Positions 1 to 32,000 of a stretch of DNA of 32,000 nt are shown here, in pieces. The position numbers and the translations under genes are program-made. How positions within the stretch are numbered: the first letter of the stretch is position 1; each line of letters begins with the position of its first letter. The notes under the pieces are model-generated. The model was not told where the DNA came from. It did no database searches and saw only the letters and a list, made by a program, of their open reading frames with translations. This DNA comes from Desulfobacterales bacterium (GTDB lineage Bacteria; Desulfobacterota; Desulfobacteria; Desulfobacterales; JAHEIW01). The stretch spans positions 1 through 32,000 of the forward strand of contig JASFNW010000017.1 in assembly GCA_050116835.1 (NCBI GenBank). Direction: 5' to 3'.

Positions 1-1647
1 AACTTCAGTCATCCGCCTGGCCGCTTCGATGCGCACCGCTTTGACCGGGTCATAAAGCATGGATGTTAGCAATTGTGTCTGGCGTTTAGGATCATTAACA
101 TTTATGTGATCGACAGCCGTGCGCCGAATCAGGGCTTCATCATCCAGCAATGCCAGTTCGTAAGCACGGCTGGTTTCTTTGCCGGTGTATGCTTCCAGGA
201 GCGATAAGGCCGTAGAACGCACAATGACCGGATACAATGGATCTGATGCCAGCTTGAGAAGATCTTTGTGCGCATCTGCCGATCCTTCCCGCCCCTCCGC
301 CAGGATGGTGCCGTAATGGGCCCTGCGGCCGGGTCCATACCATTTGGTGATATATTGATCGGACCACCGGTCGGTTTTGTCAACGTGGCAGCGGTTGCAG
401 GCATTGGGGGTGCCCAGTTTGATGCTCAAATCCGGCCGCGGGATCCGAAAACTGTGATCGGCGCGGTAATCGATGACCATGTAGGGTCGTTCCGGCATAT
501 GGCACTGGACACATTCAGCCCCCGTGCCCACCTCAAACAGTATTTTGCCATCCTTTGATTTGATCGGCTCCCCTTTTTCGCCCTTCCCCTTGTGGAAATG
601 GTGGACTTTGGTATCGTAAATGGCGGCCTTGTGGCATTGCAGACACAGCGCATTACCCTCTTTAACCTTTTTTATGCTGTGCACATCATGGCAATCGCTG
701 CAGCGCACGTTACGGCTATACATCTTGCTCTGGGTAAAAGAGCCGTAAACATAAACCTCTTCGAGGATCTGGCCGTCGGTGAAATACAACTCCGGGGTGA
801 GCAGACTGGGCAGCATGCTGTCCAGCAGATCCGGCTCGGCGTGGGTGTAATCTCCCAGTATTGCACGCCGGGCGTGGCAGGGGGCGCACAGCTCCACCTG
901 TGCTCGCGAATCCATGCCTTTTGTTTTGACCACCAATTGGTAATTAGCCGTTTGCGGCCGGGCCATATCCGGCAGCTCCGCCCACGCCACATGCCGTGAG
1001 CCGGGTCCATGGCAGGCCTCGCAGCTGACGTCGATTTCGGACCAGGTGGTGTTATAAGAATCGTTTGACATATCGTAGTTTTTTTTCAGATTGGTGGAAT
1101 GGCACTCGGCGCACATGCCGTTCCAGTTCTGGCCGGCATTGGTCCAGTAAAGCCAGTCTTTAGGATCGATGGGTGCATCCGGATACAAATGATACCAATT
1201 TTTTTTTTTCACATCCCAGGCGATGGGCAGACATTGCAATCGGCCGCCGGGAAAAGGCACCAGATATTGCTGCAGCGGGTACCAGCCGAAGGTATGGGTG
1301 ATTTCAAATTCGCCCATCTTGCCGTCCGGGCCCTGGGTGTGAACGAAAAATTTAGCATCCTGACGATAGAAACGGGAAGTGACGCCGTGAAATTCGACCT
1401 CCGCATTGTTAAAATCACCCAGGACGGTGGTGTCATCGGCAACTTCCATGGCGCGGTCGTGAAGCGAATTTTGCCACCTGTCGTACTCGGCTTTGTGGCA
1501 ACCCATGCATTTTTTGCTGCCGACAAAAGCGGCCATATGCCGGGGTGCAGGCGGACGGGCCAGGTATCTTTCCTTCAGCAGGTAAGCCGGAATGGAGAGA
1601 ATAATGATGAGGGTTGCAATCAGTCCGGTTATTTTCCAACGAGTCAT
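1..1647 (-). CDS. multihaem c-type cytochrome (8 CXXCH) with a HEAT-like repeat tail; the 3' end runs off the window
   Basis: Absent from the ORF track because the frame is open to the window edge. Manual minus-strand translation from the ATG at 1647 gives MTRWKITGLIATLIIILSIPAYLL (signal anchor). The frame is then uninterrupted to position 1. Haem motifs are CMGCH, CAECH, CEACH, CAPCH, CSDCH, CLQCH, CVQCH and CNRCH. The tail ...DPVKAVRIEAARRM resembles HEAT/PBS-lyase repeats. Plus-strand track ORFs 592..999 and 1099..1692 are antisense shadows. Confidence 0.85.
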   Translation of the reverse strand, partial: MTRWKITGLIATLIIILSIPAYLLKERYLARPPAPRHMAAFVGSKKCMGCHKAEYDRWQNSLHDRAMEVADDTTVLGDFNNAEVEFHGVTSRFYRQDAKFFVHTQGPDGKMGEFEITHTFGWYPLQQYLVPFPGGRLQCLPIAWDVKKKNWYHLYPDAPIDPKDWLYWTNAGQNWNGMCAECHSTNLKKNYDMSNDSYNTTWSEIDVSCEACHGPGSRHVAWAELPDMARPQTANYQLVVKTKGMDSRAQVELCAPCHARRAILGDYTHAEPDLLDSMLPSLLTPELYFTDGQILEEVYVYGSFTQSKMYSRNVRCSDCHDVHSIKKVKEGNALCLQCHKAAIYDTKVHHFHKGKGEKGEPIKSKDGKILFEVGTGAECVQCHMPERPYMVIDYRADHSFRIPRPDLSIKLGTPNACNRCHVDKTDRWSDQYITKWYGPGRRAHYGTILAEGREGSADAHKDLLKLASDPLYPVIVRSTALSLLEAYTGKETSRAYELALLDDEALIRRTAVDHINVNDPKRQTQLLTSMLYDPVKAVRIEAARRMTEV

Positions 1648-1654
1648 AGTTTTC

Positions 1655-1779
1655 TTAGACAGGATTACCAGGTTAAATTAAAATCTCTTTAGACAGGATT
1701 ACAGGATTAACAGGATAAGTTAAAAACTTTACTTTTCTCTTGCTAATACAATCCTGTCGATCCTGTTATCCCGTCTAAG
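1655..1779. repeat. palindromic ACAGGAT-unit element, short copy A (half-arm 1655-1676, left arm 1689-1719, right arm 1749-1779)
   Basis: The left arm is TTAGACAGGATTACAGGATTAACAGGATAAG. The right arm is CAATCCTGTCGATCCTGTTATCCCGTCTAAG. The two are imperfect reverse complements (about 24 of 30) separated by about 30 nt. Each arm holds three ACAGGAT units. Confidence 0.7.
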
Positions 1780-1790
1780 CTTTCATCCAA

Positions 1791-2315
1791 TCAAACTTTC
1801 TTTTTCGGATACGTCACTTGATCGACGCGAAAGGTGCTGCGTTTGATCGGTCTACGCGTATCGACTTTGATGATGTTGTTTTCAATGCTTATCGGATAGA
1901 TGTCCAGCGCCCGGGGAGCCGGTGCCTCGATGACATTTCCGGTAATATCAAAAGCCGATCCATGGCAGGGACAGGCAAACTTCATCTCATTTTCAACCCA
2001 GGGAACCGTACAGCCCAGGTGGGTACATGTGCGCGATAAAGCCAAAAATCCGCCGTCTCCCAGCCGTGCCAGGTAAAACTTTCCCCGTACAAATGCGGTT
2101 ACCGAATTCGGTTTAAATCTTTCGACTGCTCCTGCAGTGATGATTGAAACAGTGTCTTCTCCCCGGACTTTTGATTTGTCCGGTCGCAGAAAAGCAAATG
2201 CCACGGTAATAAATTCAACCAGGGCAACACCACCCAAAATAAGCCAGAGGATATTTAAAAAGGATCTTCTGTTTGGTTCATTATCCGATTTCTTTTCCTT
2301 AGCCATATTAGACAT
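1791..2315 (-). CDS. Rieske [2Fe-2S] iron-sulfur subunit of a cytochrome bc-type complex
   Basis: Rieske boxes CTHLGC and CPCHGS are present. The N-terminus has NRRSFLN (Tat-like) followed by a TM helix. Confidence 0.9.
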   Translation of the reverse strand: MSNMAKEKKSDNEPNRRSFLNILWLILGGVALVEFITVAFAFLRPDKSKVRGEDTVSIITAGAVERFKPNSVTAFVRGKFYLARLGDGGFLALSRTCTHLGCTVPWVENEMKFACPCHGSAFDITGNVIEAPAPRALDIYPISIENNIIKVDTRRPIKRSTFRVDQVTYPKKKV

Positions 2316-2348
2316 AATTTTCTTTTGTTCCTGATTTTTTTTTGTTTT

Positions 2349-2379
2349 TTAGACAGGATTACAGGATTTACAGGATAAC
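2349..2379. repeat. left arm of ACAGGAT-unit element, copy B
   Basis: TTAGACAGGATTACAGGATTTACAGGATAAC is near-identical to the left arm of copy A (2 mismatches). It lies 10 nt from the stop of the GxxExxY pseudogene. Confidence 0.7.
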
Positions 2380-2389
2380 AAAAAAAAAT

Positions 2390-2761
2390 TTATAATAGAT
2401 CTTTGAGTTTTCGTTTGACTTCGACTCTTCTTTCACCAAAGTTCAAAAGTAGACCGATAGGTTTGCCTGTGGCGACAAGGTAATTGACCAACTGCACCTC
2501 ATGTGCTCTGACAACTCGTCTGACTGATTTAAGCTCTAAGATTATCGTATCATCGACAATTATATCAGCCACAAAGTCTCCCACGATTTCGTCGTCGTAA
2601 GATACTTTAATCGGTTTTCGTGATTCCGGATTTAATCCATCCTTTCTTAGCTCGATAAGCATACATTTTTCATAAACTTACTCAAGAAAGCCAAATCCCA
2701 TGCGGTTGTATACGCGATATGCGCAGCCGATAATTTTTTCTGTTAATTCTCTGTATTCCAT
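2390..2761 (-). pseudogene. GxxExxY-family (PD-(D/E)XK-like) protein gene interrupted by an in-frame TAA
   Basis: The minus-strand ATG at 2761 follows a strong SD (GGAGGAGG). Translation gives MEYRELTEKIIGCAYRVYNRMGFGFLE*VYEKCMLIELRKDG...ELKSV...GLLLNFG. The TAA at 2678-2680 sits inside the family motif G-F-L-E-*-V-Y. The track ORF 2390..2662 is only the part after the stop. Confidence 0.75.
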
Positions 2762-2826
2762 ATTGCCTCCTCCAGGCTATGATAAATTATTTTGATAAGA
2801 TATTTTAGACATATCCTTTATTAATC

Positions 2827-2856
2827 AATCCTGTTGATCCTGTTATCCTGTCCTGA
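2827..2856. repeat. right arm of ACAGGAT-unit element, copy B
   Basis: CAATCCTGTTGATCCTGTTATCCTGTCCTG is near-identical to the right arm of copy A and inverted relative to 2349-2379. A further partial unit (ACGGGAT) lies at 2872-2878. Confidence 0.7.
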
Positions 2857-2911
2857 TTTTTTATTTTTTTAAACGGGATTATGTTTTTATCTTTTAATCC
2901 AATCTTCTGGC

Positions 2912-4429
2912 TCACGGCCACACCAATGCCACTTCCTTTCCACGAAACCAGATACCGGTAATCGTCAAAATGATAAAGGCAACCACTAATAGGACGAAAA
3001 CGGTTTGAATTGATTCGTTATTTGACGCAGCGTATTTTTTCTTCACCAGCCAATAAAACATGATGATACCCGCCAGAACAAATGCCGCCGGTAAAACGCC
3101 GTTACTGACAACCGAAGGCAGCCCAGGTAACCAGGCGGCAAAATCGATCACAAATTCATCTGCGACAATGCTGATCGGCGTTACGATAATGGCTACCAGC
3201 GCTGCCACAACAGCCATCCTGCGCCCCTTGAGAGATACGAACCACACGCCGGCTGTATCTGCCTGATAATTAAAATAAGGAATGCTGACCAGTGCAATCA
3301 ACATAAAAGTCGGCAGAATAAAAAAGGCAAACAGCGGGTGAAAGTGCAGGAGCAGCTCCTGGATGCCGGCAAAATACCAGGGCGCTTTAGTCGGATTGGG
3401 GCTCAGCCCCGGATTGGCTTTTGCTCCCAGGGGAGCATTATAAAAGACCGCGATTACCATGATAACTGCAATTAACACCAGAGCAACGACGATCTCTCTT
3501 AAAATCAAGTTTGGAATGGTGGGTACCTTCTCATCCCCGCTGCCCTTGTCTTCAGCCGGCCTGCGGGGAATTACCAATCCGCCGGCTTTACGCACCCGCC
3601 AGAAGTGCCATGGTAGCAAGATAATGAGACAGGCGGGAATGATGGCCGTGTGGATAGCAAAGAAAGTAGATAAGGTCGCCGGTCCGATATCGTTGCCGCC
3701 ACGGATGAGCGCTTGCAGCCATTCACCAATGCCGGGAATATATTCCAGCATACCGGTGCAAATCGTAATGGCCCAAAAGGCAAGCTGGTCCCAGGGCAGC
3801 AGATAACCGGTAATATTTGAAGTCAGCACTGCCAGAAACATTACCAGGCCGATGATCCAGTTGAACTGCCGCGGCGAATGAAATGCGCCCGTGAAAAATA
3901 CGCGCAGGAAGTGCAGAAAAACAATAATCAACAGCAGATTTCCGCTCCAGTGATGAAGATTGCGGATCAGTTGTCCAAAGGGCACATTGTGAAGATGAAT
4001 AATTGACTCGTACGCGCGGTCGGGTACCGGCTGGTAAACAAATTTCAACATCAGGCCTGTAGCAAACAAAAGGCAAATCAGCACCACAGCCATGCCGCCA
4101 AGACCCCATGTAAGTGTGAATCGGAGGGTGCGTTCCCGAACGCTGTGCGGACGAAAGTGGAGAATCAGGCTATTGAAAAAGCTTCGATAACGCTCACGAT
4201 ATTCTGGTCTTTGCAGAGTACCGGGAAAAATGGAATAGCGGATACGCTGAAACAGGTTGAGCCGATCCGGCATGGCATTGTTGGCTGGCATATAAGACGC
4301 TTTCTGAAAATCAGGAGACTCGTTAAACGCAACAGCATCCATATCCCGCATACACGTACCTGTCAATGCCAGTGTCGAACACGGATGGCGGAATAATAGA
4401 TTTTGCAACAATACCTTAACAGTTTTCAA
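2912..4429 (-). CDS. cytochrome b (fused b/b6 N-terminal and subunit-IV-like C-terminal domains)
   Basis: It is a polytopic membrane protein. Helices carry RNLHHWSGNLLLIIVFLHFLRVFFTGAF and further His residues, as in cytochrome b. It lies upstream of the Rieske and cytochrome c genes on the same strand. The start is uncertain (for example Met27 at 4351). Confidence 0.85.
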   Translation of the reverse strand: MKTVKVLLQNLLFRHPCSTLALTGTCMRDMDAVAFNESPDFQKASYMPANNAMPDRLNLFQRIRYSIFPGTLQRPEYRERYRSFFNSLILHFRPHSVRERTLRFTLTWGLGGMAVVLICLLFATGLMLKFVYQPVPDRAYESIIHLHNVPFGQLIRNLHHWSGNLLLIIVFLHFLRVFFTGAFHSPRQFNWIIGLVMFLAVLTSNITGYLLPWDQLAFWAITICTGMLEYIPGIGEWLQALIRGGNDIGPATLSTFFAIHTAIIPACLIILLPWHFWRVRKAGGLVIPRRPAEDKGSGDEKVPTIPNLILREIVVALVLIAVIMVIAVFYNAPLGAKANPGLSPNPTKAPWYFAGIQELLLHFHPLFAFFILPTFMLIALVSIPYFNYQADTAGVWFVSLKGRRMAVVAALVAIIVTPISIVADEFVIDFAAWLPGLPSVVSNGVLPAAFVLAGIIMFYWLVKKKYAASNNESIQTVFVLLVVAFIILTITGIWFRGKEVALVWP

Positions 4430-4446
4430 TCTGTTGAATTATTAGG

Positions 4447-4635
4447 TTTCACGCCTTTCATCATAGTCACAAATTTTTGGTGAAATGATCGAGGATCCTC
4501 ATTTTTGACCAGACCATTTCAAACGCTGCCGATTCATGGGCACGGAAAGTTAAAGTCTCCCGTCTTCAAAAAATTTTAAAACAATTACAGACAGCTAAAA
4601 TATTGATGGCCCTGGATTGTGCCCATTTTTATGCC
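4447..4635. repeat. dispersed ~190-bp element, copy X1
   Basis: It aligns with 7485-7673 in the same orientation. Shared blocks are AAATTTTTGGTGAAATGATCGAGG (identical 24-mer, 4471-4494), GCTGCCGATTCATGGGCACGG, CTTCAAAA.AATTT and ATTGTGCCC. Confidence 0.65.
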
Positions 4636-4640
4636 TATTC

Positions 4641-4678
4641 AAACAAAAAAAAGCACCTACGAAAAATTTCGTAAGTGC
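4641..4678 (-). terminator. rho-independent terminator (minus strand)
   Basis: The minus-strand RNA forms GCACUUACGAAA/UUUCGUAGGUGC (one G-U pair) followed by UUUUUUUUGUUUG. It lies immediately 3' of the tRNA-Phe relic. Confidence 0.6.
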
Positions 4679-4687
4679 CTGAAATCA

Positions 4688-4720
4688 TGGTGCCAAGGGA
4701 CAGAATTGGTACGGCTGGCA
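4688..4720 (-). other. decayed relic of the tRNA-Phe 3' end (candidate old att remnant)
   Basis: TGGTGCCAAGGGACAGAAT matches 18 of 19 nt of the 3' end of the intact tRNA-Phe at 23016 (TGGTGCCGAGGGACAGAAT), in the same orientation. The similarity then degrades. Confidence 0.5.
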
Positions 4721-4788
4721 CTATGTCTTTTGTAAGTTCCTGATAATGTTTGATTTATGGGACCTAAGGGCAACTTTATGTTCCCCTT

Positions 4789-4831
4789 TTGGATACAATT
4801 TGGATACAGCTTAGCAGGAATTATTGGATAC
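4789..4831 (+). repeat. three direct TTGGATAC repeats
   Basis: TTGGATAC occurs at 4789, 4800 and 4824. These lie between the stop of the 4856..5221 gene and the tRNA relic. Confidence 0.5.
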
Positions 4832-4855
4832 TGTCGAGGTCAATCAAAGAACCTT

Positions 4856-5221
4856 CTAATACCCTTTCACCCAATCCTCAGCTAATTTCAGATCAGTAAA
4901 CACCCTGATTTCAAACGGCAGACTTTCGGCAGCGCTAATAAAAAATTCTGCCATTGCCTTTTGAATGCCTGTCGCGACAACTAATGCAGTTTTAGTCCGG
5001 CTTGCATTCTCAGGGTAATTTTCCTCAATAAAGTCTCTTAACTTGAACAATTCAATATAGTTTAAATTTACCGGCCCGTCATGAAACACCCAGATGTCAT
5101 TCTTCTCAGGAAATTCATCCAATTTTAGCTCTGTTGCGATACCTTCCCAAATCTCCCAGTATTCAACCTCGCTCGGCTCGACTAGAATGTAGTCCTCTTT
5201 GACTGTTATCTTTGGCTTCAT
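4856..5221 (-). CDS. hypothetical protein, possibly SpoIIAA/STAS-like fold
   Basis: It is a clean 121-aa ORF. The pattern ...TKTALVVATG...LPFEIRVFTDLKLAEDWV resembles STAS/SpoIIAA-like domains. The functional call is weak. Confidence 0.55.
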   Translation of the reverse strand: MKPKITVKEDYILVEPSEVEYWEIWEGIATELKLDEFPEKNDIWVFHDGPVNLNYIELFKLRDFIEENYPENASRTKTALVVATGIQKAMAEFFISAAESLPFEIRVFTDLKLAEDWVKGY

Positions 5222-5466
5222 TTTCGGGATGGTACGAGTTGAAGCAGCGTTATTTAGGAATGGTTCTCATTAAGGTTTATCTTACCATCCTGTTGGAAGT
5301 ATGGTCAAGAAGTCTTTATCATCCTATGGTCCCTCGACGAGTCCACACAAGAAAAATCCATGCCACCAGCCGACTGACGCGAGGAATGTTAGATCTGTCG
5401 TTTACTTTTGCTACTCTCAGGATTGGATTAAAAAGTGAAAATAGTGTCTTTGAAAAAAATCTAAAC

Positions 5467-5604
5467 TTAACTATCTCTACTGTGCTCCTGCCTCCCGGCG
5501 GTATTGCCATCTGAATCCTTCTTGAAATAAAGCCAGATCAGGACGCCAATGAAAGCAAATACCCAAATGTTAAGAAGGGTGTCGATCACATTTTTTAAGG
5601 ACAT
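5467..5604 (-). CDS. candidate 45-aa single-TM small protein translationally coupled to the BCCT transporter
   Basis: The sequence is MSLKNVIDTLLNIWVFAFIGVLIWLYFKKDSDGNTAGRQEHSRDS. Its ATG overlaps the BCCT stop (TGATG), and GAGGTGG lies 4-6 nt upstream. It is below the track length cut-off. Confidence 0.4.
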   Translation of the reverse strand: MSLKNVIDTLLNIWVFAFIGVLIWLYFKKDSDGNTAGRQEHSRDS

Positions 5605-7088
5605 CAAACCACCTCTGACTTAAGGGCTTTTAACAAACACATCACAATCAACAGGACAATAAAAATAAAGGGTAACGCTGCCAAGCCAATGATACTCTTC
5701 ACAGCGTCGATACTATTCGCAAGGATCATTACCAGCCCGAGGGCTCCCAGGATGACGCCCCATATAAGCTTGGTCTTTGTCGGCGGGTTCAGGTCTCCAC
5801 CGCTGGCAAACATTGAAAGTACGAAGGAAGCGCTGACCACACTTGTCACCACAAAAAGAAAAGCTGCCAGAACGGTGGCAACGCTTGTCAGGGTGCTCAA
5901 CGGCAGATACCTGAGTACAAAAAATGTTACGTCATTAATATTTGTCTTCACCACCTCCAGAATCGCCGCATCGAGCCTCAGCACCCCAAAGAACCCGGCG
6001 CTGCCAAAAACCCCGAACCAGAAAATCGAAAAAAAAGTGGGCACCAGCATGACGCCCAAAAGATATTCCCGGATGGTACGGCCCTTTGATATGCGTGCAA
6101 TAAAAACACCGACAAAAGGGGCCCAGGCAAACCACCAGACCATGAAGGTCAGCGTCCAGGATTGAAACCAGGAGGTGACTTCTTCATCAAAAAAGGTATA
6201 GGTTTTAAAACCCTGCGGAATCACCCGGAAAAAGTAGTCGCCGATTGATCCGACAATTCCACTCATCATAAAGAAGGTCGGACCGGTAAGAAGCACGAAG
6301 ATCATGAGCCCGCCCGCAATAGCCATCGCTGTATTGGAAAGCGTTGCCATACCTTTGCTCAGATCCACCATCAAGGGTAGGATGTAAGCCAGGCAGAGCA
6401 CCGCAAAGATTACCACAGCGAGCCTGTGACCGGAATCAGAAAGGCCGAAAATTGACTCGACGCCGCTTTGAATCTGAAATACCCCCATGGCGATGGATCC
6501 ACCGATGCCGATGGCGATGGCATAGATGGCCAACAGGTCACTCAACCAGCCGACGCTTCTTGTCCAGAGCCGCTGACCAAAAACGGCTTTCATCGGAGCG
6601 CTCACCAGGGTGGGAAAACCTCTGCGAAAGCTGAAATAGGCCATAACCAGACCCGTGACCGCATAGATGGCCCAGGCATGAAGCCCCCAGTGAAAGTTTG
6701 TAATAAAGAGTGCATGTTCTGCAGCACGAAAATCGTCGGTGTAGTCACGAATAACCTTAAAGTGAGAAAGGGGTTCAGCCGTTCCCCAGAAAAGCAACCC
6801 CACGCCCATCCCGGCTGCAAAAAGCATGGTCAACCAGCTGACCGTGGAAAATTCGGGCTCATCATCGTCCTTGCCGAGTTTGATCTTGCCATAGCGGGAA
6901 AAGGCCAACCAGATACTCAGGATCAAAAGCAGGCTTACCGAAAGCATGATAAACCAACTGCGGCTGGTAAAGAGGAAACCTGTCAGCATTGCGGAAAATC
7001 CGGCCAATCCCGCTGTGTCAATAATACCCCACAACGCGACAAGGCCGGTCAAAGCGAGCGCGATAAGCAGCAATGGATTTTTAAACAT
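5604..7088 (-). CDS. BCCT-family (betaine/carnitine/choline) transporter
   Basis: It has 12-TM-like hydrophobicity. The family signature WTLTFMVWWFAWAPFVGVFIARISKGRTIREY is present. A good SD (AAGGAGAGG) precedes the ATG. Confidence 0.9.
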   Translation of the reverse strand: MFKNPLLLIALALTGLVALWGIIDTAGLAGFSAMLTGFLFTSRSWFIMLSVSLLLILSIWLAFSRYGKIKLGKDDDEPEFSTVSWLTMLFAAGMGVGLLFWGTAEPLSHFKVIRDYTDDFRAAEHALFITNFHWGLHAWAIYAVTGLVMAYFSFRRGFPTLVSAPMKAVFGQRLWTRSVGWLSDLLAIYAIAIGIGGSIAMGVFQIQSGVESIFGLSDSGHRLAVVIFAVLCLAYILPLMVDLSKGMATLSNTAMAIAGGLMIFVLLTGPTFFMMSGIVGSIGDYFFRVIPQGFKTYTFFDEEVTSWFQSWTLTFMVWWFAWAPFVGVFIARISKGRTIREYLLGVMLVPTFFSIFWFGVFGSAGFFGVLRLDAAILEVVKTNINDVTFFVLRYLPLSTLTSVATVLAAFLFVVTSVVSASFVLSMFASGGDLNPPTKTKLIWGVILGALGLVMILANSIDAVKSIIGLAALPFIFIVLLIVMCLLKALKSEVV

Positions 7089-7484
7089 TGCCTCTCCTTT
7101 ACGTCAACCCTTGATATATTAAGCGTATTGCAGGTTCGCACGATTTACAGACACCATATACTTATCACAACATCAATCTGCACTGCAACACACTTCCGGT
7201 TATTTGACGACGTCTTTTGATCGCTTCAGATGCCCAATGTTCATCCCGTAATTGCTATGATCCACGACCTTCTCTTTCGGTATTTTTGGCTGGAATCTTT
7301 TGATGTATCTACCTTTTGTCTGTCATTCGAGAGCATAACCAAGAAACATCGAAATGCGGTGGTCAAGTATATCACGTTCGGCTAGGGTGGTGTAATTTCG
7401 GTCGGTTAAGGAGTGCGAGCATTCCTATCCGGTCAAACCTGAATCCTACCAAAAGAGCACCTATTCAATTTTTTATTTTAGTTC

Positions 7485-7673
7485 TTTTCACCTTCCAGCA
7501 TCATCATAAATTTTTGGTGAAATGATCGAGGCTTCTCAGAAGTTACCAGACAAGTTTAAGTGCTGCCGCATTCATGGGCACGGGGATTGAAAATTTCCCT
7601 GCCTTCAAAAGAATTTCGTCTTCTATTATTAGGTTATACTGACACCCAATGTGAATTGTGCCCGCCTTTGGAC
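7485..7673. repeat. dispersed ~190-bp element, copy X2
   Basis: See X1. The identical 24-mer is at 7508-7531, and GCTGCCGCATTCATGGGCACGG is at 7562-7583. It lies in an 825-bp ORF-poor gap (7089-7913). Confidence 0.65.
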
Positions 7674-7913
7674 CCTTTTAAATATGATTTTCAACCCTTT
7701 TCCCGATTTTTTTCTAAGTTTTAGCAGATTTTGAAAATTTTTCTCGCACGAATTCTCACACAACTGAAACCCATTTTCACACATTTTTGCTTAAATCCAC
7801 CCTACCCTTATTTTGCCGTTTATACATTACCACCCATATTTGTAAAAGTTTAGTGAATTTACGGTTCAGGATGCCGACATCGGATCCAACAACATTGAAG
7901 GTAAAATTTTCGG

Positions 7914-9023
7914 CTATTCCCAATTGTTTTGAATGGCATAATCAATAAGATCATTTACCATGGGTTCAGTGATTGGCGGAATTTTAAAATGAGGTAATGC
8001 GCTGTCCGTATGGGCACGATCGAAAACAGGGTTGTTTGCCAGGTGATACCGGAGGATTTGCATCTGACGCCAGACCATTCCTTCTATTTTGTTGCGCGGT
8101 TTGATAGGGACATCAGGCCCTGCAAGCTTAATTCCATTCAAATTAAATTTTCGGTGAATGAGGTCGAGGGTCCATTTATGCTGCGGAGGGTTGGGATGGG
8201 TGAGGTGAAATATTTTTCTGTGATGATCGGGATTTTCTATAATGCGAACAACTGCTCCGGCGACGTAATCCACCGGTATAATATTGGCGCTGCCATCTGG
8301 ATCTGCAGGCACCTGAATTGAAAGGTGATGTCGCTCTGAAAGTGGCGCATCACGGAGTAGTCTGTCAAGCAAATGAGCTGCTTTAAACAAAATATACCAA
8401 CCGGTAAATGATGTGCACCGTGCGGTTTGAGAATCGCCGATAATAATGCTCGGGCGGAAGATGGTTGCCTTTTCCATCCAGATTTGTTCGGCCTCCCATT
8501 TGCTTTCTTCATATACGGTGACAAAATCCGGATGTGGTTGATTTTGTTCATAAATTTTGCTGCCCCGCACCAGTCCGCAGACATAAGCGCTGCTGATCAG
8601 ATGAAAACTGAATGGCCTACGCTGCGCCAGTCCCATCAAAGCTCGGGCACTACCCAGGTTGGTTTTAAGCGGCTCCCCGTTTTCATCCAAGTGCAGCCGT
8701 GTGGAAGCCGCATTATGAAGTACAGTGTCCACTTCAGAGAGGTCCTTGTGCTGTTTACACCAAAGTTCCCATTCAGCGTCAATATCCAGCACATCGCCTT
8801 TGCACCAGAACAAACTGTTCACTGCTTTCGGGAGTCCGATAGTACTCAGAAAGCGGAGGGTTGAAAGTTTGCGTGGCTCTTTTCTGTATAGCGCCCAGAC
8901 CTTGTGGCCTCTTTGCAATAGATTAGCGAGAATATATTCGCCTAAAAATCCAGTGGCTCCGGTCAAAAATACGTTCATGGATTCATTCCAGATAGGTTCA
9001 TTGAAGCAAAGTAATCTTGACAA
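7914..9023 (-). CDS. SDR-family NAD(P)-dependent reductase, thioester-reductase / fatty-acyl-reductase-like
   Basis: It has MNVFLTGATGFLG (Rossmann fold), SSAYV...YEESK (S/YxxxK catalytic set) and a long C-terminal substrate domain. The probable true start is Met16 at 8978. It is divergent from the megasynthase gene. Confidence 0.8.
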   Translation of the reverse strand: MSRLLCFNEPIWNESMNVFLTGATGFLGEYILANLLQRGHKVWALYRKEPRKLSTLRFLSTIGLPKAVNSLFWCKGDVLDIDAEWELWCKQHKDLSEVDTVLHNAASTRLHLDENGEPLKTNLGSARALMGLAQRRPFSFHLISSAYVCGLVRGSKIYEQNQPHPDFVTVYEESKWEAEQIWMEKATIFRPSIIIGDSQTARCTSFTGWYILFKAAHLLDRLLRDAPLSERHHLSIQVPADPDGSANIIPVDYVAGAVVRIIENPDHHRKIFHLTHPNPPQHKWTLDLIHRKFNLNGIKLAGPDVPIKPRNKIEGMVWRQMQILRYHLANNPVFDRAHTDSALPHFKIPPITEPMVNDLIDYAIQNNWE

Positions 9024-9151
9024 AACATATGCTTAACCGTAAAAAAAAGTCATCTGTATCCCATCATTAGCTCCGAAACTTGACTCCGCAGGCCTTGTGC
9101 TTAAACCAAGACTGGAGTGAAAGATATTTGAATATTGTACTCGAATTATGA

Positions 9152-9182
9152 TTGACAATAAAAAACTTCCTTTTTTTATAAT
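9152..9182 (+). promoter_or_regulatory. candidate sigma-70 promoter of the megasynthase gene
   Basis: A perfect TTGACA (9152-9157) and a perfect TATAAT (9177-9182) are present, but with a long 19-bp spacer. The SD GAGGGAG lies 6 nt before the ATG at 9294. Confidence 0.4.
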
Positions 9183-9293
9183 CAAAAAAAACATTTAAGC
9201 AAGATAAGATAATTTGACCGAATCCGACCGTTCGACTCTGACTTATGAATAAAATCCCTCAAAAGGGCTTGGCAATTTAAAAGAGGGAGTCGC

Positions 9294-12200
9294 ATGAAAA
9301 CGGGTTTTAAGCAAACATTTCTTGGGTATTTATGGCCACCTTCTTCGTTCTCACCAACTGTGGCTGACCTCTGCCAGATTGCAAATACGCGCATCATTAT
9401 CGATTTATGTTCAATATCCCTTGAAGATGCAGCAATACTTCTTGCCAGAATTGAAGGCGCCCTAAATAATTTCGATTATAAAATGTCTCCCGCTCAACTA
9501 TTTGATCAATCCTTTGCTAAATGGCTGAGACAATCCGCTGTTGGACGCTTATGGGTCGAAGTCCATCCGTTCGATGGCGTGAATGTCCCCGAAGCCTGCC
9601 TGCAGCAATTATGCACACTCATGCCCAGGTTTACAATTTACCCGATTTTGGGAGACATAAATCTTTTGATGCGGGTGCCTGACAAATTTCCTCAATTTAG
9701 AGCGCTGGTATTGAAAGGATCTGAAGCGTCCGGCTTTGTCAGCGCCGAAAGCACGCAAACACTCTATTTTACTGCCAGAGAAAAAACTCGGATGTCAGAG
9801 TCCCCACCCAGTCTATTTATCTGGGGAGGCATAGCAACTGCAGAGGCTGCGTCCGCTTTCTTTGCAACCGGCGCAAAAGGAATCGTTTTTGAAAGCCTTC
9901 ACTGGTTGACTGATGCAGTTAATCTCAACGATGGGCTGCCAGATAGGATTTCAAAACTTCACCCGGATCACACCGAACTTGTCGGCTTGAATCTTCAGGT
10001 TCCCTGCCGGCTATTTAATAAAGGAAATTCCAAGGCGGTGAAGCGGTTGCAAAGGTTTTCGAGGTCCATTTGCGGCGCTGAAGTTCGCAATGAGCAACGG
10101 CGATTCTTTGCTGACCACATCACCGGGAACAGCATTCAACCGCTGGAGAGCAGTTTCGGCCGGGATGAGCTCATTCCCTTAGGGGTGGAAGCCGGCTTTT
10201 CCAGCTCATTTATAAAGGTATATGGCTGTAATACGCACGTAGCTCTCGAGAAGTTCAGAGATGAAATCAATGCGCGATCTAAAGAAGCAGAACAGAAAAA
10301 ATTCTGTTTTGTCGATAGTCCCGTTGCCAGGGAAATGGGGACTCTATATCCATTTATCCAGGGAGCCATGACATGCATAACAGACGTTCCCGAATTTGCC
10401 AAAAAGGTAGCCGATGCCGGCGGCCTTCCCACAATAGCACTGGGCACAATGAGTCAGCAGATGATCCAAAAGGCCCTGAACAACCTACAAGCTATCATTG
10501 GAGATCGACCTTATGCAGTCAATGTTGTGTGTCTTGCTGAAAACCCTTTCCTGGATGAGCAACTGCAATGGATACTGAAAACCAAGCCGCGTTTTGCGGT
10601 AATTGCAGCCGGTGATCCGATTTACGCCCGTGAAATGTTATCGGCCGGCATACAAGTTATCTATATCGCACCCAACGCTGAGCTGCTCAAACTCGCTTTC
10701 AAAGACGGCGTTCGTATGGTCATCTGCGAAGGTAATGAAGCCGGAGGCCATATCGGTGAATATACCACGTTGACCTTTGCTCAAATTTTACAGGATTTGA
10801 AAAGACGCGATAGGCATCTATTTAACGGCCGCAGATTAATTTTGGCCGGCGGTATTTGCAGCCGCGAAACCGCCTTTATGGCAGCCATGCTCGGCGCAGA
10901 TGCAATACAGATGGGAACTGCATATCTGGGCACCGAAGAAATCGTTACCACAGGAGCCCTCTCTAAGCTTTATCAGCGCATGATTATCTCAACTGGGCCC
11001 GGCGGTACCGTCATAAGCGGCGAGAGCGTCGGGCTGCGGGTAAGATCTTTGAAAACCGAAAAAATCGATGCCATTTGCTCGCTGGAAAGGGATTTCAATG
11101 CCGGTGTCGAAACAGAGGTCTCCTTTCGGGAAAAAATTGAAACACTGGGAGCGGGCAGTTTGCTGATTGCGGCCAGGTGTATGGATCCAGAAAAGGGGGA
11201 CTTTCTTGAAGAAGAGACCTGTCTGAAGCAGGGTCAGTTTATGAGCGGTGCATGTGCCGGCTCGATCCATAAGGTACAAACGATAAATAAGCTTCACCAG
11301 GATCTTGCCCAGGGTCCATGGCCGGACGACTTGCCGGTCTCAACATCATTATTCGAACATCACGATGAACAATATGCCCCGGGGAAAAAGGTAAAAAAAC
11401 AGGCAAACCAACCCAAAATTCAGCAGAAGGTGCCCCGGCGGCGGCGCTATGATCGTATTGCCGTCACCGGCATGAGCATTGTCAATTCACTCGGCAACAA
11501 TCCTCTTGAAGTCTGGGAGGCCAGCCAGACATTAAAGAGCGGTGTTGCAGAGGTGCCCCCTTCAAAATGGAACCATGCGCAATTTTATAATCCCAGACCG
11601 AGAACCCCCGAAAAAACCTACTGCAAGGTGGCCGCTTTCATGAACCTGGATATTTCCAGGAAGGAATTGGGAATCCCGCCCCAGGATTTCCGCACCATGA
11701 CAAATGCGACCAAAATCACCCTCTGGTTGGCAAAAAATGCGCTCGCAGATTCAAACATCTTGCAGTCCGACTTACCCCGTGAGCGTATCGGTGTCTTTAT
11801 TTCGCAAAATTCAGGGGAGGCCGCAGCTACGCTGCAGGATATTATTATCCGTGGCAGTACACGCCAACTTGTGTCTGCCATTAAACACACCATCCCGCTG
11901 AACTCAGATGCGGAACGAGCAATCACAGCGGCGATTACCTCCGGTCGTTTGGCCGTTGACGATACCACCCTCCTGGGACGTTTAAACTGCACCGCAGCAG
12001 GTTTTATCTGCAATACCTATGGCTTCCAGGGCCCCAGCTTTGCCGTCTCCGCTGCCTGTGCCACTTCGCTGGTCGCCCTTTTCAGTGCGTACCACATGAT
12101 CCGCAACGGAGTGCTGGACGCCGCTCTGGTCGGCGGCGCGGAGGAACTGTTGACCCCGATGCATTTTCTGGAATTTTCCGCCCTCGCTGCCCTTGCCGGC

Positions 12201-15200
12201 CTTTCGGGGGTCAGAAGACCTGCGGATCAGGTAAGCCGGCCTTTTGATGTCGGACGCGACGGAATGGTCCTTGGCGAAGGCGGCGGCATGATTGTTATCG
12301 AAAGAGAATCGACAGCGCGCAAGCGGCCTTGCGCCGTGCATGGTTTCATCACCTCGATGGGCGCCAGCAACAATCACCTGGGAATGGTCGAATCATCCCG
12401 TTTGACCCAGGAAATAGCCATTCGGGCTTCTTTTGACGATGCAGATTATGGGCCGGATGACGTCGATCTGATTGAATGCCACGCCACCTCAACCATTCAG
12501 GGTGACATTGAAGAGGTCAAAGCGCTGAGCGCACATTACCAAAGCGGTTCCGGTACCGTGCTGTCATCATTTAAATCCCAAATCGGCCATACTTTAGGAG
12601 CATCTGGAATCAACAGCCTCATCAGGGCTCTAATGGCTGCAAAATCAGGCATCTTCCCGCCAACCCTAAATTGCAACACCCCGGATCCGCAAGTCGGTCT
12701 GCTAGAAGCAGGATTTGCAGTTCATACCGTACCGGAAAAGTGGACAGTCCGTAATAGCGGCTATCGAAGATTTCAGGTGAATTCCTTCGGTTTCGGTGGT
12801 TCCAATTATGTGCTCCAAGTCGAGCAGCCGGTAGAAAGCCGCGACAATGTTCCGATTATGCAGCAGGCACAGCAGAAGGTTTTGATTAAACCCGGATTAG
12901 AAGTTTACCCTCCGCAAGGATTATCCTGCTATCGCATAAACATTGGAAATCAGCCTTACCGAATGGGAATTGCTGCCGAAAGCAAAGACGAAGTCCGGAC
13001 AATGATTAAAAATTTGACATCGGGGAAAATCGAAACGCGTTTATCTGCACGAAAAATTCGGTCTCTGGCCGGAAATGGCGTTTATCTCGGAGCAGAAGCC
13101 GGCGACACGCCACCCGTGGCTTTGGTATTCCCCGGGCAGGGGGCCCACTATGGAGGCATGGGATATGAGCTGTATCGGGATTTTCACGAAATTCGCAAAT
13201 ATATGGATCTCATGGCACAAATTGCAGATTATGATCTGTTGAAAGTACTCTTTCACCATCGCGAGGAGGATTTACAACATACCCGCTGGCAACAACCCGC
13301 CCTGTTTGTCCTGGAATATGCCATGGCTCAGTGTCTATCCTCATATGGCATCCGCCCCGCCGCTGTCGCGGGTCACAGTTTGGGAGAACTAACAGCTTTG
13401 TGCCTTGCGGGGGTTTTCACTGCGGAAGATGGATTTCGTATTGTCGACAAGCGCGCGGAATGCATGGCCAACGCCGGAAAACATCATAAAGATCCGGGTA
13501 TCATGGTGGCCACAAATGCACCTTTGGATCATATTGAAAATCAATGCCACCTATATGATGATATCTATATCACCAATATCAATTCGCCACAGCAGATCGT
13601 TTTTGGTGGTGCCAGCAAAACCTGTCGAGAATTAAGCCATGAATTGAAGAAAAACGGGTTTCGTTGCACAAAGCTGAATGTCGGCATGGCCTTCCATTCA
13701 CCATTGATGGCATGCATCCGTAAAGATCTGGAAAAGTTTATCTCCCACATCGAGTTTCATAAACCGCAGATACCCGTCATTTCAAACACCACGATGCGTC
13801 CGTATCCGGATGATCCGGATGAAATCCGCGGCATCCTGATGGCCCATCTGGAATCACCGGTTCATTGGATGCAAAACATCAAAGCGCTCCGGGACCGATT
13901 CAATATACGCTGTTTTGTAGAGGTTGGCCCTCGAGACATCCTATGTAATCTCATCACTGACACCCTACCCGATGCCCGATGCTTGCCAACCTGCCTGCCC
14001 ACAGTGGAAGCGTATTTATTTAAGACCGCGCTGGCACAACTATTCGCCGCCGGATTGCTGCCGGCCATTAAAGGCGCGGAAGGGTTCTCACTTATCGAAT
14101 CCAAACCGCCTCAGCAGCCTGCCGTAAATCATAAGATCACTGATCCGGCTTCGTTATCTAAACAGAAAACGCCACTTCAAAATTTATCTTTAATTGAAAG
14201 TATAATTCAGAGCCAGATTAACGCGTTTGTGATAGAAAGCTTCGGGCAATTTCTAAAACCCAGGATTCTCGGCATCATTCGTGATCGCGTTGATGCGAAC
14301 TTTACTGAGGCACAGCTGGATGAGGTCCTTGAGCAATCGAATTTTCAAAAGGCAGGATTGATGCCGGAATATCCTAGCCGGGATGAGGGACGTAAAGATA
14401 TATCGACGGATGCTGATGAGAGATCGTTATACAGTGACAATGGACAATCGGGCGATTTCATCGAATCTGTCATTCGAATTATTATGGAGGCCACCGGCTA
14501 CGATCGCGAAGAAATCGAACCCGAAATGAATTTACGTGAGGATCTATCCATACGCTCAAGCCGCCTTCCCGTCATTCTGGATGCCATTGAACAACAATAT
14601 GGGCAAATCGTAGATTTTCAGTCATTCGCGGAAGTCCAAACGGTAAAGGATTTGGCCGAACGTCTATCCGAAATACTTTCGAAAAAAAACGATAGATCTT
14701 CTGAAAGCCGGGTAGAACATTTGCGCGAGCAAAAACCGGTCTGTTCAGATAAACATATCGAATCAGGAGAAAAGACCGTTCCGATCAAGAGATTTCTTTT
14801 CAAAGAAATCCCCATTGCAAAAAACGAATACCGCCCTGTGCAGCTGGAACCATCAGAGAACATTGTCATCCTCTCGCAGAACCATGAGTCATTTTTAGCT
14901 TCCGAGGCGGCAACGATATTACGTCGGGATTACGGAGTTAGTCCGATTCAAATCCCATTTTTGGTACAGAAGAATTCGTCTGCCAGGGAAAATTACAACT
15001 TGTTGGCGGCTGAAGATCATCGGCCCTTTGCCGACCGTCTCAGGCAAACCGACGGGTTGGCGGGCATGGTGATTACCATGGATGATTTAATTCCAAAACA
15101 GCCTCTCGATGTTACTGACGCATCGGTGGTATGCCAGGGCTTTTTGGAAGCTGTGAAAGCATTTTTTAAATCTGCTTCAAAAAAGTTTTTCATTGTTATT

Positions 15201-17207
15201 CACCGCAGAAAACTCGACGATCGCATTAATATTATCATGGCTGAGGCCTTGCGAGGGATGCAATTAAGCCTGACTCATGAGTTGCCGGGCGTTTTGTTGC
15301 GATCAATAGAGCTTCGGGATGAAACCCCGCTGCGCATAGCGCTGAGGAAGGCATTGGATCAAAACCAACCTATTATCGAGACAATTTTTATCGACAACCA
15401 ACCGTATACCCGCGAGGCCAATGTGGCGCCCCTAAAATTTAAGGCGGGCACTGTAAATGAATTTAAAGAAGGAGATGTTGTGGTTTTCTCAGGCGGCGGC
15501 TATGGCGTCACATCTTATCTTGCCCGACCATTAATCTCCGCCGGATGTCGCATAGTATTACTGGGTAGAACCCAAATTGATATTAACTCCTCGGACAAAC
15601 GGTTAAACCAGGCCCCGGAGAATTCAAATAAAGTCATCGACACATTAGAAGCGTTCAAGCGCATGGGTGCTCACGCAATCTATTTTAGCTGCGATATCAC
15701 CGACCCTGACGCAACCCGCCGCCGTCTTTCTGAAATAAAAGAAAAGTTCGGCAGGATTGACGGCATTATCCACGGAGCCGGTGTTGTGTGCGATAAACCC
15801 GTTCATGAAATGACCGGCGATGATTTTGATCGGGTTTTCAGCGTAAAAGTTCATGGTGCTTGGAATCTGTTTAATGCAGCTGATCAACATGGTTTGAAAT
15901 GCTTTGTTTGTCTGTCATCAGCGGCTGCTGTCTTTGGCAATCACGGCCAGGTTAATTACGCGGCGGCAAACCGGGCCATGTCTGCACTGATGCCCTATTT
16001 TCAGGGAAGAAATGATTCTCTATTCTGCAAGACTCTGATTTTGCCGCCCATCGAAGGCGCCGGAATGGCCGACAAGTCTGATGTCAAAGCGATATTAAAA
16101 AGATCAGGGGTACACTACGTCACAACCGATGAACTGGCTTCGCTTTTTTCCCGTGAAATGCACTTCGGAAGTCGAGAAGATATGTCGGTAATGTATATGC
16201 GTTCGCTGCCAGCGGTAAACACTGTCAGCATGAAACCGGAAAAAGCGTTTCCAAAAAGGGAATCGATTTCTGCGGGTGCAATGGATTTTTATAAATCCGA
16301 TTTTCCAATGATCGATGGTATTCAGCAGATTGACCTTGACCGGGGAAAATTGATTGCTAAACACATTTTTTCGCATGAAAAAGATCTGTGGCTTGCCGAT
16401 CACAAGCCATTTAAGGCACTCAACCATCCCATCGTGTCGGCCATCATGGTTATTGAAACCTTCATGGAGGCCGCCAAGATTCTGTATCCTCATTTGCGCA
16501 TCAAAAGCGTCAGGAATGCAGAATTTCTGAGCATTTTATCCTGTCCCACGAATATGACACGGGCATCACAAATTATTTGCCGCTCCGTCCAATCTTACGG
16601 TCCTGAAATCGTCTGCAATCTGACATTGAAAGCACCCGGGATCGCACAAAAAGACCACATGCGGAAAAATGGTAAGGTTCACTACCGGGCCGAGCTTGTT
16701 ATGGGAATTGATCAGGCTGTTGTCGGAAATCCTACAGGGCGTTTTCCGATCAACCCGGAGGAGATTGCGACGCGGCCGATGAAAAGAGATGAAATTTTAG
16801 AAAAATATCAACAAAAAACCGACATGCAAACACGTTATCGATTAATGGAGGCATTTGACGGTTCCGGTGAAGGAGTTATCCGGGGGCATTTCATCTATAA
16901 GCAATATACGGATTTCAATAATCAGCACAAATCCAATTATCAATATTCACCATATCTTCTGGAAGCCTTGCTGCAAGCTGTCAATTTTTATATCTTCATG
17001 AAGGACGAGATGGAACAGCGTCCTATGATTCCGCGTAGCATCGGCCAGATGGTGCCGGTGCGAAAATGTCAGGAAAGTGAGATAATAACTGTGGAAGCGC
17101 GCATAGATGATCTCGACAAGGACAGAATCATCTGGAACGCACGGGCAATCGACCGAAATATGCGTCCAATCATGTACGTCGAAAAATTGGAAATGAACTG
17201 GTTTTAA
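9294..17207 (+). CDS. 2637-aa type I FAS/PKS-like megasynthase with domain order NMO-like(degenerate)-NMO-type ER-KS-AT-ACP-KR-DH (PfaD+PfaA-like)
   Basis: The ER has YPFIQGAMT, EGNEAGGH (His at 10749), LILAGGI and GADAIQMGTAYL. The KS has AACATS (Cys at 12057), ECHATST and SQIGHT. The AT has FPGQGAHY, GHSLGE (Ser at 13377) and MAFHS. The ACP has EDLSIRSSRL (Ser at 14556). The KR has FSGGGYGVT and SSAAAVFGNHGQVNYAAAN. The PS-type DH has LADHKPFKALNHP (His at 16401). Confidence 0.9.
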   Translation: MKTGFKQTFLGYLWPPSSFSPTVADLCQIANTRIIIDLCSISLEDAAILLARIEGALNNFDYKMSPAQLFDQSFAKWLRQSAVGRLWVEVHPFDGVNVPEACLQQLCTLMPRFTIYPILGDINLLMRVPDKFPQFRALVLKGSEASGFVSAESTQTLYFTAREKTRMSESPPSLFIWGGIATAEAASAFFATGAKGIVFESLHWLTDAVNLNDGLPDRISKLHPDHTELVGLNLQVPCRLFNKGNSKAVKRLQRFSRSICGAEVRNEQRRFFADHITGNSIQPLESSFGRDELIPLGVEAGFSSSFIKVYGCNTHVALEKFRDEINARSKEAEQKKFCFVDSPVAREMGTLYPFIQGAMTCITDVPEFAKKVADAGGLPTIALGTMSQQMIQKALNNLQAIIGDRPYAVNVVCLAENPFLDEQLQWILKTKPRFAVIAAGDPIYAREMLSAGIQVIYIAPNAELLKLAFKDGVRMVICEGNEAGGHIGEYTTLTFAQILQDLKRRDRHLFNGRRLILAGGICSRETAFMAAMLGADAIQMGTAYLGTEEIVTTGALSKLYQRMIISTGPGGTVISGESVGLRVRSLKTEKIDAICSLERDFNAGVETEVSFREKIETLGAGSLLIAARCMDPEKGDFLEEETCLKQGQFMSGACAGSIHKVQTINKLHQDLAQGPWPDDLPVSTSLFEHHDEQYAPGKKVKKQANQPKIQQKVPRRRRYDRIAVTGMSIVNSLGNNPLEVWEASQTLKSGVAEVPPSKWNHAQFYNPRPRTPEKTYCKVAAFMNLDISRKELGIPPQDFRTMTNATKITLWLAKNALADSNILQSDLPRERIGVFISQNSGEAAATLQDIIIRGSTRQLVSAIKHTIPLNSDAERAITAAITSGRLAVDDTTLLGRLNCTAAGFICNTYGFQGPSFAVSAACATSLVALFSAYHMIRNGVLDAALVGGAEELLTPMHFLEFSALAALAGLSGVRRPADQVSRPFDVGRDGMVLGEGGGMIVIERESTARKRPCAVHGFITSMGASNNHLGMVESSRLTQEIAIRASFDDADYGPDDVDLIECHATSTIQGDIEEVKALSAHYQSGSGTVLSSFKSQIGHTLGASGINSLIRALMAAKSGIFPPTLNCNTPDPQVGLLEAGFAVHTVPEKWTVRNSGYRRFQVNSFGFGGSNYVLQVEQPVESRDNVPIMQQAQQKVLIKPGLEVYPPQGLSCYRINIGNQPYRMGIAAESKDEVRTMIKNLTSGKIETRLSARKIRSLAGNGVYLGAEAGDTPPVALVFPGQGAHYGGMGYELYRDFHEIRKYMDLMAQIADYDLLKVLFHHREEDLQHTRWQQPALFVLEYAMAQCLSSYGIRPAAVAGHSLGELTALCLAGVFTAEDGFRIVDKRAECMANAGKHHKDPGIMVATNAPLDHIENQCHLYDDIYITNINSPQQIVFGGASKTCRELSHELKKNGFRCTKLNVGMAFHSPLMACIRKDLEKFISHIEFHKPQIPVISNTTMRPYPDDPDEIRGILMAHLESPVHWMQNIKALRDRFNIRCFVEVGPRDILCNLITDTLPDARCLPTCLPTVEAYLFKTALAQLFAAGLLPAIKGAEGFSLIESKPPQQPAVNHKITDPASLSKQKTPLQNLSLIESIIQSQINAFVIESFGQFLKPRILGIIRDRVDANFTEAQLDEVLEQSNFQKAGLMPEYPSRDEGRKDISTDADERSLYSDNGQSGDFIESVIRIIMEATGYDREEIEPEMNLREDLSIRSSRLPVILDAIEQQYGQIVDFQSFAEVQTVKDLAERLSEILSKKNDRSSESRVEHLREQKPVCSDKHIESGEKTVPIKRFLFKEIPIAKNEYRPVQLEPSENIVILSQNHESFLASEAATILRRDYGVSPIQIPFLVQKNSSARENYNLLAAEDHRPFADRLRQTDGLAGMVITMDDLIPKQPLDVTDASVVCQGFLEAVKAFFKSASKKFFIVIHRRKLDDRINIIMAEALRGMQLSLTHELPGVLLRSIELRDETPLRIALRKALDQNQPIIETIFIDNQPYTREANVAPLKFKAGTVNEFKEGDVVVFSGGGYGVTSYLARPLISAGCRIVLLGRTQIDINSSDKRLNQAPENSNKVIDTLEAFKRMGAHAIYFSCDITDPDATRRRLSEIKEKFGRIDGIIHGAGVVCDKPVHEMTGDDFDRVFSVKVHGAWNLFNAADQHGLKCFVCLSSAAAVFGNHGQVNYAAANRAMSALMPYFQGRNDSLFCKTLILPPIEGAGMADKSDVKAILKRSGVHYVTTDELASLFSREMHFGSREDMSVMYMRSLPAVNTVSMKPEKAFPKRESISAGAMDFYKSDFPMIDGIQQIDLDRGKLIAKHIFSHEKDLWLADHKPFKALNHPIVSAIMVIETFMEAAKILYPHLRIKSVRNAEFLSILSCPTNMTRASQIICRSVQSYGPEIVCNLTLKAPGIAQKDHMRKNGKVHYRAELVMGIDQAVVGNPTGRFPINPEEIATRPMKRDEILEKYQQKTDMQTRYRLMEAFDGSGEGVIRGHFIYKQYTDFNNQHKSNYQYSPYLLEALLQAVNFYIFMKDEMEQRPMIPRSIGQMVPVRKCQESEIITVEARIDDLDKDRIIWNARAIDRNMRPIMYVEKLEMNWF

Positions 17208-17253
17208 AGAGTTCGCAAGAATCCATTGTAAGCCTACAATTGAATTTAACTCA

Positions 17254-18096
17254 ATGAATGTTGACTATCAAAGCAAAATTCAGGCAAGCGGGAGAGAATC
17301 ATCCGATCGAAAAGTTTTACACAAGGAATGTTCGATGTATCTAAAGCCTGTTCATATTCCTAAAAGCCGTAAAGCCCCTTTGGCTTCGAACCAAACCCCC
17401 ACCGGGTTTTCAAAAATCAATAAAAATATCATATTCGCTTCCTGTTTATGGGACAAACTTCAGACAGCAGCAGATGCCCGCAGACAGGCCAAAAACATGC
17501 TGATTGAATTATTGTTAAAGGAGGGCAGGCATATACTGCCGTGGGCTGATAGCGGACTGAAAAAACAGAGTGCCTCCAGGCATTCAGCATTCATTGTCGT
17601 CAGCAACCGATTCGGACAGCCGCTGTTGCGAATAAACGGTAGCAGGGGTCCTTCGCTTTCCTTTGCCCATATACCGGGCAGAACCTGTGCGGCAATGTCG
17701 CTTTGCAGCGACGATGTGGGCATTGATGTTGCCAGCAGTAAGGATTTTTTCGATGGCTATCCCCTTCAACGTGTTTTCCATCAGGATGAGTTTCAAGCCA
17801 CGATGAAATTATTTGGAAGGTATGAAAACGCAGCCGCCGCTTTGTGGTCCGTTAAGGAGGCAGCGGTTAAATCTCTGGGGTGCGGTTATCGTTTTTTTGC
17901 TCCCATCGACCTAAAAGTCAGGATTGATTTCGAATTTACCGGTGAAGATAAGATTTATGTGGTTTTTTCTGATTATGCAAGGCATCGAATCGGCTTGGCG
18001 AAAAAAAAAGTCCATCGTGTACACCTTTTTCGTCGCGGCACTCTTTTTTTGTCGGTAGCTTTGGCTGGCTCATCAAAAAAATGCAAATCCAAATAA
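17254..18096 (+). CDS. 4'-phosphopantetheinyl transferase (Sfp/PfaE-like)
   Basis: VGIDV and WSVKEAAVKSLG motifs are present. The likely start is Met28 at 17335, preceded by AAGGAA. The last 6-7 codons lie inside the 18073-18166 repeat. Confidence 0.8.
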   Translation: MNVDYQSKIQASGRESSDRKVLHKECSMYLKPVHIPKSRKAPLASNQTPTGFSKINKNIIFASCLWDKLQTAADARRQAKNMLIELLLKEGRHILPWADSGLKKQSASRHSAFIVVSNRFGQPLLRINGSRGPSLSFAHIPGRTCAAMSLCSDDVGIDVASSKDFFDGYPLQRVFHQDEFQATMKLFGRYENAAAALWSVKEAAVKSLGCGYRFFAPIDLKVRIDFEFTGEDKIYVVFSDYARHRIGLAKKKVHRVHLFRRGTLFLSVALAGSSKKCKSK

Positions 18097-18166
18097 AAAA
18101 GGAAGTTAGGCGAATCGCTGAACTTCCTTTTTTATGGTGCCGAGGGACAGAATCGAACTGCCGACA
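18073..18166. repeat. direct repeat, copy 1 (partner 21119-21210)
   Basis: The 86-nt core 18081-18166 matches 21125-21210 at 84 of 86 positions. It covers the PPTase 3' end, the terminator hairpin and the first 32 nt of the tRNA-Phe 3' fragment. Confidence 0.85.
18095..18133. terminator. bidirectional rho-independent terminator
   Basis: AAAAAAGGAAGTT-(13-nt loop)-AACTTCCTTTTTT has A/T runs on both sides. It lies directly after the PPTase stop. Confidence 0.75.
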
Positions 18167-18179
18167 CGGGGATTTTCAG
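18135..18179 (-). other. perfect 45-nt copy of the tRNA-Phe 3' half (anticodon loop to CCA); att-like remnant
   Basis: TGGTGCCGAGGGACAGAATCGAACTGCCGACACGGGGATTTTCAG is identical to 23016-23060 of the intact tRNA. Homology stops at the anticodon-loop boundary. Confidence 0.85.
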
Positions 18180-18328
18180 ACCAAATTTTTGAAAATTTAA
18201 AAAATACTGTGATTACAACCAGTTGATTCTAGTTCAATTTTTCGTTGTATTTTTGGTTTCGTTTGGAATTTTTTGGAAATATTTGACCTTGACGGGCACA
18301 ATTTGGGCACAGTCCTTAAATAAAAACC

Positions 18329-18472
18329 ATGCCGGAGAGTTTAAAGTTGAAAGATTACTCTACTCTGCCGGTTGTGTCCCCACAAGATCAATCGCAGATA
18401 TTAGGCATTTTAACTCGTAAAGACATTCTGGATGCCTATGATCACGCCGTGATAAAAAAAACCGTCATCTAA
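18329..18472 (+). pseudogene. orphan C-terminal fragment resembling a CBS domain
   Basis: The 47-aa ORF is MPESLKLKDYSTLPVVSPQDQSQILGILTRKDILDAYDHAVIKKTVI. The LPVV...GILTRKDIL pattern is typical of the end of a CBS domain. No upstream domain is present. Confidence 0.35.
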
Positions 18473-18499
18473 AAGAAGCGCCGGACGAAGCAATTTACT

Positions 18500-19840
18500 T
18501 TAATCGAGGCGTCGGATACGGGGACTCAGAAACAGGTAGTACAGTGTTATGAGCCCCAGCAGGCCTGCGGAGCCGCCCACAGCCAATTGGACGCCGACGC
18601 GATCGGCCAGGATGCTGACGAAGAAAACGCCTACCATCGTAATGCCCCAGTTCATCATGTACACGCTCATGACCCGCCCCTGATGAGATTCATCGGTGTT
18701 GGACAACAGCAAGGTGTTGCTCAATGCCAGCCGGCCGGCCTGGCCCAGGCCCATTGCGATAAAGATGAACACCGCCAGCAGGTAGGATCCGGTCGCGCTG
18801 AAGGCCACCAGGGAGACGGCCGCTAAAAGCAGGCTGAGCAGAAAGATCAGGCCGCGTTTGCGATTGCGCATGGAAGCCACAACCAGAGAGCCTACTAGAG
18901 CCCCCAGACCGGATACGCTGATCAAAAGCCCCTGCCGGGCGCTGGACTCTCCCAGGGCCAGAAGCAGGGAGCCGATCAGAGGCAGGGAGGTTAGTCGCCC
19001 AAAAACCGATACATCCACCAGCAAAATGTCCCGCGTAAACATTGGCAGCAAAAACAGGTAAGGCATGGAAAGAACCGTGGCCAGGAGTGTCAGCACCAGT
19101 AAAGCCAGCACGTCGGCATTATGCCGGATGTAGCGCAGCCCCTCGGTGAGATCCTGGATGGTGCTGCTTTCCCGAGGGCGATCCCTGCCGGTGCGGGGAA
19201 GCCGAACAGCGAACATAAAACCGACGGCGTACAGTGCGGTCATGATATAGTAAACGCTTTCGACGCCCCCGAAGGCAATTAAGAAACCGGCAAATGCCGG
19301 TGCTGCCAGACGGATGAAATTCATTGCCGCCGCGTTGAGCGCGATGGCGTTCATCAGGGTGTCTCTGCCGACCAGTTCATAAATGAGCGCCTGCCTGGCC
19401 GGCATCATCAGGGCCATAACCAACCCCTGAAAAAAAGCGGCCATAAAAAGATGAACCCAGGAAATGGCGCCCGCCGTAATGGAAATCGCAACCCCCATAG
19501 CCACCAGGGCCGAGGCGAGTTGACCGGCAACCAGAATGCTCTTTTTTCTGATGCGGTCCGCCAGAATGCCGCCGAACAGGGAAACGGTCAGCATGGGCAC
19601 TGCAGCGCCAAGCCCCACCGTCCCGAGCATGACGGCACTCCCGGTCAATTCGTACATATACCAGGATCGCGCCACCATCTGCATGTTCATGGCGGTTATC
19701 TGCATCAACAGCGCACCGAAAAATATCCGGTAGGCAGGCAATGTCAATGCGGCAAAAGTCTTCTGCCGATGCTGCCGATTATCCCGGCCCGATTCAGGGA
19801 GTGAAGCAGCCCTGGTAGGCCGCGCGGAACTCTTATTCAT
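18500..19840 (-). CDS. MFS transporter (EntS/MFS_3-like)
   Basis: It has 12-TM hydrophobicity and a GGILADRIRKKS loop motif. By eye it is visibly more GC-rich than its neighbours. Confidence 0.85.
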   Translation of the reverse strand: MNKSSARPTRAASLPESGRDNRQHRQKTFAALTLPAYRIFFGALLMQITAMNMQMVARSWYMYELTGSAVMLGTVGLGAAVPMLTVSLFGGILADRIRKKSILVAGQLASALVAMGVAISITAGAISWVHLFMAAFFQGLVMALMMPARQALIYELVGRDTLMNAIALNAAAMNFIRLAAPAFAGFLIAFGGVESVYYIMTALYAVGFMFAVRLPRTGRDRPRESSTIQDLTEGLRYIRHNADVLALLVLTLLATVLSMPYLFLLPMFTRDILLVDVSVFGRLTSLPLIGSLLLALGESSARQGLLISVSGLGALVGSLVVASMRNRKRGLIFLLSLLLAAVSLVAFSATGSYLLAVFIFIAMGLGQAGRLALSNTLLLSNTDESHQGRVMSVYMMNWGITMVGVFFVSILADRVGVQLAVGGSAGLLGLITLYYLFLSPRIRRLD

Positions 19841-19979
19841 CTCGGAAATATTTCCTTGCCGGATTCATGGGAAATGTTCGGTCTCTCTATAAAACGGGAC
19901 AAGGCGGGCCCGCTCTATGCACAATTTTTTCCTCTAAATTCACCCCTGTCACCCTGCCCTTCACAAAAATCTTACCGAC

Positions 19980-20972
19980 TCAGGGCTTGAAACCTTCGAC
20001 CAGGGAAAACATGCCCTTGGTCTGTATCAAATTGATCCGTCTGAATCCCACCGCTGTCAGGCCTTCTTTGATTTCATCAAAAGTGTAGGTGCGGCCCCCT
20101 TCCGTGCCGGCCAGCATGTTCACCGCAAAAAGAGCGCCTTGCAGCGGCTGGGTGCGATCCGCCGACATGACATGATCGCGAATCACAATCCGACCCCCCG
20201 CGTTCAGGGAGCGGTATACTTTGCCGTACAGAGCTTCGTTTTGCTCAGAACTGCTTTGGTGGATGATGGCCGATAATAGGGCCAGGTCATGTCCGGGAGG
20301 CAATTCGTCCTTGTAAAAATCTCCGGCCACCAACTCGACACGGTCGAGCATATTGGCGGATTGCACGCGATCATGAGCTATTTCGATGACCGGCGGCAGG
20401 TCGAACAAAGTCCCCCTCATTTCGGGTTTTGCGCTGAGCATTGCCAGGGTGTAAGTTCCGGATCCGCCGCCCACGTCCAGCAGCCGGCGAGCCTTTCCCG
20501 GATTGATAGCAGCCACAACCTCCGGCGCGGCTCTGGAAGCGACCACGTGCATGGCACCGATAAAGGCTTTGCAGTTGCCCTCGGCCAAGGCGCCTTTCGT
20601 TTTAAGTCTCGGCGTGGTCTTGCCCAGCACAATGTCCGTTATTTGAGACCAGTTTTGCCACACCGAAGCCATGTGCAGAACCATGGGCAGAATGGAATCG
20701 GACGCGGTAGCCGACAGGAGGGAAGCACCCGACGGCGCAACCTGGTACCGTCTGTCTTTTTTCTCCAAAAAACCAAGGGCACTTAAGGCGTCCAGAAGGA
20801 TCTCTATCCCGCGAATCTCGGTCTTGGTTGTGGCTGCAATTTCCTCCGCCGTCATGGGCTCTTGGGAAAGTAAGGTGAAAAGATCCAGTTCTGCGCCGCT
20901 GAGCAGTATCCGACTGGCCATAAAACCGCGGGCCAGTTCAACGATTGATTCTTCCGTGATCTTTGCGCTCAT
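19980..20972 (-). CDS. class I SAM-dependent O-methyltransferase with an N-terminal winged-helix dimerisation domain
   Basis: The SAM motif LLDVGGGSGTYT is present. The overall layout resembles the Methyltransf_2 (plant/bacterial OMT) family. A tandem AGGAGG SD precedes the ATG. Confidence 0.8.
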   Translation of the reverse strand: MSAKITEESIVELARGFMASRILLSGAELDLFTLLSQEPMTAEEIAATTKTEIRGIEILLDALSALGFLEKKDRRYQVAPSGASLLSATASDSILPMVLHMASVWQNWSQITDIVLGKTTPRLKTKGALAEGNCKAFIGAMHVVASRAAPEVVAAINPGKARRLLDVGGGSGTYTLAMLSAKPEMRGTLFDLPPVIEIAHDRVQSANMLDRVELVAGDFYKDELPPGHDLALLSAIIHQSSSEQNEALYGKVYRSLNAGGRIVIRDHVMSADRTQPLQGALFAVNMLAGTEGGRTYTFDEIKEGLTAVGFRRINLIQTKGMFSLVEGFKP

Positions 20973-21118
20973 TTTAATCCTCCTTTAATTCCTCCTTCGC
21001 CACGCTGTTGCGACAGGCCTTGCAATCGGTCCAAGCCAAAGAAAAATCCATCTGTCATCCCTGTATCGTCTTTGTTTTACTAACCTACTAAAAACATTTG
21101 CACATGTATTTATCATAT

Positions 21119-21210
21119 TCAAAAATGCAAATCCAAATAAAAAAGGAAGCTAGGCGAATCGCTGAACTTCCTTTTTTATGGTGCCGCGGGACAGAATCGA
21201 ACTGCCGACA
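21119..21210. repeat. direct repeat, copy 2 (includes terminator hairpin 21139-21177 and a 32-nt tRNA-Phe 3' fragment at 21179-21210 with 1 mismatch)
   Basis: See 18073-18166. The tRNA part TGGTGCCGcGGGACAGAATCGAACTGCCGACA ends at the variable-loop region. Confidence 0.85.
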
Positions 21211-21292
21211 GCCCATTAATGTGCCTTTACATCCGTGAACCCGGTCGCGTCGTTTTTTTCTACCCTCCGCAGATGGGCCCTCATTTGGCGAA

Positions 21293-22630
21293 TTAAGGCT
21301 TATCGATGATCTCTATCTGTTTAGGACTATTAAGAACTATTTCAGGCCTCCCCCTGAATTTTTTAATTTTTCCTTTTACACGGACAAATTTGTTCAGGTA
21401 GAATTTTTCAGGTTTTTCCGGAAACCGATGAAAAACATTGTCGAATATAACAAGACTACAAAAACGGGCCCAATTATTGTGAAAGTTTAAAAAACAGGCT
21501 TTCCCGGAATTGTGGGTTCGGACAATCCTACCTTCAACAGACATATATTTTCCGATATAATTCTCAGCCAGATCCCATGGAATTATATCTTCACCTGTGG
21601 CCCTGACTTTATAAATTGTCAAAAATGACCTGGCGATCTTCTTTTGCTCTACAGAATTTATGGATCTTTCTGGAATTAATCGGTATTGACTTTTTAATAA
21701 AATATTCCTCAACGCTTCCTCATTGTCCGTGTTGATCAACGCGGAAAGGCTTTTTAATTTCGCACCAAGCTTCCCGGGTAATACACGCGGTAACGCATAG
21801 TTTTTATGTATGATTCCCCATCTATGGTATGCCATTGCGATGACAAATATATCACTCCGATCATTGCGTGTGATCAGTTTATCTTTATATCGCAGTTGTT
21901 TTAGTTTGGCCTGAAGCTCTCTTGGACTGAATTCATAAATCATGGAATAAAGCTGTTTGAGACGGTTTTCTATATCACGGTAATGTACCGGTTTTAAAAT
22001 CCAATTTCCGAATGCTATTTTCCATCTGTCTGCTGATAATCTTGTGAGTTGCAATAGTGGCTGTTTTTGCTTCAGAATCCATCGAACTTCAGGAAATCCA
22101 TCGTCTTTCCACAACCCGATTCTCCTTTTTTTCGCCTCCTGTTCCCATGCCAAAAACTGGGTCTTTCTGCGCTCATCCAATGGATATTTTGTATAGGCAA
22201 TTGCATAGCCGTTTTTAATCAGTTCTTCCTGCAAAAAGGTGCCGTCTTCAAGGTAAACGTAACCCAACACACGCCCATAATTTCCACGCTTGTCTGAATC
22301 ATAAGGATCGTATTCCACACGAACTTTTTTGCCCAGACAGATTTCCTCTGTAAAAGCACCGGCTTCCTTGGACATGAATTGAACTGGCAATTTGGGATGA
22401 TTCTTTTCGGGTGTATCAACCCCGATAAATCGCACGGTCCCCAGACCTTCCAACGTCAATGTGTCTCCGTCGGCAACAGATATGCACCTGTGATATTCTC
22501 TGTCTAATCCGAGGTTTTTAAGTAACTTGTCTGTAACCGGAGCTGGAATATCATTGGCTGAGGAATCAGAAAATAGAAGTACGAGCGACAATATGAGTGG
22601 AAATAAAGAAAAGGATATAAATCTGTGCAT
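21293..22630 (-). CDS. secreted thermonuclease (SNase)-domain protein with a C-terminal OB-fold-like domain
   Basis: A signal peptide (MHRFISFSLFPLILSLVLLFSDSSA) is present. SNase motifs are GDTLTL, VRFIGVDTPE and YGRVLGYVY...EELIKNGYA. The C-terminus (YMSVEGRIV...FVRVKGKIKKFRGRPEI) is OB-fold-like. The gene is visibly AT-rich. Confidence 0.8.
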   Translation of the reverse strand: MHRFISFSLFPLILSLVLLFSDSSANDIPAPVTDKLLKNLGLDREYHRCISVADGDTLTLEGLGTVRFIGVDTPEKNHPKLPVQFMSKEAGAFTEEICLGKKVRVEYDPYDSDKRGNYGRVLGYVYLEDGTFLQEELIKNGYAIAYTKYPLDERRKTQFLAWEQEAKKRRIGLWKDDGFPEVRWILKQKQPLLQLTRLSADRWKIAFGNWILKPVHYRDIENRLKQLYSMIYEFSPRELQAKLKQLRYKDKLITRNDRSDIFVIAMAYHRWGIIHKNYALPRVLPGKLGAKLKSLSALINTDNEEALRNILLKSQYRLIPERSINSVEQKKIARSFLTIYKVRATGEDIIPWDLAENYIGKYMSVEGRIVRTHNSGKACFLNFHNNWARFCSLVIFDNVFHRFPEKPEKFYLNKFVRVKGKIKKFRGRPEIVLNSPKQIEIIDKP

Positions 22631-23015
22631 TGAAGGATCTTAAACCGCCTTCGGCGGTCCAATATGCCTGAGGCTGCAAGCTGTCGACATTAGAATTTTC
22701 AGTTAGTAAATGCCGGGATCATTTAATATTATTTGGGTTTAAAATTATATTTAACCCGGCAATTTTTTCTTTGGGAATATTAATCTTGGCTTTACCCATA
22801 GTTGTTCGACCACTTGTTATTTCTATTAAGATATCTTAAAAAATAGTAAATTGAAAAATTCTTGCAAATTATCATGTAATCCTAATGTGTTATCGTACAA
22901 TTGGCACATATGAATGTCAAGTTTAGGATATCTGCACCATAGAATTATCCACCTAGCGATTGAATGCAAGACCGTAAAAAAAGGATACCGGACTTTAGCC
23001 TGATACCCTTTTTAG

Positions 23016-23091
23016 TTGGTGCCGAGGGACAGAATCGAACTGCCGACACGGGGATTTTCAGTCCCCTGCTCTACCGACTGAGCTACCTCGG
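23016..23091 (-). tRNA. tRNA-Phe (anticodon GAA), CCA encoded
   Basis: The reverse complement is GCCGAGGTAGCTCAGTCGGTAGAGCAGGGGACTGAAAATCCCCGTGTCGGCAGTTCGATTCTGTCCCTCGGCACCA. It folds as a cloverleaf with anticodon loop CUGAAAA. Confidence 0.95.
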
Positions 23092-23170
23092 CTCACGGAA
23101 TCCCATTGATTTTTAAGCTTAAATTAGAATGAAAGCTCTATAAAATGCATCTTTCTTTGTCAAGATATTT

Positions 23171-23914
23171 TTACCCCATATCACCAAATAGGAATTGGGC
23201 CAATGTGCAGGCGGCAATCGTCGCTGTTTCAGCGCGCAGGATCCGTGGCCCGAGGCCGATGATCCGGAACCCGGCGGCTCGCGCCATATCAATCTCCTTG
23301 TCGGTAAAACCCCCTTCGGGCCCCACGAGCAAAAGGATCTTTTCCGGAGGTGATTGCCCGGCGGTCGGCATCAGTTCATTGAGAGAGGTGTTTTCATTTT
23401 CAAAAAAGACAATTTTAAGATCATAGTTGCGGCCAAAGCCCAGAATGTCTTCAAAGGACTTAGTCTCAGCAATTTGGGGCAGCATCGCTCTGTGACATTG
23501 TTTCATAGATTCCTGAAGGATTTTCTGCCATCGCTCCGATCGGGTGGACAGCCCTTTTTTCCCGGGGATGGGAATTGAGCGCTCGCAAATAAATGGAATC
23601 CATCGGGCAATGCCAAGCTCGCAAAGATGCCGCAACAGACGATCCATCTTTTTATCTTTGAGCAGCGCCTGAGCCAAACTGATATGCACGGGAGGCTCCT
23701 TTTCCCCGGGTCGCTTATCGGCAATATCTAATTCCACCCGATCGCGCAAAAACCGCCCGATGATGGCCTCATACTCAAATCCTTGACCGTCAACCAGACA
23801 GATTCTGCTGCCCTTCTTCAGGCGCAGTACGGTTTTGATATGTCGAAGTTGTGAGCCTTTTAAGGCAACGGGCTCTTTACGCAAAGCGTCCGGCTCGATG
23901 TAAAAATAGCGCAT
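23171..23914 (-). CDS. rsmE: 16S rRNA (uracil1498-N3)-methyltransferase
   Basis: The typical RsmE layout is present: an N-terminal PUA-like part (MRYFYIEP...), then GPEGGFTDKEI and LGPRILRAETA. Confidence 0.9.
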   Translation of the reverse strand: MRYFYIEPDALRKEPVALKGSQLRHIKTVLRLKKGSRICLVDGQGFEYEAIIGRFLRDRVELDIADKRPGEKEPPVHISLAQALLKDKKMDRLLRHLCELGIARWIPFICERSIPIPGKKGLSTRSERWQKILQESMKQCHRAMLPQIAETKSFEDILGFGRNYDLKIVFFENENTSLNELMPTAGQSPPEKILLLVGPEGGFTDKEIDMARAAGFRIIGLGPRILRAETATIAACTLAQFLFGDMG

Positions 23915-24004
23915 CCTGATAGTTCCTTGATAGCGAAACCATCGATATTAAAGGATTTACTGGCAATAGCCCTGGATCAAACCACTTGACTTCCACTATA
24001 CCAT

Positions 24005-25255
24005 ATGGTAATTTTTTTTAAACATAATAATGATTTGATGGCATCTTTTAAAATGCCATTAACCTTTATCCAGACGGTGACAAACATGGCTGATAACGAA
24101 AACCATCCTCCGGAACAGGATAAACCGGAAAAAAAACTGCAGCTCGATCTGAGTGAGGCAATGTCTCACGGTTTTGATGAAGATGACGATGAAATCATAG
24201 AACTCAAAGACGAAGTCAACATTGCGCCAGAGAAAACAGAAACGGAAATTGAACGATCTGAAGAACTCGATGAGCCCGACACGGAATCTGAGCTGCCGGC
24301 AGTTGAAAAAATCATCGATCTCGATGCGCTCGAAGACGACGACGGTGATCCTGAGAACGTCATTCGCCTATCAGAAAATCTGACATTTGATGAAGAAGAT
24401 GAGGATGAAATTGACATCCTGCCTATTGAAGAAGAGCCCTTGCCAAAAGCAGACGACCATGATGATGTCACCGAGATTACAGAATTTGACGATATTCTAT
24501 CTGAAGACACGAATGAGATGGTTACCCTGTCGCAAATCAGCGAAACGCTGGACATAGAAGAAGATGATGAAGATGAATTCCTCGAGTTGGTCGACGTGGA
24601 AGAGGACGAGGAAGCCGAGCTTGAAGAAATCGAAGAAGACGTCATCCAGTTCGACGAATCCGGCTCCGATATCGAAGATGTCGAACTTAACGATTTTATC
24701 AACGATTCATTGGATGAAGAAATACAAATCAGTGAAGACTTCGATGAGGATTTGACCGGTACACTGGGCGTTGATGCTGCTGAAAAGCTGGGTCTGGAAG
24801 AGCAAGAGTCCATGGAAGAAGATTTTGATTTCAGCATGGATTCAAGTGAAATATCAAAAAAGATCGACCAGCTGGATAGCATATTTTTCGATGAGACCGA
24901 AGCAGAGGCCGAATTGGAGGAAGAGGCAGAGATAGAAGAACAGACAGCAGAACTCGATGAAGAGACCTTCGAGCTCCCTGAAACGACATTCGAAGACATC
25001 GAAGATGAAATCGAAACCGAAGATATTGGCGTGAGCGGAGATGAATCAGGGGACGTGCCACTCGCATTGGGTAACATCGCGGCAACAGGAGCCAGCCATA
25101 ATCAGTTAGAAGAAACCCTTGAACAGATTATTGAGCGAAAATTTTCTGGCAAAATTGAAACGCTTATTACCGAGATTATCGAAAAAGCGGTCTCAAAAGA
25201 AATCCAGCGTCTGAAAAAGATTTTATTGGAAGACGACGGTGATGAGGAATTTTAG
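24005..25255 (+). CDS. hyper-acidic (Asp/Glu-rich) protein with a short non-acidic C-terminal domain; probable start at 24086
   Basis: From MADNENHPPEQ onward, about 390 aa are dominated by D/E with interspersed hydrophobic residues. The last ~60 aa (NQLEETLEQIIERKFSGKIETLITEIIEKAVSKEIQRLKKILL) look helical. A terminator follows. Confidence 0.7.
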   Translation: MVIFFKHNNDLMASFKMPLTFIQTVTNMADNENHPPEQDKPEKKLQLDLSEAMSHGFDEDDDEIIELKDEVNIAPEKTETEIERSEELDEPDTESELPAVEKIIDLDALEDDDGDPENVIRLSENLTFDEEDEDEIDILPIEEEPLPKADDHDDVTEITEFDDILSEDTNEMVTLSQISETLDIEEDDEDEFLELVDVEEDEEAELEEIEEDVIQFDESGSDIEDVELNDFINDSLDEEIQISEDFDEDLTGTLGVDAAEKLGLEEQESMEEDFDFSMDSSEISKKIDQLDSIFFDETEAEAELEEEAEIEEQTAELDEETFELPETTFEDIEDEIETEDIGVSGDESGDVPLALGNIAATGASHNQLEETLEQIIERKFSGKIETLITEIIEKAVSKEIQRLKKILLEDDGDEEF

Positions 25256-25325
25256 AATCCTTCAGTTAGAAGGTCTCTGAACTGCGAAAAAAAACTACTC
25301 ATTTAAAACCAACTGTGCTAATAGC

Positions 25326-25356
25326 AGGGGATTATTTGATAATCCCCTTTTTGTTT
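25326..25356 (+). terminator. rho-independent terminator of the acidic-protein gene
   Basis: AGGGGATTAT-TTG-ATAATCCCCT is followed by TTTTGTTT. Confidence 0.8.
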
Positions 25357-25616
25357 ATCAGGTGCCGTATCTATTCAATGAATGCACCTGTTGATGAGTC
25401 AACGACCACCCGCACAGCGGGTGGCTTGGGCTTTACCGCCAAAGGCGGTAAAAGACGGGGACATGCAGTGCCCCGATCGTTGAGAACAATGCGGCGACAC
25501 CGGGTGCGAAGCACCCGGTTTGGGGAACGCAATCACAGCAACGGACGCTGTTGAATCGGTTGATTGAATGGCGTCAACATATTTAAGGAGCCGTTAACGG
25601 AAGGAATACCTAACCG
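25357..25616 (+). promoter_or_regulatory. highly structured ~260-nt leader upstream of valS (candidate cis-regulatory RNA)
   Basis: Consecutive GC-rich hairpins are CAGGTGC/GCACCTG, GTTGA/TCAAC, CCACCCGC/GCGGGTGG, TTACCGCC/GGCGGTAA, CGGGG(A)CA/TGCCCCG and ACCGGGTGC/GCACCCGGT. No credible ORF is present. Confidence 0.4.
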
Positions 25617-28280
25617 ATGAGTTCGAATTTGCTTGCAAAGGCTTACAGCCCGCACAAAGTTGAGAAACGCTGGTATCAATTCTGGGAGGAAAATGGGTTA
25701 TTTGCTGCCGACGAAAAAAGCTCCCAAAAAAGCTATTCAATTGTCATTCCGCCGCCCAATGTTACCGGTGTCCTGCATATGGGCCATGCGTTGAACAACA
25801 CTCTGCAGGATATTCTGTGCCGTTATCGAAGATTGCGCGGTGACAATGTGCTCTGGATGCCGGGAACCGATCATGCTGGAATCGCCACTCAAAATGTGGT
25901 CGAGAAAAAAATGGCTGTTGAGGGCACAGATCGACACCAGCTGGGTCGGGAAAAATTTATCGCCGCCGTTTGGGAGTGGCGCAAAAAATACGGCGGTGAA
26001 ATCATCAATCAGCTTAAACGGCTTGGCGCCTCCTGTGATTGGGATCGTGAACGCTTCACCATGGATGAGGGGTTATCGCGTGCGGTGCGCAAGGTATTTG
26101 TGGATCTTTACGAGCAAGACCTTATTTATCGCGGTGATTACATCATCAACTGGTGTCATCGCTGCCACACCGCACTGGCCGACCTTGAAGTCGAACATGA
26201 GGAGATAGATGGGCATCTGTATCATATCCGCTATCCGTTTGCCGGTGACAACGGCGCCATCGTGGTGGCCACGACGAGGCCCGAAACCATGCTGGGCGAT
26301 ACGGCAGTTGCCGTGCATCCGGATGATGACCGCTACCGGGATCTTAAATCCGATTCGGTTGTGCTTCCGTTGATGGAGAGAGAAATTCCGATTATCAAAG
26401 ACAGCTATGTGGACATGACGTTTGGCACCGGTGGATTGAAAGTCACACCGGCTCACGATTCCAATGACTTTGAGATCGGCATACGCCATGATCTGCCTGC
26501 CCCCAAGGTTATCGGGGATGACGGAAAAATGACAGCCGAAGCCGGCCGGTTCAAAGGCCTGGATCGCTTCGACGCCCGCGAGGCCGTCGTCCAAGCCTTG
26601 AATGAAAAAAAGCTGCTTGAAAAAATCGAACCCTACAAGCACAGTGTCGGCCATTGTTATCGCTGCCATACAATGGTGGAACCCAATCTTTCAAGACAAT
26701 GGTTTGTAAAAGCAAAGCCCCTGGCCCGCAAAGCCATTAAAGCGGTCAAATCCGGCCAGACCCGTATCATCCCGGACACTTGGATAAGAACCTATTATGA
26801 CTGGATGGAAAATATCCGCGACTGGTGCATATCCCGTCAGATTTGGTGGGGGCATCAGATACCGGCCTGGACCTGCGACGATTGCAGCGAGGTGGCAGTC
26901 GCCATGGAAACGCCCCGATCCTGTCCGAAGTGCGGCGGCACAAAACTGGTTCAGGAAACAGATGTGCTTGACACCTGGTTCAGTTCGGCACTTTGGCCGT
27001 TTTCCACTATGGGATGGCCGGATAAAACACCCCTGCTAAAAACATTTTATCCGACATCGGTCCTGGTCACGGCATTTGACATCCTGTTTTTCTGGGTGGC
27101 ACGCATGATGATGATGGGTATTCACTTTATGAAAGATGTGCCCTTCGATGACGTTTACGTTCATGCCCTGGTGCGCGATGAACATGGCAAAAAAATGAGC
27201 AAATCCACGGGTAACGTCATCGACCCCCTTACGGTCATCGAGAAGTACGGAACGGATGCATTCCGTTTTACGCTGGCGGCCTTTGCCGCCCAGGGCCGTG
27301 ATGTGAGGATGTCCGAAAAACGAATCGAGGGGTATCGCCATTTTGTCAATAAATTGTGGAATGCGGCCCGATTTGCACTGATGCATATCGACAAACCTCA
27401 CACGGAAATTAATACCGTCGCACTGTCGCTTCCGGATCGCTGGATTTTATCTCGCCTCTATCACGTGACCCAAAAAACAGCAGAGGCAATCGATAGCTAT
27501 CGCTTCAACGATGCGGCCTCAGCGGTTTACAATTTTGTCTGGCACGAATTTTGTGATTGGTATCTGGAGGCCATCAAACCGGCCCTGTACGAAAAAGAAG
27601 GGGTTGAAAAACGCACAACCACCCTGAGTGTTTTATGGCGCGTTATGCACGACACCCTGATTTTGCTGCACCCGTTTATGCCGTTTATCACCGAGGAAAT
27701 CTGGCAAACGCTGCCGGGAACACAGGGCTCGATTATGAAAGCCGTATTTCCGGCTGATCAAAAAGACGACGCCGCTGTTGGTGCCGCAGATCGGGCTGAA
27801 GCGGATATGGACCTGTTAATTAAACTCATTTCGGCCATCCGGAATATCAGGGGCGAAATGAACATTTCTCCGTCCAAGACCTTGGCAGCTGTCGTTCAAA
27901 CCCAGGATGCAGCGGTTAACGATCTGATTGAAGCGCATCAGGATATGGTTATCAACCTCGCCAAGTTAAATGCATTCGAAGTCAATCAGAATGCCGCGCG
28001 GCCAAAATCTTCAGCCACTGCTGTGGTGGGCGCGGCCACCTTGTTTGTCCCCCTGGAGGGCATCATTGACTTTGATTTGGAAGCCCGGCGGCTTGAAAAA
28101 GAATTAAACAAGCTAATTAAAGAACTGGCAACGGTTTCCAAGAAGCTGGCAAACCGAAATTTTTTAGACAAAGCACCGCAGGATGTCGTTGAAAAGGTAA
28201 GGGCCAAACATGCCAGCCTGCAGGAAAAGCAGCAAAAGCTGCAGTCACATCTGGATAGGATCAAAGCGATCGAAACCTAA
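25617..28280 (+). CDS. valS: valine--tRNA ligase
   Basis: The protein is 887 aa. It has the HIGH-type motif (VLHMGHALN), KMSKS, a Cys-rich insertion and a C-terminal coiled coil. Confidence 0.95.
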   Translation: MSSNLLAKAYSPHKVEKRWYQFWEENGLFAADEKSSQKSYSIVIPPPNVTGVLHMGHALNNTLQDILCRYRRLRGDNVLWMPGTDHAGIATQNVVEKKMAVEGTDRHQLGREKFIAAVWEWRKKYGGEIINQLKRLGASCDWDRERFTMDEGLSRAVRKVFVDLYEQDLIYRGDYIINWCHRCHTALADLEVEHEEIDGHLYHIRYPFAGDNGAIVVATTRPETMLGDTAVAVHPDDDRYRDLKSDSVVLPLMEREIPIIKDSYVDMTFGTGGLKVTPAHDSNDFEIGIRHDLPAPKVIGDDGKMTAEAGRFKGLDRFDAREAVVQALNEKKLLEKIEPYKHSVGHCYRCHTMVEPNLSRQWFVKAKPLARKAIKAVKSGQTRIIPDTWIRTYYDWMENIRDWCISRQIWWGHQIPAWTCDDCSEVAVAMETPRSCPKCGGTKLVQETDVLDTWFSSALWPFSTMGWPDKTPLLKTFYPTSVLVTAFDILFFWVARMMMMGIHFMKDVPFDDVYVHALVRDEHGKKMSKSTGNVIDPLTVIEKYGTDAFRFTLAAFAAQGRDVRMSEKRIEGYRHFVNKLWNAARFALMHIDKPHTEINTVALSLPDRWILSRLYHVTQKTAEAIDSYRFNDAASAVYNFVWHEFCDWYLEAIKPALYEKEGVEKRTTTLSVLWRVMHDTLILLHPFMPFITEEIWQTLPGTQGSIMKAVFPADQKDDAAVGAADRAEADMDLLIKLISAIRNIRGEMNISPSKTLAAVVQTQDAAVNDLIEAHQDMVINLAKLNAFEVNQNAARPKSSATAVVGAATLFVPLEGIIDFDLEARRLEKELNKLIKELATVSKKLANRNFLDKAPQDVVEKVRAKHASLQEKQQKLQSHLDRIKAIET

Positions 28281-28294
28281 ATATCAGCGGGGTA

Positions 28295-28429
28295 CGCGTT
28301 GCGCGTTGCGGGTTTGATTTTTCCAAAATGAAAACCGATCAAATTGCAAGCGCTTCGGCCCGCAACACACGGCGCGCAACCCGAAATACGGAACGCGGAA
28401 CACCTAACCCGTGACGCGCAACCCGCAGC
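28295..28429. repeat. GC-rich octamer repeat cluster forming alternative hairpins
   Basis: GTTGCGCG and GTTGCGGG lie at 28298-28312. Their complements are CCCGCAAC (28359-28366), CGCGCAAC (28373-28380) and CGCGCAAC/CCCGCAGC (28415-28429). The last of these abuts the ATG at 28430. Confidence 0.6.
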
Positions 28430-29401
28430 ATGATACCATTACGCGATACAACACCCACCCGAAATTATCCGATTGTCAACACGACGATAATTGCTATCAA
28501 TGTTGCAGTGTATTTTATACAGCTATCTCAGGGCCCTGAAATTAACCGCTTCATTTACGTTTACGGCCTGGTGCCGGCACGCTACTCACTTCCCCAGGTT
28601 GCCGACTATTTCACCGTCGGCCAGCAGGCATTTTCGTTTTTGTCTTTCATGTTTTTGCATGGAAGTTTCTGGCATATCCTCGGCAACATGTGGTCCCTTT
28701 ATATTTTCGGCGATAACGTCGAAGACCATCTCGGTCCCGTCCGCTATGCTCTGTTTTATTTATTGTGTGGGATCGCTTCGGGACTTTCACATCTGGTGCT
28801 GAACCTGCATTCGAATTCGCCGACCATCGGAGCCAGCGGCGCTATTGCCGGAGTGATGGGGGCTTATTTTATCCTGCATCCCCGATCAAAAATTTTGACC
28901 CTGATTCCCATCATTTTCATCCCCTATTTTATTAATATCCCGGCCTATATCTTTTTGGGTCTGTGGTTCCTGTTGCAATTCATTAATGCGGCCGGCAGCC
29001 ACGGTGTTGGCGGGGGCATTGCCTGGTGGGCCCATATCGGCGGTTTTATCTTCGGCATCATTTTCTTGAAGCTGTTGGATCTACTGCCGGTAACGGGTGT
29101 GTCGCGGCTGATGCGTCAGTATACCACCAAAAGGAAAACACCCCGCCTGCAGGTCATCCGACCGGCAGCTTCCGGTGCGGCCCAGCACTTGTACGGTCAG
29201 ATCAAGATTAGCCCTCATGAGGCCAGGACCGGCACCCGCAAAATGGTCAATATTCCGCTGGGTTTTAAAAAGAGACTGTTCAACGTAAAAGTGCCGGCCG
29301 GTATCCGTGACGGAACCGTTCTTAGGTTAAAAGGCCTGGGACGGCCTTCCGGCACACGCACAAGCGGGGATCTGTATCTAAAAGTCTCAATCGAAACATA
29401 G
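28430..29401 (+). CDS. rhomboid-family intramembrane serine protease fused to a DnaJ C-terminal-like domain
   Basis: Rhomboid motifs are FLHGSFWHILGNM, GASGAIAGVMG and AHIGGFIFG. The C-terminal ~70 aa (KISPHEARTGTRKMVNIP...VKVPAGIRDGTVLRLKGLGRP...SGDLYLKVSI) match the DnaJ/CbpA CTD pattern. Confidence 0.8.
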   Translation: MIPLRDTTPTRNYPIVNTTIIAINVAVYFIQLSQGPEINRFIYVYGLVPARYSLPQVADYFTVGQQAFSFLSFMFLHGSFWHILGNMWSLYIFGDNVEDHLGPVRYALFYLLCGIASGLSHLVLNLHSNSPTIGASGAIAGVMGAYFILHPRSKILTLIPIIFIPYFINIPAYIFLGLWFLLQFINAAGSHGVGGGIAWWAHIGGFIFGIIFLKLLDLLPVTGVSRLMRQYTTKRKTPRLQVIRPAASGAAQHLYGQIKISPHEARTGTRKMVNIPLGFKKRLFNVKVPAGIRDGTVLRLKGLGRPSGTRTSGDLYLKVSIET

Positions 29402-29408
29402 AAGTGGG

Positions 29409-30362
29409 TTAGGCTTTGAGTTTGGACTTGGACTTGACGTGCGGTTCGGCCAACAGGACTGTGACGCGATTGCGTCCATTTTGTTTGGAAAAATACATGG
29501 CCTGGTCTGCTCGCCGAATAAAGGCGGATAGTTCTTCTTTGGGAAAATACTGGGTCACACCGATACTGATCGTAATCTTCGCAAATTCGCCGGAGGTCGG
29601 CTTAAAATTCTCGGCCTCCAGGGTGGCCCGGATGCGCTGGGCAACCGTTTTGGCTTCATCACCATTGGTCTCTGGCAGGATCACTGTAAACTCTTCCCCG
29701 CCGTAACGATAGGCGGAGTCATTCGTTCTCAGGCAATCTTTGATAATCTGGCTGAAGCGCACCAGCACTTTATCGCCTTCCAGGTGGCCATAGGTGTCGT
29801 TAAACTCTTTGAAGTTATCGATATCCAGCAGCAGCAAAGAGAGGGGGTGTTTGTAGCGATTAAAACGGTCGACCTCCAACTCTAATTGCGAGTAAAACGA
29901 TCTTGAATTGTAAAGTTTGGTGAGCCCGTCGGTGGTGGCCAGTTTCTGTAATTTTTCCATCATCCGGGTGCGCTCGGTACTCAACTGGCGTTCTTTGAGC
30001 ACACGTCTCATTCTGAGCAACAGCTCTTCGAGCCGCACCGGCTTAATAACAAAGTCACTGGCGCCGATATTGATCGCTTCTTCATAAGAATAGTCGTCGC
30101 TGTATCCGGTTACGACAATGACGTCGGATCCGTTTTTTTGCTTGATCACCTTGGTTAGTTCAAGTCCGCCCATTCCCGGCAAGCGGATATCGGTTATGAC
30201 CACGGCAAAATCATTGTTTTCAACCAACTCTAGTGCTTCCTCGGCAGAGGCTGCCGCCGTGGGATCAAAGCCGGCATTTGCGATGTATTCGTGGATCGTA
30301 TTTCTGACACTGGAATCGTCATCAACGATTAACACCCGAATATTTGATTTCTTTTTGCTCAT
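29409..30362 (-). CDS. response regulator receiver-GGDEF diguanylate cyclase
   Basis: The REC domain has LIVDDD...VITDIRLPGMGG. The GGDEF domain has an intact GGEEF and an RTND (RxxD) I-site five residues upstream. Confidence 0.9.
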   Translation of the reverse strand: MSKKKSNIRVLIVDDDSSVRNTIHEYIANAGFDPTAAASAEEALELVENNDFAVVITDIRLPGMGGLELTKVIKQKNGSDVIVVTGYSDDYSYEEAINIGASDFVIKPVRLEELLLRMRRVLKERQLSTERTRMMEKLQKLATTDGLTKLYNSRSFYSQLELEVDRFNRYKHPLSLLLLDIDNFKEFNDTYGHLEGDKVLVRFSQIIKDCLRTNDSAYRYGGEEFTVILPETNGDEAKTVAQRIRATLEAENFKPTSGEFAKITISIGVTQYFPKEELSAFIRRADQAMYFSKQNGRNRVTVLLAEPHVKSKSKLKA

Positions 30363-30572
30363 CAGCGTAATGAGATATTTCCCAGATTAGTCGGGAGAGC
30401 CGGGGTTGACAGGCTTCGCGAAAAATTGATAGGTAAACGCCTTTATTTAGTTTATTGTAATAATATATCCAGAAAGGCAATTTGTGTCAACTGACTTTTA
30501 GATTCTTCAACACTTTCAAGCGTCTAGCGAAACCAAGATGCCCGAAACCACACAGCCATACAGACGTATAGG

Positions 30573-32000
30573 ATGCAAAATATCAGAAATTTCAGCATTA
30601 TTGCTCATATTGATCACGGCAAATCCACTTTGTCCGACCGGCTTATCCAGATGGCGGACATTGTTTCGGATCGGGACTTCAAAGATCAAATTCTCGATAC
30701 CATGGATATCGAGCGTGAACGCGGAATTACGATCAAAAGTCAGACGATCTGCCTGCCGTACGCTGCCGCTGACAATCAATCCTATTTTTTAAATCTGATC
30801 GATACCCCCGGCCATGTGGATTTTAGTTACGAAGTCTCACGTGCCCTGGCGTCCTGCGAGGGTGCGTTACTGCTAATTGACGCCAGCCAGGGCGTTGAAG
30901 CCCAGACGTTGGCAAACCTGTATCTGGCGCTGGAACATGACCTGGAAATTTTACCGGTTATTAACAAAATCGATTTGCCGTCGGCCGATATCAATCGTGT
31001 CAAGAAGCAAATTGAAGATGATCTGGGACTTGATCCGCAAGCCGCGCTCCAGGTTTCGGCCAAACAGGGTCTTGGAATCGATCAGGTTCTTGAGGCCATC
31101 GTCACAAAACTGCCGCCACCCGAAGGGCGTGCCGACAGGCCGTTACAGGCGCTTATTTTCGATTCACATTATGACGCCTATCGCGGTACTGTTGTGCATC
31201 TGCGCGTTTTTCATGGACAGATCAGGCCCGGAGACAAGATTATTTTCAAATCAAATCAGGCAGCCTACCGCGTCGAGGAAGTCGGCATTTTTCAGCTAAA
31301 ACGCGTGCCGCTCAAAACGCTTTCCGCCGGCGAGGTGGGGTACATTATTGCCGGCATCAAAAAAATCAGCGACACACGCTGCGGCGACACGATCACCCAT
31401 GAGGATCAGCCCTGCGATGCCGCATTGCCGGGCTTTAAAGTGACCAAGCCGGTGGTTTTTTCTTCGATATATCCCACCGCATCGGACGGCTACGAGGAGC
31501 TGGCAGTCGCAATGGAAAAGCTAAGCCTGAACGATGCCGCTTTGGTTTATGAGAAAGACAGCTCGGCGGCCCTGGGGTTTGGCTTCCGTTGCGGATTTTT
31601 GGGCCTATTACATCTTGAAGTCGTTCAGGAAAGACTTGAGCGTGAATATGATCTTTCACTTATTCTGACTGCTCCATCTGTCCAATATCAGCTGGTCATG
31701 AATGATGGGGCGGAATTAACCATCGACAATCCCGCTTACTACCCGGATCCGACTCGCATTGACAAGACCCGGGAACCTTATATCCGGGCAGCGATTATAA
31801 CACCGGATCGTTATATGGGGGCGGTGATGACTTTGTGCCTTGAACGGCGCGGCCTCAACAAAACCTACCACTATCTCATCAGCGATCGCATGGAAATGAT
31901 ATTTGAAATGCCGCTGGCTGAGGTTATTTATGATTTTTATGACCGGCTCAAATCCATCACCCAGGGATACGGGTCCTTTGACTATGATGTCATCGACTAT
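30573..32000 (+). CDS. lepA: translation elongation factor 4 (LepA), 3' end beyond the window
   Basis: It is absent from the track because it is edge-truncated. Manual translation from the ATG at 30573 gives MQNIRNFSIIAHIDHGKSTLSDRL...LIDTPGHVDF...NKIDLP. The frame is open to 32000 (476 codons). Confidence 0.93.
   Translation, partial: MQNIRNFSIIAHIDHGKSTLSDRLIQMADIVSDRDFKDQILDTMDIERERGITIKSQTICLPYAAADNQSYFLNLIDTPGHVDFSYEVSRALASCEGALLLIDASQGVEAQTLANLYLALEHDLEILPVINKIDLPSADINRVKKQIEDDLGLDPQAALQVSAKQGLGIDQVLEAIVTKLPPPEGRADRPLQALIFDSHYDAYRGTVVHLRVFHGQIRPGDKIIFKSNQAAYRVEEVGIFQLKRVPLKTLSAGEVGYIIAGIKKISDTRCGDTITHEDQPCDAALPGFKVTKPVVFSSIYPTASDGYEELAVAMEKLSLNDAALVYEKDSSAALGFGFRCGFLGLLHLEVVQERLEREYDLSLILTAPSVQYQLVMNDGAELTIDNPAYYPDPTRIDKTREPYIRAAIITPDRYMGAVMTLCLERRGLNKTYHYLISDRMEMIFEMPLAEVIYDFYDRLKSITQGYGSFDYDVIDY

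Follow-up and report, generated by a model that had tools for sequence, protein, structure and literature searches.

A GxxExxY-family gene between inverted ACAGGAT arrays, and a probable empty counterpart, in a cytochrome bc operon of a Desulfobacterales bacterium

Background

The closest described relatives of the element reported here include the Ssn family, small GIY-YIG nucleases that are specific for single strands and are associated with NTS/SRM repeats (PMC11893778), and the REP/REPIN sequences with their RAYT genes (PMC3116915). Small ORFs within inserts are also known from the 23S rRNA intervening sequences of Coxiella (PMC4990558), and the relation between gene-bearing and empty copies is familiar from MITEs and insertion sequences. 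Here, we analyzed a 32,000-nucleotide stretch of DNA (the window) from a Desulfobacterales bacterium (contig JASFNW010000017.1), in which one spacer of a cytochrome bc operon holds a gene of the GxxExxY family between inverted arrays of the word ACAGGAT (the putative cassette, copy B) and the next spacer holds a gene-less pair of such arrays (copy A).

The cassette resembles the Ssn/NTS system in pairing a putative nuclease of ~100-125 aa and previously unknown function with a short hairpin-forming repeat that both frames the gene and is dispersed between other genes, as well as in its clade-dependent specificity and the wide distribution of the family across phyla. It departs from that system in its fold, since Ssn proteins are GIY-YIG (cd10448) and the window protein, which matches PF13366 only, is predicted to be PD-(D/E)XK and RecB/Cas4-like, and in having three phased 7-mers per arm in place of a single small palindrome. 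With REP/REPIN-RAYT, it shares hairpin-forming inverted doublets that are found only between genes and are tied to one flanked gene, singlets that decay, and gene-less copies that far outnumber the genes; unlike those systems, it carries a PD-(D/E)XK gene in place of a Y1/HUH transposase (RAYT), its arms are tandem word arrays, and its repeats are retained by many genomes that lack the cognate gene. The S23p/four-helix-bundle ORFs of 23S rRNA intervening sequences likewise belong to selfish inserts (~0.4-0.5 kb) that lie in transcribed DNA and whose inverted repeats, on either side of the small ORF, can form a stem, whereas the cassette sits between protein-coding cistrons rather than in rRNA and its cargo is a nuclease-fold protein. 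Finally, MITEs and autonomous insertion sequences have in common with it the empty-versus-full relation, terminal inverted repeats, and insertion polymorphism, but the cassette has no recognizable transposase, and no target-site duplication was seen.

The protein family itself (PF13366/TIGR04256; GxxExxY or PDDEXK_3) is very large in prokaryotes and has no known function. A 2012 survey lists it as "unknown, multiple transfers", and a full-text literature search on GxxExxY, PDDEXK_3, PF13366, and TIGR04256 found only incidental mentions; we found in the literature neither biochemistry of any GxxExxY protein nor a description of a nuclease-gene cassette with ACAGGAT-repeat arms.

Results and discussion

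Two ACAGGAT-armed copies in one operon

The window contig is contig 17 (C17) of a 5.18-Mb genome (G000; 261 contigs, 97% complete). The operon and its two copies are laid out as follows.

1..1647, minus strand: multihaem cytochrome c, a flanking gene of the host operon that extends past the window edge
1655..1674 (arm at 1658-1674), plus strand: further, incomplete arm TTAGACAGGATTACCAGG that lines up with the second of the downstream arms in congener cassettes
1689..1716, plus strand: copy A, second arm, TTAGACAGGAT-T-ACAGGAT-TA-ACAGGAT (plus-strand reading)
1717..1750, minus strand: copy A, loop of 34 nt whose ends align with the leader start and the post-gene stretch of the congeners' full cassette
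1751..1778, minus strand: copy A, first arm in the mRNA sense, TTAGACGGGAT-A-ACAGGAT-CG-ACAGGAT
1791..2315, minus strand: Rieske iron-sulfur protein, a host operon gene between copies A and B
2349..2376, plus strand: copy B, arm downstream of the gene, TTAGACAGGAT-T-ACAGGAT-TT-ACAGGAT (plus-strand reading)
2390..2761, minus strand: GxxExxY / PF13366 (PDDEXK_3) gene of 123 codons, identified by profile matches; a pseudogene with an in-frame TAA
2762..2827, minus strand: copy B, cassette leader with the Shine-Dalgarno sequence GGAGGAGG at 2773..2766
2828..2853, minus strand: copy B, arm upstream of the gene in the mRNA sense, GGACAGGAT-A-ACAGGAT-CA-ACAGGAT
2912..4429, minus strand: cytochrome b, a flanking gene of the host operon

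An earlier sequence-only reading of the window had placed ACAGGAT-unit arms in both intergenic gaps, narrowly separated in copy A and widely in copy B, and both points were borne out: each gap holds inverted arms of three words, with a word spacing of 8-9 nt. The arms of copy A (1689-1716 and 1751-1778) are 34 nt apart and 86% complementary, the left with three exact ACAGGAT words and the right with two exact words and one ACGGGAT, while those of copy B (2352-2376 and 2828-2852) are 451 nt apart and 88% complementary, with three exact words in either arm. All seven pairs of ACAGGAT words no more than 3 nt apart in the window fall in these two copies, against an expectation of 0.00 from 100 shuffles; a single ACGGGAT unit also lies at 2873-2879. 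The leader stretch TTATCAAAATAAtTTATCATAGCCTGGAGGAGG is common to congener cassettes and recurs in weaker form in cassettes of other phyla. A consensus scan for intrinsic terminators and for a promoter of the cassette's own yielded nothing exceeding shuffle level.

The enclosed gene

The ORF at 2761..2390 matches PF13366 (E 7e-40) and TIGR04256 "GxxExxY" (E 2e-40), and GGAGGAGG sits 5 nt 5' of its ATG. The sequence-only reading had described a Shine-Dalgarno-equipped GxxExxY gene within copy B, of which the family and the ribosome-binding site stand; what it missed is that the frame is broken by a TAA at codon 28 (2680..2678), within the name-giving motif (GFLE*VY), where intact relatives have TCA (Ser), which makes the window copy a pseudogene, while its homologues are intact.

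Searches by sequence found no solved structure. The nearest solved fold to the AlphaFold (AF2) model of the protein (pLDDT 92.6) is Cas4 SSO0001, with LHK-Exo, lambda exonuclease, MGME1, RecE, and AddAB nuclease domains also among the nearest, and on this model the protein is predicted to adopt a RecB/Cas4-like PD-(D/E)XK nuclease fold. All of these enzymes work on the ends of DNA and on single-stranded DNA. Homologues show no variation at E27, D66, E76, K78, or the two residues of the QxxxY pair (Q90, Y94), and a transposase-like domain (DDE, HUH, serine, or tyrosine) is absent. Over 7,900 homologues of the window protein were scored, the best 120 of them at 79-94% identity. Homologues from different phyla are 78-82% identical in amino acids with only 33-46% of third codon positions identical, a contrast that points to strong purifying selection acting on these homologues.

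Comparison with congeneric operons

Metagenome contigs with the congeneric operon were found through an exact-protein look-up of the closest homologues. Three of them (L171, L173, and L174) carry an intact gene (92-93% amino acid identity) between Rieske and cytochrome c, which is the spot of the empty copy A in the window genome, whose own gene lies between cytochrome b and Rieske. The position is thus polymorphic, and an intact gene in the other spacer of a related species indicates that the element has moved. Relative to the congener operon, the flanking genes are ~83% and the cassette ~90% identical in DNA.

In a four-way alignment, copy B is collinear with the full congener cassette, and copy A is collinear with the same cassette minus leader and gene, retaining the same upstream, downstream, and further partial arms. 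The ends of the copy A loop match the leader start and the post-gene stretch, which marks the loop as a deletion scar. The MITE-like relation of an empty to a full copy that the sequence-only reading had drawn from the two gaps is supported, with copy A aligning as the congeners' gap-2 cassette with its gene deleted. From these alignments, and taken jointly with the explanation as a whole, we consider it rather probable that copy A is of the same cassette type as copy B.

The two gaps vary widely among relatives. The cytochrome b-to-Rieske gap (gap 1), about 596-599 nt in the window, is reduced to 88-134 nt in five congeners. In four of the five, all that remains is a solo arm, decaying in two, whose spacers are those of the window's upstream arm (L003 and L005 have orthologous solo arms with identical spacers). 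The Rieske-to-cytochrome c gap (gap 2), 143 nt in the window, is only 17 nt in one congener (G010); most congeners have some heptamer hairpin in it, and hairpins of the CACAGAG type are found there. The relatives' operons thus differ by insertion polymorphism at both gaps, where conserved spacers might have been found, and copies A and B would be insertions into the cytochrome bc operon rather than native spacers, a conclusion that we hold on balance and jointly with the whole explanation. In annotating genomes, such long spacers within operons should be treated as insertions, not as regulatory regions.

Fourfold-site identity to the congener is 0.74-0.77 in the cassette and 0.52-0.78 in the flanking genes; its synonymous divergence is close to that of the flanks, which suggests that the relocation within the operon is old. 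A recent horizontal arrival of the window cassette is not supported, since at synonymous sites the cassette has diverged from its congener counterpart about as far as the flanking genes have. Movement is visible between species that are ~83% identical in the flanks, not between near-identical strains; no strain-level variants, sought through an identical Rieske protein, are on record.

Two further observations concern the same gaps. In the CACAGAG-type hairpin of the congeners' gap 2 (L002, L005, L007, and others), the CTCTGTG arm is intact and its partner has drifted to CAAGGTA-like units, so that decay there is one-sided. In gap 1 of another congener (G003, L007), a 96-aa GIY-YIG gene (PF01541, E 2e-15) is framed by GTCATTCCCGCGAAGGCGGGAAT hairpin repeats and looks Ssn-like, and a solo copy of the GTCATTCCCGCGAAGGCGGGAAT hairpin lies in gap 1 of G002. 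Small nuclease cassettes of at least two kinds, GxxExxY and GIY-YIG, have therefore landed in gap 1.

ACAGGAT elements in the genome, the genus, and other phyla

The genome-wide search for the arms that the sequence-only reading had proposed, using a two-word arm pattern, returned 29 matches in the window genome, where a reversed control pattern gave none, and every one of the 22 genus genomes had between 2 and 35. The window genome holds 13 paired elements (84-501 bp) and seven solo ends, all 20 of them intergenic, 10-90 nt from ORF ends, and between convergent or co-directional genes; none of its ACAGGAT-armed elements contains any other ORF. The operon copies A and B form a subfamily of their own, with a first spacer of 1 nt and without inner modules. 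The remaining ~18 elements have 2-nt spacers, and both of their ends bear a pair of hairpins, the first (H1) with the loop CGGAW and the second small, in the order three words, T-rich linker, H1, AAACyCAATCsCC, second small hairpin. Gene-less modular elements of the window genome include the following, among others.

C10:25407-25662
C16:3249-3489
C21:7733-7992
C72:21518-21769
C182:5524-5755
C231:728-1077

Covariation in H1 is strong: 97% of cells are paired, eight of ten pairs have changed on both sides, and the score is 0.83 against 0.27 when shuffled and at most 0.23 when slid. Every significant H1-H2 module in the genome comes straight after ACAGGAT words, and one such module also flanks a second ACAGGAT-clade gene, 57% identical, in a congener (G016).

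A scan across phyla, with one genome per species, found the triple word at no fewer than 120 loci in many bacterial phyla and two archaeal MAGs, and ~75 of the triple-word loci listed are gene-less hairpins with 25-100 nt between arms. In some loci (L149 and L171), the gene lies between complete hairpins, not inside one. No ACAGGAT-clade gene is present in five congeners that each have 15-35 ACAGGAT arm matches and of which two are 97% complete, indicating that gene-less copies persist without a resident cognate nuclease; most genus genomes bearing ACAGGAT repeats are without the cognate gene.

Two other identities for the repeats were tried and set aside. Rfam over positions 1500-3000 gave only two sub-threshold chance matches to known RNA families. 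A CsrA sponge was considered since ACAGGAU resembles a CsrA site and the H1 loop reads CGGAA, and was ruled out as the genome is without CsrA (PF02599 is not matched in this 97%-complete genome); the words of other GxxExxY clades, which do not contain GGA, also count against it.

Turnover at shared intergenic sites

Five genus genomes share the position of the element on C72, in which H1 has undergone a compensatory change, and at least ten other genomes have different repeats at this site. The C182 site is cleanly empty in one congener (G005), where two stop codons abut. Two genomes have the form found in the window genome, and the orientation in L218 (G033) and L219 (G014) is opposite to that in L217 (G000) and L220 (G007), which from the sequences is an in-place inversion between the arms. 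In three further genomes (L222 in G015, L223 in G012, and L232 in G010), an element with CGCAGAC words and inner hairpins of its own is nested in a decayed ACAGGAT arm, a situation met again in the window genome at C128:2650-2760. Comparison of the empty G005 site with filled C182 sites gave no clear target-site duplication, the gene ends differing between species, and because alternative alleles are mostly occupied by other repeat families, no sharp element ends can be derived. More generally, many word families occupy shared intergenic hot spots.

Word type follows protein clade

Three PF13366 copies are present in the window genome. The copy on C18 (33240-33605) has CACAGAG-word arms and an in-frame TAA, at a position where Gln is presumably the usual family residue; with the window copy also nonsense-broken, two of the three are pseudogenes. 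The copy on C57 (8163-8489) is intact and without arms, and was assigned by motif similarity (the tree was built without it) to an arm-less clade of intact GxxExxY genes with the motif GPGLHxAEYEEC (L036, L047, and L048), which may be a settled, non-mobile branch of the family. Across the genus, approximately one-fifth of GxxExxY copies carry stops or are fragments, and ~22 of 30 loci have three-word arms of other words (CACGAAG, CACAAAG, CACGAAA, CGCAAAG, CACTAAG, and CGCAGAT), with proteins 33-44% identical to that of the window.

In contrast to these other-word loci, all close homologues fetched (78-83% amino acid identity; from Thermodesulfobacteriota, Scalindua, and one contig of the CAYZZU assembly, a different contig of which is titled Nitrospirota) sit among ACAGGAT arrays, as do homologues 49-66% identical in other phyla. 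Every ACAGGAT-clade protein examined (49-94% identical, several phyla) is encoded among such arrays. The sequence-only reading had suggested that GxxExxY genes may travel as inverted-repeat-bounded cassettes and had noted what would speak against this, namely arms confined to this locus and to this gene, or spacers conserved without insertion polymorphism in relatives; the arms instead recur elsewhere, other GxxExxY genes bear them, and the gaps are polymorphic.

In a tree of 42 proteins, the sample of which is slightly biased since a few ACAGGAT rows were found through their arms, 13 word types require 12 changes, the minimum possible, compared with 27.6 for shuffled labels, and the ACAGGAT proteins form one clade (SH-aLRT 95.7). 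As gene and arms are physically linked, co-inheritance alone predicts some clustering of word with clade. It does not predict the exact word being kept while the protein diverges to 49% identity and the sequence between words is randomized. The conservation is of the words only: in 61 non-redundant hairpins, the spacers between words are 39% complementary, against 36.2 +/- 3.3% for shuffled partners, and thus pair no more than chance, so that selection appears to act on the words, not on continuous pairing, which points to word recognition. A folded arm would consist of three 7-bp helices parted by small bubbles.

Proposed explanation and alternatives

The reading of the two copies as a cassette and an empty copy is supported, and we lean towards an explanation in which copy B is a heptamer-armed GxxExxY cassette, i.e., a nuclease gene with its own leader and ribosome-binding site between two inverted arrays of three ACAGGAT words, belonging to a multi-phylum lineage with a clade-linked word. 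The mechanism is proposed by analogy, and the best reading is that of a nuclease-plus-cognate-repeat element, like Ssn/NTS and RAYT/REP, that would relocate over evolutionary time. Within the arrays, the protein would recognize its 7-nt word, which would probably be presented in single-stranded or hairpin/cruciform form, and it would cut at or near the arrays; repair of the break from an element-bearing template, or excision and re-joining, could then move, delete, invert, or copy the unit, and the gene-less hairpins would be non-autonomous leftovers. The logic would be as in Ssn/NTS and RAYT/REP, with a different enzyme fold and repeat design. What this locus contributes is relocation within one operon in which a collinear empty copy is also present, together with the test on the spacers, the match of word to clade, and the figures for selection on the protein; together, these data give PF13366/TIGR04256 a concrete partner in a 7-nt DNA word in phased inverted arrays.

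The alternative that survives best, although we regard it as unlikely, is a nuclease-plus-repeat system that serves the host, in which GxxExxY proteins cut or bind dispersed arrays and modulate recombination, transformation, or replication-associated ssDNA, as SsnA does at Neisseria NTS, and the repeats spread slowly through ordinary recombination. The Ssn precedent (PMC11893778) speaks for it, as do the strong purifying selection on the protein across phyla, the persistence of repeats with intact words in all 22 genus genomes, and the arm-less clade at apparently stable loci. Less easily accommodated are the many broken copies (about one-fifth in the genus, including two of three in the window genome) and the lack of the cognate gene in most ACAGGAT-bearing genus genomes. 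Moreover, word families at one and the same intergenic site differ from species to species, where elements are nested in or have replaced one another, a pattern that resembles insertions competing for sites.

Quite improbable, in our estimation, is that the arms are intercistronic mRNA structures, ~25-bp interrupted stems that would act as RNase III or processing sites or as stabilizers that fix the ratio of cytochrome b to Rieske to cytochrome c, with the gene as incidental cargo. The sequence-only reading had proposed ~30-bp stems of this kind and a fold of the transcript, and thermodynamic folds do permit stems in both gaps: copy A is predicted to fold to -41 kcal/mol (z -4.7), and the arms of copy B pair in the predicted minimum-energy fold of the whole gap (z -4.3). 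Some heptamer hairpin is present in gap 2 of most congeners, and processing of this type is known for those 23S rRNA intervening sequences that carry a small ORF (PMC4990558). However, the 17-nt gap 2 of G010 implies that a hairpin there is not essential, the solo arms of gap 1 are decaying in two congeners, the same elements occur between convergent genes and can be inverted in place, and the spacers are without covariation.

A scenario in which the copies are ordinary MITEs that depend for their movement on an unrelated transposase from another locus, with the GxxExxY gene as a passenger, would fit their terminal inverted repeats, small size, position only between genes, and gene-less and gene-bearing forms, but is very improbable, given that no ACAGGAT-armed element of the window genome holds another ORF, that no target-site duplication was seen, and that the word type tracks the GxxExxY tree with minimum changes across phyla, as a passenger would not.

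Wider readings and other cargo

Returning to the cassette explanation, a broader version, which we offer tentatively and think more likely wrong than right, would make GxxExxY a very large family of site-specific nucleases with clade-specific 7-mer arrays and a new class of transposase-free, self-propagating elements that would move through cuts at the arrays and copying during repair, with four-helix-bundle / 23S intervening-sequence proteins as a second cargo of the same packaging. If the protein cuts at its word, the family would amount to a natural collection of nucleases for short sites, each clade with its own specificity, a widespread class of intergenic palindromes would be explained, and the small ORFs in stem-bounded inserts, such as 23S rRNA intervening sequences, might be as well.

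Three of the four PF05635 genes (four-helix-bundle, "23S rRNA IVS protein") in the window genome are framed by tandem-unit inverted arms, which indicates that the packaging is not exclusive to the nuclease.

C99 (L240): GATGCTC/CGAGTATC
C27 (L241): GATTTTA/TAAAATC
C67 (L242): CGTCCTC/GAGGACG

Lastly, a deltaproteobacterial MAG contig (L084; JAKAJS010000232.1, positions 1-600) carries five ACAGGAT hairpins head-to-tail with a period of 112 bp.

Follow-up and report, generated by a model that had tools for sequence, protein, structure and literature searches.

A probable tandem array of integrative elements behind tRNA-Phe in an uncultured Desulfobacterales lineage

Described island arrays and the tRNA-Phe locus

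Tandem islands downstream of a single small-RNA gene were described for ssrA of Dehalococcoides, where direct repeats of the gene's 3′ end delimit each island, further conserved sequence adjoins the repeats, and contents are strain-specific; 15 of the islands lack an integration module and were read as cis-mobilisable (McMurdie et al. 2011; PMC3146451). In Streptococcus, the CIMEs of the ICESt1 family have lost their integrase and transfer genes and kept attL and attR (Pavlovic 2004, reviewed in PMC5704250), and their mobilisation by a related ICE was shown experimentally (PMC5704250). The Islander islands (Williams 2002; Hudson et al. 2015) consist of a regenerated tDNA and a displaced 3′ fragment in direct orientation, which starts either in site A (anticodon loop) or in site J (T-stem/T-loop region); an integrase is required per island, and arrays of at least three occurred in 4 cases among 3919 islands (PMC4383910).

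We analysed a window of 32,000 nucleotides (contig JASFNW010000017.1) from an uncultured wetland Desulfobacterales lineage of sulfate-reducer type, in which the interval 4688-23016 is very probably a tandem array of integrative elements inserted serially into the 3′ part of tRNA-Phe after rsmE (Table 1). This mode of genome growth is already known; here it is unusually tidy, clade-wide, and cassette-like. The locus shares with the Dehalococcoides arrays all the properties given above; there, however, a serine recombinase (DsiB) targets tmRNA and the repeat measures 20 bp, whereas here the target is tRNA-Phe, with fragments of 45, 32, and 19 nt and with tyrosine integrases in relatives. Also unlike Dehalococcoides, conserved arms of 140-200 nt flank the core, and many of the relatives' units are toxin-antitoxin pairs of 0.8-1.5 kb. 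As in CIMEs, att sites without integration or transfer genes lie on both sides of units (the tRNA and R1 around the SNase unit, R1 and R2 around the OMT-MFS unit), with the PKS and BCCT units having a common junction whose core was deleted, and related integrase-bearing elements use the same att site (L015, L036, L004, and a stub in L092). In contrast to the experimentally mobilised CIMEs, the present array is known from sequence alone, and conjugation or mobilisation genes were not seen in the window or in relatives' arrays. We also found the Islander features of a regenerated intact tRNA, displaced fragments in the same orientation, fragment starts at canonical crossover sublocations in the anticodon loop or T-stem/T-loop (position 32 for R2, 45 for R1, 58 for R3), and an island that differs in related genomes. 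As none of the units contains an integrase, none passes the Islander filter, and island finders that demand one, such as Islander, would overlook the entire array. Chromosomal integron arrays are similar in being one-way rows of small units that often carry toxin-antitoxin or defence genes; a recombination site delimits each unit, none has a recombinase of its own, and additions occur at one end. Unlike integrons, the locus has no intI/attI platform, and its sites are tRNA-identity cores with lambda-like arms rather than folded attC sites. We therefore rejected membership in the integrons, as the array is headed by rsmE-tRNA-Phe with no integrase within 9 kb upstream, and its boundaries are tRNA-identity cores with asymmetric arms, not attC palindromes.

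Table 1. Features of the locus in window coordinates, listed outward from the intact tRNA-Phe
Feature	Coordinates	Strand	Description
tRNA-Phe(GAA), intact	23017-23092	−	ARAGORN; Rfam tRNA, 70.4 bits
T1 hairpin terminator	22975-23013	−	Directly after intact tRNA; stem GGGTATC..GGTATCC; −15 kcal/mol, z −3.4
Cassette 1	21211-23016	−	Single gene, SNase + OB-fold nuclease 21293-22630; Pfam SNase 7.6e-27; AT-rich
R1	21179-21210	−	tRNA-Phe positions 45-76, 31/32; identity begins in variable-loop/T-stem region
T2 hairpin terminator and tail	21121-21178	−	−18.6 kcal/mol, z −5.0; with R1 forms 90-nt block
Cassette 2 cargo	18323-21120	−	O-methyltransferase (OMT) 19980-20972, MFS transporter 18500-19840 (Pfam); GC-rich
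Orphan CBS-domain C-terminal fragment	18320-18469	+	Within cassette 2
Arm A	18180-18322	−	143-nt conserved block immediately 5′ of R2 45-nt fragment
R2	18135-18179	−	tRNA-Phe positions 32-76, 45/45, anticodon loop to CCA
T2′ hairpin terminator	18077-18134	−	After R2
Cassette 3	7678-18089	mixed	FAR-PKS-PPTase, 10.4 kb; Pfam
PPTase	17254-18096	+	Cassette 3; Pfam
2637-aa synthase	9294-17207	+	ER-KS-AT-ACP-KR-DH; cassette 3; Pfam
Fatty-acyl reductase-like gene	7914-9023	−	Cassette 3; Pfam
Arm B, distal part	7688-7765	−	Second putative P-arm family; TGTGTGAGAA-type tandem repeats
X2	7491-7687	−	Relic of X block (putative P′ arm), begins within block; head of BCCT unit
Cassette 4 cargo	4840-7490	−	BCCT transporter 5604-7088 (Pfam BCCT 1.2e-147), 121-aa ORF 4856-5221
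Putative P arm of R3 site	4707-4839	−	GTATCCAA three times: 4789-4796, 4800-4807, 4824-4831
R3	4688-4706	−	tRNA-Phe positions 58-76, 18/19; T-loop-type break-point
T3 hairpin terminator	4640-4687	−	GGCACTTACGAAA..TCGTAGGTGC; −17.3 kcal/mol, z −6.6
X1	4447-4639	−	Conserved block of ~190 nt after T3; alignment of 43 copies

Copies of the tRNA 3′ end and their conserved arms

The intact tRNA-Phe, which lies 78 nt downstream of rsmE, is the integration target, on the attL side. An earlier note on this DNA had called the gene on the correct strand with coordinates one off; its perfect 45-nt copy, its 32-nt copy with a single mismatch, and the common orientation of all four copies on the minus strand were reproduced. 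It had also described a decayed copy at 4688-4720, of which 4688-4706 stood, but the supposed degrading tail (4707-4720) gave 4/13 further matches, which is chance level, and position-by-position comparison showed that the R3 identity ends abruptly in the T-loop. The 19-mer ATTCTGTCCCTCGGCACCA, with two or fewer mismatches, occurred at only four places in the window, all on the minus strand, and at none in 100 shuffles. The R2 break-point is that of most relatives. Each of the four copies was followed, as the note had said, by a hairpin and T-run (−15 to −18.6 kcal/mol, z −3.4 to −6.6 relative to shuffles). GGATATC-type hairpins similar to T1 trail tRNA fragments in relatives, with T1-like flanks in L050, L064, L071, L073, L077, and L079; the T3 hairpin stood behind an intact tRNA in 17 metagenome contigs and behind a fragment in 24.

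The tail of T2′ reaches into the final codons of the PPTase gene, which runs convergently. Positions 18077-18166 and 21121-21210 form a 90-nt block of 98% identity, made up of the tRNA part (positions 45-76) and 58 nt past the tRNA end. The identity takes in about 20 nt of the PPTase 3′ overlap, reaching PKS-cassette sequence common to L092; simple serial integration does not predict this, and a step of duplication or conversion may have contributed. Because this direct repeat borders exactly the OMT+MFS unit and reaches into the PPTase end, one could suppose that this unit, and perhaps others, came by homologous recombination or duplication across the block (tRNA 45-76 plus T2) instead of by integrase crossover. 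We consider this quite unlikely, since at its distal end the OMT+MFS unit has arm A in full and a 45-nt core without mismatch, as in dozens of relatives' cassettes, and a donor unit would already have needed these ends.

Arm A opens with TGTGCCC-N4-TGTGCCC and closes with ..ATTTTCAAAAATTTGGT; in an alignment of 13 copies from different contigs, column conservation was mostly >90%, and the motif was present in 17 of 81 loci. It may be the P arm of an attP-like site. X1, a candidate P′ arm, contains GGGCACA arm-type repeats (one decayed in the window), an inverted GTGCCC, and a small conserved hairpin; its end is 18 nt from cyt b, and it was absent upstream of cyt b in two relatives (L082 and L083). 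No conserved arm was found 5′ of R1. The distal arm B is homologous to the arm-B loci L040, L043, L047, L059, and L092, and in L092 the same arm runs on into an intact 45-nt fragment; 7491-7765 (X2 plus distal arm B) is a boundary relic without a tRNA fragment, and at the 7688-7765 junction the proximal arm, tRNA fragment, and hairpin were deleted. Beside R3, the three GTATCCAA copies are the sole ones in the window, and 4707-4839 is 81% identical to L092 1214-1349, a stretch that adjoins that contig's 19-nt fragment. The arms flank the core on both sides, with tandem repeats of 7-10 nt at a spacing of about 11 nt (TGTGCCC twice in arm A, GGGCACA twice plus an inverted copy in X, TGTGTGAGAA twice in arm B, GTATCCAA three times at R3), with other repeat words in flank families of other kinds. 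The tRNA repeats are more than bare tRNA ends; as they are embedded in conserved arms of about 140-200 nt, each internal junction resembles a complete attP, with arms that may be bound by integrase.

Arm A showed very high metagenome depth. The high copy number of arm A and core in metagenomes would also fit dispersed repeats, such as a tRNA-derived family of MITE or SINE-like elements, with no relation to integration at tRNA-Phe; we regard this as extremely improbable, because in every locus compared that has an intact tRNA the fragments lie downstream in the same orientation, the cargo between copies varies each time, and a recurrent 411-aa cargo protein had no fragment in the other contexts tested (L081, L085, and L086). 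Depth at 18079-18436 and at the tRNA was 10-60x that of the flanks and Logan contigs break at 18136, 21157-21180, and 23045, as might be seen in a metagenomic chimera joined at repeats (tRNA-Phe, arm A) common to many organisms in the sample. There is only a very slight chance of such mis-assembly: separate JGI assemblies from other samples cross every junction with identical proteins (L084, L087, L088/L091), spanning tRNA-SNase-R1-OMT, SNase-R1-OMT-MFS-R2-PPT-PKS, and BCCT-R3-cyt b, and contig depths of unique segments follow the core in four runs (~11-15, 6-10, 7-13, and 7-11). The array has gone to fixation in the population sampled, and no joints indicating excision circles were seen in the assembled contigs of the runs (not raw reads).

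Cassettes, relatives, and recombinases

We count four or more cassettes in the interval, which carry SNase, OMT+MFS, FAR-PKS-PPTase, and BCCT. The earlier note had proposed up to three insertions; the serial insertions stood but the number did not, since BCCT and PKS are separate units, as judged from L092, with which only 7678-18089 is shared and in which this cassette ends in an intact 45-nt fragment. Nucleotide identity over exactly this span was 91% to L092 and 88.7% to L093, and the synthase has a patchy distribution, with two homologues at 88-90% identity and all others at ≤56%. The PKS cluster looks transferable and has att-site ends. L092 lacks the BCCT segment and has an integrase stub in its place, along with a small membrane-protein ORF; an SNase gene was also found within the tRNA-Phe array of L059. 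Base composition differs among the segments, as had been noted: GC was 39.4% (GC3 0.39) for the SNase segment and 53.5% (GC3 0.64-0.70) for MFS/OMT, compared with 48.9% for the core. The deviation of these two units speaks for insertion; against it, the PKS segment was core-like (47.3%; tetranucleotide r = 0.91). Behind tRNA-Phe, this lineage has gathered accessory genes in one hotspot: besides a lipid/polyketide cluster of 10 kb, it holds a nuclease, an osmolyte transporter, and a methyltransferase/exporter pair.

Adjacency of rsmE and tRNA-Phe is conserved in about 30 Desulfobacterales loci, and in about 25 the order lepA-GGDEF-rhomboid-valS-rsmE-tRNA-Phe is kept and breaks exactly at the tRNA. 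Nothing from window 1-22630 was found downstream of tRNA-Phe in these ~25 syntenic loci, and the content there differs in almost every genome, relatives having different cargo that is again delimited by the 45-nt fragment. This fragment (positions 32-76) was present downstream of tRNA-Phe in L006, L015, L004, and 24 of 41 metagenome contigs, often in 2-3 copies per contig spaced 0.8-5 kb apart. The cytochrome bc operon, earlier taken as the original neighbour, was not supported in that role: none of the relatives had cyt b and tRNA-Phe less than 10 kb from each other, and the nearest MAG with long contigs carries the operon on a separate contig. Nor was an empty site for this species found among the assembled contigs, so that the distal limit given here for the array is provisional.

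Integrase, excisionase, and transposase gave no signal in any window ORF of at least 40 aa or by tblastn, which bore out the earlier reading of an interval lacking such ORFs; PF00589 or any other recombinase found no match in window ORFs, and tblastn revealed no recombinase remnants, also when the integrases of five relatives were the queries. Because the window lacks any recombinase trace, integrase action there is presumed from the relatives. Tyrosine integrases neighbour the tRNA or a fragment in three relatives, with one of 406 aa in L015 (PF00589, 4.5e-32), accompanied by a primase and a 45-nt fragment, one of 389 aa in L036 (7e-31), and a truncated one in L004; tblastn matches to these integrases adjoin the tRNA in L014, L028, and L029 and lie near a fragment in L052. 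In the close relative L092, the PKS cassette is followed by arm B with the intact 45-nt fragment, a DUF6538 stub, and an R3-type site homologous to window 4688-4839; all 6 tested full-length homologues of the stub were DUF6538 + Phage_integrase proteins. The synteny break, the relatives' cargo, and their integrases support what the note had suggested, namely serial integrase-type insertions at the tRNA-Phe 3′ end, now without an integrase.

The array, in part or whole, might instead have been built in another genome and have come as a composite through accretion and cis-mobilisation, using the outer att sites. For CIME-ICE tandems, transfer as composites is documented (PMC5704250), the array showed no population polymorphism across samples, and a remnant of arm A lies shortly upstream of this PKS cassette in L093 as well, a sign that the junction may be older than the window's lineage. 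Arrival en bloc nevertheless seems to us rather unlikely, as the window and L092 have only the PKS cassette and R3 site in common and all between and beyond differs, GC contrasts sharply among units (39%, 53%, and 47%), and core lengths differ (32, 45, and 19 nt).

Proposed origin of the array

For serial insertion, we infer the course of events, and such mobility as the units may still have, as follows. Elements would have entered the 3′ part of tRNA-Phe one after another by site-specific recombination of tyrosine integrases, each supplying the tRNA with a fresh 3′ end and terminator hairpin and pushing the older 3′ end and its flank distally, to give, outward from the tRNA, the SNase nuclease, OMT + MFS, the FAR-PKS-PPTase lipid/polyketide cluster, and the BCCT transporter. 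At least two integrase specificities would have been involved, an anticodon-loop type (45-nt, R2) and a T-stem/T-loop type (32- and 19-nt, R1 and R3); the core of one internal junction is deleted. Today's units may be decayed islands, or non-autonomous CIME-like cassettes that use an integrase encoded elsewhere.

We tentatively raise, as possible though the odds are against it, that tRNA-Phe in Desulfobacterales is an integron-like cassette platform, at which a single unlinked tyrosine integrase, acting in trans, would insert and excise recombinase-free cassettes and exchange them between species. Its site of ~390 bp would comprise a 143-nt P arm (TGTGCCC twice), the 45-nt tRNA core, the hairpin, and a P′ arm of ~190 nt with GGGCACA twice and a promoter-like TGnTAAAAT. 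The cassettes would be of 0.8-13 kb and single-function (toxin-antitoxin pairs, nucleases, defence-like genes, transporters, the PKS cluster), with the OMT-MFS unit of the window (T2 ... arm A) among them. With arm-core-arm junctions in dozens of contigs and units of toxin-antitoxin size, the locus offers a clean test of a trans cassette economy of tRNA-targeting tyrosine integrases, and one of these integrases might serve for site-specific insertion in these hard-to-engineer bacteria.

Copies of the tRNA-Phe 3' end and the units between them

The single tRNA gene detected in the window by ARAGORN and Rfam was that for tRNA-Phe(GAA), and BLAST of this 76-nt gene against the window gave three partial copies of its 3' end (R1, R2, and R3), whose positions are listed in the table below. 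When up to two mismatches were allowed, the terminal 19-mer of the tRNA was found at four sites in the window only, the intact gene and the three copies, and had no match in 100 shuffles of the sequence. The array of same-strand copies described in the earlier note is real and was correctly read, although relatives have refined the picture. Each copy is also followed, as had been reported, by a hairpin and a T-run (-15 to -18.6 kcal/mol; z-scores -3.4 to -6.6); we call these terminators T1 after the intact tRNA and T2, T2', and T3 after R1, R2, and R3. The copy at 4.7 kb had been described as the remnant of a longer, degrading one. Past position 58, however, just 4 of 13 positions match the tRNA, which is the chance level, so R3 has its break-point in the T-loop and is not a decayed longer copy. 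R1 and R2 are also alike over 58 nt past the CCA end, making a 90-nt block of 98% identity whose counterpart is missing from the flank of the intact tRNA-Phe. A variant fragment, in which a 13-15-nt palindrome (GCGCCTCAGGCGC) replaces the 5' strand of the T-stem, was seen in several organisms, at 189-245 of the relative contig L092 and in Logan contigs of the runs labelled X1, X5, and X7 at window position 4706.

Positions in the window of the tRNA-Phe gene, its partial copies, their flanking blocks, and other features
Feature	Position	Strand	Description
Multihaem cytochrome c, Rieske protein, cytochrome b	1-4429		Pfam
90-aa ORF	2390-2662	-	PDDEXK_3, 1.6e-24
X1	4447-4639		X block after R3/T3
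R3	4688-4706	same as tRNA	tRNA positions 58-76, 18/19 identical
X2	7491-7687		X block relic
Arm B remnant	7688-7765		distal 78 nt
Synthase	9294-17207	+	2637 aa, ER(NMO)-KS-AT-ACP-KR-DH
R2	18135-18179	same as tRNA	tRNA positions 32-76, 45/45 identical
Arm A	18180-18322		143-nt block
CBS-domain fragment	18320-18469	+	C-terminal orphan, 6.3e-6
R1	21179-21210	same as tRNA	tRNA positions 45-76, 31/32 identical
tRNA-Phe(GAA)	23017-23092	-	intact gene
416-aa protein	24005-25255	+	between rsmE and valS
valS leader stretch	25395-25429		35 nt

Pfam searches showed that the cytochrome genes are followed, in window order, by a 121-aa ORF and a BCCT transporter; a fatty-acyl-reductase-like protein, an ER-KS-AT-ACP-KR-DH synthase, and a PPTase (the PKS unit); an MFS transporter and an O-methyltransferase (OMT); and an SNase and OB-fold nuclease. 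After the nuclease come tRNA-Phe, rsmE, a 416-aa protein, valS, a rhomboid protein, a GGDEF response regulator, and lepA. The earlier claim that no integrase, excisionase, or transposase is present held: there was no such match in any ORF of at least 40 aa in 4430-23170, and tblastn of five relatives' integrases against the window gave noise only. The sole intergenic match was the CBS-domain fragment, which lies between arm A (a block described below) and the MFS gene and is gene debris at a cassette edge. Composition differed by segment, as had been noted: GC was 39.4% in the SNase unit (GC3 0.39; tetranucleotide r = 0.61 to the core), 53.5% in the OMT/MFS unit (GC3 0.64-0.70), 47.3% in the PKS unit (r = 0.91), and 48.9% in the core. 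By this measure the SNase and OMT/MFS units, nearest the tRNA, look foreign, and under the accretion model they are the youngest; the PKS unit looks ameliorated or derived from a close donor.

In eight wetland metagenomes the tRNA and the stretch 18079-18436 had a depth 10-60x that of their surroundings, and Logan contigs broke there, which called for a check that the assembly was not chimeric. JGI assemblies made independently from other samples contained lepA...rsmE-tRNA-SNase-OMT-MFS (L088/L091), SNase-OMT-MFS-PPT-PKS (L087), and BCCT-orf121-cyt b-Rieske-cyt c (L084), in each case with proteins and order identical to those of the window, and the depths of unique segments tracked the core in four runs. 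These results ruled out a chimera, and the array is real. It also seems to be fixed, as the OMT and SNase proteins are on record in no other gene neighbourhood. When assembled contigs of eight metagenome runs were searched for excision joints, the joints that turned up all had short sides and were either induced by repeats or derived from relatives. Upstream of valS, a 35-nt part of the long, GC-rich leader likewise had a depth several-fold above its flanks, with contig breaks, in four metagenomes; it is common to many organisms, and the leader contains several hairpins and had no Rfam match.

The tRNA-Phe locus in relatives

A scan of species-representative genomes with RsmE yielded 38 loci, all from Desulfobacterales-type MAGs (best match 78% identical). 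The order lepA-GGDEF-rhomboid-valS-rsmE-tRNA-Phe was kept in about 25 of them, and none of these had a gene of window 1-22630 downstream of tRNA-Phe. Downstream content was unlike between almost all genome pairs, and several relatives' contigs stop at the tRNA, among them those of the closest relatives, L001 and L002 (valS 93%). The conserved upstream order, taken together with the differing downstream content, shows that a hypervariable region begins at tRNA-Phe. The protein of 416 aa encoded between rsmE and valS, which had no Pfam or PHROG match, was recognisable in the nearest relatives only (L001-L006, 48-79% identity); other sequence fills the gap in more distant ones.

Perfect 45-nt fragments (positions 32-76 in L006) were found 4.7 kb and 9.6 kb downstream of the tRNA in the relatives' loci L006 and L015, and two decayed fragments within 3.5 kb downstream in L004. 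A tyrosine integrase of 406 aa (PF00589, 4.5e-32) is encoded in the L015 interval, together with a DUF3987 primase-helicase; a truncated integrase abuts the tRNA in L004, and an intact 389-aa integrase lies at the tRNA in L036. Matches to relatives' integrases by tblastn adjoin the tRNA in L014, L028, and L029, and one lies near a fragment in L052. A pattern that combined the T3 hairpin stem with 28 nt from the end of the tRNA was matched by 41 JGI metagenome contigs. The T3-type hairpin followed an intact tRNA-Phe, with rsmE/valS upstream, in 17 of these and a fragment, in most cases a 100% identical copy of positions 32-76, in the other 24; two or three copies, 0.8-5 kb apart, were present in 14 contigs. 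Short units between copies encode a DUF4143 ATPase or toxin-antitoxin pairs (RHH and PIN; UPF0175 and DUF3368; a DUF6932 nucleotidyltransferase and partner; a MazE-like antitoxin and partner), and longer ones encode nucleases (SNase, ARP-associated restriction endonuclease), a trypsin-ankyrin protein, or a recurrent pair of 597- and 416-aa proteins. The array belongs to a clade-wide hotspot at tRNA-Phe.

The pair of ~597- and 416-aa proteins, both unassigned, was the commonest cargo directly behind tRNA-Phe (L006 7642-11034; also L041, L044, L058, L072, L075, L076, L078, and L080), with 73-97% identity across >100 clusters. Elsewhere the 416-aa family occurs in defence-type islands beside type I R-M, AbiEii, SNF2, or Fic genes, and the pair is a candidate two-gene defence system. 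The L006 416-aa protein adjoins arm A, the position of the L015 integrase, and was considered as a hidden recombinase; it had no Pfam or PHROG match and belongs to a very large family labelled TPR-like or 'cytoplasmic protein', with defence-island contexts elsewhere, and the candidate was rejected.

Flanking arms, the PKS cassette, and the distal boundary

Just upstream of most 45-mer copies lies arm A, which starts TGTGCCC-N4-TGTGCCC, finishes ..ATTTTCAAAAATTTGGT, and showed >90% conservation at most columns of 13 aligned copies. Arm B, a second P-arm family, holds TGTGTGAGAA twice. The T3 hairpin is followed by the X block of ~190 nt, read as a P' arm, with two GGGCACA words ~12 nt apart, an inverted GTGCCC ~100 nt further, a TGnTAAAAT motif, and a small hairpin. 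Other flank families have an equal plan, two or three direct 7-10-nt repeats past the hairpin, but with different repeat words (TTAGTCAACA in L004, TATCCCCA in L015, GTTGCG in L036). The window has eight GGGCACA words, of which X1, X2, and arm A together hold four, and the three occurrences of GTATCCAA all lie 83-143 nt upstream of R3. Tandem arm-type repeats around a core are the classical attP layout of lambda-type tyrosine integrases. On this reading each internal junction (P arm-core-P' arm) would be a complete attP-like site, which is the expected product when elements that share one attP integrate in tandem. IMG/VR was scanned twice for viruses with a free attP, once with arm A and once with the arm A/core junction, and neither scan gave a match. 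Two other readings were rejected: that arm B is coding and closes a gene whose stop lies in the anticodon loop, for which just 6-12 codons are open, and that X is a known RNA, Rfam (E <=1) having no family for X or other parts of the array. In 43 copies of X (L006, L039-L079) the conserved TGnTAAAAT, which is extended -10-like, faces the cargo, and the small hairpin after it (GGGGGAnTTTnAnTCCCC) is preserved in some copies by paired changes (GGAAA..TTCC in L065); X may drive or regulate cassette expression besides serving as an att arm.

The synthase, a single protein with the reductase and PPTase adjacent, has two close homologues only (90% and 88%); all others are at <=56% and from other orders, the closest of them in Desulfomonile, Thermodesulfovibrionales, and Syntrophorhabdales, a patchy distribution that looks like the outcome of horizontal spread. 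Of the contigs of the close homologues, L092 shares exactly 7678-18089 with the window, at 91% nucleotide identity, and L093 shares 7865-18089, at 88.7%; upstream of the PPTase end L093 carries an arm A that is truncated. Followed in the direction of the tRNA, the L092 cassette finishes in arm B and an intact 45-nt fragment. Next is an 87-aa ORF made up of a complete DUF6538 domain (2e-15), and after it a small membrane-protein ORF. Then come a P arm that has GTATCCA repeats and shares 81% identity with window 4707-4839, a 19-nt R3-type fragment, a HepT/MNT toxin-antitoxin pair, a further arm A joined to a variant fragment, and a Phd-like antitoxin. All six full-length homologues of the 87-aa ORF that were tested are DUF6538 plus Phage_integrase proteins of 460-565 aa, which indicates that the ORF is an integrase stub. 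At the position of the L092 arm B the window retains the distal arm B remnant alone, joined to the interior of X2, and a deletion has therefore removed the proximal arm B, core, hairpin, and start of X. A decayed tRNA fragment at the X2 boundary was rejected, as only the X block and distal arm B align and the core is gone. By these comparisons the PKS cluster is a discrete unit bounded by att ends, the BCCT segment is a unit of its own, and the family of elements from which the R3 site comes once encoded an integrase.

Because X1 is nearest to the X blocks directly behind intact tRNA in L051 and L074, R3-T3-X1 was taken as the last recognisable att-like site, and the cytochrome operon beyond it may be either ancestral flank or older cargo. 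Cytochrome b has many homologues at 80-88% identity. In MAG Ww513, the source of L004, a different contig carries the cyt b-Rieske-cyt c operon, among unrelated genes, and in a complete genome the operon adjoins the mur/fts cluster; in neither case was there X or a tRNA fragment within 10 kb. In L084 a DUF4143 ATPase follows the operon, and there was no further tRNA fragment for 5 kb past the left end of the window. Neither rsmE-anchored nor cyt b-anchored loci contained an empty site joining both flanks. Within the window operon the 90-aa ORF, which resembles the C-terminal part of a PD-(D/E)XK nuclease, is placed between the cyt b and Rieske genes; in L083 Rieske directly follows cyt b.

Proposed accretion at tRNA-Phe

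We propose that an incoming element would recombine at the intact tRNA-Phe and supply a fresh 3' end and terminator, the previous 3' end being displaced by the newcomer. At least two integrase specificities would have acted, one of the anticodon-loop class (R2) and one of the T-stem/T-loop class (R1, R3), crossover classes as in PMC4383910, and the units would since have lost their integrases or never have carried one. Of the 'up to three insertions' of the earlier note, serial insertion stands and the number does not; it becomes at least four units with attP-like arms. Tandem arrays of integrase-less units are an already known kind. The array agrees with streptococcal CIMEs and their accretion (PMC5704250), and with the tandem ssrA islands of Dehalococcoides, among which 15 have no integration module (PMC3146451). 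Lacking an integrase, the array is not a strict Islander-type island, and lacking intI/attI and attC, it is not an integron. What most deserves following up is the possibility that tRNA-Phe hosts an integron-like cassette system served in trans.

The 90-nt block that R1+T2 has in common with R2+T2' reaches ~20 nt into the PPTase 3' end and also enters sequence assigned to the PKS cassette by L092. It has one of three sources: arrival of the OMT-MFS unit with a P' flank copied from that junction, conversion, or duplication.

Follow-up and report, generated by a model that had tools for sequence, protein, structure and literature searches.

Single polypeptides with the order ER-KS-MAT-ACP(1–3)-KR were catalogued in 2011 as types M–P of Shulse & Allen, which include ArsA of Azotobacter vinelandii (PMC3098273, File S1). 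ArsA makes the C23–C25 fatty acids of the alkylresorcinols, phenolic lipids of Azotobacter, and supplies its chain to ArsB and ArsC (PMC4824345). PfaA of the PUFA synthases has the domain order KS-AT-ACP-KR-DH, and a pfaD–pfaA fusion has been noted in Ottowia (PMC13291983). Zmn14 is a stand-alone, NADH-dependent thioester reductase that frees the chain from a PfaA-like ACP and also converts aldehydes to alcohols (PMC5811116). The window analysed here (the whole stretch of 32,000 nucleotides) had been read, from its sequence only, as holding a PfaD–PfaA fusion for which no characterized cluster of similar architecture could be named. Types M–P with ArsA, the Ottowia fusion and Zmn14 provide precedents and contradict that last claim. 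On its domain order, the synthase is best placed as a new arrangement within the ER-fused, ArsA-like kind.

Gene layout and the megasynthase

ORF calls place a three-gene unit at 7914–18096: a divergent NAD_binding_4 reductase (SDR; ORF 7914–9023, minus strand, 369 aa), a 2637-aa synthase (9294–17207, plus strand) and a PPTase of 280 aa (17254–18096, plus strand) that begins 46 nt past the synthase stop codon. The reductase ORF can be read from a TTG at 9023, but the ATG at 8978 is the more probable start, because the reductase of relatives is called at 354 aa; this gives a stand-alone, thioester-reductase-like SDR of 354 aa (7914–8978). By reading of the sequence, an AT-rich region (8979–9293) separates the divergent genes and a ribosome-binding site, GAGGGAG, lies 5 nt ahead of the synthase ATG. 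A consensus promoter scan returned sites no commoner than in shuffled sequence. The unit is closed by a palindromic hairpin with an A-run and a T-run (inverted repeat, 18093–18135) that resembles a bidirectional terminator. A simple terminator scan gave nothing above the shuffled background, and missed this hairpin because its loop (∼ 11 nt) exceeds the 8-nt limit of the scan.

Pfam, NCBIfam and conserved residues identify the synthase as an iterative type I FAS/PKS-like protein with the order N1-ER-KS-AT-ACP-KR-DH. Pfam and the structure models thus agree with the order first read from the ORF (two TIM barrels, KS, AT, one ACP, KR and DH). The exact 2637-aa sequence has a database record for Desulfobacterales MAGs; the NCBI copy of the gene is 63 aa shorter than the ORF. 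Pfam matches were obtained for NMO (aa 350–596), KS (720–1127), AT (1278–1567), PP-binding (1726–1791), KR (2064–2238) and PS-DH (2541–2634). The KS (aa 720–1178; 11451–12827) matches PF00109 (1e-45) and PF02801 (6e-24), and its residues C922, H1063 and H1099 are invariant in 26 full-length homologues, the set to which all statements on conserved KS, AT, ACP, KR and DH residues refer. The malonyl-type AT (aa 1275–1567; 13116–13994) matches PF00698 (1.6e-45) and FabD TIGR00128 (3e-59); S1362 and H1468, which lie in the FabD-like motifs GHSLGE and MAFHS, are invariant together with R1387. The single ACP (aa 1726–1791; 14469–14666) is the sole ACP match of the synthase in Pfam (PF00550, 2.5e-5, 24.9 bits against a cut-off of 20.8). 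Ser1755 in LSIRSSR, a motif with Arg in place of the usual Asp, is the probable phosphopantetheine attachment site, and both S1755 and S1756 are invariant. The catalytic subdomain of the KR (aa 2057–2260; 15462–16073) matches PF08659 (2.7e-37) with K2185, S2208 and Y2222 invariant.

For the C-terminal DH (aa 2325–2637; 16266–17204), PF14765 stayed below its cut-off of 23.7 bits in the scan of the full protein (a weak 21 bits) and reached 25 bits when the C-terminus was scanned alone. Since a PDB sequence search with the C-terminal 337 aa gave no match, the fold was predicted. An AlphaFold prediction covering the C-terminal 340 aa (pLDDT 82, pTM 0.83) has its best Foldseek matches in the PDB among the PKS dehydratase double hotdogs PsoA, CurF and MlnB (E 1e-15 to 1e-17). 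H2370, P2379 and E2557 are invariant, and Q2561 is nearly so (≥ 90%). These assignments support the prediction that one polypeptide carries a complete reducing loop and a single ACP. As the sequence-only reading had stated, PfaB, PfaC, CLF, a FabA-type DH and a thioesterase are missing: a Pfam scan of 19 ORFs in the 32-kb window revealed no thioesterase, CLF, FabA-type DH or PfaB.

Skipping of reduction steps by programming is possible from sequence. Hydroxy, keto or enoyl groups would then be left in the chain, as in the long-chain diols and keto-ols of heterocyst glycolipids, and the SDR would free a long-chain alcohol bearing such groups, to be built into a surface or barrier lipid. The synthase does match the PfaA model TIGR02813 of NCBIfam, at 446.8 bits and below the cut-off of 1010.1, and an NAD_binding_4-type release domain is also the last element of heterocyst glycolipid clusters. 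Desulfobacterota clusters, possibly including the present family, have moreover been classed as ‘heterocyst glycolipid synthase-like PKS’ in metagenome mining (PMC11051675). We nevertheless think incomplete reduction unlikely: catalytic residues are kept in all three reducing domains, the in-cis fusion of the ER would favour its use in each cycle, and glycosyltransferase and second KS/CLF are absent from the window. The Hgl synthase also differs in layout, with separate HglE (KS-MAT-ACP2-KR), KS/CLF-AT, ER and ACP-release proteins, whereas the window has one fused chain, no CLF and a reductase without an ACP.

The N-terminal barrels and described synthases

The ER (aa 346–673; 10329–11312) is of the FMN-dependent, FabK-like type. 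It matches PF03060 (2.9e-20), its best NCBIfam ER model is FabK TIGR03151 (4e-41), and His486 of the EAGGH motif is conserved. In a PDB sequence search, FabK (7l00, E 4.9e-29) was far closer than PfaD (6lkc, E 0.0083), and a PfaD-type ER was rejected. The proposed PfaD–PfaA fusion therefore holds for a KS-AT-ACP-KR-DH chain joined to an NMO-type ER, but not for the kind of ER. The segment that precedes it, N1 (aa 1–345; 9294–10328), gave no match in the Pfam scan; a second NMO/TIM-barrel-type module had been suspected here, and profile–profile comparison and modelling bear this out. Aligned to the ER region with hhalign (E 1.6e-4, probability 50%), N1 places LKGSEASGF under CEGNEAGGH, and the position of the catalytic His is occupied by Phe148. 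Its AF2 model (pLDDT 70, pTM 0.76) shows eight beta/alpha units and finds its best PDB matches in FabK structures (E 5e-7, TM about 0.6). A profile of N1 is restricted to the N-terminus of proteins of 2.4–4.0 thousand aa or to their fragments, and usually matches two stretches in each protein. These results identify N1 as a divergent second FabK-like TIM barrel and, on our reading, a degenerate copy of the ER. FabK itself is described as dimeric. We suggest that N1 would most likely act as an in-cis partner of the ER or as a docking surface, rather than as a second reductase.

The closest described relatives are the ArsA-type synthases of A. vinelandii and Beijerinckia indica (type P, to which types M–O are similar), which share the order cryptic TIM barrel, FabK-like ER, KS, malonyl-AT, ACP and KR; as in these proteins, the ER is fused N-terminally to KS-MAT-ACP-KR. 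Synthases of this kind are expected to make saturated C22–C26 acyl chains that remain on the ACP. The Beijerinckia protein (2674 aa) is collinear with the window synthase in two stretches, aa 139–1588 (28% identity) and the KR (25%). It resembles our locus also in lacking a thioesterase and in having a dedicated PPTase encoded nearby. However, the Beijerinckia protein carries two ACPs and stops after the KR, whereas the window synthase has one ACP and a fused C-terminal DH. The ArsD-like protein of Beijerinckia (629 aa) combines PF14765 and PF01648, whereas the PPTase of the window is a separate protein of 280 aa with ACPS only. In types M–O, a KS-AT-PPTase is found as a separate protein that has no counterpart in the window. 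The partners differ too: two type III PKSs lie beside the Beijerinckia gene, while the window synthase is accompanied by the thioester-reductase-like SDR, and a Pfam scan of the ORFs in the 32-kb window found no type III PKS. With the Pfa synthases the locus shares the KS-AT-ACP-KR-DH order, an ER of the NMO superfamily and an Sfp-type PPTase in the cluster. It differs from them in its single ACP (PfaA has four or more in tandem), in the lack of PfaB and of PfaC (KS-CLF and two FabA-type DH/isomerase domains), and in the extra N1 barrel. Assignment to type S of Shulse & Allen, found in D. autotrophicum, was rejected, as type S has the order ER-KS-CLF-AT-KS-ACP3-KR.

Release of the chain

The divergent SDR and the Sfp-type PPTase after 46 nt were both recognized in the sequence-only reading, and the ORFs, Pfam and motifs agree. 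The SDR matches PF07993 NAD_binding_4 (2.7e-28, 99.3 bits against a gathering score of 20.1) and carries the Rossmann motif GATGFLG and a catalytic YEESK. Its best relatives in the PDB are terminal thioester-reductase domains (MxaA, 4u7w, E 4.6e-11; the R domain of a PKS, 8v1x), with weaker matches to epimerase and HpnA families. The PPTase matches PF01648 (2.1e-9, 37.8 bits against a cut-off of 25) with no domain beyond ACPS; its length of 280 aa and the motifs GIDVAS and WSVKEAAVK are those of an Sfp-type 4′-phosphopantetheinyl transferase.

We propose that the three genes serve a specialized lipid, made as an iterative, malonyl-derived saturated chain and then released reductively by the SDR; to this scheme as a whole we give an even chance. 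The PPTase would first convert Ser1755 of the ACP to the holo form. The malonyl-specific AT would load malonyl units and the KS would elongate the ACP-bound chain in a type I FAS-like iteration, with the KR, the C-terminal DH and the FabK-like FMN ER fully reducing each β-carbon to yield a saturated, probably long chain. Because a thioesterase is absent, this chain would stay bound to the ACP. The SDR is a candidate thioester reductase that would act in trans on the acyl-ACP, using NAD(P)H to give a fatty aldehyde and possibly, in a further step, the alcohol. Two analogies point the same way: in ArsA-type synthases a partner enzyme likewise takes the chain straight from the ACP, and biochemistry has established that Zmn14 frees a chain from a PfaA-like ACP. 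The zeamine system of Serratia plymuthica (Zmn10–14), of which Zmn14 is part, also combines a PfaA-like iterative synthase with a stand-alone reductase, a likeness drawn from its description rather than its sequence. The window shows no counterpart to its separate PfaC- and PfaD-like proteins, its aminotransferase domain, its additional KR or its NRPS/PKS partner line. Against reductive release, the SDR scores 90.6 bits with TIGR01746, under the curated cut-off of 213.35, and appears only distantly related to tested reductases.

Alternatively, an acyltransferase, a condensing enzyme or some other enzyme whose gene lies elsewhere could take over the acyl-ACP, and the SDR could act on another substrate or at a later step. 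The weaker epimerase and HpnA matches of the SDR would fit, as would the partners of related synthases, which are type III PKSs in some cases and a serine palmitoyltransferase with an HpnA-like SDR and an ABC exporter in others. This SDR is also missing from 27 of 60 informative loci (∼ 45%), where other partners are found, so it is not obligatory for the synthase. We still consider such a hand-off doubtful, for the best structural relatives of the SDR are thioester reductases and not sugar epimerases, and the SDR is co-transferred with the synthase and PPTase exactly as a block (see below). Its divergent position is furthermore conserved: an ortholog adjoins the synthase divergently in 21 of the 60 loci and lies within 9 kb in 24 (∼ 40%), and a spacing of ∼ 200–400 bp is kept across many genera. 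Release by the SDR, as first suggested from the sequence, thus gains from its relatives and from this linkage, whereas the product is one that we infer. The SDR orthologs are more conserved than the synthases (55–63% against 42–55% identity), and the SDR adjoins the synthase also in the isolate Desulfatirhabdium butyrativorans.

Relatives, cluster types and mobility

The window synthase, from a Desulfobacterales MAG, falls in a large Desulfobacterota clade of N1-ER-KS-AT-ACP-KR-DH synthases, with full-length collinear copies in at least 80 species at 42–55% identity. Some relative occurs in up to 480 species genomes, a count that rests on generic PKS motifs. The family is therefore very common in Desulfobacterota and the locus is not a one-off. 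Full-text literature searches found no characterized product for any member of the clade, and a search on the domain string ‘ER-KS-AT’ returned only an unrelated paper.

A PPTase homologue lies directly downstream of the synthase in 39 of 59 informative loci. In SDR-type clusters, among them those of D. butyrativorans and Desulfomonile MAGs, reductase and PPTase are placed as in the window. Further downstream, most of these clusters encode a B12/radical-SAM enzyme of ‘lipid biosynthesis’ that is TIGR04072-like (15 of 19), a small zinc-ribbon-like protein and a MatE exporter (13 of 19), and often metK/ahcY as well. In the window and in its closest relative, L001, the cluster ends at the PPTase; the contig of a further relative, L085, ends ∼ 0.6 kb past the PPTase, so that the cluster end is not readable there. 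As the B12/radical-SAM enzyme and the MatE exporter are absent, the pathway of the window may be reduced or even incomplete compared with most SDR-type clusters. A sister type of cluster, ‘U377’, encodes a serine palmitoyltransferase. The same synthase chassis is thus combined with a type III PKS, with a serine palmitoyltransferase or with a thioester reductase, at least three different partners for off-loading.

L001 and L085 share 89–91% nucleotide identity with the window exactly over SDR, synthase and PPTase. The homology spans window positions 7678/7865 to 18089, and the flanks are unrelated. The block adjoins tRNA-Phe fragments, one of which, a ∼ 46-nt copy of the tRNA-Phe 3′ end (18136–18181, minus strand), marks its right edge. 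SDR, synthase and PPTase are apparently a horizontally mobile, self-contained unit that is transferred as a block.

These findings bear on whether the megasynthase might be a housekeeping fatty acid synthase that replaces or supplements type II FAS. Its complete reducing loop would allow this, and Shulse & Allen, noting that D. autotrophicum lacks fabA and fabZ, suggested this function for the type S synthase of that organism (PMC3098273). Type S, however, differs in architecture, and the unit carries its own PPTase and sits in unrelated flanks among close relatives, beside tRNA-Phe fragments. The distribution of the synthase is patchy, and an SDR-type copy occurs beside a U377-type copy in two MAGs, which points to specialized rather than housekeeping roles. 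We therefore regard a housekeeping function as highly improbable.

If the proposed reductive release is correct, the locus would be a compact, transferable unit of 10.4 kb leading from malonyl-CoA to a released fatty aldehyde or alcohol, of use as a biosynthetic part and as a handle on a lipid pathway. Its host group, the Desulfobacterota, comprises key anaerobes of sediments and aquifers. Non-isoprenoid alkyl-glycerol ether lipids are biomarkers of sulfate reducers. A more speculative and rather improbable extension is that SDR-type clusters, whose minimal form would be the three genes of the window, supply long-chain fatty alcohols or aldehydes for such ethers, or for heterocyst-glycolipid-like barrier lipids of Desulfobacterota, and that the pseudo-reductase barrel N1 is a new element letting a FabK-type ER work in a single chain.

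Genes for an MFS transporter and an O-methyltransferase lie downstream of the PPTase in the window. They occupy a segment of 3,044 bp between 90-nt direct repeats that is absent from L001, and their membership in the cluster, though possible, is not supported. Near L007 and L073, homologues of the O-methyltransferase lie with an SNase gene, an arrangement shared with the window that fits local synteny better than a place in the pathway. In the NCBI annotation, the exact-cluster copy, like several homologues, is named just ‘SDR family oxidoreductase’, so the family is easily overlooked.

Domain composition of the synthase and its partner genes

Pfam and NCBIfam place in the 2637-aa synthase ORF (9294-17207, + strand) an NMO/FabK-type reductase (ER, aa about 346-673), a KS (aa 720-1127), a FabD-like AT (aa 1278-1567), one ACP (aa 1726-1791), a KR (aa 2064-2238) and, with a marginal match, a C-terminal PS-DH. 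The catalytic residues of KS, AT, ACP, KR, DH and ER are invariant in 26 full-length homologues, bar the nearly invariant Q2561 of the DH. Profiles and conserved residues together bear out the KS, AT, single ACP and KR of the sequence-only reading, and its PS-type DH is recovered by modelling. The last 340 residues, modelled from an alignment of 16 family members, adopt a double-hotdog fold (pLDDT 82, pTM 0.83) whose top PDB matches are the polyketide dehydratase domains of PsoA, CurF and MlnB (E 1e-15 to 1e-17). The proposal that the ER is PfaD did not hold. Against the PDB the ER matches FabK (7l00) with E 4.9e-29 but PfaD (6lkc) with only E 0.008; judged by sequence, it is FabK-like and its likeness to PfaD is remote. 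Its histidine is His486. The ACP attachment motif is LSIRSSR throughout the family (aa 1750-1757, nt 14541-14564), with Arg replacing the usual Asp before the phosphopantetheinylated Ser.

The ATG at 9294 is supported as the synthase start by the JGI call, by homologues and by a good ribosome-binding site (GAGGGAG). Searches for identical sequences assign the window to a Desulfobacterales MAG. The cluster that contains the exact synthase sequence includes an NCBI copy of only 2574 aa, which lacks 63 aa of the ORF and is labelled 'SDR family NAD(P)-dependent oxidoreductase'. If N-terminal (window 9294-9482), the missing residues would take away the first strands of the N-terminal barrel. The divergent reductase gene (SDR, ORF 7914-9023, - strand) probably starts at the ATG at 8978, giving a 354-aa protein that matches the gene calls in relatives. 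It matches PF07993 (NAD_binding_4, 2.7e-28), carries GATGFLG and YEESK and scores under the curated TIGR01746 cut-off. Among solved structures it comes nearest to reductase domains that release chains, namely the R domain of MxaA (E 4.6e-11) and that of a PKS. The PPTase gene (280 aa, 17254-18096, + strand) begins 46 nt past the synthase and is Sfp-type with the expected motifs. PF07993 and the motifs of both proteins agree with the divergent SDR (GATGFLG, YxxxK) and closely following PPTase that had been read from the sequence.

The first 345 residues of the synthase (N1) have no Pfam or NCBIfam match. A profile-profile comparison pairs N1 with the ER region (E 1.6e-4, probability 50%) and aligns LKGSEASGF of N1 with CEGNEAGGH of the ER, so that a Phe stands at the catalytic-His position of N1. 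The N1 model (pLDDT 70, pTM 0.76) is built of eight beta/alpha units; its best matches are FabK structures (E 5e-7). The N1 profile found 428 proteins among 1.84 billion representatives; in the best 150 of the 428, N1 occupies the N-terminus, or a position close to it, in proteins of 2.4-4.0 k aa or their fragments, and the profile usually has another, weaker match on the ER. The profile-profile match, the model and the profile search show that N1 is a second TIM barrel, and the two barrel modules of the sequence-only reading are thereby upheld, the ER already being recognized by Pfam and NCBIfam. N1 strongly conserves FESxHWLTD and PCRLFNKGNS, its conserved residues include K141, E144, H203, R239 and N245, and it lacks the ER histidine. 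We suggest that it may be an in-cis partner of the ER or a docking surface.

Relation to known synthases and a possible route of release

The synthase is a variant of the ER-fused iterative secondary-lipid synthases and belongs to a large uncharacterised Desulfobacterota clade. Types M-P of Shulse & Allen (2011) have the order ER-KS-MAT-ACP(1-3)-KR in single polypeptides and include ArsA of A. vinelandii (PMC3098273, File S1). ArsA makes C23-C25 fatty acids, which the type III PKSs ArsB and ArsC use for cyst alkylresorcinols (PMC4824345). The window protein (aa 139-1588, N1 to AT) is collinear with the 2674-aa type P synthase of Beijerinckia indica at 28% identity, and the two also align over the KR. 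Both families share the domain inventory and the odd N-terminus. [quoted passage not shown] The window family differs from type P in the fusion of the DH to the synthase, the free PPTase and the reductase as partner. A pfaD-pfaA fusion has been remarked on in Ottowia (PMC13291983), and in zeamine biosynthesis it is biochemically established that a stand-alone thioester reductase, Zmn14, frees the chain from a PfaA-like ACP (PMC5811116). The gene arrangement that had been noted in the window is confirmed and its interpretation partly supported; its architecture and release logic have precedents in the ArsA-type synthases, Ottowia and Zmn14. Mining papers mention Desulfobacterota 'heterocyst glycolipid synthase-like PKS' clusters without a product (PMC11051675), and a full-text literature search found no characterisation of the clade of the window synthase.

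We propose a route of four steps, which we judge about equally likely to be right or wrong. The PPTase would activate Ser1755 of the ACP, and the synthase would then iteratively build a fully reduced chain out of malonyl units. Because there is no thioesterase, the chain would remain bound to the ACP until the reductase, acting in trans, freed it as an aldehyde or alcohol. Iteration, complete reduction, chain length, the substrate of the reductase and the fate of the product are what we infer here. Programmed partial reduction would instead give a functionalised chain, which we think unlikely. There is also a rather small chance that the chain is passed to a partner encoded elsewhere and that the SDR acts otherwise.

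Distribution and cluster types

Full-length homologues, about 2650 aa long and with 46-51% identity over 100% coverage, occupy the top of a search of 5.8 billion proteins. With one genome taken per GTDB species, 480 stretches, located by two motifs of which one is generic to ketosynthases, encode a relative. The best 80 of the 480 have 42-55% identity and are at or near full length where contigs allow, several being cut by contig ends. These 80 are nearly all from Desulfobacterota (Desulfomonile, Syntrophales, Syntrophobacteraceae, Desulfobulbales, Geobacterales, Desulfarculales and others). The family has a broad ecological distribution.

Clustering of the flanking ORFs of these loci gave two main cluster types, and 60 loci had enough upstream sequence to be typed. 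In 24 of the 60 (SDR-type), the synthase is preceded by a divergent SDR ortholog (55-63% identity) and followed by a PPTase. These loci usually continue with a B12/radical-SAM enzyme (15/19), then a MatE exporter (13/19) and often metK/ahcY. The B12-binding radical-SAM enzyme follows the PPTase in 28 of 54 loci (e.g. L038, 19125-20708) and is absent from the window. It is closest to TIGR04072 ('lipid biosynthesis', ladderane-associated), scoring 315 bits where the cut-off is 360, and might for example methylate the chain. The window represents the SDR-type in minimal form, as does the closely related locus L001, which stops after the PPTase. L085, the other closest relative, has the same three genes, and its contig runs out about 0.6 kb beyond the PPTase. 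The reductase-synthase pair is also present in an isolate, Desulfatirhabdium butyrativorans DSM 18734.

The U377-type (27 of 60 loci) has a 377-aa protein of unknown function upstream. Several such loci encode a serine palmitoyltransferase (NF047600, 597 bits; cut-off 640); flanks of this kind occur at L019, L021, L032, L083, L012, L054, L061, L006, L008 and L037. Further genes encode an HpnA-like SDR, PAP2 and an ABC exporter; some loci add a sulfotransferase or FAAL-ACP-aminotransferase. From its gene content the set looks like a sphingolipid-type route and suggests that such clusters provide chains specifically for sphingolipid-like lipids of Desulfobacterota. The 377-aa protein may be an analogue of ceramide synthase. 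Two MAGs, JAPLJK01 (L009 and L037) and JBMFOE01 (L006 and L064), have one synthase copy per type: of the two paralogues in each MAG, one has SDR-type and the other palmitoyltransferase-type surroundings.

Mobility of the three-gene unit

Nucleotide homology to L001 (91%) and L085 (89%) runs from 7678/7865 to 18089 of the window and covers precisely the three genes; the flanks are unrelated. Gene linkage and co-transfer are, like the domains and conserved residues, established by the analysis. At its right edge the unit has a palindromic hairpin and then an approximately 46-nt copy of the tRNA-Phe 3' end. A second partial 3' copy lies at 21180-21210, and the complete tRNA-Phe at 23017-23092 (- strand). 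Two 90-nt direct repeats (18077-18166 and 21121-21210, 98% identical), each containing the final 20 nt of the PPTase gene, the hairpin and a partial tRNA-Phe copy, enclose a 3,044-bp segment. From this layout, a tRNA-Phe site seems to have undergone successive insertions or recombination. In L001, the stretches 189-370, 1453-2011 and 2137-2181, located at the reductase end of its unit, hold tRNA-Phe 3' fragments and an integrase-N-terminal-like ORF (DUF6538), with a HepT/nucleotidyltransferase toxin-antitoxin pair beyond them, supporting an island-like context. The tRNA-Phe copies in the window and the fragments and integrase-like ORF of L001 indicate that the unit sits within a rearranging region linked to a tRNA and that it behaves as transferable. 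The synthase is very unlikely to be a housekeeping FAS, since this mobility and the double copies in single MAGs both speak against it.

The MFS and O-methyltransferase genes lie past the PPTase in the 3,044-bp segment between the 90-nt repeats and were not counted as members of the system. In three genomes (window 19980-22630; homologous loci L007, 4695-6865, and L073, 5951-8343) the synthase cluster has as neighbours an O-methyltransferase gene (44% identity) and an SNase-family gene, on a side that varies; the association may reflect conserved synteny of the locality or some accessory role. In the window the SNase-OB gene sits between the second partial tRNA-Phe copy and the complete tRNA (22959-23092 region). 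Immediately left of the unit, an approximately 119-nt direct repeat (4454-4572 and 7491-7610, 73-78% identical) encloses a BCCT transporter gene segment; its spacing of 3,037 bp is oddly close to the distance between the 90-nt repeats at the other end. Two more short direct-repeat pairs (1688-1726/2348-2386 and 1749-1775/2826-2852, 90-93% identical) with CAGGAT-type sub-repeats surround a Rieske protein gene. The ORF at 28430-29401 joins a rhomboid protease domain to a DnaJ C-terminal domain, an unusual pairing.
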